In this document: piece by piece, positions 1-53,725 of the stretch | Layout of the letters: the number at the start of each line of letters is the position of its first letter | Numbering within the stretch: the stretch's first letter is position 1 | Assembly (NCBI GenBank): GCA_017625395.1 | Contig: JAGALD010000018.1 | Coordinates: forward strand, 1-53,725 | DNA: 53,725 nucleotides | Source of the DNA: Bacilli bacterium | GTDB taxonomy: Bacteria > Bacillota_I > Bacilli_A > RF39 > UBA660 | Direction: 5' to 3' | Notes under the pieces: generated by a model | Database searches by the model: none | Seen by the model: only the letters and a program-made list of their open reading frames with translations | What the model was told of the DNA's origin: nothing | Translations under genes and position numbers: made by a program

Positions 1-2226
1 AAATTCGAAGAAAATGTAACAGCAATGGCAACACCAGTTAAAGCTGGATATACATTCAGTGGATGGGATAAGACAATTCCAACTACAATGCCTGCAGAAA
101 ATGTTACAGTAAGTGGAAGCTTTACTGCTAATACTAATACAAAATATACAATTGAGTATTATACTGAAAATACTGATGGAACATTCTCAGTAAATAGCAA
201 TGAAACAAAAACAGCTACAACTGGTACAACTGTATCAGCTACTGCTAAAGAAATTGCTGGATTTGCATATGATTCAAGTAATACAAATAATGTATTAAGT
301 GGAACAGTAGCAGGAGATGGATCTCTAGTATTAAAGTTATACTATAACAAAATTAAAGCACCAAATGTTTCTGTAACAGTTGAATCTACTATTACTCGTG
401 ATGGTGAGGCTGTAACAGGTGGAACTGTTGAGTATGGTGATGTGCTAAATTACACAGTTACAATTAAGAATACAGGTGATGCTGATGGTTCTGTATTATT
501 AAAAGATATAGTTACAGGTAAATTAGAAGATATTACGGTAGCAGATGAATATAAAGCATTATTTGAAACATCTGGATTAACAATTGTTGTAAAACCAAAT
601 GAAACAATTACTATTACATTTAGTGGAACAGTTAAAGCAGGTGTAAATGAAAAAGTTAAAAATGATATTTCATATTCTGTAAATGGTGGAGAAACAACTA
701 CTATTACAGGTACTGAATATGATACTCAAAAGACAATTTCATTTCTTGAAAAAGTTGAAACAATTCAAGGTACAAATATTGTAATTGTTCTTGATGAATC
801 TGCTAGTATGAATGGAAATAAATTTGCGACAGCAAAGTCTGCTACTAATTCATTTATAGATCAAGTGTTCCCATCTGCAAATAACAATTCGAATGGTTCA
901 ACAGTAGCAGTAGTTACATTTGGTACCCAATTTGGGTGCTTGGAATACGGTTCTGTTTTTGGATTATGTATTGATTGGGGACATCAAGCTTATGCCAATG
1001 TTATTGGTGTTACAGCAACTGATTACAATACAGCTACATCTTTGAAAAATTCTATAAGTGGACTTTCAAATAATATAAGTAATAGTGGAACACCATATTA
1101 TATTGGATTACAAAATGCATATAACATTCTTTATAATGAATCTAATGGTTTATATAAGAACGGTAACAAAAATGTTGTAATATTCTTAAGTGATGGTGCA
1201 CCTGATGATAATGATGATGAAACACAAAGAAATAACTATATTACTGCCTTGAACTCAGACGGTAAAACGACAGATATATATGCAATTGGATTTGATATTA
1301 CATCAGGTTCAGTTGCTCATACAACATTAGGAACAGTTGCAAATAAAGGTGTATTTATTGCTGGAACAGATGATTTAACTAAAATATTTAGTACAATTCA
1401 TTCTTCTATAGCTGATAACACTACATCTAAACAGACTTCTCAAGGTGTTGCTGAAATTGCAGACACAATTGTTATTGATGAAACACACCCAATTAATATA
1501 AAAGTAAATGGTGTAGATAATAAATATTATTCAGTAGCTGAAGTTTTAGCTACAGGATATTTAACTTATACTTCTGAAGAAGGATATGAAATTGATGCAA
1601 CTAAGTTTGCAGCAGGTGATGTAATTGAAGTAATTTATTTTGCTGAACCTACTAATAAACAAGCATTAACAAGAAGTGCTGTTGCATATTCTTATGGTAG
1701 TTTAGTAAGTAGAGCAAGAGTTCAAGAAACTCCTGCTCCAACTGCACCAGAAGAAACAGTTGAAGAACCAACTAAAGAAGAAGTAGTTGAAGAAGCAACT
1801 AAAGATGAAGTAGTTGAAGAGTCAACTAAAGAAGAAGTAGTTGAAGAAGCAACTAAAGAAGAAATAGTTGAAGAAGCAACTAAAGAAGAAGTAGTTGAAG
1901 AAGCAACTAAAGAAGAAGTAGTTGAAGAAGCAACTAAAGAAGAAGTAGTTGAAGAGGCAACTAAAGAAGAAGTGGTTGAAGAAGCAACTAAAGAAGAAGT
2001 GGTTGAAGAAGCAACAAAAGAAGAAGTAGTTGAAGAGGCAACTAAAGAAGAAGTGGTTGAAGAAGCAACTAAAGAAGAAGTAGTTGAAGAAGCAACTAAA
2101 GAAGAAGTAGTTGAAGAAGCAACTAAAGAAGAAATAGTTGAAGAGTCAACTGAAGTAATAGTTGAGGAACCAGTTACAGAGGTAGTTGAAGAATCAGCTG
2201 AAGAAAATGAAAAAGAAACTGAATAA
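1..2226 (+). CDS. Large surface protein, 5'-truncated by the window: InlB B-repeat-like, MucBP-like and DUF11-like segments, vWA domain, acidic repeat tail
   Basis: Frame is open from base 1; P.KAGYTFSGW repeat motif; vWA MIDAS elements DESASM, GTPY, FLSDG; C-terminal TKEEVVEEA repeats. Confidence 0.8.
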   Translation, partial: KFEENVTAMATPVKAGYTFSGWDKTIPTTMPAENVTVSGSFTANTNTKYTIEYYTENTDGTFSVNSNETKTATTGTTVSATAKEIAGFAYDSSNTNNVLSGTVAGDGSLVLKLYYNKIKAPNVSVTVESTITRDGEAVTGGTVEYGDVLNYTVTIKNTGDADGSVLLKDIVTGKLEDITVADEYKALFETSGLTIVVKPNETITITFSGTVKAGVNEKVKNDISYSVNGGETTTITGTEYDTQKTISFLEKVETIQGTNIVIVLDESASMNGNKFATAKSATNSFIDQVFPSANNNSNGSTVAVVTFGTQFGCLEYGSVFGLCIDWGHQAYANVIGVTATDYNTATSLKNSISGLSNNISNSGTPYYIGLQNAYNILYNESNGLYKNGNKNVVIFLSDGAPDDNDDETQRNNYITALNSDGKTTDIYAIGFDITSGSVAHTTLGTVANKGVFIAGTDDLTKIFSTIHSSIADNTTSKQTSQGVAEIADTIVIDETHPINIKVNGVDNKYYSVAEVLATGYLTYTSEEGYEIDATKFAAGDVIEVIYFAEPTNKQALTRSAVAYSYGSLVSRARVQETPAPTAPEETVEEPTKEEVVEEATKDEVVEESTKEEVVEEATKEEIVEEATKEEVVEEATKEEVVEEATKEEVVEEATKEEVVEEATKEEVVEEATKEEVVEEATKEEVVEEATKEEVVEEATKEEVVEEATKEEIVEESTEVIVEEPVTEVVEESAEENEKETE
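1771..2148 (+). repeat. Coding tandem repeat, 14 x 27 bp (TKEEVVEEA)
   Basis: Unit actaaagaagaagtagttgaagaagca; first unit at 1771, last at 2122 (13 x 27 apart); no spacers. Confidence 0.95.
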
Positions 2227-2281
2227 TATATATTAAAATGGCTAGTGCCTAATATAAATATTGTTCAAATTGAATAATAGT

Positions 2282-2307
2282 AAAAAGGAACTTAGCGGTT
2301 CCTTTTT
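2282..2307 (+). terminator. Intrinsic terminator
   Basis: aaaaaggaac-ttagcg-gttccttttt. Confidence 0.8.
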
Positions 2308-2358
2308 ATCTACTTGTAATTATAAAAATAAATATGCTATAATTATCTTGGTGATAAT

Positions 2359-2826
2359 ATGGCTTATATTAGATATAAAGAAGTAACTAAGCACTTTAAT
2401 TTTACAAGACCAATAGATAAGAAAAATTTACCATCATATGTACTTGATTACTTGTATGAAAATGAAATTTTGTTAGCTGGTTATAAAGTAGGAAGAGATC
2501 ATGGAATAATTACTAATAAAAAAATAGTATTATTTGATAATTCTATTTCTTTTAAACCTAAAAAAGAGATAACAGCTATTCCGTATCATGCAGTATCTGC
2601 TCATTCAATAATTTTTCATCCATCATCAGCAGAAATATATTTGCTTTTAGATAGTGGATATCCATTGTTACTTAAATTTGTAAATTTAAAAAGTGAAGAT
2701 AAAGTTAAACTTAGACTTCTATATAATGCAATGTCTGCAGTTATTTGTAGACAAGAAATTCCTAAAAAAGTTTTAGATAAAATCATTAATAATGATTTTG
2801 ATTATGATGATAATAAGGAGGAATAA
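2359..2826 (+). CDS. Bacterial PH domain protein (bPH_1-like)
   Basis: YKVGRD..IITNKKIVLFD...KKEITAIPY pattern; TGcTATAAT promoter upstream. Confidence 0.65.
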   Translation: MAYIRYKEVTKHFNFTRPIDKKNLPSYVLDYLYENEILLAGYKVGRDHGIITNKKIVLFDNSISFKPKKEITAIPYHAVSAHSIIFHPSSAEIYLLLDSGYPLLLKFVNLKSEDKVKLRLLYNAMSAVICRQEIPKKVLDKIINNDFDYDDNKEE

Positions 2827-2828
2827 TT

Positions 2829-3215
2829 ATGAAAGAAAAGAAAGTAAATAATGTTGAAGAAGAAGATTTCTTCGATGAAAAACCAAAGAAAAAGAAAAAA
2901 GAAGAAAAAACTGAAAAAGAAGTTGTATATGTAGAAAAAGAGAAAAGTTTATTTTCTAGAATTTTAAACATAGTATTATGGATTATTTTACTTGCTTGGA
3001 TGGCACTTGTTTTAGTTGATTATTTCAAGGTTCGTGATGAAAAAGATCCAATTTTCTGTTGGTTTAATAATCATACAACAACATATGAAAATGGAACTGT
3101 TACTGAATGTACAGGATTAGGTTATAAAGTAATTAGATATAATAGAGAAGATTTTAAAGCTATTGAATTTGGACCATTCTGGATTAGTGATAGAACTGCA
3201 GAAGAAAGTAAATAA
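2829..3215 (+). CDS. Hypothetical membrane protein
   Basis: 128-aa ORF, one TM segment, AGGAGG RBS. Confidence 0.7.
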   Translation: MKEKKVNNVEEEDFFDEKPKKKKKEEKTEKEVVYVEKEKSLFSRILNIVLWIILLAWMALVLVDYFKVRDEKDPIFCWFNNHTTTYENGTVTECTGLGYKVIRYNREDFKAIEFGPFWISDRTAEESK

Positions 3216-3263
3216 TTAGAATATTATTTGATAAAGAAATATAAGATATAATAAGGTGATTTA

Positions 3264-4304
3264 ATGAAGAAAAACCTAGGATTATATCTTTTTTTTGTTT
3301 CGATTTTCTTAATTGTTTTTGGAATTGTTATGATATATTCTTCTTCTAGTATATGGGCAGAATATAAGTTTGATGATCCTTTTAAATATGTTAAACAACA
3401 GTTTTTGTTTGGAGTTATTGGAATAGTATTAGTATATATTATTAGTAAAATAAATTATAGATTTTATTACAATAATGCAACAAAATTATTTTTTGTTTGT
3501 ATTGTTTTATTAATACTCGTTTTAATTCCTGGTATTGGTAGTGTTAGAAATGGTAGTAGAAGTTGGTTTGGTATTGGTCCATTTGGAATTCAACCTAGTG
3601 AGTTTGCTAAACTTTGTTTAATTATATTAACAAGCAAATATTTATCTAAATCAAATAAGTTTGTTAAAGATATTAAAAAGGGTGTTATTCCTATATTAGG
3701 AGTGTTATTCTTAGTATTTGGTCTTATTATGTTACAACCTGATTTTGGTACTGGTATGATAATTGTTGTTAGTATAATTGCTATGTTGTTTATTGCAGGA
3801 GTTAATATTAAGTTTTTTATAGGATTGGGTTTGATTGGCGTTGTTGGCATTGTTGTTTTAATAGTTATTGCACCTTATAGAATGGATAGAATAACTTCAT
3901 TTATTGATCCATGGAGTGATCCTTTGGGAACTGGTTTTCAAATAATTCAATCTCTTTATGCAATTGGACCTGGCGGACTTTTAGGAATGGGTTTTTTGAA
4001 TTCAAGACAAAAACAATTTTATTTACCAGAACCCCAAACAGATTTTATTTTTTCTATTATAAGTGAAGAATTTGGAGTTTTGGGTGTTACAATTGTCTCT
4101 GGACTTTTTCTAGCACTTTTATATTTAGGTATTAAAATAGCTATTAATTGTACAGATAATTTTGCTAAGTTTTTATCTTTTGGTTTAATTTTTCAAATGT
4201 TAATTCAAGCTGCTATGAACTTGATGGTTGTTATTGGACTAATTCCTGTTACTGGTATTACATTTGTGTGGGAGAAAATTAAAAAAGTGCGTTTTTCCTT
4301 TTAA
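3264..4304 (+). CDS. spoVE: SEDS peptidoglycan polymerase, SpoVE-like; 5' part interrupted by the ICE at codon 331
   Basis: IWAEYKFDD, RNGSRSW, IQPSEFAK, QPDFGT, DPLGTGFQIIQSLYAIGPGGL, YLPEPQTDFIF, GLIPVTG match B. subtilis SpoVE as I recall it; the [10 protein letters not shown] motif is absent and replaced by an element-derived tail ITFVWEKIKKVRFSF. Confidence 0.85.
   Translation: MKKNLGLYLFFVSIFLIVFGIVMIYSSSSIWAEYKFDDPFKYVKQQFLFGVIGIVLVYIISKINYRFYYNNATKLFFVCIVLLILVLIPGIGSVRNGSRSWFGIGPFGIQPSEFAKLCLIILTSKYLSKSNKFVKDIKKGVIPILGVLFLVFGLIMLQPDFGTGMIIVVSIIAMLFIAGVNIKFFIGLGLIGVVGIVVLIVIAPYRMDRITSFIDPWSDPLGTGFQIIQSLYAIGPGGLLGMGFLNSRQKQFYLPEPQTDFIFSIISEEFGVLGVTIVSGLFLALLYLGIKIAINCTDNFAKFLSFGLIFQMLIQAAMNLMVVIGLIPVTGITFVWEKIKKVRFSF
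4236..4280. other. attL of the ICE (core GGT 4254-4256)
   Basis: SEDS homology ends here; the right half tattaca..tgggagaaaat is the inverted partner of attttctccca..tgtaaca at 51092-51116. Confidence 0.85.
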
Positions 4305-4473
4305 AATCAAGGGTTTGGGGGAGAATATAAAAAACTGAAAAAAGTAAAATTTAACTAAAAATAGACTTCTAAACAAAAATTAACAATTTTTTTAAAGAAA
4401 GATTGATAGGTTACAATGTTGGGAGAAACAATAAAGTTAATCGGAACTCGAAATGCAATGAAAGGATATAAAA

Positions 4474-5850
4474 ATGTTAGAATACAAGAGTAAGTATTTT
4501 ACTAAATCTTTAAGTGTATTTGGAGAACCGAAACTTTCAATAATAAATAAAATTAAGCAATATACTAATATTGATGAGAATAGTAGAATATTAATTCCTA
4601 ACTGCCAAGATGGTATATATGTATTACCATTTGCAAAAATAAGTAACAATATTGTTTGTTATGAATCAAATAAAAATTTACTAAATGGTGGAGTAATTGA
4701 TAACTTTGGTTCATTAGGTTTAGTAAAAAGATTAAAAGGTGCTAATTTAGATAAAAATGTAAAAATAAAAAAATATAATTTTTATGATGAGAAAAAAATA
4801 GCAAAATATGATTTAGTAGTAGCTATAAGAACAATTCAATTAAGAGAAAATGACAAATATTCCATTGAAAATAAATTAAATAAATTAATGTCTAGTGTTA
4901 AAGATAATGGATATTTATATCTAACATATTATATAGATGAAGATATAGAAGTTAGTGAAAATCAAATTATAAGATATAATGAAATTAAAAATAATATAGA
5001 TTTATCTAAATGGAATATTTTATATTATAGAGATAATTTTCAAAGATATACTGATCATAATTCTCATCCTAATCATATAGGAAATCATAAACATAAGATA
5101 GGTTCAATTTTATTAAAGAAAACACCTCATGTTTATAAAAAGAGAATACTTGATAGGAGATATAAATCAGCAAGTATTTATGGTGAATCAAATCAGCAAG
5201 TTTATGATTATATAAATTTATTAAAAAACGAATATGATAGAAATGTAGATGTTTTAGTAGTTGATGCTAATGATGGCAAAAATGCAATAACATTTGCAAG
5301 ATTTGGATTTAATGTTGTTTGCTATGAAGATAACAAAGTATTACTGAATGGGGGAATATATAATCATAAAAGAACGACAGGATTAAAAAAAAGAGTTTCC
5401 GATTTTTTAGTAAATGATAACATCATAATAAAAGAAAAGAATTTTTATGATATAAAAGAAATTAATAAGTTTGACTTTATATATGTTGATAGTTCATTAA
5501 ATTTAGAAAAGAATAATCACATAACACTAAAAAAGAAAGTTAGAAAATTAATGTCTAATGTAAGAGAAGGTGGCTATTTATACATCTATTATGATTTAGT
5601 ATTAAATGAGATTGATGATTATAATAATTCATATTTTCATATTGGAGAAATGCAAAAAATATTTGATTTAGAAGATTGGAAAATTGAATATATATGTGAA
5701 AGAGAAGAAAAAAATTATTGTAATTATATTTATGATAAAGATAGAAGAATAGGTTATATTTTAGCAAAGAAAAAAAGAAATAGAAGAAAACATAAATGTC
5801 ATTATACAATAGAAATTAACAATAAAATAGAATATCAAAAGGCATCGTAA
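4474..5850 (+). CDS. Protein with two tandem class I SAM-methyltransferase-like (TehB-like) domains
   Basis: Two homologous halves (VCYESNKNLLNGG / VCYEDNKVLLNGG; KLMSSVKDNGYLY / KLMSNVREGGYLY); motif I degenerate in both. Confidence 0.6.
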   Translation: MLEYKSKYFTKSLSVFGEPKLSIINKIKQYTNIDENSRILIPNCQDGIYVLPFAKISNNIVCYESNKNLLNGGVIDNFGSLGLVKRLKGANLDKNVKIKKYNFYDEKKIAKYDLVVAIRTIQLRENDKYSIENKLNKLMSSVKDNGYLYLTYYIDEDIEVSENQIIRYNEIKNNIDLSKWNILYYRDNFQRYTDHNSHPNHIGNHKHKIGSILLKKTPHVYKKRILDRRYKSASIYGESNQQVYDYINLLKNEYDRNVDVLVVDANDGKNAITFARFGFNVVCYEDNKVLLNGGIYNHKRTTGLKKRVSDFLVNDNIIIKEKNFYDIKEINKFDFIYVDSSLNLEKNNHITLKKKVRKLMSNVREGGYLYIYYDLVLNEIDDYNNSYFHIGEMQKIFDLEDWKIEYICEREEKNYCNYIYDKDRRIGYILAKKKRNRRKHKCHYTIEINNKIEYQKAS

Positions 5851-5862
5851 GATGCTTTTTTT
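5837..5862 (+). terminator. Intrinsic terminator abutting the RBS of the initiator gene
   Basis: aaaaggcatc-gtaa-gatgcttttttt, then GGAGG at 5863. Confidence 0.7.
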
Positions 5863-5874
5863 GGAGGTGGTAGA

Positions 5875-6633
5875 ATGTCGGTTTTTAAAATTGAAAAAAC
5901 AAAAGATTTTACAGTTATGAGCAATTATCATTTAAGAGATAAAAATTTAAGTTTAAAAGCAAAAGGATTATTGTCATTTATGTTAAGTTTACCTGAAGAC
6001 TGGGATTATTCATTAATGGGTTTGTGTGCTATTTGTAAAGAAAGTAGAGATGCAATAAGGTCAACTTTAAAAGAACTTCAAAAATATGGTTATCTTCAAA
6101 TAGAGAAAGTTCGTGGAGATAAAGGTTATTTTGAATACAATTATTTGATATATGAAAAACCACATTCAATAGAAAAAGAAATAAATAATCCAGATATGGA
6201 AAATCCACACCTGGATAATCCAAGTTTGGAAGAACACCCACAAATAAATACTAATAAACAAAATACTAATAACAAAATTGATAAAGATGATAAAACCATA
6301 TCATCTTTTTTTCTTGCAGAAGAACATAATATTTTAACATTGGAATTAATTGATAGGGGATATATAAATGAGAATGATACTCAAATCTTTTATTATGATG
6401 ATTTATTTAAAAAGTTATTAGAAGAAGATAATTCATATAAAGATTTATTGCAAATTATACACTATATAATTCCAAGAGTAAAAGCAAGAGATTTTAAAGA
6501 TGAAGATGGTAATCCTATTCAAAATAAATTTGGTTATTTTAAAAATGCCATTATATCAAATATTCAGAGACTTGATATTGATATTGGAGAATTATGGGAT
6601 AATGAAGGAATATTTGATGATTTAGAAAGATAA
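5875..6633 (+). CDS. Phage/ICE-type HTH replication initiator
   Basis: FTVMSNYHLRDKNLSLKAKGLLS.MLSLPEDW N-terminus; NPxxE linker repeats; ends DDLER. Confidence 0.7.
   Translation: MSVFKIEKTKDFTVMSNYHLRDKNLSLKAKGLLSFMLSLPEDWDYSLMGLCAICKESRDAIRSTLKELQKYGYLQIEKVRGDKGYFEYNYLIYEKPHSIEKEINNPDMENPHLDNPSLEEHPQINTNKQNTNNKIDKDDKTISSFFLAEEHNILTLELIDRGYINENDTQIFYYDDLFKKLLEEDNSYKDLLQIIHYIIPRVKARDFKDEDGNPIQNKFGYFKNAIISNIQRLDIDIGELWDNEGIFDDLER
6187..6231. repeat. Three 15-bp iteron-like repeats AATCCA-N4-TGGAW inside the initiator gene
   Basis: aatccagatatggaa / aatccacacctggat / aatccaagtttggaa, followed by an A-rich tract. Confidence 0.6.
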
Positions 6634-6660
6634 AAAACATTAGCTTGTTTGCTAATGTTT
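6634..6660. terminator. Hairpin between convergent genes, probably bidirectional terminator
   Basis: aaacattagc-ttgttt-gctaatgttt. Confidence 0.7.
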
Positions 6661-6720
6661 ACTACTATATCAAGAAAGTAGGGTACTGCTAATTTTACTA
6701 CTAATACTACTTAAATACTA

Positions 6721-7221
6721 CTAATTTTTTTTAGGATTAGTTAGACAATAATAAGTTGTTGCGTGTCTTAATATTATCCATGTAATTACTTGATCCATAT
6801 TTTTAGGACTTATTAAAGAACTAATACAATAATCCTTTAAAAAGTTTAATTGTATTGGTAATTGAATACTTCTTTCGTTTGCACCGATTACTTTTTGAAC
6901 TAAATCATCAGCAACCAAGTCTCCTTCAGAAACAATACAATCATCTTGTTCATCATCTTCAAAATCTGCAAAGAAGTCAGTTATATCATCAACTTCTCTT
7001 GCAATTTCTTTGAATTTTTCGTTTGTATAAATTGGTTTTAATAATTCAAGATATTTATTAAGCAAATTTTCTAATACAATATCTTTTTCATTGTCAGGTA
7101 ATCCTTTTAAGTCTTTTATAAGACCATTTAATTCATAATGGTATTCTATACCTCTAATTTTTTTTATTTTGTTTTCCATGTTTTCATGGATAGATACTAC
7201 ATAGTCATTAATATTTTTCAT
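6721..7221 (-). CDS. Hypothetical acidic protein
   Basis: 166-aa ORF with AAGGAG RBS on the minus strand; the only convincing minus-strand gene. Confidence 0.7.
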   Translation of the reverse strand: MKNINDYVVSIHENMENKIKKIRGIEYHYELNGLIKDLKGLPDNEKDIVLENLLNKYLELLKPIYTNEKFKEIAREVDDITDFFADFEDDEQDDCIVSEGDLVADDLVQKVIGANERSIQLPIQLNFLKDYCISSLISPKNMDQVITWIILRHATTYYCLTNPKKN

Positions 7222-7386
7222 TTTTAGCTCCTTTTCTTTTCTTAAAATAAAACCTACTTTCTAGCACTACCATTCGTCAATTATTTTCCTTATTACACAA
7301 TATAATGTAGATAACTTACTACATAGTTGGTATGGTTTAAAATTATTAAACTTATTACAATAGTAGTAAGTTATAGGAAGGATGTG

Positions 7387-7647
7387 ATGATTATTAAATA
7401 TAACTTACGAGCTCGTAAGATTTTAGCAAATAACATAATATTTTTCCGATTAGAAAATGAGTGGTCGCAAGAAGATTTTGCAGATAAACTTGGGACAACT
7501 CCTACTTATGTTTCGACACTTGAAAATGCTAAAAGAAATACGAGGATTGATTACATAGGTCACATAGCAGATACTCTTGGTGTTTCTATCGAACAATTAT
7601 TTAAAGAAAGACCAAAAGTTAAAAATCATCGAATACCTAGACGATAA
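7387..7647 (+). CDS. XRE HTH regulator resembling R-M controller (C) proteins
   Basis: WSQEDFADKLG...YVSTLENAKRN; start moved to follow the AGGAAGGA RBS. Confidence 0.8.
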   Translation: MIIKYNLRARKILANNIIFFRLENEWSQEDFADKLGTTPTYVSTLENAKRNTRIDYIGHIADTLGVSIEQLFKERPKVKNHRIPRR

Positions 7648-7781
7648 GAATATATAATTATTCTTTTTTTGTGCCATTTTTATTATAACACGAAAAAATT
7701 TATTTTGAATATTAGTTTGCGTTAAAATGTGGCTATTTTAAAATTGATTAGGTGTCATAATAGATATAGGTAGGTGAGAAT

Positions 7782-8090
7782 ATGGCTATAAATAGTTTTG
7801 AAACTTTACAAAATAAATTGTCAAGAGTCAATGTTGATGAAATGTATGCTACTATTTGTAGTAACATAAAGAAATATCGTTTAGAAAAATACAACGAATT
7901 CAAAAGCAAAAACTCACAAAGTACTATTAATCCTTACTCAACTGAGAATGTTGCTGCTCTTTTAGATTATAATCATAATCATTATAAAAGATTTGAAAGT
8001 GCAAGTGATAGTACAAAAAGAATACCATTAAATAAGTTAGCAAAGATATCTATTATTTTAGATAAAACTATTGATGAACTAATGAAATAG
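7782..8090 (+). CDS. XRE-like HTH protein
   Basis: NIKKYR...STENVAALLD...YKRFE...LAKISIILD; AGGTGA RBS. Confidence 0.65.
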   Translation: MAINSFETLQNKLSRVNVDEMYATICSNIKKYRLEKYNEFKSKNSQSTINPYSTENVAALLDYNHNHYKRFESASDSTKRIPLNKLAKISIILDKTIDELMK

Positions 8091-8249
8091 TTGGTATTTG
8101 ATTATTTATTTACTTATGAAAGATAGAAAAATGAGTGTAGCTATCTTTTTATTTTGCATTTAAAAGGGAAAAAATCCCACTTTGTAAAGAAAAATGTCAA
8201 TTTTTGTAGTATAATAATTATGGATGTCTTTACAATAGGGAGTGATAAT

Positions 8250-9959
8250 ATGGAAACAACAAATCTTTCAAAAATTAAAAGAGAAAAAATGTTATACACT
8301 ATAAATGAAATAAAAAAGAATATAACTGACGAAGAAACTTTAAATAATTTATCTTTAATAGAAAATGAATTAACAAAAAAGAAATATGGTTTAGTTTGGG
8401 AAGAACATATAGAGAAAGTAGATATGGATTTGATAAATCAAATACCTACTTTTGAAGAAGTGAAAAATAAAGAAATATTTTCATCAAAAGATGAATGTTT
8501 TAATTTTTTAATAGAAGGAGATAATTTACATAGTTTATATTTATTAGAAAAGACACATAGTAAAAGAATTGATTTAATATATATAGATCCGCCATATAAC
8601 ACAGGTAACAAAGATTTTGTATATTCAGATGATGCAGTAGATCTTGAAGATGGATTTAGACACTCTAAATGGTTGTCTTTTATGGCAAATAGATTGAAAA
8701 TAGCTAGACAATTATTGAGTGAGCGTGGTGTTATATTTATTAGTATTGACGACAATGAACAATCACAATTAAAATTATTATGTGATGAAATATTTGGTAG
8801 TGAGCATTTTTTAGGATTAATAACAGTTGTTGGGAACCCACGAGGTAGAGATTATGGTGGAATTGCCAAAATGAATGATTATTTGATAGCATATTCTAAA
8901 ACTTCTAATTATGTTTTAAACAAAATAGAAGATGAAGAACATAAATTCAAAACAATTGATGAATATGGTGGTTTTGAATTAAGAGAATTAAGAAATCGTA
9001 ATATTAAGTTTAATGATAAAAATCGACCAAATTTATGTTATCCATTTTATGTTAATCCAAATAATAAAGATGAACATGGCTTATTAGAAATATCTTTAGA
9101 ACCACATGAGGGATTTATTGAAGTAATGCCTGCAATGTCTCAGGGTATACAAACGGTATGGAGATGGGGAAAGGAAAAATCTCTAAAAAATCTTAATATT
9201 AACATTAAAGGTAAACCAATGAAAGAAAAAAATCGATACATGATAGTAGAAAAATATCGTGACGAAAAAGTTATGCCAAGAAGCGTATGGTGGGATAAAA
9301 ACACTAATACCGAGAAAGGAACACTTTTATTAAAAGAAATACTTGGTGATAAAAGTTTTGATTATCCTAAACCAGTAGAGTTAATTCAAAGAATATGTGA
9401 AATGGGTACAGATAAAGAAAGCATTGTTTTAGATTTTTTTGCAGGTTCTGGAACAACTGGTCATGCAGTCATGGAATTAAATAAAAAAGACGGTGGTAAT
9501 AGAAAATTTATTTTGTGTACAAATAATGAAAATAATATTTGTGAAAATGTAACATATAGAAGATTAAATAATATAATAACTGGTTATGAAAACTCTAAAA
9601 AAGAACATATAAAAGGATATAATAATATAAATTTAAAATATTATAAGACATCATGTATTCCTAAAGTAAATGATGATAATAATAATCTAAAAGAAAATTT
9701 AATGAAGAATATAGTTAATTTAATTCAATTAGAAAACGGAATTAAAGTTGATAATTCTACAATTTGTGTATTTTTAGATGAAGAAGAATTAGATAAATTT
9801 TCATTATGTAAGGATAAATTAGATAATTGTCAAAAGATTTATATTTCATCAGATATATTATTAACTTCAACAGAAGAAAAAATATTTGAGGAAAATAATA
9901 TTAAAGTATATGTTATTCCTGAATATTATTTTGCAGATGAGATTATGGAGGTAGCATAA
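8250..9959 (+). CDS. mod: Type III R-M methyltransferase (Mod)
   Basis: YGLVWEEH, IEGDNL, YIDPPYN, HSKWLSFM, PKPVEL, DFFAGSGTTG; start refined by GGGAGTGA RBS. Confidence 0.92.
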   Translation: METTNLSKIKREKMLYTINEIKKNITDEETLNNLSLIENELTKKKYGLVWEEHIEKVDMDLINQIPTFEEVKNKEIFSSKDECFNFLIEGDNLHSLYLLEKTHSKRIDLIYIDPPYNTGNKDFVYSDDAVDLEDGFRHSKWLSFMANRLKIARQLLSERGVIFISIDDNEQSQLKLLCDEIFGSEHFLGLITVVGNPRGRDYGGIAKMNDYLIAYSKTSNYVLNKIEDEEHKFKTIDEYGGFELRELRNRNIKFNDKNRPNLCYPFYVNPNNKDEHGLLEISLEPHEGFIEVMPAMSQGIQTVWRWGKEKSLKNLNINIKGKPMKEKNRYMIVEKYRDEKVMPRSVWWDKNTNTEKGTLLLKEILGDKSFDYPKPVELIQRICEMGTDKESIVLDFFAGSGTTGHAVMELNKKDGGNRKFILCTNNENNICENVTYRRLNNIITGYENSKKEHIKGYNNINLKYYKTSCIPKVNDDNNNLKENLMKNIVNLIQLENGIKVDNSTICVFLDEEELDKFSLCKDKLDNCQKIYISSDILLTSTEEKIFEENNIKVYVIPEYYFADEIMEVA

Positions 9960-12151
9960 TGCAAGGTATCAAATTAAAAGAATTCCAAATTGATGCAGTA
10001 AACAAATTACTAGATGCTACATCTGTAGGAAATAAAAAAGAAGTATTAGTCCAAGCTCCAACAGGAAGTGGAAAAACAATTATATTGTTATCATATATTG
10101 AAGAATTCTTAAAAGAAGATAAAAAAACAATATTTGTATGGTTAACCCCTGGTAAGGGAGATTTAGAAGAACAAAGTAGAGATAAAATGTTAAGATATTT
10201 ACCGACATTAGAATCTAAAAATATTCAGGATGTTTTATTACAAGGGTTTGATAGTAAAGATACAGCATTTATCAATTGGGAAACAATTACAAAAAAAGGT
10301 AATACAGCATTGAAAGATGCAGAACGAAAGAATTTATATGAAAGAGTAACTGAAGCTCACAATAAAGGTTATGAATTTATTGTAATTGTAGATGAAGAAC
10401 ATTTGAATAAAACAATAAAAGCTGAGGCAATAATTGAATATATGAACCCTAAATATATTGTTAGAGTTAGTGCCACTACAAAAGTTAATAAAGAAGCAGA
10501 ATATATAGAAATTGATGAGTTAAGTGTAATAAATGAAGGATTAATTACTCGTGCTTTATACATAAATGAAAATGTATCTAATCAAGATGTTTTATCAAAC
10601 GAACACGAGTATCTTTTAGAACTTGCTATTAATAAAAGAAAGACAATCAAAGAAGAATACATAAATAAAAATATACAAGTTAATCCATTAATTATTATTC
10701 AAGTGCCAAGCAAATCCGATGATTTAATATTGCAAATAGAAACTATATTAAATGAAAAAGGTTATTCATATGATAGAAACAATTTAGCAATATGGTTAGC
10801 AGATAGAAAAGAAAATATTGATAATATAGAAAATAATGAATCTCATCAAGCAATATTAATAATGAAACAAGCAATATCTACTGGATGGGATTGTCCAAGA
10901 GCAAAAATTCTAGTTAAACTTCGTGATAATATGAGTGAAGATTTTGAAACTCAAACCATTGGTAGAATTAGAAGAATGCCACAAGCAAAACACTATGACA
11001 ATGTATTGCTAGATAATTGTTATCTTTATACCTTTGATGAAAAATATGAAGAAACTATAAAACAAGAATTAGGAAATAATGCCAAAGATACAAAGGTTAT
11101 ATTTTTAAAAAATGAATTTAAAAGTCTATCTTTAAAGAAAATTAATTTTGATAGTAATTTTGATGGATTTGACGAAAGACAAACATTTAATATATTGCAT
11201 AAGTATTTTGTAGATAAATATAATTTAGGAACTTCAAAGAAAAATAATAAAACAAATTTGGAGGCAAATGGTTATAATTTCAAAAATACAATTGAAAGTA
11301 GTATTGTTCAAGGTAAGGTTGTACGATTAGATGAAATTCAAGATGCCGATCGTATTAAAGTTGAATCGATAGTTAATACAAATAAAAATGGTTTTGAATT
11401 AAGATATTCAATAAATATTATTTCATCAAGAATAGGTATGAGATATGATAGAACAAGATTAATGTTAGAAAGAATGTTTTTAAAAAGTAAATTATTCTCT
11501 AAAAAGTTTGTTGATTTAACTATTCCTGAATTTTATGCTTTTGTAATAAATAATGAAGAATTATTAAAACACGATTTTCAAGAAGCAGTATCTCAAAAAG
11601 CAAGACAAATGAAATTAAAACTTGAAGAAGTTAAAATAACTGATTGGAAAGTACCAGAGATGGATTATATAAAATATGATCCAAAGATGAAAGATACTCA
11701 AATTTATAATAAATCAATTTATATGAATTATCCTAATAGTACAATTAAATCAAAATCTGAGAGAATGTTTGAAAAGTATTGTGAAAATAGTGATAATATA
11801 AAATGGTTTTACAAAAATGGAGAATCAGCAGAATCATATTTTTCAATAGTATATGTAGATGCAGTTAACAAAAAATGGCATTTCTATCCTGATTTTATTG
11901 TATGTGATAAGAATAATAAAATTTGGATAATAGAAACAAAAGGTGGAGAGAGTACATCTGGAGAATCTAAAAATATTGATATGAAAGTAGAAAATAAATT
12001 TGAAGCTTTGAAGCAATATTCTAAAGAGTATAATGTCAATTGGGGATTTGTAAGAGATTATGATAAAAACGAATCATTATATTTATGTAATACTGAATAT
12101 ACAGAAGATATGGAAAATGATAATTGGATTAATCTTGATGAAGTATTTTAA
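9959..12151 (+). CDS. res: Type III R-M restriction subunit (Res)
   Basis: APTGSGKT, DEEH, GWDCP, QTIGRIRR; C-terminal PDF..IETK nuclease; 1-nt overlap with mod. Confidence 0.92.
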   Translation: MQGIKLKEFQIDAVNKLLDATSVGNKKEVLVQAPTGSGKTIILLSYIEEFLKEDKKTIFVWLTPGKGDLEEQSRDKMLRYLPTLESKNIQDVLLQGFDSKDTAFINWETITKKGNTALKDAERKNLYERVTEAHNKGYEFIVIVDEEHLNKTIKAEAIIEYMNPKYIVRVSATTKVNKEAEYIEIDELSVINEGLITRALYINENVSNQDVLSNEHEYLLELAINKRKTIKEEYINKNIQVNPLIIIQVPSKSDDLILQIETILNEKGYSYDRNNLAIWLADRKENIDNIENNESHQAILIMKQAISTGWDCPRAKILVKLRDNMSEDFETQTIGRIRRMPQAKHYDNVLLDNCYLYTFDEKYEETIKQELGNNAKDTKVIFLKNEFKSLSLKKINFDSNFDGFDERQTFNILHKYFVDKYNLGTSKKNNKTNLEANGYNFKNTIESSIVQGKVVRLDEIQDADRIKVESIVNTNKNGFELRYSINIISSRIGMRYDRTRLMLERMFLKSKLFSKKFVDLTIPEFYAFVINNEELLKHDFQEAVSQKARQMKLKLEEVKITDWKVPEMDYIKYDPKMKDTQIYNKSIYMNYPNSTIKSKSERMFEKYCENSDNIKWFYKNGESAESYFSIVYVDAVNKKWHFYPDFIVCDKNNKIWIIETKGGESTSGESKNIDMKVENKFEALKQYSKEYNVNWGFVRDYDKNESLYLCNTEYTEDMENDNWINLDEVF

Positions 12152-12156
12152 ATGTT

Positions 12157-12183
12157 AAACAGGTTTATATAACCTGTTTTTTA
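12157..12183 (+). terminator. Terminator of mod-res
   Basis: aaacaggtt-tatat-aacctgtttttt. Confidence 0.8.
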
Positions 12184-12212
12184 TTGAAAAAAATGTCGAA
12201 CTTTGTTATACT
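12184..12212 (+). promoter_or_regulatory. SigA-type promoter
   Basis: TTGAAA-17 bp-TATACT with extended TG. Confidence 0.65.
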
Positions 12213-12217
12213 TTAAT

Positions 12218-12317
12218 AGTAGCAAACGCTACATTAAACCATTTTACTTTGCCGACATCAATCCTTCGATGTTGCAAACTTTTATAATAGTTGCTAGTAC
12301 AGGACTATTATTTTTTT
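12218..12317 (+). ncRNA. Candidate ~100-nt small RNA
   Basis: Lies between the promoter above and a terminator (ataatagt..actattat-T7); two internal hairpins; no RBS or ORF. Confidence 0.5.
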
Positions 12318-12510
12318 GTAAGTTTACATTTTTCTTATATTTAATTTTAGACAAGAAGTTCCAATTAATTTAAAAAAATGTTATAATAAATATAGATAAA
12401 TAGCAGTACATTATCTTTTTTAGGTGTGTACTGCTTTTATTTTTTGTGAAATTAATTTTAGTATTTGTATGTGAAGTATATGCAGTAAAGTAGTAAGAAG
12501 GGAGCAGAAA

Positions 12511-12828
12511 ATGCAAAAGGAGAACTTTGTATATAATAAAACATACAATAAGTATGGGAAAGTAGTACTTACTTTGGATAAAATGCTAGAAAAGAGAAAT
12601 ATGAAACCATATAGATTAAGTATTTTAACAGGAATTAATTGGGGAATTATCAAGAAATATGTTAGAGGTGATTTATATAGGGTTGATTTAGACTTATTAG
12701 CTAAAATATGTTTTGCATTAAATTGTTCATTAAGTGATATAATACATTACGAAGAAGAAAGAACCATCCAAAGAAAAAATCAAGAAAAAGATATGAAAAA
12801 TACAAGAAAAATGTTAAATAAAGTATAA
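12511..12828 (+). CDS. Cro/C1-type HTH regulator (YozG-like)
   Basis: LDKMLEKRNMKPYRLSILTGI...LAKICFALNCSLSDII. Confidence 0.8.
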   Translation: MQKENFVYNKTYNKYGKVVLTLDKMLEKRNMKPYRLSILTGINWGIIKKYVRGDLYRVDLDLLAKICFALNCSLSDIIHYEEERTIQRKNQEKDMKNTRKMLNKV

Positions 12829-13031
12829 AAAAATGTTAAAAAAATTATATAACACAAAGCAAATGTTAGGTGCTATAATTGATATAATCGCAGATACTAT
12901 GAAAGGAGATTCACAAACAACTAATGACTATACTTAATTAAATATAGTTTATATGAGTATAGTCTAAATATGGAGATAGTAATTTTTAATATCCTATGTT
13001 AGTGTAAAAACCAATTCAAGGGGAGATACTT

Positions 13032-13163
13032 ATGGGAAGAATTAAAAATAACTACATCAACAAAGTAAATTGGCAAGATCAAAAAAGAAATCATCATGCC
13101 ATTAAAAGATTAAACATAATTTTAAGTAGTATTTGTTTAATAAGAGAGTTTTATTCTGTATGA
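13032..13163 (+). CDS. Small 43-aa ORF, possible leader peptide
   Basis: GGGGAG RBS; MGRIKNNYINKVNWQDQKRNHHAIKRLNIILSSICLIREFYSV; stop codon inside a terminator hairpin. Confidence 0.45.
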   Translation: MGRIKNNYINKVNWQDQKRNHHAIKRLNIILSSICLIREFYSV

Positions 13164-13180
13164 ATAATGCTCTCTTTTTG
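13142..13180 (+). terminator. Terminator just upstream of the ArpU-like gene
   Basis: aagagag..ttattc-tgtat-gaataa..ctctcttttt. Confidence 0.65.
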
Positions 13181-13199
13181 TTTTCTAGGAGGGTTTTAT

Positions 13200-13640
13200 A
13201 TGAATGGATTATTATCAGATTCAATTATTAATCAATTTGATTACGGAGTTATTAAAAAGAATATTATTGATTTTATTAGTGCAATCAATTTATTAAGTTT
13301 TAAATTAAAAAACATTGAAAGACCTAAAATAACACCTAGTTATGAAATAAAATATAATTGTTTTGTACCTACAACATCATCAAAAATAGAAAACTTTGTT
13401 ATTAAAAAGATATTTTTAGAAGAAGAAATAAAAGAAATTATATCTAAATATACTATGGCAGTAAATTCATTAAATGATATGGAAAGAAAGGTATTCATTA
13501 AAACTTATATTTATGAACAGAAAGATGATGTGATGTGTTATGAAGTTGGTGTAAATGCAACTAAATTATTGCAAGTTAAAAAATCTGCATCAATAAAATT
13601 TTCAACAATATTAGATTTGGAAAACTTGTTAAATAATTGA
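13200..13640 (+). CDS. ArpU/RinA-like transcriptional regulator
   Basis: KITPSY...SKIENFVIKK...AVNSLNDMERKVF..Y...C-terminal HTH; AGGAGG RBS. Confidence 0.7.
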   Translation: MNGLLSDSIINQFDYGVIKKNIIDFISAINLLSFKLKNIERPKITPSYEIKYNCFVPTTSSKIENFVIKKIFLEEEIKEIISKYTMAVNSLNDMERKVFIKTYIYEQKDDVMCYEVGVNATKLLQVKKSASIKFSTILDLENLLNN

Positions 13641-13835
13641 GTTTATAGGGAACTCATCAAAAAACTAGTAGGAGGTGATTTATGCATAAAAAACAAAAAA
13701 TACCATAATAAGATTTTTTTGTTAAAATCAGTTGACAAAATTTAATTTTTAAGTGATTAATTGATTAGCAAAAATATCGATTATTTTATGCTTTTTAGCC
13801 ATTTTAGGCAAGTTGATGAAAGGTTGTGATATATT

Positions 13836-14489
13836 ATGAGCAAATTTCTAAACAGACGAAAAATGGTGCTTATTTTGGTAGTATTATTTATTGCTTTTAT
13901 ATTACTATGTATTTTGTTTACTCCTAGATTTAAAAATGGTTCAGAAACATCTAGTAATATAAATGAAATTAAACAAGATGAATCAATAAAAAAACAAGAT
14001 GATAAAACACAAGCTCCAGTTCAAGAAGAAAAGCAAGAAGAAACCCCAAAACAAGAAGAAACCCCAAAACAAAATAATGCTAGTAATAATCAATCAAATA
14101 AAAAAGAACATCAAAACGAAAATAAATCGGATACAAAGATTGAGAATTCAAAAGATACTGGAACAAATAAGCAAGATTCAGTTAATAATATAACTGAAGA
14201 TAAGATAAGCAATGACGAACCAAAACAAGAACCCCCAAAAGAGGTGCAACCCCCAACAAAAACTGCTTGGGAAGAACTTGGAATATCAGAATATGATTAC
14301 TATAATAAACCAATGTGGAATTGGGCAAGAATAGATTTTTCTATTAATGATTATAAAACTTATGACAAAACAAGAGAAGCATGTATAAATAAAGGAGAAG
14401 AATACTATGAACAAGGATATGGTTATTCATGTACTAGCATAAATAGTTATTCAGGAAATTATTTAGGAGAGATGCTTAAAACTTTTTGA
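13836..14489 (+). CDS. N-terminally anchored membrane protein with low-complexity stalk
   Basis: TM segment, QEETPK duplication, globular C-terminus with two Cys. Confidence 0.7.
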   Translation: MSKFLNRRKMVLILVVLFIAFILLCILFTPRFKNGSETSSNINEIKQDESIKKQDDKTQAPVQEEKQEETPKQEETPKQNNASNNQSNKKEHQNENKSDTKIENSKDTGTNKQDSVNNITEDKISNDEPKQEPPKEVQPPTKTAWEELGISEYDYYNKPMWNWARIDFSINDYKTYDKTREACINKGEEYYEQGYGYSCTSINSYSGNYLGEMLKTF

Positions 14490-14511
14490 CACTACATAGT
14501 GTCTTTTTTTT
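14488..14511 (+). terminator. Terminator abutting the adhesin RBS
   Basis: gacact-acat-agtgtc-T8, then GAGAGAAGGTG. Confidence 0.7.
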
Positions 14512-14526
14512 GAGAGAAGGTGTTTT

Positions 14527-17283
14527 ATGAAATGTAAATTAATTAAATATAATATAATAGGAATATTTTTATTTTTAGCTTTTATTGGAATTAAAGAAGT
14601 AAAAGCTGAAACTTATACTGGACAAGCAATATGGCCATCTGAACATATATCAAATATATATATTAAAAAGTTTAGAGCAGATGGATATATTAAATGGCAA
14701 CAAGCAAGATTTATTAGAAGAAGTGAAGATAATAAATTTGTATATTGTCTTCAACCTTATGTAGAAATTGACAATAATTTACCATATTACAACATAGAGA
14801 GACAAGATTATGCATCAGTTTTAAATATGACTGAAGAACAATGGGATAGAGTATCATTGTTGGCATATTATGGATATGGTTATGACCAAAACGGATATGA
14901 CCATTCAGCACAAAAATGGTATGCAATTACACAAGTTATGATTTGGAGAACTGTTGAACCAACATCAAGAATAGTATTTACTGATACCTTAAATGGTAAT
15001 GAGGTTTCTAATAAATTTGCAAGTGAAATAGCTGAGTTAGAATCATTAGTGGCAAATCACTATAAAAGACCAAGTTTTAATACAACTGATTTAGTATTAC
15101 CATTAGGACAAAGTGTTACTTTAACTGACGCTAATGGAGTTTTAAATCAATATAAAGTATCTTCAAGTGAAAATGTAAATGCAGTAATAAATGGAAACAA
15201 TATTGTTTTAACTGCAACAGGAATAGGTAATGCAAAGGTTAATCTATCAAAAAATGCTAAAAAATACTCAGAACCACCAATTGTATATTATAGTAATCAC
15301 TCACAAAATGTTATGCGTGTAGGTTATTACGATCCAATACCATCAAATTTTTCTTTAAAAGTAGTAGGTGGTAGAGTGGAAATAAATAAAGTAGATAGTG
15401 AAACAAAATTATCTATCGGTCAAGGAGATGGTTTATTAAGTAATGCAGTTTATGGTATTTATAATACAAGTAATGAAAAAATAGCAGAACTAACTACTGA
15501 CAAAAATGGATATGCAATTAGTAACTATTTACCAAGTTTAGGAGAATTTTATTTAAAAGAAATAACTCCAAGTAGAGGTTATGAATTAGATAGAAATATA
15601 TATAGATTTATTGTTGATGAAAATTCTTTACTTGCTAGTGTTGAGGTATATGAAAAAGTTATTGATAGTGATGTAACTATTTTTAAAGTTCATGCTAGTG
15701 ATAAAACTGGTATATTAACACCAGAACCAAATGTAACTTTTGATATTTATTTAAAATCAACTAATACATTATACAAATCTATAACAACTGACAAAAATGG
15801 ATATGCAACAATACATTTACCATATGGTACTTGGGTATTTAAACAAATGAATAGTACTCCTAATTTTGAAAAGGTTGAAGATTTTGAAATATCAATCAGT
15901 GAAACTTCTGACGAAAATATTTATAATTTAATTTCTAATGCAGAAATAACTGCAAGATTAAAAGTAATTAAGATTGATAAAGATACAGGAGATGTAATTG
16001 AAAGAAGTGGTATAAAATTCAAAATAAAATCTACTGCTACAAATGAATACATTTGTCAAACAATAACATATCCATCTGCTAAAACAATTTGTGAATATGA
16101 AACTGATGAAAATGGAGTGTTAATTACACCATATCCATTATTATCAGGAAAATATAAACTTGAAGAAGTTGACCAAGTTATTGATGGATATTTGTGGAAT
16201 AAAGAATCTCTTGAATTTGAAATTGGAGAAAATTCTAATTTAATCAATGATAGTGATTATGGTGTGTTATTTGAAACAAAATTTGAAAATAAAGCTGTAA
16301 AGGGTATGATTGAAATTAATAAATTAGGAGAAAAAGTAATTATTAAAGATGGTACTTTTAATTATGTTGATGAACCTTTATCTAATGTTAAATTTGGTTT
16401 ATATGATAAAGATAATAATTTAATAAAAGAAGTATTAACCGATAAAAATGGATATGCTAGATTTGAAGATTTACCATTAGGAAAGTACATAATAAAAGAA
16501 ATCTCAACAATGGATAATTTGATATTAGATTCTAATGTATATGAAGTTGAATTGAAATACAAAGATCAATATACGGCAATAATAAGTAAATCATTTGAAT
16601 TTGATAATGATTATAAAAAAGGAGAATTGCAATTTACAAAAACTGATTTAATTGATGGTAGAGTTATACCAAATACTAAAATAGAAATATATACAGAAAA
16701 TGATGAATTAGTATTTAGTGGTGTTACCGATGAAAATGGTATGATAATTATTGAAGATTTATTTGTTGGTAAATTTTATATAATTGAAACCGTACCAAAT
16801 TCATCTTATATACTAACTGAAGAAAAAATCTTCTTTGAAATCAAAGAAAATGGAGAAATAGTAAAAGCTGAAATGAAAAATGAACCTATTATGGGAAGAT
16901 TAGAGTTTACAAAAGTAGATTTTTCAACTCACGAGCCATTGCCAAATACTAAAATAGAAATATATACAGAAAATGATGAATTAGTATTTAGTGGTGTTAC
17001 TGATGAAAATGGTATGATAGTTATTGAAGAATTAAGAGCTAATAAATACTACATTATTGAAAAAGAAGCACCATCAAATTATATTTTAAATGAAGAAAAA
17101 ATGTTTTTTGAAATTAAAGAAGATGGAGAAATTATTAAATCAGTAATGACAAATGAAAAAATCAAAATTGAAGTACCAAACACTCTAAATAATGATTATA
17201 TTAATATTGCTATGATCGGATTAATTGGAATTGGAACACTTTGCATTGTTTATGGAACAATCAAAAAAAGAAAAGAAAAATAA
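14527..17283 (+). CDS. Cell-wall-anchored adhesin: thioester domain plus SpaA/CnaB-type repeats
   Basis: Signal peptide; YCLQP and TQVMIW; repeated K.D...TD.NG...G.Y...E...P.GY domains; VPNT + TM + basic tail. Confidence 0.85.
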   Translation: MKCKLIKYNIIGIFLFLAFIGIKEVKAETYTGQAIWPSEHISNIYIKKFRADGYIKWQQARFIRRSEDNKFVYCLQPYVEIDNNLPYYNIERQDYASVLNMTEEQWDRVSLLAYYGYGYDQNGYDHSAQKWYAITQVMIWRTVEPTSRIVFTDTLNGNEVSNKFASEIAELESLVANHYKRPSFNTTDLVLPLGQSVTLTDANGVLNQYKVSSSENVNAVINGNNIVLTATGIGNAKVNLSKNAKKYSEPPIVYYSNHSQNVMRVGYYDPIPSNFSLKVVGGRVEINKVDSETKLSIGQGDGLLSNAVYGIYNTSNEKIAELTTDKNGYAISNYLPSLGEFYLKEITPSRGYELDRNIYRFIVDENSLLASVEVYEKVIDSDVTIFKVHASDKTGILTPEPNVTFDIYLKSTNTLYKSITTDKNGYATIHLPYGTWVFKQMNSTPNFEKVEDFEISISETSDENIYNLISNAEITARLKVIKIDKDTGDVIERSGIKFKIKSTATNEYICQTITYPSAKTICEYETDENGVLITPYPLLSGKYKLEEVDQVIDGYLWNKESLEFEIGENSNLINDSDYGVLFETKFENKAVKGMIEINKLGEKVIIKDGTFNYVDEPLSNVKFGLYDKDNNLIKEVLTDKNGYARFEDLPLGKYIIKEISTMDNLILDSNVYEVELKYKDQYTAIISKSFEFDNDYKKGELQFTKTDLIDGRVIPNTKIEIYTENDELVFSGVTDENGMIIIEDLFVGKFYIIETVPNSSYILTEEKIFFEIKENGEIVKAEMKNEPIMGRLEFTKVDFSTHEPLPNTKIEIYTENDELVFSGVTDENGMIVIEELRANKYYIIEKEAPSNYILNEEKMFFEIKEDGEIIKSVMTNEKIKIEVPNTLNNDYINIAMIGLIGIGTLCIVYGTIKKRKEK
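16669..17030 (+). repeat. ~89-bp near-identical direct repeat in the last two pilin domains
   Basis: 16669-16757 versus 16942-17030, 273-bp period, two mismatches seen. Confidence 0.8.
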
Positions 17284-17906
17284 TAAAAGATACTTATTCA
17301 TTGTAATAGGTATCTTTTTAATTCTTGTGGGAATTTTTGTTATTGGATATAGAGAATATTCAAATAATAAGAATAAATTAGTAGAACAAGAAAAGATAGA
17401 ATTATTCTTTGAAGAAGAAGTGAATGATCCGATTGAAGAACCAAAACAGGAAGAAAAACAAGAAGAACCTCCAAAACAAGTAGAACCAAAGAAGGAAATA
17501 AATTATGTAGCAATATTAGAAATACCAAAAATTAATTTAAAAAAAGGATTAGTTGATAAGAATAGTAAGGACAATAATGTAGATAAAAACATATATACCT
17601 TAAAAGAGTCGACTTTTCCAAATGATGAAAATAATAGTCATATTATTTTAGCAAGCCATTCAGGGAATAGTTATATTTCTTTTTTTAAAAATTTTAAAAA
17701 AATTAAGTTTAGGAGATAAGGTTAATCTTTACTATCAAAATACTAAATATGAATACGAGATAAAAAAGAAATATGAAATAGAAAAAACAGGAACTATGAC
17801 ATTAAATCAAACTGATACATCAGATATAACATTAGTTACCTGTATAAGTGGTACAAATAAACAACTAGTATTTATTGCACAATTAGTAAATGAAAATTCT
17901 TACTAG
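17252..17906 (+). pseudogene. Sortase split by a +1 frameshift near 17692-17702
   Basis: Frame 1 has the TM, LEIPKINL and ILASHSG; the +1 frame continues LSLGDKV...TLVTC...LVFIA to TAG 17906. Confidence 0.8.
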
Positions 17907-17916
17907 AAAGGATTAT

Positions 17917-18288
17917 ATGAAAAAGATAGCAATTTATGAGAGTTATAAAACTGAGAAAGAATATTCACTATTAAATATTGAACAAATTTATAATGTGAAA
18001 AATGGGGAATATCTTTATTATGTTGATGAAATAAAATCAAGATTAGATAAAAATCGTCCTAATTTGGAAAGATTAAAGAAAGATATAGAGTCTGGAAAGA
18101 TAGAGCAAATAATAATTAAAAGTTTGCAACAAATATCAAGGGATACATTTTACAATTTAGATTTTATTTCTTTTGTGGAAGAAAATAATTGTAAAATTAT
18201 TTGTCTTGATGGAAGTGATGTTCATCAATATAAATATATTACTGAAGGAATAATAGAAAGACAGAATAGGGAGGAATTAGAAAGATGA
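17917..18288 (+). CDS. Stand-alone resolvase catalytic-domain homolog, degenerate
   Basis: MKKIAIY, YVDE, RPNLERLKKDIESGKIEQIIIKSLQQISRD; no YxRxS, no DNA-binding domain; ends EELER. Confidence 0.65.
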   Translation: MKKIAIYESYKTEKEYSLLNIEQIYNVKNGEYLYYVDEIKSRLDKNRPNLERLKKDIESGKIEQIIIKSLQQISRDTFYNLDFISFVEENNCKIICLDGSDVHQYKYITEGIIERQNREELER

Positions 18289-18683
18289 ATGAAGAAAGAG
18301 AAATGAAGAATTCTATTAATAAATTTGAATTAGAAGGAAATGTAGGAAATATTAGAGATATTTATACAAATAAAAATGGTAAATCAAGTTTAAGATTTGA
18401 TTTAGGACAAAACAATAATGGAAATACACAATTTGTTCCAATTGTAATTAAAGGTGCTTTAGTTGATACATATGGAAAAGAAATTGAAAAAGGCAACTGG
18501 ATTTCAGTTAAAGGGAGAATTAGTGCGTTTTCAAAAGATGTAGAAAAAGATGGTAAAACATTTAAAGAAAAATCAGTTGAAATATTAGGTTTTGAAATAA
18601 CTGATAGAACAAATAATAAAATATATACTTCTGATGGTCAAATTCAAGATATTTCAAATTCTAAAGATGAAATGGAAAGATAG
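18285..18683 (+). CDS. ssb: Single-stranded DNA-binding protein (OB fold)
   Basis: NKFELEGNV...TQFVPIV...KGNWISVKGRI; ends KDEMER instead of DDDIPF. Confidence 0.75.
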   Translation: MNEEREMKNSINKFELEGNVGNIRDIYTNKNGKSSLRFDLGQNNNGNTQFVPIVIKGALVDTYGKEIEKGNWISVKGRISAFSKDVEKDGKTFKEKSVEILGFEITDRTNNKIYTSDGQIQDISNSKDEMER

Positions 18684-18685
18684 TT

Positions 18686-19093
18686 ATGTCCTATAATGAT
18701 TTGATAGCTGATTATATTATAAAACAGGGTATAGAGTTAACATCAGAATTTAATTACACAATTAGTTTAGATGATTTAGAAAAAGATTTTGACAAAGAAC
18801 TTTTTACTTATGTAAAAAATAATATGGATGATATATTCAATTCAATATCTAGTGATGAAAGAGTAGCAGAAGTAATATTAACTGACAATAGTTTTGATAT
18901 GGTTTATTATTGGAGTTATTGTTTAGATGAAAATGAAAAACTGGTATTAGAAATAGCAAACTCTGAAAATATAGAATTAGAATATGAAGAAGTCGTAGAG
19001 TTAGGTATGAAACTTTGGAATTATGATAAAGATGAACGAGATAAATATGTTTTAGAACAAATAAAAGAAAGGAATGATGAACTTGAAAGATAG
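18686..19093 (+). CDS. Hypothetical acidic protein
   Basis: 135 aa, in operon; ends NDELER. Confidence 0.7.
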   Translation: MSYNDLIADYIIKQGIELTSEFNYTISLDDLEKDFDKELFTYVKNNMDDIFNSISSDERVAEVILTDNSFDMVYYWSYCLDENEKLVLEIANSENIELEYEEVVELGMKLWNYDKDERDKYVLEQIKERNDELER

Positions 19094-19748
19094 TTTAGTA
19101 AAAGGACAAGCATTCATTGGAATGGATGATGAAAAATATTATTTTTTAGGACTAGATTATGATGAACAAATATTATTTACTAATTTAGATTTATGGACTG
19201 ATAAAGAACAAAAATATATGGAAAAAAGTAATTTATTTATTAAAGAAATATTAAATGAAAAGTCTGAATTAATTGAAAATAGTACATGGTATTATCAATC
19301 AAAAAAAGAATTAGAAAGTTCAACAACTGAAGAAAAAATAAAAAGATGTTTAGATATAATTAAAAATTCTAATACATCAGATTTTGAATTACGACCTATA
19401 GATGTAGGTCCATTGGTTCGTGGTCAAGCATATAGTAAAAAAATGAACCAATATTATGAAGTAGTAGGGTTTATCGTTGATAATGATATTTATTTAGATG
19501 GTAAACTTGAAACAAATCAAAAAGGATTCTTTGCTATATATCATTCAAATTGTGATGAAAGTGTTCCGTTAATTTTTGAAAGACATTTTAGTGATAGAGA
19601 TAATGATTTTAATGGTAAACATTTTGTGGCTGGGAACAATGATAGAGTTGATATTCAAGATATAATTTTACCAAAAGAATTGGTAAATAATTCTATGAAT
19701 AGTTTTTTAAAAGATAGAATAGAAAAAAATGTGGATATGTCAAAATAA
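19074..19748 (+). CDS. Hypothetical protein
   Basis: 224 aa; weak internal duplication LVKGQA / LVRGQA. Confidence 0.7.
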   Translation: MMNLKDSLVKGQAFIGMDDEKYYFLGLDYDEQILFTNLDLWTDKEQKYMEKSNLFIKEILNEKSELIENSTWYYQSKKELESSTTEEKIKRCLDIIKNSNTSDFELRPIDVGPLVRGQAYSKKMNQYYEVVGFIVDNDIYLDGKLETNQKGFFAIYHSNCDESVPLIFERHFSDRDNDFNGKHFVAGNNDRVDIQDIILPKELVNNSMNSFLKDRIEKNVDMSK

Positions 19749-19772
19749 ACTGATGTATGTTCTTTGAAACTT

Positions 19773-19871
19773 TGATTAATAACTGCACAAAAAAGCAAAG
19801 TTCATTTATTTCTTTGTTAGGAGCTGTGTAGTTATTAATCATTTTGATTGATAATTACACAGTTCTTTTTT
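19773..19871 (+). promoter_or_regulatory. Attenuator-like element: overlapping antiterminator and terminator
   Basis: Segment B (19821-19841) can pair with A (19773-19789) or with C (19845-19865), which is followed by a T run. Confidence 0.65.
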
Positions 19872-19893
19872 GTTTAAAGAAAGGAAGATGAGA

Positions 19894-20175
19894 ATGAGAA
19901 ATTTATTAAATGTTTTAGCAATTGAACAATTAGAAGGTGGTACTTACACAGTAGATACAGTCTTAAATATAATTAAGCAAATAACTGATTGGGCATTAGC
20001 TATTGGTATATCATTATCAGGTATTGCATTAGTAATATGTTTTATTATGTATGCAGTAGTAGATGTAGATCAAAAACAAAGAGTTAAAACAAGAATAGTC
20101 CAAACCTTTTTAGGTATCTTTGGAATCATTATGGCAATCTCTTTAGTAAATATTATTATTCGTTTATTTACATAG
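19894..20175 (+). CDS. VirB2/TrbC-like pilin
   Basis: Two hydrophobic helices separated by a basic loop; first gene of the T4SS block. Confidence 0.65.
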   Translation: MRNLLNVLAIEQLEGGTYTVDTVLNIIKQITDWALAIGISLSGIALVICFIMYAVVDVDQKQRVKTRIVQTFLGIFGIIMAISLVNIIIRLFT

Positions 20176-20185
20176 GTGATTCGTT

Positions 20186-21580
20186 ATGATGTTAAAGGTA
20201 TTTGATTTATTAAGAAGTTTAGGTTGGTATATTGTTAGTTTTATATATGATTTAATTGATACCTTATTAGCAATAATAAAAAAACTTAATGCTTTTGATA
20301 TAATTAATTCTTTATCAAATAATGATGTTTTTAGAAAATTTTATACTGGTACTATGGCAATTGCAGTTACTTTATTTGCGTTGTTTATTATATGGAAATT
20401 TATAAATAAATTGTTAGATCCTGATGATGAGGTAACATTTAAAACTATATTTACTGAAATTGTAAAATGTGGTTTTTTAATAATGTTATCAACATTTCTA
20501 TTTGTCCAGGTCTCCAATTTCTCAATAACATTATCAAATTACACAGGAAATATATTTGAAAGCAGTACCAATACTTCTATGAGTGATAGTATGCTCACAA
20601 TGTTTATTTCATATAAAAATGAATATAAGAATAGTGATAAGTTTAATGAAACTACAAGCATAAAAGATTTAGTAAAAAATGGTTCTTTTGATAGTGATGA
20701 ATTGTATTTATCAAAATATGTAACAAAAGCAAAAATTATATTTGCTGATGAGAAAGACTATAAATATGACATAAATTGGATTATGTCTATTTTATGTGGT
20801 GGTTTCTTTTTATATAGTTTATTTTTTGCAGGAATAATGTTAGGACGAAGGCAAATTGAATTCTTATTTTTATTTTCAATTGCTCCAATAGTTTTTTCAA
20901 CTAGTGTATGTAATAAGCAAAGACGAGGTGCAGTAATAGAGCAACTTGTTTCTTTGGCATTACAAAGTGCAGTTGTTATGTTAATAGTTAGTTTGACAGT
21001 ACTCGTTATGCAACAAATAAATGAAACTACATTCTTTACAAACTCATTTCAAAATACAACAACAAAGACTTTATTATATTTAGGATGTGCAACATTTATT
21101 TTAACAGGAAGTCAAGTTATAAATAGATTTATTGGTGCTAATGTAAGTGCAGCAAGTGGTCGTGAACAACTTATGTCGTTAATGGGATATGGAAGAATGG
21201 CAGGAGCAGTAGGTGCAATTGGTGGAGCAACTGCAATTGGTGGTGGACTAATAGCAACTGGTGGCGCTATGAAAGTTGGAAAAGGAGTAGCATCATCAGC
21301 ATTATCAAATGTAGGATTAGCAATTGGAAGTTATGGTGCAGTCGATTCAAGTACAGGTGGAACACAAAGTAGAATGCAAAAAATGGCATCAGCATTAGGA
21401 ACTCGAATGTATGCTACTGGTCAAAAAATGTCAAGACGAAGTAATAATGCAAATAATTTTAGTGCAAGTGATGCTTTTATAAATGCAGGAGCAAGTAGTA
21501 TTAATAGTGCAGTAAAAAAAGTAATTCCAAGAGCTAGTTATAATACATCGTATTATAGACGAAGAAATAACATGATGTAG
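20186..21580 (+). CDS. VirB6-like polytopic conjugation membrane protein
   Basis: Multiple TMs; RRQIEFLFLFSIAPI motif; Gly/Ala-rich C-terminus. Confidence 0.75.
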   Translation: MMLKVFDLLRSLGWYIVSFIYDLIDTLLAIIKKLNAFDIINSLSNNDVFRKFYTGTMAIAVTLFALFIIWKFINKLLDPDDEVTFKTIFTEIVKCGFLIMLSTFLFVQVSNFSITLSNYTGNIFESSTNTSMSDSMLTMFISYKNEYKNSDKFNETTSIKDLVKNGSFDSDELYLSKYVTKAKIIFADEKDYKYDINWIMSILCGGFFLYSLFFAGIMLGRRQIEFLFLFSIAPIVFSTSVCNKQRRGAVIEQLVSLALQSAVVMLIVSLTVLVMQQINETTFFTNSFQNTTTKTLLYLGCATFILTGSQVINRFIGANVSAASGREQLMSLMGYGRMAGAVGAIGGATAIGGGLIATGGAMKVGKGVASSALSNVGLAIGSYGAVDSSTGGTQSRMQKMASALGTRMYATGQKMSRRSNNANNFSASDAFINAGASSINSAVKKVIPRASYNTSYYRRRNNMM

Positions 21581-21592
21581 GAGGTGTTTTAA

Positions 21593-21907
21593 ATGTATAT
21601 AACAGTGAAATCAATAAAAAGAAATTTAGGTTTTAAAGGTATTGAAATACCAGATATTATTATAGCTTTACCAATTATTATAATATTTATTGTTTTATTT
21701 GCTTTTACACCATTAAAAATACCAGCATTAATATTTTTGATGATTGGAGTTTTTTGTTTATTGCCAATTAATGTTAGTAAAAAGAATAGAATGTATAAAG
21801 TATTAATATTAATTTTTCAATATATATTTAGAACTAAAATATTTGTTTATCAAAAAGATAACATTAAGAAAGAGAAGGTGATTGAAGTAAATGAAAACAA
21901 AGAGTAA
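21593..21907 (+). CDS. VirB3/PrgI-like small membrane protein
   Basis: Two TMs, overlaps the virB4 start. Confidence 0.6.
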   Translation: MYITVKSIKRNLGFKGIEIPDIIIALPIIIIFIVLFAFTPLKIPALIFLMIGVFCLLPINVSKKNRMYKVLILIFQYIFRTKIFVYQKDNIKKEKVIEVNENKE

Positions 21908-24398
21908 AGAGCAAGTTGATAAGAAAAAAATAAAAGAAACAAAACTCCTTCAAAAATTTATAAAAAGAAAATCTAAAAAAGATAAGCAATATATTACAAA
22001 GAAGGTATTAATAAATAAATTCAAGAATTCTCAAAGTTTTACAAATGCTAAAGATGTAACTAACGAGGGACTATTAAATTTAAGGACTGGAGAAGTTGTT
22101 AGAATATATTCAGTAGATGCAATTGATTTATCACTAACATCTAATACCCAAAAAAATAATTTCTTTGCACAATTAAAATATTTATATCAAATAAAAGGGT
22201 TAAATTTAAGAATGTATAAACTAGATGATAAAATAGATTTGAATGTAAATAAAGATTATTATAAAGAACTAATGAATAAGTTTTCAGATGATGAAAATAA
22301 AATAAATTTTTTAGAAGAAAGATATTCAAGATTAGAAAGATTAGAAAGAGAAAATTTAACAACAACTAGTAGATATTATTTTGTAATCATATGTGATAAT
22401 GATAAAATTTTAGAACATATGACAGAAGAAATAGAAATGCAGTGTTATAATATGACACCGAGACTAAATATCCAAAAAATAACTAACAAATTAGAGATAT
22501 ATCAATTTTTAGTTAATTTATATTTATCTACTGCAAATATTGAGCAATTAATGTGGAGTGATTTAATTGAATTAATAACTCCTTTTTTTGTGCAAGAAAA
22601 TATGGGATATATGGATATTGATAGTGATGAAGTTCAAATAGTTACAATAAAAAAAATACCACCATTTATTGATGAACTATTTTTTGAAGAATTGTTTAAT
22701 GTTCCAGATGCAAGATGTTGTATCCATATTCAAGATACAATTCCAACTGATGAATTAGTTAGAAGATTAGATAGTAATTATGAATTTTTATTATCAGAAA
22801 GAACATCTACTAGAAAATTAAGTGATGCAACTCAAATGGATACCGAGAAAGAAAACTTTCAAGCTTTAATGACACAAATAAAAAATGGAGATGAAAAAAT
22901 AAAAGAAGTTGATTTTATTATTGTTATTAAAGGCACAAAAATTGAAAGAGAAGAAAAAATAAAAGAGTTAAGAAAAATTGCTGATGTATTTCAAATTAAA
23001 CTTGATGTTCCAAGAATGAGGCAATATGAAGGTTGGCAAGCATTTGATATAAACAAAAATGGTTTTGAAGACTATCATCAATATATGCCGACATTAACAT
23101 TAGCATCATCATTTCCATTAACTATTACTTCTTTTAATGATGAAACAGGTTATATGATGGGAACTGACATTCATACTGCTTTACCAATTATATTTGATAT
23201 GTTTCATAAAGATCCAACAAGACCATCATCAAATTTAGCAGTAATTGCTTCAACTGGTGGAGGTAAAAGTTTTACATTAAAGAAAATGATGATTAATGAA
23301 ATAAATCGTGGTAATAAAATTATTTGTTTTGATGCAGAAGGAGAATATAAAAAACTGGTTACACAAAACAAAGGAGAGTACATTGATTTATATTCATCTA
23401 GCGGTGGGATTATAAATCCATTACAAGTAAGATTTTTACCAAGTGATAGAGAAGAAAAAGAAGATGATGCAGTAGAAAAAATTAATTATGATGATTGTCC
23501 ACTAGCAAAGCATTTAGGTTCATTAGAAACATTTATCAAATGTGCTTTTGAAGAAATAAAAGAAAGTGAAGTTGTAGTATTACTTGATATGATTGAAAAA
23601 TTATATAAAAGATTTGGGATAACTAAACATACTAAAATATCTAGTTTAGAAAAATTAGAAAATAGTGATTATCCAATATTTTCGGATTTAATAGACTTCT
23701 TACCCGATTATAGAAATATGATTACTAATCCAGAACAATTAAAAATTGTAGATAAATTAGAAATATTGTTAGACAGATTTAAAGTTGGAACTGATGCAAT
23801 GTTATTTAATGGACACACAACTGTTAATCTTGATTCTAACTTAATCGGATTTAATGTAAAGGATTTATTGTATAGTAAAAACAAAAGAATTATTACAACT
23901 CAATTAGTAAATTTATTGACTTACTTAAATAATATAATTGTTAGTAATAAAATTATTAATGATAAAAAAGGTAATAAAAAAGAAATACAAAATATAGGAA
24001 TTGTTATTGATGAATTTCATTTGTATTTAAAAAATACTGATAGTGAAGTAATTTTAACATTCGAACAAATTGCAAGAAGAATAAGAAAATATCATGGAGC
24101 ATTTATGCCAGCTACTCAAAGCATACATGATTTTATTGGAGATGATGAATCAGTAAGAAGTGCAACTGCAATTTTTAATAATTGTCAGTATCAATTAGTT
24201 GGTATGCTTAAAGAAGATGATTTAACGACATACTTAAAATTATTTTATCAGAATCCACTTACTGATACTCAAAAAGAGTTCTTGATGAAAGCAGTAATGG
24301 GAGAATTTTTACTTACTATTAATTCAAAAAAAAGATTAAGACTAGCAGTAATGGCAACACCAATAGAAGTAGAATTAATGGGAGAGGAAGTTAAATAA
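21891..24398 (+). CDS. virB4: VirB4-family conjugation ATPase
   Basis: Walker A ASTGGGKS, FDAEGEY, INPL, Walker B IVIDEFH, RRIRKY, ATQS. Confidence 0.92.
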   Translation: MKTKSKEQVDKKKIKETKLLQKFIKRKSKKDKQYITKKVLINKFKNSQSFTNAKDVTNEGLLNLRTGEVVRIYSVDAIDLSLTSNTQKNNFFAQLKYLYQIKGLNLRMYKLDDKIDLNVNKDYYKELMNKFSDDENKINFLEERYSRLERLERENLTTTSRYYFVIICDNDKILEHMTEEIEMQCYNMTPRLNIQKITNKLEIYQFLVNLYLSTANIEQLMWSDLIELITPFFVQENMGYMDIDSDEVQIVTIKKIPPFIDELFFEELFNVPDARCCIHIQDTIPTDELVRRLDSNYEFLLSERTSTRKLSDATQMDTEKENFQALMTQIKNGDEKIKEVDFIIVIKGTKIEREEKIKELRKIADVFQIKLDVPRMRQYEGWQAFDINKNGFEDYHQYMPTLTLASSFPLTITSFNDETGYMMGTDIHTALPIIFDMFHKDPTRPSSNLAVIASTGGGKSFTLKKMMINEINRGNKIICFDAEGEYKKLVTQNKGEYIDLYSSSGGIINPLQVRFLPSDREEKEDDAVEKINYDDCPLAKHLGSLETFIKCAFEEIKESEVVVLLDMIEKLYKRFGITKHTKISSLEKLENSDYPIFSDLIDFLPDYRNMITNPEQLKIVDKLEILLDRFKVGTDAMLFNGHTTVNLDSNLIGFNVKDLLYSKNKRIITTQLVNLLTYLNNIIVSNKIINDKKGNKKEIQNIGIVIDEFHLYLKNTDSEVILTFEQIARRIRKYHGAFMPATQSIHDFIGDDESVRSATAIFNNCQYQLVGMLKEDDLTTYLKLFYQNPLTDTQKEFLMKAVMGEFLLTINSKKRLRLAVMATPIEVELMGEEVK

Positions 24399-24583
24399 TG
24401 ACAAAAGTAGTTAGTGATAAAGTTATTAGAAATAAATTTAAGAAAACATATAAAGAAGAATTTGAAGATGCAAATGAATCATTTATGGATTTCTTATTGG
24501 ATTTAATTCCAATAGAAATAATTAAAGAAATATTGTTAAAAGGTAATGACTATTACTATAAAGTATTTAATAAATATAAATAA
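24398..24583 (+). CDS. Small hypothetical protein
   Basis: 61 aa, coupled to both neighbours by TAATG overlaps. Confidence 0.6.
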   Translation: MTKVVSDKVIRNKFKKTYKEEFEDANESFMDFLLDLIPIEIIKEILLKGNDYYYKVFNKYK

Positions 24584-25512
24584 TGAAAAATAAAAAAAAG
24601 AATAATTTAATTCTCAAAATAATAGGTAGTAGTTCAATTTTAACAATAGCATCAATTATGGTTATTCTAATATGTATTCTTATGATATTTGATTTTTTCG
24701 GTGCTGAACTTACAAAAGAAAAAATATCAAATAATGCAGAATATGCAGACTTATATAAACAAGCATCAAATAAATATATAAAAAATGGATATGTTCCATT
24801 ACAAAGATTATTATATTTTTATTTAGAAGATCAAAGTCTAACTTTTGATACACTTTATCAACTAAATCAAAATCCAACTGGAAAAATTGAAAAAGAAATA
24901 TCAGTAGTATGTGAAGATGAGAGAGTAAAAAATATGGGTGCTTGTACTGCATCTAATATAGAAAGTAATAAAGAATATTTGTCTGTGCCGACACCATTAT
25001 TTAATTTTCCATTAAAGACTAGTAGTTATACAATTACTAGTTTTTATAATGAACAAAGAATTATTTATGGAGAACAAAATGTACATAGTGGGTGGGATTT
25101 AGCTACATCAGCCCAAACGCCTTTGTATTCAGTTTGCAATGGCACAGTACACAAAGTAACATATACTCAAAATGAAAATATACCATATGACCAAAGTGGA
25201 AATAAAACAGGAAACATAATAGTTTTAAAGTGTGATCAAGATTATGCAGAAACTTATTATGTAACATATGCTCACTTATATCCTAATAGTGCAAAGGTCA
25301 AAGTTGGAGATTCTGTTAGCCATTGGACTGAGATAGCAAGTGTAGGAACAACTGGTCATAGTACAGGAAATCACTTGCATTATCAAGTAGCTGATGCTAA
25401 TTGGAATTTAATAGATGGTATGCAACTAATAGATTTTAATTCAGTTACTGATTATTCAAATCAACTAGAGTATAAACCACCACAGGAAGCATTACCATTA
25501 CCATATAAATAG
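24583..25512 (+). CDS. M23 peptidase, conjugative cell-wall hydrolase
   Basis: N-terminal TM; HSGWD, YAHL, GTTGHSTGNHLH. Confidence 0.88.
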   Translation: MKNKKKNNLILKIIGSSSILTIASIMVILICILMIFDFFGAELTKEKISNNAEYADLYKQASNKYIKNGYVPLQRLLYFYLEDQSLTFDTLYQLNQNPTGKIEKEISVVCEDERVKNMGACTASNIESNKEYLSVPTPLFNFPLKTSSYTITSFYNEQRIIYGEQNVHSGWDLATSAQTPLYSVCNGTVHKVTYTQNENIPYDQSGNKTGNIIVLKCDQDYAETYYVTYAHLYPNSAKVKVGDSVSHWTEIASVGTTGHSTGNHLHYQVADANWNLIDGMQLIDFNSVTDYSNQLEYKPPQEALPLPYK

Positions 25513-25770
25513 TAAGGTAGCCACTAATAAAAATAAATGTAGTCATAAAAAACATTGATAGATAAAGAAAAAACAACAATGAGTAGCCACTTTTATATTA
25601 TAAAGTGGTCATTTTTGCAAGTGCAAAAATAGTAAGACATCATAAATTTACCCTGTAATTATAAGGGATAAATAAAATTATGGTGTCGTTCTTCTTATGC
25701 CCATTAAAAATATATAGTATTTTTAATTATAAAAAGTACTTATTTTTGATAAAAGTGGCTACCTTGTTAA
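25513..25770. other. Putative oriT region
   Basis: Non-coding, rich in inverted repeats, directly upstream of RHH-RHH-relaxase. Confidence 0.6.
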
Positions 25771-25788
25771 TTTAGAACAGGAGGAAAT

Positions 25789-26004
25789 ATGATTAAAGGT
25801 TTAATGAGAACAACAATACGAATTGATAATAATTTAAAAACAAGAATAGAATTATTAGCAGTAAAAAATAATATGAGTTTTAATAAAATGATTAATTATA
25901 TAATCAGTTTGGGTTATCAAACTTATATAGATAAATTTGATAAGTATTATGAAGAACAAGATAATAATATTAGAAAAGAGGTAAAAAATGAAAACAAAGA
26001 TTAA
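25789..26004 (+). CDS. Ribbon-helix-helix relaxosome accessory protein
   Basis: RTTIRIDNNLKTRIELLA...SFNKMINYII; AGGAGG RBS. Confidence 0.7.
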   Translation: MIKGLMRTTIRIDNNLKTRIELLAVKNNMSFNKMINYIISLGYQTYIDKFDKYYEEQDNNIRKEVKNENKD

Positions 26005-26143
26005 AAAAATTGCACAAGAAATAATAGGAAAAAAAGTTATAAAGGAAGAACCAAAGAAAGATGAAAATAAAAGTGAACCACTTTATTATTTTATAAAAAT
26101 AACTGATGATGAAGTTAAGTTAATTCCATTTAAACTTTTATAA
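25988..26143 (+). CDS. Small hypothetical protein, 51 aa, not in the ORF track
   Basis: GAGGT RBS; MKTKIKKIAQEIIGKK...LIPFKLL fills the gap between the RHH genes. Confidence 0.5.
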   Translation: MKTKIKKIAQEIIGKKVIKEEPKKDENKSEPLYYFIKITDDEVKLIPFKLL

Positions 26144-26149
26144 TAGTTT

Positions 26150-26482
26150 ATGAAAAAGATAACCGTAAGAGTAGATGATTACATTTACGATAGAATTAAA
26201 TTAGTGGCAAAAGAAAATCATATATCTGCCAATAAAGTAATTGGTAATATTTTAAAAAAAGTTGTAGAACAACCAAAAGAGATAAGTTATATAGAGGAAA
26301 TTCATAAGACTTTAATTAATATGGAAAATAAATTAATTAGTATATCAAAAAAACAAAAACTGCATTTTGATATATCATCATATCATTTTGCAAATCAAGG
26401 TTATCTATCAAATGCTGAACCTAGTGAAGATAAATGTTTAAATGAAATATTAAACAAAGATGTAAATAAGTTTAATGAGTAA
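26150..26482 (+). CDS. Second RHH relaxosome accessory protein
   Basis: KKITVRVDDYIYDRIKLVAKENHISANKVI; overlaps the relaxase start. Confidence 0.7.
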   Translation: MKKITVRVDDYIYDRIKLVAKENHISANKVIGNILKKVVEQPKEISYIEEIHKTLINMENKLISISKKQKLHFDISSYHFANQGYLSNAEPSEDKCLNEILNKDVNKFNE

Positions 26483-27842
26483 AAAAAGTCCAAATGTAGT
26501 TTTTGCTTGCAAATATTTATTGTCATTAAATAGTATTGATAATAAGTTTCAATCATTAGGTTATAAAGAAGATAGAACAAAAGATGTAGATGAAATGATT
26601 GATTATTTTTCAAATGTAAAAAAAAATGTAGTTGGTATGTTTGAATATTATATGGGACATACAAGAGGAGAAAATGTTAATCTTGTTTTAGAAAATGGTC
26701 AATATGCAAATAAAAAAGATATAAAAAAAATAAAAGAAGATTATAAAAAATATATTGAGTCATCTAATTTGTGGAAAGGAATAATTAGTTTTAAATCTGA
26801 TTATTTAAACTACAATATTTCAATAAAAGATTTAGAACAAAAGATGGCTAAAGAGATAATGCCACAATTTTTAAAATATTGTGGATTTAAAGATGTAAAA
26901 AAAATGAGTTATGTTTTTTCAGTTCATACAAATAAAAAGCATCCACATATACATTTAGCTTTCATAGAAAAACAACCCAATTATTTATATTGTGATAAGA
27001 AAGTAAATTATAGGAGACAGGGAAAAATAACAAAAGACGAGCAAAGATATTTAAAAAGATTAATCGAGTTATGTATTGAAAGAGAAAAAGTCTTTACTCC
27101 TTTGTTAAAGAGAACTAATGAAGATATTGATTATTTAAAATCATATTTTAATCCTAAAGAAAAAAACTTTATTCTTAAAGATATAAATGAAATAGAAATA
27201 GAAGAAAAAATTTTAAAGTTGGGTTGCAAATTAAAAGAATATAGAGAGTTAAATAATAATACATCATTAAAAATCAAATATAATTCGATTAAAAATAATG
27301 AATTGGGGAATGAAATAAAATCATTAACTAAAGAAATTAAATATTATTTGTTTAAAGATAGTGATTCGATTTTATATGCAAGTCAACATGACATTAATAA
27401 AGATTTAAAAAAAATAAATAGTTATTTTGATGAACTTAATGAAAATAACAACATAGAAGAATTAATACAAAAAAATAATATAGTAGAGAGAAAACAAAAC
27501 TATATTGATAGTTACATTTTTAATTCAATAGTAAATCATTCTTTATATAAATATAATAAAGTATATATGTATGTAAAAAATAAAAATCAATTAGATGTAA
27601 TTACTATTGAAGATTTAATACAAGAACTAGCATATCTAAATAATAATCATAACACAAGTGAAAGTGATAAAGAAAGAAGAAAGAAAGTATTAGATAATTA
27701 TTTTAAAGGAAATAGTAAGTCATCAAAATTTTATGCAAAAACTCAAATGGAAAAAGCATTAAAAAATATTAATTATGAAATGCAAAAATCAGCAGATAAG
27801 TTTAGCGAATTATTTAATTATGATAATAGCATTACAAAATGA
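26475..27842 (+). CDS. mobL: Relaxase, MobL family
   Basis: MIDYF, LWKGIISF, HTNKKHPHIHLAFIEKQP histidine triad. Confidence 0.85.
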   Translation: MSKKSPNVVFACKYLLSLNSIDNKFQSLGYKEDRTKDVDEMIDYFSNVKKNVVGMFEYYMGHTRGENVNLVLENGQYANKKDIKKIKEDYKKYIESSNLWKGIISFKSDYLNYNISIKDLEQKMAKEIMPQFLKYCGFKDVKKMSYVFSVHTNKKHPHIHLAFIEKQPNYLYCDKKVNYRRQGKITKDEQRYLKRLIELCIEREKVFTPLLKRTNEDIDYLKSYFNPKEKNFILKDINEIEIEEKILKLGCKLKEYRELNNNTSLKIKYNSIKNNELGNEIKSLTKEIKYYLFKDSDSILYASQHDINKDLKKINSYFDELNENNNIEELIQKNNIVERKQNYIDSYIFNSIVNHSLYKYNKVYMYVKNKNQLDVITIEDLIQELAYLNNNHNTSESDKERRKKVLDNYFKGNSKSSKFYAKTQMEKALKNINYEMQKSADKFSELFNYDNSITK

Positions 27843-27853
27843 TCGGAGGAAGT

Positions 27854-27991
27854 ATGTTAAAAATATTTATAATAGCAATGATAGTTATATGTTGTTTGTT
27901 TTTATATTCGGCATGTGTAGTATCAGGAAGAATATCTCGTGAGGAGGAACAACAAAGTTATGTTAAAGAAAATAAGAAAAGCATGGATTAA
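27854..27991 (+). CDS. Small membrane protein, 45 aa
   Basis: GGAGG RBS; MLKIFIIAMIVICCLFLYSACVVSGRISREEE. Confidence 0.55.
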   Translation: MLKIFIIAMIVICCLFLYSACVVSGRISREEEQQSYVKENKKSMD

Positions 27992-28112
27992 TTTTTGGGG
28001 AAATAGATATAGAATATATGAAAAAGATAAAGAAATATATAATGTATTAATTTACCATAAAAGAATGTATTTAACGAAAGTAGGTGAAAGAGATGAAGAA
28101 ATATCAAGTTGA
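27960..28112 (+). CDS. Small hypothetical protein, 50 aa
   Basis: GAGGAGG RBS; MLKKIRKAWINFWGNRYRIY...; overlaps both neighbours. Confidence 0.45.
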   Translation: MLKKIRKAWINFWGNRYRIYEKDKEIYNVLIYHKRMYLTKVGERDEEISS

Positions 28113-28458
28113 AGTTGTAGAAAAATTAAGTAGAGTAGTAGAAGTTGAAGCTGAAGATTATCAAACGGCATTAGAAATTGTTTCAACAAAATATGCTGAC
28201 TCTGAAATTGTTTTGGATTATAACGATTTAGAAACAACGGATTATCATGAATACCCATCACCAAAGATAAAAGATAATTTTGAAATAGTTTTAGAGTTTG
28301 ATAAAGACGAAAAAAATATAGTGATCAGTTGTGATGATTCAACAGGTGTAAATTATAATTGTGTAGATTATGAAGATTTAACTATAGCATTACAAGACTA
28401 TATTGATAACTATATTGAATATGAGAAAGAAAACGATAAAGATGATTTGGAAAGGTAG
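28093..28458 (+). CDS. DpnD/PcfM-like protein
   Basis: MKKYQVEVVEKLSRVVEVEAED...Y...EIVLD; ends DDLER. Confidence 0.75.
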   Translation: MKKYQVEVVEKLSRVVEVEAEDYQTALEIVSTKYADSEIVLDYNDLETTDYHEYPSPKIKDNFEIVLEFDKDEKNIVISCDDSTGVNYNCVDYEDLTIALQDYIDNYIEYEKENDKDDLER

Positions 28459-28465
28459 TGATAAA

Positions 28466-28738
28466 ATGGATTTTTCAAAATTGAATATAGAATTTTCTAA
28501 TATGCAAAATATGATTACAAAATACAATGAATTATTATTAGAAATAAAAAATAAAATTAAAAATAATTTCAAAGAAATAAGTAAATATGAAACTAAAATG
28601 AAAAATACAAAAAACAATTTAGAAAAAGAGTGTTATAAGATTTTAGTTATTTCGTTAAAAAATGAAACATTATTTTTAGAAAGTATTATAAAGGAAGAAG
28701 AAAAAAATGAATCAACCCCTACTAAAACAATACAATGA
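28466..28738 (+). CDS. Hypothetical coiled-coil protein
   Basis: In operon; start refined to the ATG after GAAAGG. Confidence 0.6.
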   Translation: MDFSKLNIEFSNMQNMITKYNELLLEIKNKIKNNFKEISKYETKMKNTKNNLEKECYKILVISLKNETLFLESIIKEEEKNESTPTKTIQ

Positions 28739-29093
28739 GAAAGAGATAGTTGAATTATTAAAAAATAATGTTCATTTAGTTTATGTAGATACTGGCTCTG
28801 AAGAAGTTGTAGCAAGATATGAAGATTTACCAGACATTATAGTTGATATAAATGATAAATTAGGATATGTTGTGGATTTGAAAGTTTATGATTATCAAAA
28901 TCCTTCATCAAATCCAATTCTTACGACTTTTGGTCCGTTTTTAAATAAATGTGATCCAAAAGTAAGAGAAGATATAATTGATAGATTAGTAAAGCTTCAA
29001 CAGGAAGAAGAATCTGTAAAAGACTATAAGGTTATAGATGAAGATATGTTAGAAGATGTCAGAAATTCATTAAATAATGAAATGGAAAGATAA
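28707..29093 (+). CDS. Hypothetical acidic protein
   Basis: 128 aa; ends NEMER. Confidence 0.7.
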   Translation: MNQPLLKQYNEKEIVELLKNNVHLVYVDTGSEEVVARYEDLPDIIVDINDKLGYVVDLKVYDYQNPSSNPILTTFGPFLNKCDPKVREDIIDRLVKLQQEEESVKDYKVIDEDMLEDVRNSLNNEMER

Positions 29094-29095
29094 CT

Positions 29096-31057
29096 ATGAC
29101 TGCATCTTACATAATTATTTTAGTTATAATATTTTTAATGATTATTTTTTTATACTTTATTGAACCATTAATTACTAAACAAAAAATTAAGAATAATAAT
29201 GAGCATGGTTCAGCACGATGGGCAACCACACAAGAAATAAAGAAGAATTTTAAAAAAGAAAATATTTCAAATATTAAACAAAGTGGTTTCCCAATTTATT
29301 ATTCAAAAGATAATAAAAAAGTATGGTTTGATACTTCGACACCACATTGGATATATTTAGGTTCAACAGGAAGTGGTAAGTCAGTTACTGCAGTAATTCC
29401 ACAATGTAGTTTTATTGCAACTGCAAAAGTTAAAAAAAGTGTATTTATTACTGATCCTAAAGGAGAAATATTTTCATTGACTAGTAAAATGTTTGAGGAT
29501 AATGGATATACAATTTTAACATTAGACTTTAGAAATCCAAGTTTATCAAATCATTTGAATATATTAGAACCAATTATAAGAGAATATGAATTATATTTTG
29601 AAAATGAAAGATTAAGTAACGAAGAACAAGATGATAATAAAAAAATGGAATACAAAAATAAATCAATTGAACATTTAGCAGAGTGTAATAAGCTAATAAG
29701 TTCATTATCTACATTGATAATGTCAGATAAGACTGCAAAAGAGGCATTTTGGAATAATAGTGCAAGTGATTTGTTATATGGAATTATTTCATTGTTTTTA
29801 GAAGATTATGCAGAAGGTAAAATAAAAAGAGAACAAATCACATTGACATCAATTAAAAAATTTCAAAATAGTTCAATGACTGAAAGTAATTTAAAAAAAT
29901 TACGAAAGTATATAGAGTCAAAAGAATATGGATTAAAAAGTAAAGATAAACTTATTCCAATTATATCAACTAGTGAAAATACATATAAATCAATTACTAG
30001 CATTTTTAACGAACGAATGACATTATTTGATGATATAAATGTAGAAAACATTACATCAAATTCAGATTTTGATTTTGATATATTGGGAAAGCAACCTACA
30101 GTACTATATTGTTGTATTCCTGATGAATCTAAAATATATTATGCTTTAGTCTCAATTGTTGTATCATTGATTTATAAAACTTTAGTTTTATTGTGTAATA
30201 ATCAACCTAATAAAAGATTACCTTACGATCTTGTTTTTTTATTAGACGAATTTGCTAATACTCCACCATTAGAGGATATAGAAACAATTGTAAGTGTAGC
30301 AAGAAGTAGGGGAATGTGGTTTCAATTCTTTTTACAAAGTTTTGCCCAATTAGATAATTTATATGGTAGAGAAGTAAGTCAAATAATTCAAGATAATTGT
30401 GGATTAGCATATTTAAAAACTAATACTCAATCAACTGCAGATGAAATAAGTAGAAGATTAGGTACTCGTGGAGTAGAGACATCATCATTAAATTACTCAA
30501 TGAGTTTTTTAAATAATAATGGAAGTAAAAGTACATCATTAATTAGTAGGAGTCTTTTAACTGCAGATGAAATAAAACAATTACATTATAAAACAATAAT
30601 ATTTCCAACAATTGGTTATCCAATTATAAGAGATACGGTACTTTATAATAAATTTAGTTGTTATACCAAAGGATGTGTAAATAGAAAAGTACGACCACTA
30701 GAAAGATTAGTTAATACTTATTACACAGTAGAAAATATACAATTAGAAGAAAAAAAGAATAATGTAACTCCTAAAAAAATTGATAATCCAAAAGAAGAAT
30801 TAAATAAGAAAAAGTTAATTAACATAGTGGATGAAGTGATTAAGATATTTGGAAAAATAGATTTTGATGTAGAATATGAAAATGACAACGAAATAATGAA
30901 AGCTGTTATATATTTGGCACCACCTTTATCAACTAGTGATATAACTGGACTAGAAACATTAACTTCCAGTTTGAATTTTCATTATGATGCTATTTCTAGC
31001 AAAGAAAAAGTTAATCGAAAAAACAGAAATTCAAAAATAGAAATTTTTTTAAATTGA
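29096..31057 (+). CDS. virD4: VirD4/TraG coupling protein
   Basis: HGSARWA, GSTGSGKS, TDPKGE, LDEFAN, SVARSRG, QSFAQL. Confidence 0.92.
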   Translation: MTASYIIILVIIFLMIIFLYFIEPLITKQKIKNNNEHGSARWATTQEIKKNFKKENISNIKQSGFPIYYSKDNKKVWFDTSTPHWIYLGSTGSGKSVTAVIPQCSFIATAKVKKSVFITDPKGEIFSLTSKMFEDNGYTILTLDFRNPSLSNHLNILEPIIREYELYFENERLSNEEQDDNKKMEYKNKSIEHLAECNKLISSLSTLIMSDKTAKEAFWNNSASDLLYGIISLFLEDYAEGKIKREQITLTSIKKFQNSSMTESNLKKLRKYIESKEYGLKSKDKLIPIISTSENTYKSITSIFNERMTLFDDINVENITSNSDFDFDILGKQPTVLYCCIPDESKIYYALVSIVVSLIYKTLVLLCNNQPNKRLPYDLVFLLDEFANTPPLEDIETIVSVARSRGMWFQFFLQSFAQLDNLYGREVSQIIQDNCGLAYLKTNTQSTADEISRRLGTRGVETSSLNYSMSFLNNNGSKSTSLISRSLLTADEIKQLHYKTIIFPTIGYPIIRDTVLYNKFSCYTKGCVNRKVRPLERLVNTYYTVENIQLEEKKNNVTPKKIDNPKEELNKKKLINIVDEVIKIFGKIDFDVEYENDNEIMKAVIYLAPPLSTSDITGLETLTSSLNFHYDAISSKEKVNRKNRNSKIEIFLN

Positions 31058-31161
31058 TATAAAATAAGAAAATTTAAAATTCATGATATAATATAAAAAA
31101 ACAATTGTGAATTTTTAAACAAAAATTAGGAAAAAATTAAAGTATTTAATTTGAGTAGGAG

Positions 31162-31863
31162 ATGATATATATTAGTAAGGTAAAGTATGATGAGTGGTAT
31201 TTTTATGATAGTTGTAGAAAATTTATAAGAGAAATTGAATTTGTTTATAATTCATATATAAATAATATTAAAGATATATATGATACTCCATCAAATGAAG
31301 CATATAAATATGTAAATTATTTAGAACACAATTTACAGGAATTAGAATCTTTGTATCCTGACGATGCAGAGTTAGAAATTCAAGGTAAAGGACAAGAAAG
31401 ATATTATTTTGTATTAAATATGAAATATAGAAATTTAGCAATGTACATTAATTTGATTTATCATATGTTAGAACAATTTATAATGGGAATTTGTAAATTT
31501 CAACAAGAGTATCATACAGATGATCCTTATGTTAAAAATCTACCATTAGGGAGTTTTAATCAATGTATCAAAATGTTTGATGAATATGATTTTGAAATAA
31601 GAAAATTAAATATTTACGATAAGATAGATGAATTAAGACTTTTACAAAATGTTTTAAAACACTCAGAAGGAGAATCTAAAGAAAAGTTAATCGAAAAAAG
31701 ACCAGATTTATTTATAAAAAAGGATTCTATTTTTACTATGTATAAAAATACAATTATAGATGCTACTTTAAATATTTCTGAAGATGATTTAAAAGATTAT
31801 ATTGGAGCTATAAAAGAATTTTTATATTTATTTCCAGATAAATTAATACATAAATATAATTGA
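31162..31863 (+). CDS. Hypothetical protein, possibly HEPN-like
   Basis: Own TGaTATAAT promoter and terminator; helical, with ELRLLQNVLKH. Confidence 0.6.
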   Translation: MIYISKVKYDEWYFYDSCRKFIREIEFVYNSYINNIKDIYDTPSNEAYKYVNYLEHNLQELESLYPDDAELEIQGKGQERYYFVLNMKYRNLAMYINLIYHMLEQFIMGICKFQQEYHTDDPYVKNLPLGSFNQCIKMFDEYDFEIRKLNIYDKIDELRLLQNVLKHSEGESKEKLIEKRPDLFIKKDSIFTMYKNTIIDATLNISEDDLKDYIGAIKEFLYLFPDKLIHKYN

Positions 31864-31874
31864 TAATAATTTAA

Positions 31875-31901
31875 AGAGTAGATAGAAATATCTATTTTTT
31901 T
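31875..31901 (+). terminator. Intrinsic terminator
   Basis: agagtagata-gaaa-tatctatttttt; 17-bp core repeated at 37775-37791. Confidence 0.7.
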
Positions 31902-31929
31902 GTTTTAAAAATATAGAGGAGGAAAGATT

Positions 31930-32586
31930 ATGAAAAATAACAATGAAAAAGATAAAAAAAATCAATTAAAAAGAAAGGATGAAAATATGAAAAAAAGTAA
32001 TAAAAAAAAATTATTGGTATTTTTAGGAATAAGTATATTTACAGTTTTAGGAGGAACTTTAGCATATTTTACAACAAGTACAACATTTAAAAACATTTTT
32101 AATACTGCAAAGTATGAAACAAAAATTGTAGAAAGTTTTGTAAGTCCTGATAACTGGACTCCAGGTACAACAACTAAAAAAGAAATTAAAGTAACAAATG
32201 ATGGTACTATAGATATGGCAGTTCGTGCAAGTTATACTGAAAAATGGGTAAGTGATAATGGGAAAGAATTATCATTAAAAGATAATGAAGGTAATACTGC
32301 TTCAATAATTAATTTTAATACTGGATGGACTAAACATTCTGATGGTTATTACTATTATGGTTCAAAGGAAAATTTAACAAAATTAACACCAAAGGCAACA
32401 GCCAATTCATTTATTAGTGGTGTAACTTTTAACGAAAATATTAAAGCTACTTTATCAATGACAGAATCTGAAGATGGTAAAACAATTACATATACATCTA
32501 CTGGAGATGGATATGATAATGCAACATATACTTTGACAATAAGAATTGATACAATTCAATATGATCAAGCAGAAAATGTTTGGTAG
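31930..32586 (+). CDS. BsaA/TasA-like SipW-dependent exported protein
   Basis: GGTLAYFT SipW-class signal; ESFVSPDNWTPG...VTNDG...VRASYTEKW; DGYYYY. Confidence 0.75.
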   Translation: MKNNNEKDKKNQLKRKDENMKKSNKKKLLVFLGISIFTVLGGTLAYFTTSTTFKNIFNTAKYETKIVESFVSPDNWTPGTTTKKEIKVTNDGTIDMAVRASYTEKWVSDNGKELSLKDNEGNTASIINFNTGWTKHSDGYYYYGSKENLTKLTPKATANSFISGVTFNENIKATLSMTESEDGKTITYTSTGDGYDNATYTLTIRIDTIQYDQAENVW

Positions 32587-32646
32587 AAAAAGAAAAGAAC
32601 TAGGGGATTCTTTCTCTAGTTCTTATTATTTATGAAAGGAGATTTT

Positions 32647-33141
32647 ATGTTAATAAAAATAAAAAATTTTATTTTTAGTATTTTATATATTTTAGTTATA
32701 ATATATCTTCTTATTTTTGTTCCATCGTTATGGGGACAAAAACCATTAGTTGTTATTTCAGGTAGTATGGAACCGACACTAAAAGTTGGTGGTTTATTAT
32801 ATTATCATGAGGAAGAATTAGATAACTTTAAGAAAGATGATATTTTAGTTTATAAAGCAAGAAATCATATAATATCTCATAGAGTTGTTGATAAATTAGA
32901 TGATGGATTTATTACTAAAGGAGACGCAAATAAAAGTTATGATTCAGATATGATAGAAAATTCAAGAGTATTAGGTAAGGGTACAAATTGGTGCATACCA
33001 TATTTAGGATTATATGCAGATTTTATATATACTCATAAATATTTACTTTTCATATCAATAGCAATACTTTTAGTAGATTTATGTTATGACTATTATATTA
33101 CTCATAAAAAGAAAGAAGGTACTGCTTATGAAAAAGACTAG
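32647..33141 (+). CDS. sipW: Signal peptidase I, SipW type
   Basis: VISGSMEP, ISHRV, TKGDAN. Confidence 0.88.
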   Translation: MLIKIKNFIFSILYILVIIYLLIFVPSLWGQKPLVVISGSMEPTLKVGGLLYYHEEELDNFKKDDILVYKARNHIISHRVVDKLDDGFITKGDANKSYDSDMIENSRVLGKGTNWCIPYLGLYADFIYTHKYLLFISIAILLVDLCYDYYITHKKKEGTAYEKD

Positions 33142-34150
33142 TTTAATTATAGGTTTAATTATAGGATTATTTTGTACCTTAAATAATACATTAGCATATT
33201 ACAATACTAATAGTAATTTAACAAATAATTTTTATACTAAAAAATATAATCTTAATATTAATGGTAATGGTGGAGCTTTTAGTAATAGTTCTATTATTGT
33301 AAAAAATAATAAAGCCACATTACCAACTCCATCAAAATATGGTTATGATTTTATAGGTTATAAAGATAATAATAATGTAAGTTATACTACAAATATAAAT
33401 AATGTAGATGATATAAATAATAAAAATTTATCTGCTACTTGGAATGCTATTACTTATTCTATAAACTACAATTTAGATGGTGGAACTGCTAATACTATTA
33501 CAAACTACACAGTAGAAAATACAATTACTCTACCAACTCCAACAAAAACTGGTTACACTTTTACAGGATGGACAGGTACAGGATTAAATACGCCAACAAA
33601 AAATGTAACTATTAGTAATAATGTCGGTAATCGTAGTTATACGGCAAATTGGTCTAAAAATTATTATATAGTTAATTATTATGTTAATGGTAATTTATGG
33701 ACTCAAAGAAGCGTCGGTTATAATGATAATATAGAAAATCTTAATGCTCAATCACTATTAGATGTTTATCATAAATTTCATGGATGGAGTGGTTGGGTAG
33801 ATAAAATGCCTAATTATGATGTTAATTTATATGCAAACATAACTGAATCTTATTGTGCTTTAATAACTGGTCATGGTCAATATGGCAATGCCACTGCATT
33901 ATTAAATGTATTTAAGTCTGCAGGTTGGTCTGGTACAGTTGTTGAATCTCCAAATTATCCAGGAAATTATCAAGTTGTTACTGATTATAATTTAACAAGG
34001 GCACAAGCTGAAATACAAAAAAATTACATAGCAGAACATACTAATTATAGAAATTATAATTATCCGTATTTGTACTGGGTAGCAGTAGATTGTACAAATG
34101 GAATTGGTGCAGAATGGACTAGAAGTGTTGGACAAAAAAACTTTAATTAG
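33128..34150 (+). CDS. SipW-signal protein with InlB B-repeats
   Basis: NTLAYY signal; LPTPSKYGYDFIGY and LPTPTKTGYTFTGW repeats. Confidence 0.75.
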   Translation: MKKTSLIIGLIIGLFCTLNNTLAYYNTNSNLTNNFYTKKYNLNINGNGGAFSNSSIIVKNNKATLPTPSKYGYDFIGYKDNNNVSYTTNINNVDDINNKNLSATWNAITYSINYNLDGGTANTITNYTVENTITLPTPTKTGYTFTGWTGTGLNTPTKNVTISNNVGNRSYTANWSKNYYIVNYYVNGNLWTQRSVGYNDNIENLNAQSLLDVYHKFHGWSGWVDKMPNYDVNLYANITESYCALITGHGQYGNATALLNVFKSAGWSGTVVESPNYPGNYQVVTDYNLTRAQAEIQKNYIAEHTNYRNYNYPYLYWVAVDCTNGIGAEWTRSVGQKNFN

Positions 34151-34195
34151 GTAATAAAATCAATTTTTATGATAAAATATAAAGTAAATTAATTT

Positions 34196-34235
34196 CTAAA
34201 CCACAGGTCGAAATTCACAACTAAACCACAGGTCG
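34196..34235. repeat. 15-bp direct repeat x2, probable XRE operator
   Basis: ctaaaccacaggtcg at 34196 and 34221. Confidence 0.7.
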
Positions 34236-34288
34236 GTTTACTATTCACTTTATTAAATATAGAATTGTAAGTGTAAGGAGGAAAAAAT

Positions 34289-35170
34289 ATGGATCCAAAG
34301 AAAACAGGTATAATAATTTCAGATGCTAGGAAAAAACTTAAAATGACTCAAAAAGATTTAGCAGATAAATTATATGTATCAGACAAAGCAGTGAGTAAAT
34401 GGGAAAGAGGTTTATGTTTTCCCGATATATCTGTTTTAATACCACTTACAGAAATTTTAAATATTAGTTTATATGATTTGTTAAGAGGTGAAAAAGTGAA
34501 TAAGAAAGAAGTAGAAGAAACAATAAAGAATACTATAAACTATTCTAATAGTGAAATTAAAAGAAAAAAGAAAAAGTATATAACAATCTGTTCTATTATT
34601 ATTTCAATTATAGTATTAGTTAGTATAGTTTCACTTATATTTATAAGTAAAAATAATGATATAGGCGCTATCGTGGATAGAGATACTATACATACTATTA
34701 ATTATTATAGTGATTACAAAACAACTATAGATAATACTAATGGAGAAAAATTAGAACTAATTGTTATGAAGTTGCCATTAAGATGGAAAGAAAGACAATT
34801 CATAGTTGATGATAGTACTATAAAAATTAATTATGGAGTTTCATATAAAGATGTAGTTAAAGCATACAATGATGAAAACTATGTAAAAGAAGCAATGATT
34901 AATAATGCATCAGTAATCTTTACAATGGTATCGGATGTTGATTCAATAGAGATTAGATATACAGATTATAGGTATTCGATTTCAAAAGAAAAATTACAAA
35001 AAGCATATGATATTTCAGATTTTGATGAAGTAATTGAAAATGATAATTGGGTTAAGTTAGTGTCAAAAAAATTAATAAATGATGAATTTGTAAACGATAC
35101 TTTTAAATTATTTAATAAAAGTAAAGTTTCAAAAGATGAATTAAAAAAAGAACCAGTATCAGATAGATAA
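34289..35170 (+). CDS. XRE HTH - TM - extracellular domain regulator
   Basis: MTQKDLADKLYVSDKAVSKWERGLCFPD, then one TM. Confidence 0.85.
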   Translation: MDPKKTGIIISDARKKLKMTQKDLADKLYVSDKAVSKWERGLCFPDISVLIPLTEILNISLYDLLRGEKVNKKEVEETIKNTINYSNSEIKRKKKKYITICSIIISIIVLVSIVSLIFISKNNDIGAIVDRDTIHTINYYSDYKTTIDNTNGEKLELIVMKLPLRWKERQFIVDDSTIKINYGVSYKDVVKAYNDENYVKEAMINNASVIFTMVSDVDSIEIRYTDYRYSISKEKLQKAYDISDFDEVIENDNWVKLVSKKLINDEFVNDTFKLFNKSKVSKDELKKEPVSDR

Positions 35171-36159
35171 TGAGGAAAAGAGATTATAGACTTGATTTAT
35201 TAAGAGTAATATCTATGATAATGGTAGTAATAATTCATATTGCAAATTATTATTGTAGAGCATTTAATGATATTGATAAAATATCTTATTTAGGAGCATT
35301 AATTTTTAATACTATATCAAGAATTAGTGTTCCTTTTTTCTTTATGATAAGTGGAGCAACATTATTAAGTAAAAAATATGATAAAGATAAAAATAAAGAA
35401 AGAATAATTAAAAAGATTATTACTTTGATTGTAATTACAATAATTTACTTTATTTGGGATAAATATTATATGAATAAAGATATTAATATTATTTATTTAT
35501 TAAATAAACCTGAAAGAAAATTATTATGGTTTATGTATGCAATTATCGGTATTTATATTTCATTGCCATTTATAAAATGTATGGTAGATAAAATGGGCAA
35601 AGATGAAGATAAATTGTTTGTCATTTTATGGTTAATGTTTAATGGTATTTTAAAAGGACTAAATATTGGTAATACATATCTAATTCCTATAATTAGTGGG
35701 ACTTATTATTTAGGATATTTTATTATAGGTCATATGATTATAAAGTATTATGATTATATAAGGAACAATAAAAATAATAAACTATTATTAATTACATCAA
35801 TAATATCGTTTATTATCGTTGTAATATTAACATATTTTATCTCTATTAATAAAGGTAAACATTTTACTAAATTGCTTACATATAGTAACGCCTTAATAAT
35901 GATAGCTTCATTATCAAGTTTTATATATTTATATTTTAATATTAAGGATAAAAAATATATAATAATTTCAAAACTATCTAATTTATCGTTTGGGATATAT
36001 TTATTCCATGCAATTATATTGGATTTTATTATGAAATTAATACCATACCAAAATATTTACTCTTATATTGGAATTCCAGTTATATTATTTATTGTTGTAT
36101 TTATAACAAGTGTAATTGTAAATATATTAAAGAAAACCTACATTTCAAGATATTTATAA
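35170..36159 (+). CDS. Acyltransferase-3 family membrane O-acyltransferase
   Basis: LDLLRVISMIMVVIIH, VPFFFMISG, LWFMY, SFGIYLFH. Confidence 0.88.
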   Translation: MRKRDYRLDLLRVISMIMVVIIHIANYYCRAFNDIDKISYLGALIFNTISRISVPFFFMISGATLLSKKYDKDKNKERIIKKIITLIVITIIYFIWDKYYMNKDINIIYLLNKPERKLLWFMYAIIGIYISLPFIKCMVDKMGKDEDKLFVILWLMFNGILKGLNIGNTYLIPIISGTYYLGYFIIGHMIIKYYDYIRNNKNNKLLLITSIISFIIVVILTYFISINKGKHFTKLLTYSNALIMIASLSSFIYLYFNIKDKKYIIISKLSNLSFGIYLFHAIILDFIMKLIPYQNIYSYIGIPVILFIVVFITSVIVNILKKTYISRYL

Positions 36160-36171
36160 TTTTAGTTAATA

Positions 36172-36837
36172 ATGAAAAAGAAAAGAAAGATAAAAAGAAA
36201 ATTCAAAATAGTTTTAGTTATTTTGATTACTATACTAATTATTTTTTCAATAAATAAAAATAAAGAAAATCATAATACAAATATTGAAAAAGTAAATGAT
36301 TATAAATATATACTTGTTAATAAAAAAAATAAATTAAGAAGTGATTTTAAGCCTGATAATTTAATTGAAGTAAAAGAGTGTTCTTTAGGTAATTTTTATT
36401 TAGAAGAAGAAACTGCAAATGCGTATGAAAAAATGTGTTTGGATTCAATTAACGAAGGGTTAAATATTTCCATAACATCTGCATATCGGAGTTATAACGA
36501 ACAAAAAGAATTATATAATACTTATTTAAAACTATATGGTGAAAGTTATGTAGATAAATATGTAGCTGTTGCAGGACATTCAGAACATCAAACTGGTCTT
36601 GCTATAGATTTAGAATCATTAGAATGTGATATATTTAGAAATTCAAAAGAATATTTATGGATTAAAGAAAATGCACATAATTATGGTTTTATAATTAGAT
36701 ATCAAAAGGGTAAAGAAAAGATAACAGGTTATGGTTCAGAAGAATGGCATATAAGATATGTTGGAAATAAAGCTGCAAAATATATTTATGAAAATAACAT
36801 TACATATGAAGAATATTATGATTTATTTATTAAATAA
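36172..36837 (+). CDS. M15B D-Ala-D-Ala carboxypeptidase (VanY-like)
   Basis: LVNK, SAYRS, GHSEHQTGLAID, EEWHIRYVG. Confidence 0.88.
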   Translation: MKKKRKIKRKFKIVLVILITILIIFSINKNKENHNTNIEKVNDYKYILVNKKNKLRSDFKPDNLIEVKECSLGNFYLEEETANAYEKMCLDSINEGLNISITSAYRSYNEQKELYNTYLKLYGESYVDKYVAVAGHSEHQTGLAIDLESLECDIFRNSKEYLWIKENAHNYGFIIRYQKGKEKITGYGSEEWHIRYVGNKAAKYIYENNITYEEYYDLFIK

Positions 36838-36993
36838 TAAAATTCAAATAAATAAGCAGATCTATAAAAAGATTTGCTTTTTTCATGGTATAATATAAAT
36901 GAAAGACAAATAGTAATTTGCTAAATTCTCAGGCTCTGTCCTGTAAATTCTAAAACATATAATATAAAATTGTTTTAGAAAAGAGGGATGATT

Positions 36994-37716
36994 ATGAATC
37001 AAGAAAAAATCGGAAAATTTATTGCGAAATGTCGTAAAGGAAAAAAACTAACACAAGAACAACTGGCAGAAAAATTAAGTGTTACCAGTAAATCAATAAG
37101 TAGATGGGAAAACGGAAAAACTATGCCCGATGTATCTTTATTTAAACCATTATGTGATGAACTAGATATTGCCATAAATGATTTATTGAGTGGTGAAAAA
37201 GTAGAAAGAAATATGTATCAGAAAAAACTTGAAGAAAATATGGTTTCTGTTATTTCAAATGTAAATGCTAAAATTAATTTTGTAAAAAAAACTATTATAA
37301 TTTTGGTATCAATTATATCATTAATTTTTTTGACTTTAATTATTAGTGGTAATCATAAAGTAATACTTAATTATAATGCTAATAAAATGTATGTTGAAGA
37401 AAAAGATGGTACTTTATTCTTTACTACTAAAGATTTATGTACTGTTTATAGTGGTAATATTAGCCAATATTCTATGTTAGATGAAGATAATAATGAAATT
37501 ATATTTTTAACTTCTAAATGTAGTTATAATGAAATAATTAAGAAATCAATATATAATGGAAATAGTTATAGATATTATCCAATATCTATAACTAGTAAAG
37601 ATTCTGAAAAAATTAAAATATATTATACTGATTCAAAAATAAATAATATTAAGAACGCTTCAAAGCAACAATTTGAAAAATATATTAGCAATTCAATATT
37701 AATATATGAAAAATAG
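36994..37716 (+). CDS. XRE HTH - TM - extracellular domain regulator
   Basis: LTQEQLAEKLSVTSKSISRWENGKTMPD, then one TM. Confidence 0.85.
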   Translation: MNQEKIGKFIAKCRKGKKLTQEQLAEKLSVTSKSISRWENGKTMPDVSLFKPLCDELDIAINDLLSGEKVERNMYQKKLEENMVSVISNVNAKINFVKKTIIILVSIISLIFLTLIISGNHKVILNYNANKMYVEEKDGTLFFTTKDLCTVYSGNISQYSMLDEDNNEIIFLTSKCSYNEIIKKSIYNGNSYRYYPISITSKDSEKIKIYYTDSKINNIKNASKQQFEKYISNSILIYEK

Positions 37717-37919
37717 TTGCTAAAATAATCGTAATATTAAGGTGTTACGGATAGTACAAATTACAATTAATAGGGTAGATAGAAATATCTACTCTTTTTT
37801 ATGGTATAATATACATGAATTTTATCTTGCAACCAACTTTCAACAAAAAACAACCAAAAAGTGGTGGTCTGCTACCAGTAGAAAATTATAAAATGTTGGT
37901 GAAAAGGAGGAAAAAGAAA

Positions 37920-39470
37920 ATGAATAATAAGTTTTCTGAAAATTTAAAAAAGATTAGAAAAGACAATAATCTTTCACAAGAACAACTTGCCGATGAACTT
38001 GGTGTTTCAAGACAAGCAATATCAAAATGGGAATCGGCAGTTGCATATCCAGAGATGGATAAAATAATTACTTTATGTGAAAAATTTAATTTGAATATTG
38101 ATGATTTATTACATAAAGATATTAGAGAAGTAAAAGGAGAAGAAGAAAGTAAAAAGAATATTAACAAATATATTGAGGATTTCTTGAACTTTATTACCAA
38201 CACTATAAATTTATTTTGTAATATGAGTTTTAAAAGTAAATGTAAATGTTTATTTGAACAGCTTATTATAGGAATAATATTAATAATTATTTGTTTAATT
38301 GTTGGTTCAGTAGGAGAAAGTTTATTATATTCAACGATTGATATTATGCCTGATAAAATTTTTGCTATTTTGCGTTTAATATTCAATTTTGTATATATTT
38401 TATTTGCTATTACAAGTTCAGTTGTAATAATGGTGCATATCTTTAAAACAAGATATTTAGATTATTACGATAAGATAAAAAAAGATTGTTCTAATGAATC
38501 AAAAGAAGAAGCTTTGTTATTAGAAGATGTAGAGAAAGAAGAAAAGTTAGAAAAGAAAAATAAAATATATTTTAAGAAGAATGAAGATAAAATTATAATT
38601 AGAGATCCTAATCATAGTGAATATAAATTTATAAATGGTTTATTTAAAGGAATTGTGGGATTTATTAAATTCTTTGTATTATGTTTTTCGATAATATTAT
38701 TTGCATCATTAATATCTTTATTTTGCTTATTTGTAGTTTCTTTTTTAGCAGTTAAAACAGGATTGGTTTTTATAGGATTATTATTAGCAATAATATCTTC
38801 TGCAATTATAAATATTGTATTGATATTACTTTCATTAAACTTTGTATTTAATAGAAAAAATGATAAAAAGAAAATGATATGGTCATTTATTATATCACTT
38901 GTAATGTTCGGAGTAGGAATTGGTTTAGTTATAGTAGGTGCGTTAAACTTTGAATATATAGAAAATGATAAAAGTAGATTAAAAACAGATTATATGGAAA
39001 TTGATATGAAAGACAATTTAATTTTTGGTTATCACTATCCTGAAGTAAAATACATTGAATCTAATAATGATAATATTAAGATAGAATATACATTGAATAA
39101 ATATTGTGAAATAAATCATTCAGATTTATCAGATAATGTATTTCATATGTGGGCAAGTTGTGAAAACCCAATTAAATTGATAAAAGGAGTAATAAATAAT
39201 TTTAATAATAAGAAAATTGTTTCAATTAATAATCAATTACAAGATGTGAAAGTATATACTACAAAAGAAAATATTGATAAATTAAAGAAAAATTATAAAG
39301 ATTATACTGATATTGAAGTTCAACATCAAAGTACCATTAATTATTATGAGAAAGAGATAAATGAATTGCAAAAAAAAGTTGATAACTATATTCAAAAAGA
39401 GTGGGAATATAAGGAAGAAATTAATGATTTAAAAAATCAATTATCTATGTATGAAAATAATAACGAATAA
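37920..39470 (+). CDS. XRE HTH polytopic membrane protein
   Basis: LSQEQLADELGVSRQAISKWES; about five TMs; start refined by AGGAGG. Confidence 0.85.
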   Translation: MNNKFSENLKKIRKDNNLSQEQLADELGVSRQAISKWESAVAYPEMDKIITLCEKFNLNIDDLLHKDIREVKGEEESKKNINKYIEDFLNFITNTINLFCNMSFKSKCKCLFEQLIIGIILIIICLIVGSVGESLLYSTIDIMPDKIFAILRLIFNFVYILFAITSSVVIMVHIFKTRYLDYYDKIKKDCSNESKEEALLLEDVEKEEKLEKKNKIYFKKNEDKIIIRDPNHSEYKFINGLFKGIVGFIKFFVLCFSIILFASLISLFCLFVVSFLAVKTGLVFIGLLLAIISSAIINIVLILLSLNFVFNRKNDKKKMIWSFIISLVMFGVGIGLVIVGALNFEYIENDKSRLKTDYMEIDMKDNLIFGYHYPEVKYIESNNDNIKIEYTLNKYCEINHSDLSDNVFHMWASCENPIKLIKGVINNFNNKKIVSINNQLQDVKVYTTKENIDKLKKNYKDYTDIEVQHQSTINYYEKEINELQKKVDNYIQKEWEYKEEINDLKNQLSMYENNNE

Positions 39471-39486
39471 TTAAAAGAGGTAATAA

Positions 39487-39789
39487 ATGAAAAGAATTTT
39501 GAAAATTATTATTCCATCTATGTTGATGTTGTTATTGATATATTTATGGAAAGATGGTAAAGATATATTGAATGGCATATATATTGCATTTCCATTAATG
39601 TATATATTAATAGGTTTAATATGCTCGGATTTTAAAATAGAATTATTATTTAGTTTAATTTTGTTATCTATATCCTTTTTAATACCGATTAATTTAATGT
39701 TCAATATGGGGAATTGTATTGATTTAGTGATTATTTATAATCTATTGAGTTTTATCAGTTATTTGATAAAAAAGAAAATAAAAAATTAA
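39487..39789 (+). CDS. Small 4-TM membrane protein
   Basis: GAGGT RBS; hydrophobic 100 aa. Confidence 0.65.
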   Translation: MKRILKIIIPSMLMLLLIYLWKDGKDILNGIYIAFPLMYILIGLICSDFKIELLFSLILLSISFLIPINLMFNMGNCIDLVIIYNLLSFISYLIKKKIKN

Positions 39790-39872
39790 TACAAATTTAT
39801 AATTTAAAGGGTAGTTCGATAAAAAGAACTACTTTTTTCATGATATAATTAATAATGGAATGGAGGTATAAA

Positions 39873-41375
39873 ATGAGTAGAGTATATGCTTGTATTGATT
39901 TGAAAAGTTTTTATGCCTCTGTAGAATGCAAGGAAAGAGGGTTGGATCCTTTAACAACAAATTTAGTTGTAGCTGATGAGAGTAGAACGGAAAAGACTGT
40001 TTGCCTTGCAATAACTCCATCTATGAAACAATATGGGTTAGGGGGTAGAGCAAGGTTATATGAGGTAATTCAAAAAGTTAAGCAAGTTAATTACGATAGA
40101 AAAAGAAACAATAATTATAAATCATTTACAAATAAATCTGTGAATGATAACGAATTAAAAAAAGATAAAAGTTTAGAATTGGATTTTATAATTGCTCCCC
40201 CACGAATGTCATATTATATGGATTATAGTACTAAAATTTACAATGTCTATTTAAAATATTTATCAGCGGATGATATATATGTTTATTCTATTGATGAAGT
40301 TTTTTGTGATTTAACAAACTATCTTCAATATAATAATATGACACCAAGAGAATTAGTTACTAAAATGATCCATGATGTTTATGAAACTACTGGTATAACT
40401 GCTACTGGTGGTATAGGAACAAATATGTATTTAGCAAAGGTAGCAATGGATATAGTTGCAAAACATACTGAACCAGATAAATTTGGTGTAAGAATGGCAG
40501 AACTTGATGAAATGAGTTATAGAGAAAAATTATGGAGCCATAAACCTTTAACATCATTTTGGAGAGTCGGACCTGGCTATACGAAAAAATTAGAATCTAA
40601 AGGTATATATACTATGGGAGATATTGCAAGATGTTCAATAGAAAATGAAGAATTATTATATAAGTTATTTGGTGTAAATGCAGAACTATTAATCGATCAT
40701 GCATGGGGATGGGAACCATGTACTATTAAGGATATAAAGTCATATAAACCTGAAAGAAATAGTATAAGTTCTGGACAAGTTTTACATTGTCCATATACAT
40801 TTAAAAAAGCAAAAATAATAATAAAAGAAATGGCTGACTTACTGGCTTTAGATTTGGTAAAAAAGAATTTGGTAACAAATCAATTAGTGCTTACAATTGG
40901 ATATGATATTGATAATTTAACAATACCAGAAATAAGAAATAGATATGATGGAGATATTACATATGACCATTATGGTAGAGAAGTACCTAAACACGCACAT
41001 GGTACAATTAATATAGATCATTATACATCTTCATCAAAAATAATTATGGATAATATGATGAAACTATTTGAAAAAATCATAAATAAGGAATTGTTGATTA
41101 GAAGGGTAAATGTAGTAGCTTGTAATGTAGTTCCACCTGAAAGTGTAAAAGATAAAAAAATAGTACAACAATTTGATTTATTTTCTAACAATGAAGAACA
41201 AGAAAAATTAAAAATAAAAGAACTAGAAGATGAACAAGAAGAAAAAAAAGTTCAAGAAGTTTTATTAAGTATAAAAAACAGATTTGGAAAAAATGCAATC
41301 CTAAAAGGAATGAATTTAGAAGAAGGTGGAACAACAATAGAGAGAAATGGTCAGATAGGAGGTCATAAAGGATAA
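39873..41375 (+). CDS. Y-family DNA polymerase (UmuC/ImpB/MucB type)
   Basis: CIDLKSFYASVEC, YSIDEVF, GIGTNMYLAK, C-terminal IGGH. Confidence 0.9.
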   Translation: MSRVYACIDLKSFYASVECKERGLDPLTTNLVVADESRTEKTVCLAITPSMKQYGLGGRARLYEVIQKVKQVNYDRKRNNNYKSFTNKSVNDNELKKDKSLELDFIIAPPRMSYYMDYSTKIYNVYLKYLSADDIYVYSIDEVFCDLTNYLQYNNMTPRELVTKMIHDVYETTGITATGGIGTNMYLAKVAMDIVAKHTEPDKFGVRMAELDEMSYREKLWSHKPLTSFWRVGPGYTKKLESKGIYTMGDIARCSIENEELLYKLFGVNAELLIDHAWGWEPCTIKDIKSYKPERNSISSGQVLHCPYTFKKAKIIIKEMADLLALDLVKKNLVTNQLVLTIGYDIDNLTIPEIRNRYDGDITYDHYGREVPKHAHGTINIDHYTSSSKIIMDNMMKLFEKIINKELLIRRVNVVACNVVPPESVKDKKIVQQFDLFSNNEEQEKLKIKELEDEQEEKKVQEVLLSIKNRFGKNAILKGMNLEEGGTTIERNGQIGGHKG

Positions 41376-41794
41376 TGAATAAGTATGATGATATAATCAA
41401 ATTACCACATCATGTATCTAAAAGACATCCTCAAATGAGTATTATGGCTAGGTCAGCACAATTTGCACCTTTTGCAGCTTTATCAGGATATGATGAAGCA
41501 GTAAAAGAAACTGCAAGATTAACTGATAAGAGATTAGAAATTGATGATGGTTTAAAGTCAATCTTAAATAATAAATTACAATATATTTTAGAAAATATTA
41601 ATATTAATCCAGAAATTATTTTTACATATTTTGTATATGATAGAAAGAAAACTGGTGGTAAATATATTGAAAAAATCGGAATAGTTAAAAAAATTGATCT
41701 AATAGAAAAATATATACTATTAACTGACAAATCAAAAATACCAATAGAAGAAATAATAGACATAAATGGAGAAATATTTAAGGATTTAGAATAA
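41375..41794 (+). CDS. YolD-like accessory protein of the Y-family polymerase
   Basis: YDDII.LPHHVS.RHPQMS..ARSAQFAPFAALSGY. Confidence 0.8.
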   Translation: MNKYDDIIKLPHHVSKRHPQMSIMARSAQFAPFAALSGYDEAVKETARLTDKRLEIDDGLKSILNNKLQYILENININPEIIFTYFVYDRKKTGGKYIEKIGIVKKIDLIEKYILLTDKSKIPIEEIIDINGEIFKDLE

Positions 41795-41820
41795 AAGGTT
41801 ATCATATGATAATCTTTTTT
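41793..41820 (+). terminator. Terminator abutting the RBS of the giant helicase gene
   Basis: aaaaggttatc-atat-gataatctttttt, RBS about 10 nt later. Confidence 0.65.
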
Positions 41821-41843
41821 CATTATAAAAGGAGGGGAATATT

Positions 41844-44800
41844 TTGAATAAAAAGTTTGAAGAAGATTTTATTGAAACAAGAGATGAAAGTTTAAATAAA
41901 ACATTAGATAATAAAATTAATTGGAATAAATTTTTAAATTATTGGTCAAAAATACTTGATAGTTATAGCGTTGATAATATCTTAAATTTATATTCATATA
42001 ATTCTTATGGAAAAATATTTCATACTTTTGATGAATGGAATAATGATGAAATAGATAGAAGAATAAAACCTAAAAGTAAGGGAATACCAATACTTATAGA
42101 TGATAAAAAGGTTTATGTATTTGATATAAAGCAAACATACGGAAAAGAATATAATCAATGGAATTATAATCATTTAATAGATTTGGAAACATTGAGTTAT
42201 TATCAAGATAAATATCAAGTACTAAATGATTCAGAAATTAATATAAATGATAATTTTTATAATGTGTTTTATGAAATCTCAAAATCACAATTGAATAATG
42301 ATTATTTAAGTTTAAATAATAATGAAGTGGAGTTTATTGCTAATACAATGACTTCACTTTTTTTATCAAAAATAAATTTTAATATTTATAATTATGATCA
42401 TAGTTTTGAATATACAAAAGAATTAGATGAAGATGATATATTAAAATGTATGCAAGTTGTAAATAAAGAAACTGCAATTATATACAAAGATTTTATGAAA
42501 AATGCAATTGCTTTAGAGCGTATTCATTCTAATATTAAAGATACAATTATTCAACAATATAAAGATAATGAATTTATGCCAAATAGTGATAGAGAAGGTT
42601 ATCTTCAAACTATAGAAAAAAATACAGGTTATGATTATGATTTAATAGATGGAATTTATAATAATTTATTAAGTAAGTACTCATATATAAAACCAAAAAA
42701 ATTATATATGAGATTTAATACTGAAAAAGAAGTTGAACAATTTGTTGATGATAGAGTAGAGGTAGAGGAAAAAGAACCCAAACAATATAAAAATAGTGAT
42801 AATGAACAATTATCATTGTTTGAGTCGAGAGAAGAAACTTTAGCTAATAAAATATGTGATATTTTTAATTCTTTTGATACAAAATATCGAAATACTTTTA
42901 GTGTCCGTAAGGTGGAACTTCAAAGATGGGAACATATTTCAAGTAAAAAAAGAAATTTAACAATACTTTTAACAAGTCCTTTAGCAGATGATATGGGAGA
43001 AAATAGTTTTAGTTATTTTAATACTGATAAAACTGATGAAATAAAACTAAATGATGGAATTATTAATAATTATTTTTTAAATAAATTAAATAAAGACAAA
43101 GATTTTGATATTTTATTTAGTCCTAGTATTATACATATATATTGGCATAACTTTGATAGTAAAGAATTTGACCTTAATATACCAAGTACAAAGTTAGTAG
43201 ATGAAAATGATCTTGATAATCAAATGTTAGAAGAAATAGATAAAGAAGTTTCTTCTATTACTGATAATGAAATTGATTATAAAGTAACTACTGCAGAAAT
43301 TATTCCAACTCGTTCAGGAATTGAAACAAATGTTATTGAAGAACATTCTTATAATAAAAATGGAATAGAATTAGAAGAAAAATATCCTAAAATAAATTAT
43401 CATATTAGTGATAATAGGGTTGATACAACTTTTGGTGCTAAATCAAGATTTGATGATAATGTCAAAGCAATAGAACTTTTAAAGCAACTTGAATTAGAAG
43501 ATAGAAATGCAACAAAAGAAGAACAAGATATATTATCTCGTTATGTAGGTTGGGGTGGAATTTCTGATGCTTTTGATGAAAGAAAAGATAATTGGGAAAA
43601 AGAAAGAAATCAATTAAAAGAATTATTATCTGAAAAAGAATATAAAGATGCTTCTCATTCTACTTTGTCATCTTTTTATACTCCTAATATAGCAATAGAT
43701 GGAATATATAATGCTTTATCAAAGTTCGGTTTTGAAAAAGGAAATATTTTAGAACCTAGTTGTGGTATTGGAAATTTCTTTGGAAGATTACCAAATGAAT
43801 TTGAAAAGAGTAAATTGTATGGTATAGAACTTGATAGCATAAGTGGTAGAATAGCAAAAAAATTATATCCTAATGCAAAAATAGAAATTAATGGTTATGA
43901 AGAATCTAAAATAAATGATAATCTATTTGATGTAGCTATTGGTAATGTTCCTTTTGGTAGTAATACTATATATGATAAAAGATATAAAGATAAGTTTTTA
44001 ATTCACGATTATTTCTTTCAAAAAACTTTAGATAAAGTTAGAAGTGGTGGAATTATTGCTTTTATAACTACTGATGGAACACTTGATAAAAAGAATACAA
44101 GAGTAAGAGAATATATAGCAAAAAGAGCAGAGTTTTTAGGTGCAATAAGATTACCTAACAATACATTTTCAGGAAACGCTAATACAAAGGTTACATCAGA
44201 TATTATTTTCTTAAAAAAGAGAGATGAATTAAAACTAGATGTAAGTGATGAAAATTGGATTTATACAAGTGAATATGATGATGGAATAACAATTAATAAT
44301 TATTATATTGATAATCCTGAAATGATGCTCGGTAAAATGGGATTACAAAGTTCACAATTTGGTGGATTTGATAATACCTTAAATCCTATTGATGAAGATA
44401 TAAAAGTTTTAATGAATAATGCTATATCTAAATTACCTAGTGAAATATATACTCAAGTTGCTTATGAAGTTAATGATAATAATAGTGAGTATGAAATATT
44501 AGAAGTTGATGATAATGTTAAAAATAATGCTTTTGTTATAGTTAATAAAAATAATAAGGATATTATATATCAAAGACAAGATTCTAATTTAGTACCTTAT
44601 GAAATTCAAGATGGAATGGTAGCAAAAAGAATTATTGGTTTATGTAAAGTTAAAAATGCTTTAAGAAAAGTATTTGATATTCAATTACAAGATGGAACTG
44701 ATGAAGAATTATTAGTAGCACAAAATGAATTAAGTAAAGAATATGATGAATTTATAAAAAGATATGGCTATATAAATGATAGTGTTAATGCTAGAGCATT

Positions 44801-47800
44801 TGATAATGATCCAGATTATTATTTACTTACTTCTATTGAAAATAAAGTTAGTAGAGATGAAGAAAATGAAAAACCTATATATGAAAAGGGAGATGTCTTT
44901 ACTAAAAGAACAATAAGAAAAAGTAAAGAAGTATCAAATGCTGATAATGCAGAAACAGCTTTGAGATATTCTTTAAATAATCGTGGTTGTGTAGATATTG
45001 AATATATGAAAACAATCTACAATAAAACTGATGAGGAAATAATTGAAGAATTAGATACACTAATATATCAAGATCCTTCAAAGATACATGACTTTAATAA
45101 TGGTTGGGTAATTGCAAGTGAATATTTAAGTGGTAATGTAAAACAAAAACTTAATTATGCTAAATCAGTTAATATAGAAAATAAGTATGATAAAAATATT
45201 GAAGCATTGGAAAAAGTACAACCTATACCACTTGAATATGATGAGATAAGTGTAAAGTTAGGTAGTACTTGGATACCAGAAGATGTATATCATCAGTTTT
45301 GTGTAGAACTTTTAGATATACCAAGATGGAATCAAAGTCATTTGAAAATTAAATATGCAAAAGAAATAAATAGTTGGTTATTTCAAGCAAGTGGCTTATA
45401 TGGATATGGTATTAAAAATACTAATACTTGGGGAACTGATAGAGCAGATGCTTTATCTATAATAAAAAACACTTTAAATCTTCAAAGCATAACTATATAT
45501 GATAAATTAGAAGATGAAAGAAGAATAGTTAATCCAGTAGAAACTGCAAATGCTAGAGAAAAACAAGAACTTATAAAACAGGAGTTTAAAGAGTGGATTT
45601 GGAAAGATGAAGAACGAAGAAATAGACTTGTAAAAATATATAATGAACAATTTAATTGCATGAGAGAAAGAGAATTTGATGGAAGTCATTTAACATTTGA
45701 TGGAATGAATCCAACTATAAATCTTCGTCCACATCAAAAAGATGCAGTTGCTCGTGTTTTATATGGTGGTAATACTTTACTTGCTCATGCAGTAGGTGCT
45801 GGAAAAACTTATGAATGTATTGCAAGTGCTATGGAATTAAAAAGATTAGGAATAGTTAGTAAACCAATGTTTGTAGTACCAAATCATTTATTAGGACAAT
45901 GGGCTAATGAAATTTTAAAATTATATCCCACTGCAAATATATTGGTAGCTACTCAAAAAGATTTTGAAAAAACTAGACGAAAAAAATTAATGGCAAAAAT
46001 TGCAACAGGAGAATGGGATGCGGTTTTGATTGCTCATTCTAGTTTTGGATTAGTACCTATGAGTAGAGAGTATGAAAAAAGACATATAGAAAATCAAATA
46101 GATGAAATAGTAGAGGCAATAGAAAGAATAAAAGCAGAATCTAATGAAGGTTTAAGTGTAAAAAAATTAGAACAAATAAAAACTAGTATGGATACAAAAT
46201 TAAAAACTTTATTAGATAGTCCAAAAGATGATGTAGTAACATTTGAAGAATTAGGAATAGATGAGTTAATAGTAGATGAAGCACATATGTTTAAAAATTT
46301 ACCCATGTTTTCAAAAATAAGAAATGTAGCAGGAATAAATAATTCAGAATCTAAAAAAGCAACTGACTTATTTATGAAAATAAGTTATATATTAGAAAAT
46401 AATGGTGGCAAAGGTGCAGTATTTGCAACTGGTACTCCTATATCAAATTCAATGGGAGAATTATTTGCTATGCAAAAGTACTTACAACTTGATAGATTAA
46501 GAGAAATGGGATTAGAACATTTTGATGAATGGGCATCAACTTTTGGAGAAGTAGTTAATAGTTTTGAAATTGCTCCTGATGGTAGTGGTTTTAGAACAAA
46601 AGCAAGATTTGCTCAATTCTTTAATATTCCTGAACTTATGACATTATTTAAAGAAGTTGCAGATATTAAAACTTCAAAAATGTTAGATTTACCAGTACCA
46701 AAGTTAAAAGGTGGAGATTATAAAACAATAGTTGCTCCAAAAAGTAATGAATTAGGAGAGTATGTAGATAAATTAGCAGAACGAAGTGAAATCATAAGAA
46801 ATGGTTGTGATCCTAGAGTTGATAATATGTTATTGGTTACTAATGATGGAAGAAAAGCAGCACTTGATTTAAGAATGATAGATCCAAATATGCCAGACTT
46901 ACCTAATTCAAAAATAAATATGGCAGTAGAAAACATTTATAAAGTATGGTTAGAAAATAAAGAGGACAAGTTAACACAACTTGTTTTTTGTGATTTATCT
47001 ACACCTAAAAATGATGGAACCTTTAATGTTTATGATGATATTAAGAATAAATTAATTCAAAGGGGAATACCTGAAGAAGAAATTGAATTTATTCATAATG
47101 CTAAAACTAATCCACAAAAATTAAAACTATTTGAAGATATGAGAAATGGTACTAAACGAATACTAATAGGTTCAACATCTAAAATGGGTGCAGGTATGAA
47201 TGTTCAAGATAAATTAATTGCTTTACATCATTTAGATTGTCCATGGAGACCAAGTGATATAGAGCAAAGAGAAGGAAGAATATTAAGACAAGGAAATCAA
47301 AACGAAGAAGTTGAAATATATAGATATGTAACTGAAGGAAGTTTTGATGCTTACTCTTATCAATTAATTCAAACTAAATCTACTTTTATAAATCAAATAA
47401 TGGCAAATAGCAATGGTAGTGGAAGAACTGCAGAAGATTTAGATAGAGATACACTTACTTATGCAGAAGTTAAAGCTCTTGCTAGTGGGAATCCGTTAAT
47501 ATTAGAAAAGTTTAAAGTAGAAAATGAATTGAAACAATTATATTTATCTAAAAGTAGATATGATAAATCTCGTATAGAATTAGAAAGTAAATATAATAGA
47601 GAATTACCTAGACAATTAAAATATCAAGAAAGTTATTTGAAAGGTTTACAAGAAGATATTACCAAAGTAGTTGATTTATCTGCAGATAACTTTAATATAG
47701 TAATTAGGGAACAATATTATAATTCAAGAAAAGACGCAAGTACTAAATTTTATCAATCTTTATCGTTGTTAAAAACAGGAGAAGAAACAAAAATAGGAGA

Positions 47801-48164
47801 AATAAGTGGTTTCGATATTATTGGTACTAGAGAAGAATTGAGATATACTCCTGTTGTTTGGATAAAAGGTTCAGGAAAATATAAAGTTGAAATAAATAAC
47901 ATTGATGAAATAGGTAATATTATTAAATTAGAAAATATGTTAAAAAGTTTCGAAAATAAAATAAACACTGTAACCGACCAAATTGCATATACAAAAAAAC
48001 AACTTGATGATACAAAAGAAGAACTTGATAAACCTTTCACTAGTGCAGATAGAATTAAAGAATTACAAAAAGAAAAAGCAAGAATTGATAGTGAATTGGA
48101 TTTGGATAAACAAGAATTAAATGTCGATATGGAAGAAGATAAAGGTCAAGAATTATCACAATAA
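41844..48164 (+). CDS. DarB-like N6-adenine MTase / SNF2 helicase with ArdC-like N-terminus
   Basis: [50 protein letters not shown]; TTG start with GGAGG. Confidence 0.88.
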
Positions 48165-48358
48165 AATAAATTTAATTTTTTTCATAAAACTACTTGCAAA
48201 AATTCCTTTTTTAAGTGATAAATGGAACGAAGGGAAAACGCTATTAAATATGTCTAATTTGAATAATATACACTTTAAAGACGGCTTTCAATCATATACT
48301 TGTATAAAAAAATTAAATTGTTCAAATGGGCTTAAAATAGCAAAGGAAGGAGTATGAT

Positions 48359-48583
48359 ATGAAAGAGTTGAACATCAATAAAGATTTTATGTTATGGTTT
48401 TTAGAAATTGTCGAAAACATAATAGTAGATAGCATTGAAGATAATCCGACAAAATTTCCTACATTCCTTGCTGTAAATGAATTGATAAACAAACTAAATT
48501 TAGAAGAAGGAGTTAACATTTCTAATGTAATAGGAGAATTAACAACTAATAAAATTTTTGAAGAAGTAAAAAATAATATATAA
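48359..48583 (+). CDS. Hypothetical protein
   Basis: 74 aa; AAGGAG RBS. Confidence 0.6.
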   Translation: MKELNINKDFMLWFLEIVENIIVDSIEDNPTKFPTFLAVNELINKLNLEEGVNISNVIGELTTNKIFEEVKNNI

Positions 48584-48599
48584 GAGGGAGAGATGAAAG

Positions 48600-49130
48600 A
48601 TGTATATTACAGATAGTACTGAAAATGTTAGAGAATTAATTGAAAAGTTAGAAGAAATTAAAGACATAAGTAAAATGAGATTCTTACTATATATATTTAA
48701 TTCTTTAAATAATAATTTGATTAACAATAAAAATGAAGTTAATCCTAACTTGGTGGAAGATCCTGATTTAGTTATATTTAATTTTCCATCAATTGGTTTT
48801 GCAGATAACTATATTACTATTTTCTTACAATATAATGTTATGGTATATAATGTATTCTGCAAACAAAACAAAATAGTAAGTGAACTAGACGCTTATGAAG
48901 ATGAAGGCAATGTATATGGAGTAGAATATGATGAGGAAGATAAAGAATTAATAACTTTATTTGAAAAATTATCTTTTAAAGAAAAATTAGATATATTTGG
49001 AGAGATAGTTATAAGGTATGATAATGAAACATACTTTAAGGAAAGAATAACAATGCTTACATTTGATTCTGATAGAAGTGGTTATGACATAGCAAAATTA
49101 ATAAAGGATTTTAAAAACAATAATAAATAA
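48600..49130 (+). CDS. Hypothetical acidic protein
   Basis: 176 aa; GGGAG RBS; followed by a terminator. Confidence 0.7.
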   Translation: MYITDSTENVRELIEKLEEIKDISKMRFLLYIFNSLNNNLINNKNEVNPNLVEDPDLVIFNFPSIGFADNYITIFLQYNVMVYNVFCKQNKIVSELDAYEDEGNVYGVEYDEEDKELITLFEKLSFKEKLDIFGEIVIRYDNETYFKERITMLTFDSDRSGYDIAKLIKDFKNNNK

Positions 49131-49142
49131 AAATAAAACAAG

Positions 49143-49174
49143 AAAGCTCAATGCAAAATGTGTTGAGTTTTTTT
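49143..49174 (+). terminator. Intrinsic terminator
   Basis: aaagctcaatgc-aaaat-gtgttgagttttttt. Confidence 0.7.
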
Positions 49175-49223
49175 GTTGCATAAATTTATATAATTCTTAA
49201 TAAGTTTTAGAGGAGGCAGATAC

Positions 49224-49385
49224 ATGGAGATGAACAATAATTTAAACTTAAATTACAATATTAAATTAAATTACGATTCAAATGGTAAAGATTTATATCA
49301 AATTATAAAAGAACATTTTTTAATATATATAAAAGAATTAAAAAAAGATAAAGAAAATCAAAAAAATGTTAATCAGAAACAATAA
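49224..49385 (+). CDS. 53-aa ORF, candidate recombination directionality factor
   Basis: AGGAGG RBS; MEMNNNLNLNYNIKLNYDSNGKDLYQIIKEHFLIYIKELKKDKENQKNVNQKQ; directly upstream of the recombinase. Confidence 0.55.
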   Translation: MEMNNNLNLNYNIKLNYDSNGKDLYQIIKEHFLIYIKELKKDKENQKNVNQKQ

Positions 49386-49464
49386 AAGTGACACCAAAAT
49401 ATGTTATAATTAATATAGCATTAAGAGTTTCCGATTAACATATTTTATAGGAGGGAAATAAGTT

Positions 49465-51045
49465 ATGAGGAAATACAAATGTGGTGATTATTTAAGGTTA
49501 TCAAAAGAGGACTTATTAAAAAAAGACGAGAGTACTTCAATTGAAAGTCAAAGAATGATTATTGAATCATTTTGTAAATATCATAACCTAGAACTTGTAG
49601 AAGAATATGTTGATGACGGATACTCTGGTGGTAATTTTGAAAGACCTGGATTTAAGAGAATGATTGAAGATATAGAATCAGGAAAAATAGATTGTATATT
49701 AACAAAAGATTTTTCGAGATTAGGTCGTGAGTTATACCAAACAGGTTCATTTATTGAAGATTACTTCAATGAAAAAGGTGTAAGATATATTGCAATAAAT
49801 GATGGTTATGATTCTCTTGAAGGAGATAGTATGATTTCAATGAAATTAACCTATAACGACTATACATTAAGAGATACATCGAAAAAGGTTAAATCAGCAT
49901 TTACTGCTAGACAAAAAAAAGGAGAGTATATTGGCTCAATTCCAAAGTATGGTTACTTGAAAGATCCAACTGACCATCACAAATTAGTTATAGACCCAAT
50001 TGCGTCATTAGTTGTTAAAAGAATTTTTAAAATGGCGTATGCAGGGAATAGTTGTTATAAGATAGCTAATATTTTAACTCTTGAAAAAGTTCCAATTCCA
50101 ATAATATATAAGAAAGAAACTAGAGGGGCAGTAATTACTGAAAATGATGGTTATGGAATTTGGAGACCTCAAACAATAAGAAGTATCTTAACAAGTGAAA
50201 TGTACTTAGGTCATATGGTTCAAAATACTTTCAATAAGATTAGATACAATTCAAAAAGAGTTAGAGCAGTAAAAAAAGAAGATTACATTATAGTTGAAAA
50301 TACTCACGAACCAATAATTGATAAAGAAATTTTTGATAAAGTAAATAAAGTGTTGAAAGCAAATTCAAAGACGGTAGAAAAGAATAAAGACAGATATTTA
50401 TTTAGTGGATTATTAAAATGTAAAGAATGTGGTCATACGATTAGCATTTTAGAAAGAAAGAATAAAGGAGATAAATCTCATTATACTCAATGCAATCAGT
50501 ATAGTAAAAAAGGAAAGTATGGAATATGCAATATCCATAGATTAAACTATAATCTACTAGAAGATGACTTGGTATCGGTTATTACTGATATATGCAAATC
50601 GTTTATTAAAGAATATGATGGTAAATCACTAACCGAAGAAGCAAATGCAATTTTGAATGAAGAAACAATTGAATTACAAAAACAAATAGATGTCTTTATA
50701 AAAGAAATAGCAAAATATAATACTGCTATTGAACAATTATATATGGATAAAGTACAAGGGAAGATTCCTGAAAATATATTTGCTAATTTACTTGATAGAT
50801 ATAATAAAGACTTAAATAATGCAACCACTCAAAAAAATGAATTAGAAAAAGATAAGATTAAAATGTTATCTAAAATAGAAAGTTTAGATTATGATGCTTG
50901 TGCAGAAATAGTAAAGAAGTTTTTATCATCTAAACATCCTACTCGTGCAATGATAGTTGAATTAATAGATAGGATAGAAATTGATAATGATAAAAATGTA
51001 AATGTATTTTTTAGATTTCAAGAACTTTCTAGTTATGTAAGGTAA
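49465..51045 (+). CDS. Large serine recombinase (integrase)
   Basis: YLRLS, DDGYSG, RPGF, DFSRLGR; recombinase domain; Zn ribbon CKECG..C..C; coiled coil; ends about 70 bp from attR. Confidence 0.95.
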
Positions 51046-51091
51046 TTTTTTTTAAAAGTTATTCATCTCCCATGAAAAAGCAACCTCAAAT

Positions 51092-51140
51092 ATTTTCTCC
51101 CATAAAACTTGTAACAGGTGTTACACTTCCTTTTCTTTCG
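51092..51140. other. attR of the ICE (core GGT 51117-51119)
   Basis: attttctcccataaaacttgtaaca-GG-tgttacacttcc; SEDS coding resumes here. Confidence 0.85.
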
Positions 51141-51215
51141 TATGGTGGAAGTAGTTTACTTATAAGTATGATAAGTATTGGGATTTTATTAAATATTTCG
51201 GATACTGCTAACTAA
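51117..51215 (+). pseudogene. spoVE: Detached 3' end of spoVE (32 codons plus stop)
   Basis: [32 protein letters not shown]: the universal SEDS C-terminal motif and last TM helix. Confidence 0.92.
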
Positions 51216-51412
51216 TATTAATATAGTTATTAATTAAAGAATAGTTTTATAATTTTTTCTTTAATTATGATAGAAGTTTTTTTATATTATTTTTTAGATT
51301 TTCATTTTATGTAAAAGATTGTAAGTTTAATGGGTTACAATCTTTTTTAATTCTTTGCAATAGTTTATAAAAAGTAAAATTAGATTTATGTTATAATATA
51401 GAAGGTGGTATT

Positions 51413-52858
51413 ATGAAGAAAGTAATAATGAATAAATACACGTTATTATTATTGTTTGCAATTTTTTTTGTGTTATTGTTTTCATATTCAACACTTTATA
51501 ATATAGGTAGTGGTGATTCTTCGATTTTTTTAACAATTGGAAAGTTTTGGAGTGATGGGAAAATTCCGTATGTTGATTTATTTGATCATAAAGGACCTTT
51601 AATATTTTTTATAAGTATGCTAGGTTATAAGATATTTGGATGTGCGCAAGGCGTTCTTCCATTTCAATTTGTTTCAATGTTTTTTTCTTTTTATTTTTTA
51701 GAAAAAATTGCTTTTTTAGAATTAAAGAATAAGAAAAAAAGTGTTTTTCTAACCTTTTTAACTCTTTGTTTTCTTCCTATTTTATACGGTGAGGGAAACT
51801 TGACTGAGGAATATTGTTTACCATTTATTACTTGTTGTATGTATTTAAATTTGAAATTTTTGAATACATATATTAAATCTAAAAAAATTAATCACAAAAG
51901 AATATATTCATTTATCTATGGAATTTCTTTATCCGTTTGTTTTTTAACTCGACTAACAAATTGCATTAGTATTTTAATAGGAATGGGTATTATATATATA
52001 ATTTTTCTTAAAGAAAAAAAGATAAAAATGTTGTTAGATAGTGTATTTTTTACAATATTAGGTTTTCTTACTTTGTTTTTACCGTTTGCTATTTATTTTT
52101 TATCAAAAAATTGTTTTTTTGATTTTATTTATGGTACGTTATTATATAATTTAGATTATGTAAGTAATTTGTTTTCTTGGGTTCATAATGAATATGTTCT
52201 AATATATATAGGTATTTATATTGTTTGTTTTTTTCCTAGTTATATTATTTTTATAATTGGAATTTTAAAATTTAGAAAAGAAAAGAATTTTAAGTTTATA
52301 TTTTATATGTTGTTAGGAATATGTGAAAATATATTGTTTTTAACAGGTAAGCTTTATCCTCATTATTCTATGATTACATTACCTAATTTTATTATTGCAT
52401 TATGTGAAATGGAAAATTATTTTAGAAAAAATAAGAATATATTTTATGTTCCAATTGTATTGTTTTTTTATTGTTGTTGTTTTGCTTATGCTTTTGATTT
52501 TGATGTTAAATTAAAAAATGAAAATTATAAGATAGACGAATTTATATCGCATCTTGATAATAAAGATTCATTTATTGCAGTTAATCTTGATGATTATAAA
52601 TCGATTTATATTAATAATGATATAGTTCCTTTTTATAAATATTTTGTTTTGCAAGATTGGCAAGCGTCAAATTCTAATAAAATGAAATTGGAATTAGTAA
52701 ATGAGTTTGAAAAAGGGAATGTAAAATATATTTTAATTCAAAATGAGATGGCAAGTGTTATTTATGATTTATTATTAAAAAAATATGATTATAAAGATAG
52801 TATAAAGGTAGATGAAAATGTTATAAGTCTTTATGAATTAAAAAAGGAGTTTAATTAA
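51413..52858 (+). CDS. GT-C fold membrane glycosyltransferase (ArnT/PMT-like)
   Basis: DSSIF..IG......IPYVDLFDHKGP, NLTEEY, many TMs. Confidence 0.75.
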   Translation: MKKVIMNKYTLLLLFAIFFVLLFSYSTLYNIGSGDSSIFLTIGKFWSDGKIPYVDLFDHKGPLIFFISMLGYKIFGCAQGVLPFQFVSMFFSFYFLEKIAFLELKNKKKSVFLTFLTLCFLPILYGEGNLTEEYCLPFITCCMYLNLKFLNTYIKSKKINHKRIYSFIYGISLSVCFLTRLTNCISILIGMGIIYIIFLKEKKIKMLLDSVFFTILGFLTLFLPFAIYFLSKNCFFDFIYGTLLYNLDYVSNLFSWVHNEYVLIYIGIYIVCFFPSYIIFIIGILKFRKEKNFKFIFYMLLGICENILFLTGKLYPHYSMITLPNFIIALCEMENYFRKNKNIFYVPIVLFFYCCCFAYAFDFDVKLKNENYKIDEFISHLDNKDSFIAVNLDDYKSIYINNDIVPFYKYFVLQDWQASNSNKMKLELVNEFEKGNVKYILIQNEMASVIYDLLLKKYDYKDSIKVDENVISLYELKKEFN

Positions 52859-52928
52859 ACTTCTTTTTTGTGTTAGATAATATATAATTTTTATTTATTT
52901 TGTGTGATATACTAAAGATGGTGATGGT

Positions 52929-53725
52929 ATGAAAAAACGTAATTTATTATTTTTATTTTCTGTTATGGTGATCTATGTAATTATTGGTTGTGGTTCTTGC
53001 TATAATATTTTTTCATATGGGTTAAATTATTTTTCAACGATAGAGAATAGACATTTTGCGCATTTTGAAGATGTTAAATTTAATAATTTTTTTAATGGTA
53101 ATTTGCAAACTAATTTGGAAAATTCTTTATCTGATCAGTTTTATCGTGCTGATGAATTGAGACTAAAATATTATGATAATCTTTTGTTTTTAGATTATAG
53201 AAATATTCCAAAATCTATTTGTAAAAACAAATATGTAAAGGTTGGTTCATTATTTGCTTCTTTTAATTGTGATGATTTATTTATGTATAGATATGATAAA
53301 AATTTTTATAATGATGTTATTTCGAAAATTGAAAATAATTTAATTATATATAATGAAATTAATAAATTAGTTGATTCATATTATTATTATATCCCTACTG
53401 GACAAGGTTATGATTTCGAAAATAATACTGATGAAGTTGATATAAAATATTATTTTGACCAGTATTTTGATAGTGATTATACATATTTTGAATTAGATAC
53501 TCGTAATTATTATGATTATCAAAAATATTTTTATAAAACTGATCATCATTGGAATCAGGATGGTTCTTATAAGGCCTATAGTGATATTATAACTACTATG
53601 ACAGGAGAGAAACCTAAAGAGATTTCTAAAAGATTAGATCTTACTGACGCTAACTTTTATGGTACTTTAGCAAGGCTAACTAAATATTTTGATATTAAAG
53701 AATCATTTTTTATTAACTATGTTGA
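52929..53725 (+). CDS. DHHW-family (AlgJ/AlgX-like) protein, 3'-truncated by the window
   Basis: ATG 52929, N-terminal TM, ENR motif, SDQF, in-frame YKTDHHWN at about 53533-53555. Confidence 0.75.
   Translation, partial: MKKRNLLFLFSVMVIYVIIGCGSCYNIFSYGLNYFSTIENRHFAHFEDVKFNNFFNGNLQTNLENSLSDQFYRADELRLKYYDNLLFLDYRNIPKSICKNKYVKVGSLFASFNCDDLFMYRYDKNFYNDVISKIENNLIIYNEINKLVDSYYYYIPTGQGYDFENNTDEVDIKYYFDQYFDSDYTYFELDTRNYYDYQKYFYKTDHHWNQDGSYKAYSDIITTMTGEKPKEISKRLDLTDANFYGTLARLTKYFDIKESFFINYV

Follow-up and report, generated by a model that had tools for sequence, protein, structure and literature searches.

A conjugative element within a spoVE-like gene of an uncultured Bacilli lineage and its likely excision during sporulation

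In a Bacilli bacterium of the RF39 lineage, a gene that behaves as spoVE is interrupted at codon 331 by an integrative conjugative element (ICE), and it is rather likely that this element is excised in the mother cell during sporulation, restoring the gene. The window, which is the whole stretch of DNA analysed, comprises 53,725 nucleotides (assembly GCA_017625395.1, contig JAGALD010000018.1). Its features are listed in Table 1.

The divided gene and the inserted element

As integrated, the SEDS reading frame extends from 3264 to 4304 and encodes 346 amino acid residues. Family similarity ends at the GGT of codon 331 (4254-4256) in the context CCT GTT ACT GGT, and is followed by 15 residues from the element and a stop. 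The 3' remainder (GGT GTT ACA CTT CCT TTT CTT TCG TAT GGT GGA AGT AGT...TAA, 51117-51215) lies 46,863 bp away (51117 - 4254). When both parts were joined by in silico slicing, the last 31 codons were added and an open frame of 362 residues with the restored SEDS motif was obtained. On the TIGR02615 profile the N-terminal part covers positions 3-326 of 354 and the 32-residue tail positions 326-353, and the two pieces abut. With PF01098 the parts match positions 4-329 and 322-354 of 356, above the gathering score. The rejoined product is identical at 362 of 362 residues to P0001 of a public protein collection (2 contigs, the longest of 21,325 bp), which indicates that an ICE-free strain or cell exists. 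In five sister species the gene is uninterrupted and reads through the site with the motif. PFLSYGGSS and the last transmembrane helix are both missing from the integrated form.

The ends of the element form an imperfect palindromic attP, with outer arms (51093-51102 and 4269-4278) that are perfect reverse complements around the GG crossover. Judged by its gene content, the insert is a complete ICE with relaxase, coupling protein, VirB4-type ATPase, integrase and att sites; the 110-residue accessory reading frame next to the relaxase is kept in small elements at 45% identity. The initial annotation had claimed a break at codon 331 (4254) with the in-frame remainder 46,863 bp away, a 362-residue product, no replacement 3' end and a full ICE with a serine recombinase. 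All of its coordinates hold, the Pfam coverage of the 5' part indeed halts at profile position 329 of 356, and the relaxase, coupling protein, VirB4-like ATPase and large serine recombinase (LSR) were all matched.

Table 1. Features of the divided gene and of the element in the window
Feature	Position	Strand	Evidence
spoVE 5' part, codons 1-331	3264-4256	+	PF01098 336.9 bits; TIGR02615 385.4 bits
attL, host half-site ending GG 4254-4255; element half-site including TGGGAGAAAA 4269-4278	4231-4278	.	arm is reverse complement of 51093-51102
Integrative conjugative element, GG crossover dinucleotides 46,863 bp apart, GC 24.6%	4257-51118	+	junctions and profile matches
Conserved left-end ORF, 458 aa	4474-5850	+	no match in Pfam/PHROG; 56% identical homolog at left end of G043 9-kb element; also in G001
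Replication-initiator or DnaD-like HTH protein	5875-6633	+	HTH_36; PHROG replication initiation families; 62% identical homolog in G043
Type III-like restriction-modification pair (N6/N4 methylase, Res helicase)	8154-12151	+	PF01555 129.5 bits, PF04851 66.6 bits
Surface adhesin, thioester domain and six SpaA repeats	14527-17283	+	PF17802 254.7 bits, PF08341
Single-strand DNA-binding protein	18285-18683	+	PF00436 30.5 bits
VirB4-like conjugation ATPase	21891-24398	+	PF19044 TraG P-loop, DUF87
M23 peptidase, likely cell-wall hydrolase of transfer apparatus	24583-25512	+	PF01551 60.5 bits
110-aa accessory protein and MobA/VirD2-type relaxase	26150-27842	+	PF03432 31.1 bits, cut-off 24.6
Type IV coupling protein	29096-31057	+	PF02534 198.8 bits, PF12696 99.1 bits
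Three XRE-type HTH regulators (34289-35170, 36988-37716, 37815-39470)	within 34289-39470	+	profile matches
Acyltransferase_3 gene, flanked by XRE-type regulators	35170-36159	+	profile matches
VanY-type D-Ala-D-Ala carboxypeptidase gene, flanked by XRE-type regulators	36172-36837	+	profile matches
Y-family DNA polymerase	39855-41375	+	PF00817, PF11799
SNF2-type helicase protein, 2106 aa	41844-48164	+	PF00176, PF00271; 46% identical homolog in yabG ICE
53-aa ORF, candidate recombination directionality factor (RDF)	49224-49385	+	homologous 44-67-aa ORF directly upstream of recombinase in 8 of 8 elements examined
Extended -10-like box TGTTATAAT before recombinase gene, putative promoter	49402-49410	+	alignment of elements
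LSR, 526 aa, reading toward attR and 3' part	49465-51045	+	Resolvase 81.2, Recombinase 76.5, Zn_ribbon_recom 42.3 bits
attR, element half-site including TTTTCTCCCA 51093-51102; GG at 51117-51118	51093-51141	.	junction sequence
spoVE 3' part (...TAN, then stop)	51117-51215	+	TIGR02615 positions 326-353 of 354, 39 bits; PF01098 40.1 bits

The LSR has the domain order resolvase (residues 9-154), recombinase (180-299) and zinc ribbon (312-372). Its N-terminal YxRLSxED motif, which presumably holds the catalytic serine, is invariant in all seven aligned relatives. The nearest named relatives are XisF and the CcrB/CcrC cassette recombinases, yet the NCBIfam scores (CcrB 135.4 bits, XisF 114.8 bits) are far below the cut-offs of 900 and 375, which places the recombinase outside both families. 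XisF excises the fdxN element of Anabaena during the development of a terminal cell type. For the 53-residue reading frame the profile search gave no family match, so that its role as RDF is only suggested. Upstream of the recombinase, TGTTATAAT or TGTTATACT is found in 6 of the 7 aligned elements and TATTATAAT in L028.

Recurrence of the site and the case for excision

An LSR of this lineage is found at the exact spoVE site in about 18 genomes. When loci were collected by the recombinase alone, a SEDS tail followed it in 6/6 cases with 70-90% recombinase identity, in 11 of 12 further loci with 47-76% identity, and in G001 too. From these sequences, the recombinase lineage is dedicated to the codon-331 site of spoVE. 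The palindromic attP and the recurring arrangement of recombinase and tail likewise argue that the divided SEDS gene is not a chance match.

We propose that the LSR of the ICE would integrate the element by recombining attP with attB at the GG dinucleotide in codon 331. The integrated state would cut SpoVE before the PFLSYGGSS block and the last transmembrane helix, and the cell may tolerate the truncation because growth does not depend on this gene. In the mother cell of a sporulating bacterium, the recombinase would then act on attL and attR, probably under the direction of the 53-residue protein; the ICE would be excised precisely and the 362-codon gene restored, and the integrated copy would be retained in the forespore. 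The same recombination unit would also drive the ordinary excision and integration of the ICE at transfer. The element is one of several in the lineage: others split spoVE at a second site, spoVD, yabG and probably spoIVA.

In the host genome (G000), a 4.6-kb LSR element interrupts spoVD, and a second ICE, of 51.8 kb and with two tandem LSRs, interrupts yabG. The reading frame of spoIVA breaks off at codon 121 in G000. In G010 an LSR adjoins the 3' part of this gene, which is probably also split by an LSR element in G000. Since several sporulation genes are split alike, spore formation in this lineage probably requires the removal of such elements from the DNA.

Six sister species, which form one clade (SH-aLRT 98), have an unrelated 3.6-kb LSR element at the second spoVE site, codon 238, where it splits the gene. 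The LSR of this element is 33% identical to that of the ICE. The dN/dS values of the split gene in this clade were 0.046-0.162 (15 pairs, dS above 1), and 0.043-0.109 in the sister clade, where five of the six members are unsplit and the sixth is G000. The spoVE gene split at codon 238 is under purifying selection, a result that bears on the codon-238 element and not on the ICE. All 27 of 27 rejoined genes were open.

The excised state was searched for in Logan contigs of 4 runs. Among the matches listed, only attL-bridging pieces of the integrated form were observed, with no excision product and no loose end at 4256; these data are assembled contigs, which drop rare variants. No attP was recovered when metagenomes were scanned with the att motif. 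The presence of the integrated form only in the listed contigs would also be expected if the element used the conserved, growth-dispensable SEDS codon block simply as its attB and were excised only for conjugative transfer, with no developmental programme, so that its carriers would be cortex-defective or reliant on rare stochastic excision. Several observations point the same way. Recombinases that are 99-100% identical occur in four hosts whose SpoVE proteins are only 60-77% identical, indicating recent horizontal spread, and intact flanking fragments could then reflect mere recent insertion. The genus contains both intact and occupied alleles (of the best 120 homolog clusters, 108 have an intact site and 12 do not), P0001 is evidence of an ICE-free strain or cell, and no sigmaE or sigmaK promoter was recognised before the 53-residue reading frame or the recombinase. 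Such an element would, however, leave four mother-cell sporulation genes dead in one genome, yet the fragments seen are all open. It would also not explain why the codon-238 element was inherited through speciation with a dN/dS of 0.05-0.16, as is not expected of an inactivating insertion, and even recombinases that share as little as 47% identity occupy the same codon. We regard this explanation as rather unlikely. We infer excision, its timing in sporulation and its setting in the mother cell. The need to excise in sporulation has strong indirect support from the recurrence of the site, the selected split gene at codon 238 and the split spoVD and yabG genes.

Identity of the divided gene

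SpoVE of Bacillus subtilis is the SEDS glycosyltransferase that makes the spore cortex in the mother cell, and its gene is linked to spoVD and mraY in a cluster of the division and cell wall type. By analogy, the divided gene would function specifically in the mother cell. Its 5' part scored highest with the NCBIfam spoVE model (TIGR02615, 385.4 bits), followed by ftsW (353.3) and rodA (273.3). The sum of the separately scored pieces, 385.4 + 39.0 or about 424 bits, does not reach the curated spoVE cut-off of 448.8, whereas 353.3 + 40.5 bits passes the ftsW cut-off of 337.5. By the NCBI curated cut-off, the protein would be called FtsW and not SpoVE.

This scoring would fit an FtsW-type paralog, vegetative or redundant, with a truncated protein that is active or dispensable and a coincidental link to sporulation. 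The position of the gene in G000 is consistent with it, since neither mraY nor spoVD is adjacent there; the gene in front of it, both in G000 and in its closest relatives, encodes a bPH-domain protein. We consider this reading improbable. The genome already has an FtsW-like SEDS gene (C3, 278.9 bits), which adjoins tsf, and a RodA-like one (C91, 249.1 bits), each about 35% identical to the divided gene and on very long branches in the tree. The truncation would remove the invariant PFLSYGGSS block. The divided gene tracks the sporulation genes and was not found where these were not found: 23 of 40 relatives have an ortholog, with SpoIVA in 22 and SpoIIGA in all 23 of these, and among the 17 relatives without it SpoIVA and SpoIIGA were each found in 2. 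In 7 relatives spoVD is found 2-3 kb upstream of the ortholog, and in G005 mraY was confirmed to stand between the two. A conserved motif precedes the start codon of the divided gene. Taken together, this third SEDS paralog behaves as spoVE in its best score on the spoVE model, in its co-occurrence with spoIVA and spoIIGA and, in the 7 relatives, in its place downstream of spoVD, with mraY also upstream in G005.

The initial annotation had supposed a sporulating host with a separate ftsW, and spo0A, spoIIGA-sigE, a sigK-like gene, spoVAC/EB and spoIVA were found in its genome in addition to the FtsW- and RodA-like paralogs. It had named clustering with FtsW or RodA, missing sporulation genes and a second intact spoVE as observations against its view; none was made among those open to testing, and the search of the host genome for a second spoVE copy found none. 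We know of no observation of sporulation in this lineage, which is uncultured.

That the contig wrongly fuses host and element DNA is very improbable, although the assembly is of the metagenome type (110 contigs, 93.5% complete, 3.5% contamination), as one contig holds both junctions, the gene halves complement exactly, attL is bridged in contigs of other runs (X4 record 10 with 0 differences, X5 record 22, X8 record 30) and about 17 other genomes have the same architecture.

Relation to known gene-intervening elements

The initial annotation knew of no spoVE-interrupting ICE, and our literature search for elements interrupting spoVE likewise found no report. Like the skin, SPbeta and gin elements, the ICE lies inside a sporulation coding sequence, has a recombinase at its edge and restores the frame in silico by precise excision. 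It would extend the skin/SPbeta-type gene-intervening elements to a new target.

According to the Galperin preprint, skin elements have the recombinase at the element edge beside the 3' fragment. The same holds here as for skin in sigK (SpoIVCA of B. subtilis, CD1231 of C. difficile), where only the mother cell needs the target, the frame is repaired by precise excision, and the element size varies with recombinase and site conserved. Unlike sigK, spoVE encodes an enzyme and not a sigma factor, its occupant is a complete ICE and not a defective prophage, and excision is here predicted from the sequence. SPbeta in spsM, with the integrase SprA and the directionality factor SprB, is reported to have an attL-rdf-int-attR unit for both transfer and gene reconstitution, a dual use that we propose here, and a small gene directly upstream of the integrase. 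In contrast to SPbeta, the present element is conjugative and not viral, and its 53-residue reading frame is only a candidate RDF.

The gin element in gerE of B. cereus ATCC 10987 is also a non-phage intervening element with serine recombinases, three in number, which the two tandem recombinases of the yabG ICE recall. Its authors state that gin has no conjugation genes, whereas genes for a relaxase, a coupling protein and a VirB4-like ATPase are present in the spoVE element. The yin prophage of C. botulinum V73 splits yabG by a serine-recombinase element as in G000, but the occupant in G000 is an ICE of about 51.8 kb and not a prophage. That the principle works was shown with an engineered ICEBs1 that uses the SPbeta recombination unit to occupy a sporulation gene (Suzuki et al. 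2019, PMC6957869). Unlike this laboratory construct, the spoVE ICE is natural, and two such ICEs reside in one genome.

The link between sporulation and the activation of conjugation that the initial annotation proposed is speculative. In a further-reaching scenario, which we consider quite unlikely, spores of this reduced-genome gut lineage would need at least four mother-cell excisions (spoVE, its partner spoVD, yabG and spoIVA), two of which would release complete conjugative elements. The mother cell, because it is destined to lyse, might then act as a dedicated, sacrificial conjugative donor, and the spore would inherit the integrated copies. If this were true, ICE transfer would be coupled to sporulation.

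A spoVE-type gene split by a conjugative element

The window is the complete contig C82 of G000, the uncultured RF39 genome (1.49 Mb in 110 contigs, GC 26.7%, completeness 93.5%, contamination 3.5%), and its SEDS open reading frame encodes 346 amino acid residues. It matched PF01098 with 336.9 bits up to profile position 329 of 356. The match ran to ...CCT GTT ACT GGT, where the GGT lies at 4254-4256, and was followed by 15 unrelated residues and a stop codon. The missing 3' end was found in the same orientation 46,863 bp downstream of the break. In the NCBIfam spoVE model, the 5' piece stopped at position 326 and the tail started at position 326. When both pieces were joined in silico, an open frame of 362 residues was obtained, so the break and the join that the initial annotation had proposed were reproduced. 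A replacement 3' end provided by the element was rejected, since only the 15 unrelated residues follow the junction; here, too, the initial annotation was right.

The rejoined frame is identical, residue for residue, to the public protein P0001 (362 aa), and an uninterrupted allele therefore exists. P0001 is encoded on two contigs, the longest of 21,325 bp and thus shorter than C82; its source may be either an ICE-free strain or cells in which the element had been excised. In five sister species (82-87% identity), the gene is intact and the motif continuous across the site. The left junction, attL, was bridged by assembled contigs of three further sequencing runs (X4, X5 and X8; four runs were compared over 3000-6000), which are animal gut metagenomes by their records, goat included. 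No loose end at 4256 was seen among the matches listed, and the assembled contigs are uninformative on attB and attP, for or against excision. A degenerate 23-nt motif for all four att forms gave 37 loci in metagenome contigs. All of them proved to be unrelated DNA or the usual SEDS genes of other organisms, without an attP or an exact attL or attR, and the search was uninformative.

The insert encodes conjugation functions and carries a large serine recombinase (LSR) at its right edge (see table). When the ends of the element were joined, an imperfect palindrome was formed, whose outer arms are perfect reverse complements and whose symmetry is centred on the GG common to both junctions. The attP of an LSR is typically such a palindromic arrangement. 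From the conjugation genes, the LSR at the edge and the palindromic attP, we conclude that the insert is an ICE whose own serine recombinase integrated it. The full ICE that had been read from the DNA was thereby recovered with relaxase, coupling protein, VirB4-like ATPase and LSR all present. No van genes were seen in the ICE cargo besides that of the VanY-type carboxypeptidase. Within the ICE, at 17225-18288, lie part of a sortase (164 aa, profile positions 1-60 of 125) and the N-terminal part of a resolvase (132 aa), both probably left over from earlier insertions.

Features of the split gene and of the ICE
Feature	Position	Remarks
SEDS open reading frame with the 5' piece	3264-4304
Palindrome outer arms	51093-51102 / 4269-4278
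VirB4-like ATPase	21891-24398	ICE gene
M23 hydrolase	24583-25512	ICE gene
MobA/VirD2-type relaxase	26475-27842	ICE gene
Coupling protein	29096-31057	ICE gene
Acyltransferase_3 and VanY-type D-Ala-D-Ala carboxypeptidase	35170-36837	cargo between XRE regulators
Single-strand DNA-binding protein and pilin-like protein		ICE genes
Thioester/SpaA adhesin		ICE gene
Type III-like restriction-modification pair		ICE genes
Three XRE regulators		ICE genes
Y-family polymerase		ICE gene
2106-aa SNF2 protein		ICE gene
Replication-initiator-like protein		ICE gene
53-aa open reading frame	49224-49385
526-aa LSR	49465-51045	right edge, oriented towards the 3' piece; Resolvase, Recombinase and zinc-ribbon domains
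SEDS 3' piece	51117-51215

The identity of the gene as spoVE was examined with family models, paralogs, phyletic pattern and gene context. Three SEDS genes were found in G000. The copy on C3 adjoins tsf and scored best as FtsW, the copy on C91 scored best as RodA, and the split gene scored best with the spoVE model (385.4 bits versus 353.3 for ftsW and 273.3 for rodA). The two pieces sum to about 424 bits and do not reach the curated spoVE cut-off of 448.8, so that SpoVE membership is not assigned under the NCBI naming rule; the ftsW cut-off was passed. G000 encodes Spo0A, SpoIIGA with an adjoining sigE-like gene, a sigK-like gene, SpoVAC/SpoVAEB and SpoIVA, and is, judged by this gene set, equipped to sporulate. 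The genes that the initial annotation had named as a check on spoVE, a separate ftsW and spo0A, sigE and sigK, are present in this form.

Among 40 relatives, an ortholog (identity of at least 50%) was found in 23, in which SpoIVA was found in 22 of 23 cases and SpoIIGA in all 23. In the 17 relatives without the ortholog, SpoIVA was found in two and SpoIIGA in two, and the other SEDS paralogs were kept. A spoVD ortholog lies 2-3 kb upstream of the gene in seven relatives, and mraY was located between the two when this was checked in the relative G005; this is also the arrangement of B. subtilis. In G000 and its nearest kin, the SEDS gene has been relocated and is preceded by a bPH-domain gene. 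A quick IQ-TREE tree, computed without named SpoVE, FtsW or RodA references, gave both paralogs branch lengths of 7-9 changes per site, well separated from the orthologs. A source name was lacking in all of the 120 homolog clusters listed. Taken together, the best model, the two other SEDS genes, the sporulation gene set of the host, the phyletic pattern and the genomic neighbourhood support the proposed identity as SpoVE; the curated cut-off is the point at which the proposal fell short.

Upstream of the spoVE start, at 3219-3256, the order G[AC]ATAT[TA], 14 nt, TATAAGATATAAT and a ribosome-binding site was observed in six of six close relatives. The first box appears to resemble the sigmaE -35 consensus.

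The recombinase lineage at codon 331

Searching one genome per species with the recombinase gave six confirmed loci with identities of 70-90%. In all six, the SEDS tail starts 80-100 bp past the recombinase stop. The 5' gene parts lie 6.5-9 kb upstream in four of these genomes, so the site is occupied there by small elements. These have a 458-aa left-end open reading frame, a replication-initiator-like gene, a 111-aa protein and the recombinase in common with the ICE. An even sample of 301 genomes across the order contained 15 with a recombinase homolog at E <= 1e-120, one of them a partial recombinase that was not included in the tail count. The same tail was directly downstream in 11 of 12 fetched loci (recombinase identity 47-76%); it was absent downstream of the exception, a recombinase of 46% identity. 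With G000 and the relative G001 included, codon 331 is occupied in 13 of the 301 genomes. One of the eleven loci probably duplicates a record from the six-locus search, and about 18 distinct genomes in all have this lineage at codon 331. The recombinase lineage is, on the evidence of these loci, dedicated to codon 331 of this gene.

Four hosts with a SpoVE of only 60-77% identity to the G000 protein carry recombinases that match each other at 99-100% identity. Near-identical recombinases in divergent hosts indicate that the small element is spreading horizontally now. The survey of relatives envisaged at the outset yielded both empty and occupied sites: the site is intact in 108 of the best 120 SpoVE clusters and not intact in 12, at least nine of which stop or diverge directly past PVTG, with other element-encoded tails. 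Locus L028, titled as an uncultured Muribaculaceae MAG, holds a spoVE of Firmicute type. The recombinase of the 6.5-kb element in it shares 90% identity with the window recombinase, and this contig has probably been binned under the wrong label.

In eight of eight codon-331-type elements, a conserved open reading frame of 44-67 residues (53 in the window) immediately precedes the recombinase. No family match was found for the 53-aa product, which by position and size is a candidate directionality factor. Ahead of the recombinase gene stands an extended -10-like box, TGTTATAAT, as a putative promoter element; TGTTATAAT or TGTTATACT is present in six of seven aligned elements, and L028 reads TATTATAAT. 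A sigma-70 scan of 48100-51400 gave 16 matches, fewer than the shuffled mean of 25.6, and inspection by eye for sigmaE and sigmaK boxes showed no convincing match before the 53-aa open reading frame. That the ICE is excised, when this would happen and how sporulation might be linked to conjugation are what we infer.

A second element in spoVE and further split sporulation genes

The spoVE ortholog is also split within its GPGG motif (YAIGPG/GLLGMGF, at about codon 238) in the relatives G001, G003, G005, G008, G015 and G016 (loci L020-L024, L039 and L040), and G007 probably has the same split, where its contig ends. The 3.6-kb insert encodes an HTH protein, a 276-aa uncharacterised protein and a serine recombinase of 409-499 residues that abuts the 3' fragment; with this content, a group II intron or an intein was rejected. 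The codon-238 recombinase shows 33% identity to that of the ICE.

In the SpoVE tree (quick tree, SH-aLRT 98), these six species group as a single clade. Identities among their recombinases are 50-75%, and G015 and G008 are a sister pair in both trees. This fits a single old insertion at codon 238 that would have been inherited vertically. The rejoined gene of this clade gave dN/dS values of 0.046-0.162 in 15 pairs, at a saturated dS of 1.0-2.4. The sister clade, with five of six members unsplit and G000 as the sixth, gave 0.043-0.109. Since the gene has been split through speciation and yet is still constrained, it must be put back together. This constraint is the strongest indirect evidence for restorative excision of an LSR element from this gene.

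G001 carries both elements, and its spoVE is therefore in three pieces, separated by two unrelated serine-recombinase elements (C14:16412-21050 and C37:16046-17796; L020, L026 and L027). Its codon-331 element is related to the ICE: the left-end genes are shared, the recombinase is 64% identical, and an adhesin and a coupling-protein-like gene are present as well.

Twelve LSR genes were found in the 1.49 Mb of G000, several of them at contig ends; those on C43, C48, C15, C98, C40, C84 and C56 are not among the LSR genes assigned to a split gene. A spoVD-type penicillin-binding protein gene (C11:13-6627, L053) is in two pieces, which match profile positions 4-356 (359.8 bits) and 346-636 (334.6 bits) and sum to 694 bits versus the SpoVD cut-off of 688. 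The break lies within the transpeptidase domain and is occupied by a 4.6-kb element with GNAT, GATase and DUF5655 genes and a 531-aa serine recombinase abutting the 3' piece. The same truncation length was observed in seven relatives (G002, G004, G010, G013, G003, G022 and G024), and an open frame of 635-667 residues in 15 others.

The yabG gene (C36:29531-82152; L052 and L105-L107) is likewise in two pieces, which match profile positions 1-123 and 108-280 and are separated by about 51.8 kb; two tandem serine recombinases adjoin its 3' piece. The insert encodes a VirB4-like ATPase, a coupling protein, a relaxase (132 bits) and an adhesin and is, by these genes, a second ICE of G000. Its adhesin is 54%, its SNF2 protein 46%, two cargo genes 76-77% and its recombinase 34.5% identical to those of the window ICE, of which it is, by these comparisons, a mosaic relative. 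A PemK/MazF-type toxin gene is located just within the yabG ICE beside the recombinases (L052:7733-8101, C36).

For SpoIVA, residues 1-121 end contig C97 (22829-23191) and residues 361-491 begin contig C74 (1-393); the middle part, residues 122-360, is not in the G000 assembly. In G010 (C8 and C32; L049 and L050), the N part is located mid-contig and the C part is directly preceded by the gene of a 534-aa serine recombinase. The break at residue 121 is also present in G004, G010 and G021. The spoIVA of G000 is probably the fourth such interruption.

Relation to known intervening elements

We class these interruptions with the sporulation gene-intervening elements. Five papers (Abe et al. 2014, PMC4191935; Abe et al. 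2017, PMC5595907; Douillard et al. 2023, PMC10747680; Suzuki et al. 2019, PMC6957869; the Galperin preprint, 10.1101/2022.02.25.481979) name, in their accessible portions, sigK, spsM, spoVFB, spoVR, gerE, spoIVFB, kamA and yabG as targets. The occupants described there are prophage-like elements and the non-conjugative gin. Programmed rejoining is known for sporulation regulators and for coat or surface genes that prophage relics interrupt. A sporulation gene carrying an ICE with a phage recombination unit has been engineered, which showed the feasibility of such an arrangement (Suzuki et al. 2019, PMC6957869). In contrast to the prophage-like elements, gin and the engineered ICE, the window ICE and the yabG ICE are natural, complete conjugative elements.

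The literature searched, whose supplementary tables may hold further targets, contained no description of spoVE, spoVD or spoIVA being interrupted by an element, nor of a natural ICE in a sporulation gene. Three aspects would be new: the targets, since the SpoVE/SpoVD cortex synthase pair itself is split; the type of occupant, since G000 holds two natural ICEs, in spoVE and in yabG; and the number, with three and probably four interruptions in one 1.5-Mb genome and a sister species whose spoVE is in three pieces. The initial reading of the DNA was largely borne out, and the phenomenon is wider than it had suggested.

Annotation pipelines will miscall such genes as truncated and such organisms as non-sporulating. 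If excision is developmental, the recombinases would be a family with a defined, conserved 50-bp target, and mobile elements would have become indispensable to spore formation in a widespread gut lineage that is uncultured.

Follow-up and report, generated by a model that had tools for sequence, protein, structure and literature searches.

The signals of T4SS substrates are described as C-terminal and as positively charged or hydrophobic in the available portion of PMC10025392, which states that there is no consensus signal for the protein cargo of conjugative T4SSs. The signals of F-plasmid proteins are diverse and have been characterized as 'C-terminal or internal' (PMC11288057). The F-type T4SS passes the plasmid proteins ParA, ParB1, SSB, ParB2, PsiB and PsiA, according to the accessible part of PMC8406263. 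It is not known whether the SSBs of Gram-positive plasmids act like the translocated F-plasmid SSB, as stated in the part of PMC11137577 that is available.

The window (the whole stretch of DNA analysed, 53,725 nt) carries an ICE of an uncultured gut bacterium, one of the RF39-like Bacilli. Six + strand ORFs of the ICE end in [DE][LM]ER followed by the stop codon. The tail is always strictly terminal and occurs in unrelated proteins of one T4SS-bearing element, in six families in the window and in at least nine clade-wide. Literature searches for such a tail found no description of it.

Substrates of the Agrobacterium VirB/VirD4 system possess a C-terminal transport signal with an Arg motif (Vergunst et al. 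2005, as cited in the available text of PMC10025392). The ICE tail is similar in that it is located at the extreme C terminus of unrelated proteins, contains Arg, and is found in an element with a VirD4-type coupling protein. However, the Agrobacterium signal has several Arg residues distributed over about 20 positions, whereas the ICE tail is a net-acidic five-residue motif with a single, last Arg and a hydrophobic residue at position -3. Furthermore, the ICE host is of the Gram-positive type, and the element is conjugative. The effectors of the Legionella Dot/Icm system carry a Glu-rich C-terminal signal, the 'E-block' (PMC10025392, same portion). The ICE tail is also Glu-rich in its C-terminal ~20 residues, but the E-block belongs to a type IVB system, which uses DotL/DotM adaptors, and it is positioned further from the end with no fixed last residue. 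A hydrophobic residue near -3 reportedly matters for the signal of the effector RalF. Pfam scans of 52 window proteins detected none of the Dot/Icm families, and the coupling protein is of the VirD4/TraG type.

Two other short C-terminal tails are comparable. The E. coli SSB-Ct comprises the last ~9 residues of the protein (PMC7913777, in the part available). The tip of the ICE SSB is likewise acidic and follows a flexible linker, and the ending DDLDM, found in a sister clade of ICEs (clade B), is close in pattern. The E. coli SSB-Ct is a docking peptide with the sequence DDDIPF, and the canonical tip ends in Pro-Phe. The ICE tip differs in being common to many non-SSB proteins, and in clade A, to which the window's ICE belongs, the last residue is Arg and not Pro-Phe. 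In the F-type TraD-TraM pair, the short C-terminal tail of TraD provides a plasmid-specific link between the relaxosome and the coupling protein (accessible text of PMC8406263). In F-like plasmids, however, it is the coupling protein that bears the tail and a relaxosome protein that reads it (same source), whereas the ICE tails are on many accessory proteins.

The tail in the window and in the genome

The motif is real, selected as a peptide, specific to the ICE and absent from channel proteins, and it has changed in concert between clades that share a host. All six tails reported in the preliminary description were found again at the same residues and coordinates, as were the two weaker ends, GQELSQ (41844-48164) and NVDMSK (19074-19748). 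The protein annotations also hold: an HTH_36 initiator, an SSB, a resolvase N-domain fragment, a DpnD/PcfM protein and two acidic proteins. The count of six unrelated proteins is right for the window but not as a total, since at least nine or ten families are tagged across the clade.

The motif was not found in the other 50 + strand ORFs listed for the window. The 1.49-Mb genome was scanned with the pattern [DE][LM]ER$ using 1692 ORFs of 80 aa or more. There were 6 matches, all of them the ICE ORFs of the window. An expectation built from the position-specific residue frequencies of 1304 chromosomal ORFs amounts to 0.004 matches in 56 ORFs (Poisson P about 6e-18). The enrichment over background, which had been set beforehand as a test, is thus present, with 6/6 genome matches in the ICE. 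Only 4/1304 chromosomal ORFs (0.3%) end in ER, and 5.4% end in R. At the DNA level, GAWNTNGARAGRTRR was counted 7 times where 0.14 were expected. Six of these occurrences are the tagged gene ends, and the seventh (45596) lies within the helicase gene, out of frame.

The carriers and their homologues

The first carrier is a replication-initiator/DnaD-like protein of 252 aa (5875..6633, + strand) that ends in FDDLER (tail codons 6619-6630), has an HTH_36 domain and matches PHROG replication-initiator/DnaD-like families. It had been described as having no downstream gene on the same strand, and this is the case. Its stop codon is immediately followed by a hairpin (6635..6660), identified in the sequence and common to both convergent genes, and by the convergent ORF; the next + strand ORF begins at 7327. 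Fourteen of 23 initiator orthologues end in xER, 4 of them with the codons GAG CGA.

Four genes lie together further downstream on the + strand. A 132-aa protein with the REELER end (17890..18288) was assigned by domain match as a serine-recombinase catalytic-domain fragment (resolvase N-domain). It may be catalytically dead, as a by-eye reading of its N-terminal motif suggests, and 15/30 of its clade-A homologues end in ER. Its stop codon overlaps the start (ATGA) of the ICE SSB gene (18285..18683; 132 aa, domain match, KDEMER end). The SSB alignment consists of a conserved OB fold, an indel-rich linker of variable length and an invariant E-x-E-R tip, and 36/39 clade-A homologues end in ER. 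Next in the ORF listing is an acidic 135-aa protein (18686..19093) with a pI of 4.05 and the NDELER end, the last 20 nt of whose gene overlap the start of the next one. All three of its clade-A homologues end in ELER. In most relatives its position is taken by an unrelated 168-aa protein with an xER end in 33/34. The fourth ORF encodes a 224-aa protein with the NVDMSK end (19074..19748), whose start codon lies within the tail codons of the upstream gene. Its [DE]MSK end is conserved (EMSK in 16 and DMSK in 6 of 38 homologues) and could represent a weaker form of the tag.

Two further carriers precede virD4 on the + strand. The DpnD/PcfM-like protein (28084..28458; 124 aa, pI 4.08, domain match) ends in KDDLER, and its ten clade-A homologues end in ER (4) or EKEK (6). 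An acidic 128-aa protein from the ORF listing (28707..29093; pI 4.39, NNEMER end) is encoded directly upstream of virD4. Its family (n=22) ends in ER in 15 members, in EMDR in 5 and in EMEK in 1. The giant SNF2 helicase (41844..48164, + strand; 2106 aa, domain match) has the GQELSQ end. Comparison with orthologues that end in E[ML]ER indicates that the window's copy has a degenerate tail (ELSQ) and has lost the tag. An xER end is present on the helicase in 33/53 related loci (EMER 21, ELER 8, EIER 2, VIER 1, NMER 1), and most of these orthologues are followed by non-coding DNA. Since the window helicase lacks the tail and the PcfM and recombinase homologues often do, some carriers can dispense with it.

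Orthologues in related ICEs have conserved the tail. Of the 1004 + strand ORFs in 48 related clade-A loci, 148 end in ER, versus 0/416 on the - strand. Among clade-A homologues, VirB4, VirD4 (0/23), the pilin, the M23 hydrolase and the adhesin have no ER end, and 2/37 sortase homologues have one. The relaxase, an obligatory T4SS substrate, ends in ER in 0/36 clade-A homologues; it ends in K. ParB is tagged in sister elements. The genome-wide and related-loci counts support the earlier statement that cargo and host proteins do not have the tail; channel proteins also lack it, and it is specific to soluble ICE proteins.

Peptide and nucleotide levels of conservation

The sequence GAAAGA or GAAAGG before the stop codon could act in translation of the next gene, as a Shine-Dalgarno sequence or for re-initiation, with the encoded residues being incidental. 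Many tails are indeed located 5-12 nt upstream of the next ATG, as in GAAAGA-TAA-TT-ATG after the SSB gene. However, the tail is locked to the stop codon and not to the following start codon. The ER codons can be downstream of the next gene's ATG, abut it (ATGA), lie 5 nt or 10-12 nt upstream of it, or have no gene after them. The spacing from the tail to the next start therefore ranges from a 20-nt overlap to 12 nt upstream, with no fixed value. The tail is also kept by 14 initiator orthologues and most helicase orthologues that have no gene downstream; these hold xER in front of terminators or non-coding DNA, and synonymous codons are used (GAG CGA in initiators, GAG CGT in one helicase).

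The residues are conserved over unrelated codons. The hydrophobic residue at -3 is M (ATG) or L (CTT, TTA, TTG), and the swaps seen among homologues (EMDR, EMEK, ELEK) are conservative. In 105 non-redundant ER tails, in which the last Arg is fixed by the definition of the set (105/105), E occupies -2 in 105/105 and -4 in 84/105, and D or E occupies -5 in 71/105. These tails are net acidic with a single Arg, and R-to-K swaps are rare. Codon use in the tail is nearly equal to internal use (GAA 90% vs 89%, AGA 82% vs 78%), and no DNA similarity beyond about 13 nt was found between the tagged gene ends.

The codon AGG is over-used for the terminal Arg in AT-rich members, at 21% vs 10% for clade A and at 36% vs 9% for the low-GC loci of the distant CD1110/Tn1549-type ICE family, and CGN is depleted there, so some ribosome-binding overlay is real. 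The GC-richer CD1110-type ICEs, however, use all six Arg codons at the end, at about internal frequencies, and the motif is absent from the chromosomal ORFs of the same genome (4/1304 end in ER). An origin of the tail purely as a ribosome-binding by-product is thus very improbable and has been largely refuted. A stop-locked tail that is kept without a next gene and is encoded by synonymous codons points to a peptide signal, and the pattern of codons and spacings indicates that selection acts at the amino acid level. The preliminary description had argued that the tail is not only a ribosome-binding by-product; conservation was indeed found at the peptide level and is not supported at the nucleotide level.

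Tail codes and the candidate receptor

The VirB4 of clade B is about 53% identical to that of clade A. The ER end is present on only 4/645 clade-B + strand ORFs, whereas 75/645 match [DE][LIMFYV][DEG][MLIV]$, a pattern found in 3/1004 clade-A + strand ORFs. The change affects the same orthologues. The initiator end is DLER in clade A and DLEL, DFEL, DYEL, EIDL, DLDI or DFGL in clade B, and the SSB end changes from EMER to DLDM or EMEM, the last residue of clade-B SSBs being M, L, I or V. With a hydrophobic-ending code on the same orthologues, the terminal residue has changed in concert. In one subclade (L002-L005, L028 and partly L025), Q is found at -3, simultaneously in as many as three families. 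The host's own SSB ends in ELPFY.

Both clades are present in this genome (C82 and C108) and occur together in two other assemblies (L018/L074 and L041/L064); four different tail codes were found within one host genome. The coexistence of both clades favours an ICE-encoded receptor, that is, one not set by the host.

The tag could also act as a degron or anti-degron at the C terminus that times the lifetime of ICE proteins through a protease or adaptor. Bacterial degrons are typically C-terminal with a free carboxylate, and the tag is confined to ICE proteins. However, neither Clp or Lon components nor their adaptors are among the window's Pfam matches, in which the peptidases are M23, VanY, M73 and a weak S26. 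Four tail codes in one host would not be expected from a single host protease, and what the tagged proteins have in common is a role in DNA processing as opposed to the channel, and not in regulation. Such a role is improbable.

The tail-less VirD4-type coupling protein (29096..31057, + strand; 653 aa, Pfam T4SS-DNA_transf 2e-58) has a fold that matches Cag-beta and TrwB. Its C-terminal domain (residues 565-653; 30788..31057) has a predicted alpha-beta-beta-alpha-beta-beta fold (pLDDT 89) with a near-invariant basic loop, KxxxKNRNS. This is the most diverged part of the protein, with 18% identity between clades A and B compared to 64-68% in the ATPase core. A fold search with the domain gave no informative match. 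Fast divergence of C-terminal domains is common and is weak as evidence for a receptor.

A terminal Arg was also found in a survey of 80 CD1110-type loci. It is present on Toprim (46/47), the protein upstream of VirD4 (54/55), DUF3801 (41/66), the relaxase (27/62), ParB (6/6) and SNF2 (6/6), but hardly on the channel parts VirB4 (0/56), TrbC (0/68) and VirD4 (1/76). DNA-processing proteins are thus tagged and channel proteins are not in two unrelated ICE families. The CD1110-type VirD4 could not be reliably aligned with the clade-A/B VirD4 C-terminal domain, so that one and the same receptor site cannot account for the tails of both families.

The tail might instead be a hub-docking tip like that of SSB, by which the carriers, whether in the donor or in the new host, bind one DNA-processing partner. 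This could be the relaxase, a relaxosome accessory protein of the RHH type or a polymerase, and the tail would have no part in export. The ICE SSB has the classical OB fold, flexible linker and conserved tip, the carriers are mostly DNA-handling proteins, and the clade-B tips (DDLDM, DLDI) are like the canonical SSB tip in that acidic residues precede a hydrophobic last residue. The T7 helicase and the T7 SSB likewise have a common acidic tail, but the hydrophobic pocket that accepts the canonical SSB tip is a poor fit for a terminal Arg. Several carriers, moreover, are small and very acidic (pI 4.05-4.4) and have no DNA-handling domain, and a host hub is unlikely since the tails differ between ICEs of one host. 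A plasmid precedent is the C-terminal tail of F TraD, which is read by the relaxosome protein TraM (PMC8406263, accessible text). On balance, a hub without export is rather unlikely. It would overlap with docking on VirD4 if the hub were the relaxosome docked on VirD4.

In the preferred reading, (D/E)-(D/E)-(L/M)-E-R would be a short peptide tag at the free C terminus of soluble ICE proteins for DNA processing and establishment: the initiator, the SSB, the recombinase-domain protein, PcfM and several small acidic proteins. In relatives, the giant SNF2 helicase belongs to this set too. One common, ICE-encoded receptor would read the tag of all carriers. The most likely receptor is VirD4, possibly via its fast-evolving C-terminal domain, and the chances that the tag docks its carriers there appear about even. 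Docking would bring the carriers to the transfer machine, probably for travel into the recipient with the DNA. The translocation tag proposed in the preliminary description is thereby partly supported. The SSB tip on its variable, indel-rich linker constitutes a flexible tether, which is consistent with docking on VirD4. By analogy, the tagged set (SSB, initiator, SNF2 helicase, and ParB in sisters) resembles the proteins passed by the F-type T4SS. A replication or relaxosome hub would account equally well for the SSB, helicase, initiator and ParB as carriers. The clade-A relaxase has no ER end, and the net-acidic tail is unlike the Arg-rich Agrobacterium signal; both observations count against VirD4.

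It is also possible, though tentative, that the soluble proteins of each conjugative lineage of gut Firmicutes bear a C-terminal 'postcode' private to that lineage. The reader would be the rapidly evolving C-terminal domain of the element's own VirD4. The postcodes would be (D/E)(L/M)ER here, (D/E)-hydrophobic-(D/E)-(M/L/I/V) in the sister clade and x-Arg in the CD1110-type ICEs. ICEs that share a cell could then limit protein export, alongside the DNA, to the SSB, initiator, helicase and anti-defence proteins that they encode themselves, which would provide orthogonal protein-export codes for Gram-positive conjugation.

The last residue of the motif switches between sister elements in one host. 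A terminal motif of four to five residues would let cargo choice be tested directly with peptides and reporter fusions. With such a motif, the ICE proteins that act in the recipient could also be predicted by a rule from sequence, and the avoidance of cross-talk between co-resident elements would become easier to study.

The element and its six tailed proteins

The window comes from a 1.49-Mb assembly with a GC content of 26.7%, in 110 contigs; the contigs related to it are labelled as gut Bacilli/'Tenericutes' MAGs. The integrative conjugative element (ICE) spans ~5.8 to 51 kb. It contains a replication initiator (HTH_36; replication-initiator/DnaD-like in PHROGs), a 601-aa N6/N4 DNA methylase and a 730-aa ResIII helicase (8154-12151) with a one-base overlap (TAATG), a thioester/SpaA adhesin and a sortase, a recombinase-domain fragment, SSB and small acidic proteins, a T4SS pilin-like protein, VirB4 (21891-24398), an M23 hydrolase and two RHH-like proteins (25789-26004 and 26150-26482), a MobA/VirD2 relaxase (26475-27842), PcfM followed by VirD4 (29096-31057), a cargo block, a Y-family (ImpB/UmuC-type) polymerase followed by an overlapping 139-aa ORF (39855-41794), a 2106-aa SNF2 helicase and a serine recombinase (49465-51045). 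The methylase/helicase pair, near the left end of the ICE, is type III-like restriction-modification cargo. The 139-aa ORF matches no known family and ends in KDLE, lacking a single residue of the tag pattern described below. In the plasmid collection the nearest relatives of VirB4 are Spiroplasma ICE ATPases with only ~26% identity; thus the ICE family has no cultured model. None of the small acidic proteins is named by NCBIfam or PHROGs, the ESM Atlas gave no usable match to the 135-aa one, and no close relative of the initiator was found among viral contigs.

The preliminary description had listed six + strand ORFs that end in [DE][LM]ER-stop: the initiator, the recombinase-domain fragment, SSB, the 135-aa acidic protein, PcfM and a 128-aa acidic protein (ends at 6633, 18288, 18683, 19093, 28458 and 29093, respectively). 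All six were found at these coordinates. They are the only ORFs with this end among the 1692 of at least 80 aa in the genome. Counting such ends against background was proposed there, and they are enriched: 0.004 are expected among 56 ORFs (P ~6e-18), using position-specific C-terminal frequencies from 1304 chromosomal ORFs. The DNA pattern matching the tail occurs seven times, compared to 0.14 expected. Six of these occurrences are the in-frame gene ends, and the seventh falls within the helicase gene in another reading frame. A repeated DNA module was considered as the origin of the tails and rejected. The six 3' ends are alike over only ~13 nt and are therefore not copies of one module.

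A search of the literature at the level of abstracts and passages turned up no account of a tail of this kind. As a motif it appears to be new, and it would belong with a known kind of signal, the C-terminal signals of T4SSs.

One of the carriers, the recombinase-domain fragment (17890-18288), reads IAIYESYKTEKE at the site of the serine recombinase catalytic motif, YxRxSxxxQ. It seems to have lost the Arg of this motif as well as the catalytic Ser; the fragment, judged from its sequence, is thus probably catalytically dead.

Conservation and concerted change among related elements

A VirB4 query gave 77 related loci, each taken with 10-kb flanks: 48 with a VirB4 at least 65% identical (clade A, the window-like ICEs) and 29 at ~53% (clade B). 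One to five [DE][LM]ER ORFs are present in 34 of the 48 clade A loci and in none of the clade B loci. Any ER end is found in 148 of 1004 + strand ORFs of clade A, compared to none of 416 on the - strand. The end is nearly constant in the SSB family (36/39), in a 168-aa protein that stands where the window has its 135-aa acidic protein (33/34), in the 135-aa family itself (3/3) and in a 75-aa family (15/15). It is frequent in a 116-aa family (20/24) and in the 128-aa acidic family (15/22, with EMDR in five and EMEK in one), and occurs in 15 of 30 homologs of the recombinase fragment and in 4 of 10 of PcfM, the other six PcfM homologs ending in EKEK. Among 23 initiator orthologs, fetched separately, 14 end in xER and two in YVR, the remaining seven being shortened or divergent. 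ER ends are absent from clade A VirB4, VirD4, relaxase, M23 protein, pilin, VirB6-like 464-aa protein and adhesin, and are found in 2 of 37 sortases.

The tail of the giant helicase had been called weaker. This holds for the window copy, which ends in ELSQ, and for a near-identical relative (L149), but not for the relatives in general, because 33 of the 53 helicases from related loci end in xER (EMER 21, ELER 8, EIER 2, VIER 1 and NMER 1). The consensus of 105 non-redundant tails is D/E at -5, E at -4 (84/105) and M/L at -3 (67/105), followed by E and R.

One clade A locus, L042, has slipped tails in three families (SSB ...DMERE, 116-aa ...ERGGK and 128-aa ...EEMEK); this element appears to be losing the tag. 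The 90-aa ORF after PcfM (28466-28738), which shares 32 nt with the beginning of the gene for the 128-aa acidic protein (28707-29093), belongs to a family with its own conserved end, TKTV/EKSV, and no ER tag.

In clade B, where only 4 of 645 + strand ORFs have an ER end, a different end, [DE][LIMFYV][DEG][MLIV], closes 75 of these ORFs and none of 251 on the - strand; it is found in 3 of 1004 clade A ORFs. By alignment, the initiators end in DLER, FER or YER in clade A and in DLEL, DFEL, DYEL, EIDL, DLDI or DFGL in clade B. SSB changes from EMER to DLDM/EMEM, and a ParB-like protein and several small proteins have the clade B end too. Nothing but the class of the final residue differs, and it does so simultaneously in several unrelated proteins. 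A clade A subclade (L002-L005, L028 and partly L025) has Q at -3, in at most three families per locus. Shifts in concert across unrelated proteins are what one common reader predicts.

Both clades coexist in the genome of the window, which carries the clade A element on the window contig and a clade B element on another, C108 (1-16 kb; VirB4 53.5% identical to the window's), where the ParB-like protein ends in AYDLDM, the initiator in EEDLEL and SSB in EDDLDM. Two other assemblies also hold both (loci L018 with L074, and L041 with L064). A host protein is therefore unlikely to be the reader. The host SSB, encoded between rpsF and rpsR, ends in ELPFY. Two helicases ~87% identical to that of the window (L116 and L142) have the clade-B-type ends DLEI and NLEI on a clade-A-like protein; L116 shares its assembly with a clade A locus, L026. 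Tail swapping by recombination may have produced these ends.

Peptide or nucleotide signal

The main caveat of the preliminary description was that the conserved feature might be a nucleotide signal, namely a ribosome-binding site of the next gene. GAAAGA partly resembles such a site, and GAAAGA-TAA-TT-ATG after the SSB gene is highly conserved. The tail, however, keeps its place relative to its own stop codon, not relative to the start that follows. The ER codons come after the next ATG at the 168-aa/135-aa position (the +1 frame reading M(N)LKD or MKD), abut the next start in the recombinase fragment (ATGA), and precede it by 5 nt in the SSB and 128-aa families and by 10-12 nt in the PcfM, 116-aa and 75-aa families. 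In the initiators the tail is retained ahead of a hairpin that no gene follows, with GAG CGA codons in four, and the helicase orthologs mostly retain it before non-coding DNA, one with GAG CGT. Leu or Met at -3 is kept through ATG, CTT, TTA and TTG, the E and R codons are used nearly as they are internally, and conservative replacements (EMDR, EMEK and ELEK) are present. A residual nucleotide effect is seen in AT-rich elements, where AGG is favored and CGN disfavored at the last Arg codon; thus some tails double as ribosome-binding sites. Such a site does not explain the motif. The variable spacing, synonymous codons and cases without a following gene show conservation of a peptide.

Two observations concern the DNA around the tails. 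At 19074-19093 a 224-aa gene starts (ATGATGAACTTGAAAGATAG) within the final codons of the acidic protein upstream, an instance of dual coding. Among relatives, its ATG is built from the tail codon at -3 or -5/-4, which gives the M(N)LKD or MKD start, and both frames of the overlap are conserved. A conserved box, ...AAAAAACTCTTGCAAAAT..., is found 3' of the giant helicase stop in many related ICEs (e.g. L124:4001-4040; ~48165-48210 in the window) and could be a promoter, an operator or another cis site.

Other T4SS elements and the candidate reader

The genome contains at least three T4SS elements beyond the ICE of the window (C36, ~46-82 kb; C43, ~8-39 kb; and C108, 1-16 kb; loci L108-L112), each with its own recurrent end: xER on C36, [DE]YE[LIV]-type on C43 and DL[DE][ML] on C108. 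The C43 VirB4 is 42% identical to that of the window; 16 of its 30 ORFs end in M, L, I or V, compared to a background of 20.7%, many in [DE]YE[LIV]. C36 carries a CD1110/Tn1549-type ICE (DUF3801, DUF3848, DUF3991-Toprim, PrgI and ParA/ParB) with a VirB4 only 22% identical. Nine of its 37 ORFs end in Arg (background 5.4%), eight of them in xER, using AGA, AGG and CGA codons.

A survey of 80 CD1110-type loci, including cultured Eubacterium ramulus, Coprococcus catus and others, found an Arg end on 492 of 1669 + strand ORFs, compared to 101 of 1313 on the - strand. In members with a GC content of at least 34%, all six Arg codons are used at the last position, at approximately their internal frequencies. 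Terminal Arg is found in Toprim (46/47), a 289-aa protein encoded upstream of VirD4 (54/55), DUF3801/PcfB (41/66), relaxase (27/62), ParB (6/6), ParA (2/2), SNF2 helicase (6/6), DUF3848 (3/3) and a 251-aa protein (8/8). It is found in 1 of 76 VirD4, in none of 56 VirB4 and 68 TrbC proteins, and in none of two further proteins without a Pfam match (0/64 and 0/43). A cultured Cohnella plasmid has the same pattern, with an Arg end in 8 of 17 annotated CDS around its T4SS.

It is well supported that the tag is peptide-level, ICE-specific and clade-specific, and it is probably a docking peptide that its carriers have in common and that one ICE-encoded protein reads. VirD4 is a candidate for this reader. 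PMC8406263 describes VirD4 as the substrate receptor of T4SSs and lists ParA, ParB1, SSB, ParB2, PsiB and PsiA as proteins transferred by an F-type T4SS, a cargo that the tagged set resembles. Furthermore, virD4 is always abutted by the gene of one tagged protein.

The C-terminal domain of VirD4 (residues 565-653) is only 18% identical between the clades, compared to 64-68% for the ATPase core and 50% for the all-alpha domain. Its basic loop, KxxxKNRNS, is nearly invariant in clade A, and the loop at this site is non-basic and more hydrophobic in clade B. Modeled alone, the domain has a confident fold (pLDDT 89) that matches only generic two-layer alpha/beta folds and designed proteins (best Foldseek E 3.5e-3; VIA Z 9.1 with one designed protein, 2.4 Å rmsd over 73 aligned residues). 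The fold is generic and its function thus cannot be read from a structural match. The full-length model is poor (mean pLDDT 58) and matched only Cag-beta and TrwB. Three individual residues were rejected as determinants of the tail code: the column of E580, a possible charge switch, has an acidic residue in the two Arg-type groups and none in the hydrophobic-type groups, but the local alignment contains gaps and is out of register by one residue, and E317 and E593 carry no weight as two among 64 clade-specific positions.

Three points count against VirD4 as reader, or at least as a simple one: the clade A relaxase has no ER end, the CD1110-type VirD4 aligned unreliably with the window-type C-terminal domain, and a replication or relaxosome hub would suit the carriers equally well. 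The joint proposal that VirD4 reads the tag, and that the tag serves recruitment and probable co-transfer, is as a whole evenly balanced between right and wrong. The carrier lists of both ICE families indicate that a terminal tag separates DNA-processing from channel proteins in two unrelated families.

Follow-up and report, generated by a model that had tools for sequence, protein, structure and literature searches.

The T4SS channel module of an integrative conjugative element (ICE) in a Bacilli bacterium is probably headed by a cis-acting transcription attenuator, a leader of ~120 nt in which one RNA segment, B, can pair either with a segment transcribed before it (A) or with one transcribed after it (C). 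In the proposed mechanism, the B:C hairpin and the U-tract behind it would form an intrinsic terminator with an unusually long stem (21 bp), and A, being transcribed first, would pair with B and keep it from C, allowing RNA polymerase to continue into the T4SS genes. A would itself be locked in the majority of relatives, through an outer helix formed by the invariant box GUUCUUUGAAA and a local A:A' hairpin. Such leaders would have the three classical states (anti-antiterminator, antiterminator, terminator); they are predicted to terminate by default, and the likely trigger would be a factor acting on the 5' domain. In the copy described here and in its 99% twin, A' has been lost together with the outer helix's 3' strand, and the predicted default is read-through. 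Computation gave the sequences, both alternative folds and how well they are conserved, and the strand-specific, wobble-only variation; from these we infer that B:C terminates, that A:B prevents termination, what the default state is, and that a factor acts in trans.

The window, meaning the whole stretch of DNA analysed (53,725 nt, an entire contig), comes from a genome of 1.49 Mb with 26.7% G+C and carries the ICE, which is encoded almost entirely on the plus strand. Beside the channel module and a relaxase, the ICE encodes a VirD4-type coupling protein, a large serine recombinase, a SNF2-type protein of 2106 aa, a type III restriction-modification pair, a thioester/SpaA-type surface adhesin with a split sortase, HTH regulators and an ArpU-family regulator. 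It also encodes two proteins without a family, located near the SSB gene and the leader. The leader sits in a 137-nt spacer between an open reading frame (ORF) of 224 aa and a pilin-like gene, and the channel module (19.9-25.5 kb) is flanked by the leader and by a terminator-like hairpin at 25586. The relevant features are as follows.

18285-18683: SSB gene, close upstream of the leader
19074-19748, plus strand: ORF of 224 aa with no known family, stop codon TAA at 19746-19748
19759-19769, plus strand: box GTTCTTTGAAA, invariant in 16 of 16 distinct leaders
19773-19789, plus strand: segment A, TGATTAATAACTGCACA, putative antiterminator 5' strand, pairing with B over 17 bp
19794-19818, plus strand: small central stem-loop, AGCAAAG (19794-19800) with CTTTGTT (19812-19818)
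19821-19841, plus strand: segment B, strand common to the putative antiterminator (with A) and terminator (with C)
19845-19865, plus strand: segment C, putative terminator 3' strand, 21 bp with B across a 3-nt loop (19842-19844)
19866-19871, plus strand: T6 tract, the putative terminator U-tail, 94% conserved
19879-19896, plus strand: purine-rich ribosome-binding site and two candidate start codons (19888, 19894)
19888-20175, plus strand: small membrane protein, pilin-like (VirB2-like), on weak family matches below curated cut-offs
20186-25512, plus strand: T4SS channel module, from profile matches
20186-21580, plus strand: pLS20_p028/Mbov_0396-type membrane protein of the module
21593-21907, plus strand: VirB3-like protein of the module
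21891-24398, plus strand: VirB4-type ATPase of the module
24583-25512, plus strand: M23 peptidase of the module
25586-25609, plus strand: terminator-like hairpin from a consensus scan, closing the 3' end of the module
26475-27842: relaxase gene, ~6.6 kb from the leader

The 224-aa ORF adjoins the leader directly upstream in every locus that has the A/B/C design. On the other side, the pilin-like protein matches PF18895 with an E-value of 1.5e-4 and 22.2 bits, against a cut-off of 26.6, and the Mbov_0395 family with an E-value of 0.0029. The second ATG, at 19894, is the likelier start, aligning with the start in relatives and having a normal spacing from the ribosome-binding site.

A first-pass annotation of the window had described a mutually exclusive switch at this site, and its anatomy holds: the positions and sequences given for A, B, C and the T6 tract match the window exactly, and ~8 nt do separate the T-run from the purine-rich ribosome-binding site of the pilin-like gene. 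Segment A differs from the complement of B at one position and C differs from it at three, and all four differences fall where G·U pairing on the plus strand is retained, as had been claimed.

Both of the proposed stems are recovered by folding. The minimum-free-energy fold of the full leader is the B:C hairpin, with its 21-bp stem, 3-nt loop and U tail (-39.6 kcal/mol, z -4.57, matched by none of 200 shuffles), and RNA cut after B folds as the 17-bp A:B stem with the inner AGCAAAG/CTTTGTT helix (-24.9 kcal/mol, z -4.12, again matched by none of 200 shuffles). In the consensus scan B:C is terminator-like, with 20 pairs counted, the maximum of the tool, and five G-C pairs; on folding, minus-strand RNA does not form it. 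The leader has a stable sense-strand stem-loop with a U-rich tract immediately 3', the hallmarks of an intrinsic terminator, together with an upstream segment that pairs with the terminator arm, giving the two mutually exclusive folds sharing B that characterise an attenuator. Among the substructures of the window, A is the 3' strand of a weak predicted 5' hairpin (-2.1 kcal/mol), the central stem-loop (-4.6 kcal/mol) has a 7-bp helix that is extended by A:B pairing, and the A to B region and the terminator reach -24.7 and -28.0 kcal/mol, respectively. The conformations of the whole leader are close in energy, at -36.0 versus -33.4 kcal/mol.

In a scan of increasing transcript length, A:B persists in the window at a probability of at least 0.92 until the 3' end reaches 19864 and the fold flips at 19866, although such scans are equilibrium calculations rather than kinetics, and branch migration by C could still terminate transcription fast enough. 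As A:B is favoured until the last base of C is out, too late for the U-tract, read-through is predicted to be the default here.

The main alternative, which is rather unlikely, is that B:C is an ordinary terminator punctuating or insulating a long plus-strand unit, bypassed through partial read-through or a processive antiterminator, and that A is a functionless duplicated arm. Tandem duplication of a terminator arm could indeed have produced A and C, so an alternative A:B pairing without function is conceivable. At least seven plus-strand terminator-like hairpins occur in the window (12157, 14488, 19821, 25586, 32595, 36854 and 37772), and conjugation operons with multiple terminators and processive antitermination are documented (PMC8191782, PMC8955417, PMC11658703). 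The hairpin at 19821 stands apart from the others in its stem, which is 21 bp where theirs do not exceed 13 bp. An upstream complement of only 4-6 nt accompanies the six other sites, and a contiguous complement to B of at least 17 nt within 110 nt upstream arose in one of 2000 shuffles; on both counts, the complementarity of A to B is unlikely to have come about by chance.

A search with the neighbouring VirB6-like protein, in one genome per species, brought up 139 relatives; 80 loci were retained, mostly in gut and rumen MAGs that bear the titles Bacilli, Tenericutes, Mycoplasma or Clostridium sp. At each of the 80, the spacer ahead of the pilin-like gene was extracted. A custom terminator scanner with a 100-nt span proved too permissive, scoring 68 of the 80 as positive including structures within coding sequence, and the spacers were therefore assigned to types by eye.

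19 loci: the A/B/C design
9 loci: a homologous B:C hairpin and T-run alone, with 13-14-bp stems
2 loci: an A:B-like hairpin followed by a T-run
5 loci: a small hairpin and T-run, unrelated in sequence
29 loci: another, larger structured element with a T-run at its end, taken up with the sister lineage below
15 loci: hairpin absent, 14 with spacers of 4-31 nt and one with the box and A alone
1 locus: uninformative

A hairpin and T-run lie directly before the ribosome-binding site of the pilin gene at 64 of 79 informative loci, some of them unrelated in sequence. The nine loci with a terminator only, and the five with unrelated small terminators in the same place, speak for a plain punctuating terminator. 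The leader is dispensable, given these nine loci and the 15 of 79 without any hairpin. Searches of a plasmid collection for near and distant relatives of 19000-21600 gave no matches. A metagenome scan with the loose pattern TTCTTTGAAANNTNNRTTRAT matched at least 119 stretches, with the leader present in none of 80 fetched loci, and viral contigs searched with the core of B gave a single chance-level match without a hairpin. In Rfam, no match to the window reached the gathering score, those in 19500-20100 being at chance level (E at least 0.6 across the element).

The alignment of the A/B/C design comprised 16 distinct leaders, window included, from the 19 loci. Across them, B:C is paired in 96.7% of 334 cells, as against 30-62% with a slid partner, and A:B in 93.8% of 272 cells, as against 24-51%. 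Both alternative helices are kept in relatives, as in an attenuator, almost without two-sided covariation: in B:C, eight pairs vary on one side and one pair on both, and in A:B, six vary on one side and none on both. Since A:B does not exceed shuffle control (a), and B:C is reached by 34 of 500 of its shuffles, classical covariation is weak, and comparative support comes from conservation and the direction of wobble changes within a fairly shallow family. Addition of four distinct terminator-only relatives reveals two B:C pairs with compensatory changes. Strict two-sided covariation thus comes to no pairs in A:B and one to two in B:C.

The direction of the changes is more telling. With end pairs trimmed, the two helices contain 78 G·U cells (32 + 46) versus one A·C cell, and the minus strand would pair in just 82-83% of cells. 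Variable columns preserve pairing at five of six positions in A, seven of eight in C and three of four in B. Mean pairwise identity is 96% for B, 94% for the box (a mean across the 5' strand of the outer helix, P1), 94% for the U-tract, 86% for C and 82% for A, as compared with 38-59% for the linkers and 67% for third codon positions of the adjacent pilin gene; B, the strand that serves both folds, evolves slowest. Exceptions are seen in the 99% relative (L058): of its three substitutions, one introduces a mismatch into A:B as well as B:C and a second disrupts the inner helix, a shifted helix being predicted there. The selection on RNA structure that the annotation had read from the window gains support from the retention of A, B and C in 16 leaders, from the excess of G·U over A·C and from the conservation of B.

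These comparisons also weigh on the ordinary-terminator explanation. The lack of two-sided covariation in A:B is in its favour, whereas a functionless arm fits poorly with an A that is more conserved than linkers and third codon positions and varies almost solely by purine transitions that preserve pairing with B. It fits poorly, too, with the 5' half of A, which has B as its sole partner and none in the terminator fold, yet retains complementarity to B, and with the greater conservation of B over C. Further, the ConAn1 domain (PF17362) had no match in 47 ORFs of the window or in a six-frame search of the genome, which is 93% complete, although the control genomes of that search were silent too. 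The claim that a cis-regulatory attenuator precedes the mating-channel genes is supported in silico by the two exclusive, conserved folds.

Repeated motifs of 17-21 bp in both orientations are typical of protein-binding sites in DNA, and among the element's genes are several for HTH proteins and one for an ArpU-family regulator. It is nevertheless very improbable that A, B and C are double-stranded operators, two in direct and one in inverted orientation, through which a repressor or activator controls a T4SS promoter. Strand-asymmetric variation of the kind described above is unlike duplex DNA recognition, the consensus scan lists no promoter-like site in 19749-19887, and the T-run is only ~8 nt from the ribosome-binding site. 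Within the window, the 17-mer with up to two mismatches is present solely at A, B and C, and elsewhere in the 1.49-Mb genome has one unrelated two-mismatch match. The occurrence of sequence-unrelated hairpins and T-runs in the same place in other relatives likewise speaks against operators.

Strand asymmetry alone is insufficient against a role in single-stranded DNA, as DNA hairpins also tolerate G·T pairs. An oriT-like site, a single-strand initiation site or a single-strand promoter acting during transfer would suit the SSB gene close upstream, yet is hardly credible here: the relaxase gene is ~6.6 kb distant, the conserved T-run and the fixed spot before the ribosome-binding site fit transcription rather than nicking or priming, and relatives exchange the element for ordinary small terminators.

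Beyond the attenuator core, most relatives carry an additional 5' domain. P1 is seen in 13 of the 16 leaders, where the invariant box GUUCUUUGAAA(A) pairs with a strand like UUUUUAAAGGAC further downstream; the box supplies the 5' strand of this helix in most relatives, and in the window its partner is deleted. In full leaders, the 3' half of A pairs with nearby GUGUAG (A'), and most relatives have A as the 5' strand of this A:A' hairpin, with no independent central stem-loop. Together, P1 and A:A' are predicted to sequester A in a 5' domain with a folding energy of about -20 kcal/mol. Its cells are paired in 89% of cases, versus 40-51% with slid partners, with no two-sided changes. Both A' and the P1 3' strand are missing from the window and L058, and L035 lacks the P1 3' strand only.

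Length scans of two full leaders (L030, L023) show the 5' domain first, then A:B once B has emerged, and a return to the 5' domain with B:C 4-10 nt before C is complete. In L030 the terminator form is favoured by ~9 kcal/mol (-44.1 versus -34.9 kcal/mol). On these predictions, termination would be the default in full leaders and read-through in the window variant. As the window lacks the 5' module of most relatives, the switch there may be biased to read-through, and this copy is a variant without the module likely to receive the signal.

The B:C hairpin might instead act mainly after transcription, as a 5'-proximal stabiliser or processing structure of the pilin/T4SS mRNA segment or as a mask over the ribosome-binding site, contributing to differential expression within the operon. 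This is quite improbable as the chief role, and is compatible with attenuation rather than exclusive of it. B:C is predicted to be the stable fold in read-through RNA, ~14-22 nt before the ribosome-binding site, and in several relatives the terminator form is predicted to pair the linker CUUUCUU with that site, its probability of being unpaired there being 0.00-0.22 in the terminator form versus 0.12-0.59 in the antiterminator form. In the window, accessibility is reversed (0.37 in the terminator form versus 0.07 in the antiterminator form), so masking coupled to the switch was rejected as inconsistent in direction between the window and its relatives. These linker pairings are low-complexity, A/U-rich interactions, and the U-tract after the stem, conserved at 94%, would be needless for a stabiliser.

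Within a transcription attenuator, the invariant box and the 5' domain of relatives are the candidate sites for a sensed input. A ribosome finishing the ORF at 19748, suggested as one possible trigger by the first-pass annotation, is unsupported, as the distance from stop codon to leader varies and no leader peptide is conserved. The related idea of a leader peptide or terminating ribosome within the leader was also set aside as unsupported. A frame reading ATG-TTC-TTT-GAA starts in the box in many leaders; its start codon is missing in L023, L028 and L029, its stop codon comes 5 to 24 codons on in varying positions, and it has no ribosome-binding site. The upstream 224-aa protein has no match in Pfam, NCBIfam, PHROG or the atlas and no significant sequence match in the PDB (best E 0.062). 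As a trigger it likewise gained no support: its AlphaFold model has a mean pLDDT of 66.5, and its best Foldseek match, the Dcp1 EVH1 domain (E 0.018, TM 0.17), is not meaningful. Neither a RAT-like site nor a T-box nor any known ligand-binding fold was recognised in the leader, and no Rfam aptamer matched it.

The closest counterpart among known systems is the zipper-type attenuator cATTpLS20, which controls the operon for conjugation on pLS20, a plasmid from Bacillus subtilis (PMC13401043). In cATTpLS20, a terminator follows two stem-loops, a weak one upstream and a long central one, and a strand of the upstream stem-loop pairs with the 5' arm of the terminator, thereby extending the central stem. 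The antiterminator is the default, little energy separates the two forms, conservation is highest in the upstream stem-loop, and similar arrangements are reported by its authors on many Gram-positive plasmids (PMC13401043). The leader resembles it in several respects. In both, exclusive terminator and antiterminator folds would gate genes for conjugation on a mobile element of Gram-positive bacteria, and the strand complementary to the terminator 5' arm is held in a weak hairpin upstream, in the window a predicted one. In the window, A:B pairing would likewise lengthen a central stem-loop, though a short one. The conformations are again nearly equal in energy, as the window values given above illustrate, the terminator lies just upstream of the ribosome-binding site of the first controlled gene, and the upstream segment is a best-conserved region.

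It also differs. The window leader is located inside an ICE before a pilin-like gene rather than forming the 5' leader of the conAn1 gene, its central stem-loop has 7 bp rather than being long and is changed in L058, its terminator stem is 21 bp, and most relatives lock A by an A:A' hairpin within an outer helix. The leader thus appears to work like cATTpLS20 from outside that family, in a comparison of description and topology; it is placed outside because it does not precede a conAn1 gene and because its relatives lock A differently.

Attenuators of the trp type in Firmicutes follow a 1:2 / 2:3 / 3:4 segment logic. The anti-antiterminator, antiterminator and terminator of the relatives resemble these classical multi-segment attenuators in sharing one strand at each step, and differ in strand order, A pairing either with A' just downstream or with B. 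Leaders that depend on a protein are also found in Firmicutes, including the L20-controlled infC leader and the LicT/RAT system (PMC1865079, PMC5393181).

As to the terminator itself, TerR of pLS20 is a long-stem terminator that resists processive antitermination, with a stem of 15 bp as against 9 +/- 2 bp for a typical B. subtilis terminator (PMC10325885). Stems of 21 bp in the window and 20-22 bp in relatives are similarly far above the usual length. TerR ends its operon, whereas the window terminator stands ahead of the T4SS genes, with a competitor strand built in. The window stem is also rich in A/U and G·U pairs, and with only five G-C pairs its length may just compensate for weak pairing; that it confers resistance to antitermination would be speculation. 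In Tn916, terminators serve as insulators that are overridden by the RNA element canT (PMC11658703), and pCF10 uses attenuation by a counter-transcript, an antisense RNA, as cited in PMC13401043. The shared theme is that terminators within or at the edge of conjugative elements silence conjugation genes until an RNA-based override. By contrast with the present leader, canT is a processive, terminator-independent cis RNA and the pCF10 regulator is an antisense RNA, rather than a local competition between A:B and B:C. A full-text literature search found no paper on the conjugative elements of this group or on the leader, though the pLS20 supplements may list attenuators.

Conjugation burdens the host, and Gram-positive elements repress it at several levels. 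Terminator-based control of conjugation has been worked out only recently, in pLS20, Tn916 and pCF10, and the leader would extend it to ICEs of uncultured, small-genome gut Bacilli, with a control point that lies inside the element and heads the channel genes. The natural variants, which range from the full three-state form through the sensor-less form and the terminator only to nothing at all, offer a ready-made deletion series, and the invariant box could help to identify the factor that permits the mating channel to be expressed.

A bolder and rather doubtful extension is that the T4SS has a gate of its own, made up of the long-stem terminator with its cis antiterminator and opened only by a trans factor that reads the invariant GUUCUUUGAAA box and 5' domain. 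Were this so, general read-through or processive antitermination could not open the gate, the factor would come from the element or from the host, and the window would be a natural 'sensor-less', constitutively open variant. The unrelated three-way-junction terminator RNA that a sister lineage has at this position would then be an independent solution to the same problem, and both RNAs would represent new classes of riboregulator controlling conjugation in uncultured small-genome gut Bacilli.

This sister lineage, which includes the second T4SS copy of the genome (contig C108), has a different conserved element between the SSB gene and the pilin-like gene. A closing helix, AGCAAAGAA/UUCUUUGCU in many members, encloses two hairpins, one with a conserved loop and the other small, making a three-way junction, and is followed by a U-run. 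RNAalifold on a MAFFT alignment of this element returned a meaningless structure of seven pairs, and the element was therefore folded sequence by sequence. The closing helix and the first hairpin differ in sequence between subtypes with pairing preserved, as in GCAAUGA/UCAUUGC (L092), AGAGCAAAAUA/UAUUUUGCUCU (L093) and GGGUAAAA/UUUUACCC (L091). In eight related loci, no Rfam match was obtained at an E-value of 0.1 or below, for the leader and the three-way-junction element alike. The central helix of the window, AGCAAAG/CUUUGUU, resembles the closing helix of the sister element, by chance or as a recombination scar.

In the sister lineage, which includes the genome's own second T4SS copy on contig C108, the pilin-like gene is preceded by another conserved structured element (29 of the 80 related loci), occupying the position of the leader and unrelated to it in sequence.

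Positions of the second structured element
Contig C108 of the same genome, about 7580-7700, minus strand: second structured element
Loci L062-L076, L083 and L087-L100, immediately upstream of the pilin-like gene: second structured element

This element folds as a three-way junction, four-way in some loci, with a conserved loop on one internal hairpin and a closing helix of 10-13 bp that leads directly into a U-run. Covariation between subtypes is seen in both its closing helix and its first hairpin. The element has no match in Rfam, and may be a branched terminator or a riboregulator of unknown type.

The pilin-like and VirB6-like genes occur as three paralogous pairs in this 1.49-Mb genome, on contigs C82 (the window), C108 and C43; several conjugative elements are therefore present in one small genome. 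Relative to the window copies, the pilin-like and VirB6-like copies are 60% and 53% identical on C108, and 37% and 33% identical on C43.

The central helix of the window leader (19794-19818; AGCAAAG/CTTTGTT, preceded by an A-run) is similar to the helix that closes the second element, a likeness that could equally be due to chance in A/T-rich sequence. The leader itself may be a recombinant in which A' and the outer helix, parts of the 5' domain in most relatives, have been replaced. At L054 and L061, the spacer before the pilin-like gene carries a hairpin of A-like and B-like arms followed directly by a T-run, without C, the 3' strand of the predicted terminator; at L061 this hairpin is flanked on either side by TTCATTGAAAA, which is similar to the invariant box. 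These variants suggest that the leader repeats recombine, reshuffling the leader.

A short frame also crosses the window leader, passing through the invariant box and A and into B.

Window 19757-19831: 24-codon frame, ATG at 19757, TAG at 19829-19831

It lacks a ribosome-binding site, and neither its length nor its start codon is conserved among the relatives compared.

Further features lie upstream in the window.

12511-13640: HTH_26 repressor-like gene, then ArpU-family regulator gene
14488-14503: terminator-like hairpin, directly before the adhesin gene
14527-17283: thioester/SpaA-type adhesin
17225-17719 and 17796-17906: sortase adjoining the adhesin, split in two ORFs

The profile match of the first sortase ORF is limited to positions 1-60 of 125, the remainder, including a TLVTC motif, forming a separate 36-aa ORF; the split would reflect a frameshift, decay to a pseudogene or a faulty assembly. 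The HTH_26/ArpU pair, whose second member matches TIGR01637 (E 1.5e-13), lies upstream of the adhesin-to-T4SS genes, and 12511-13640 probably serves the element as a control region.
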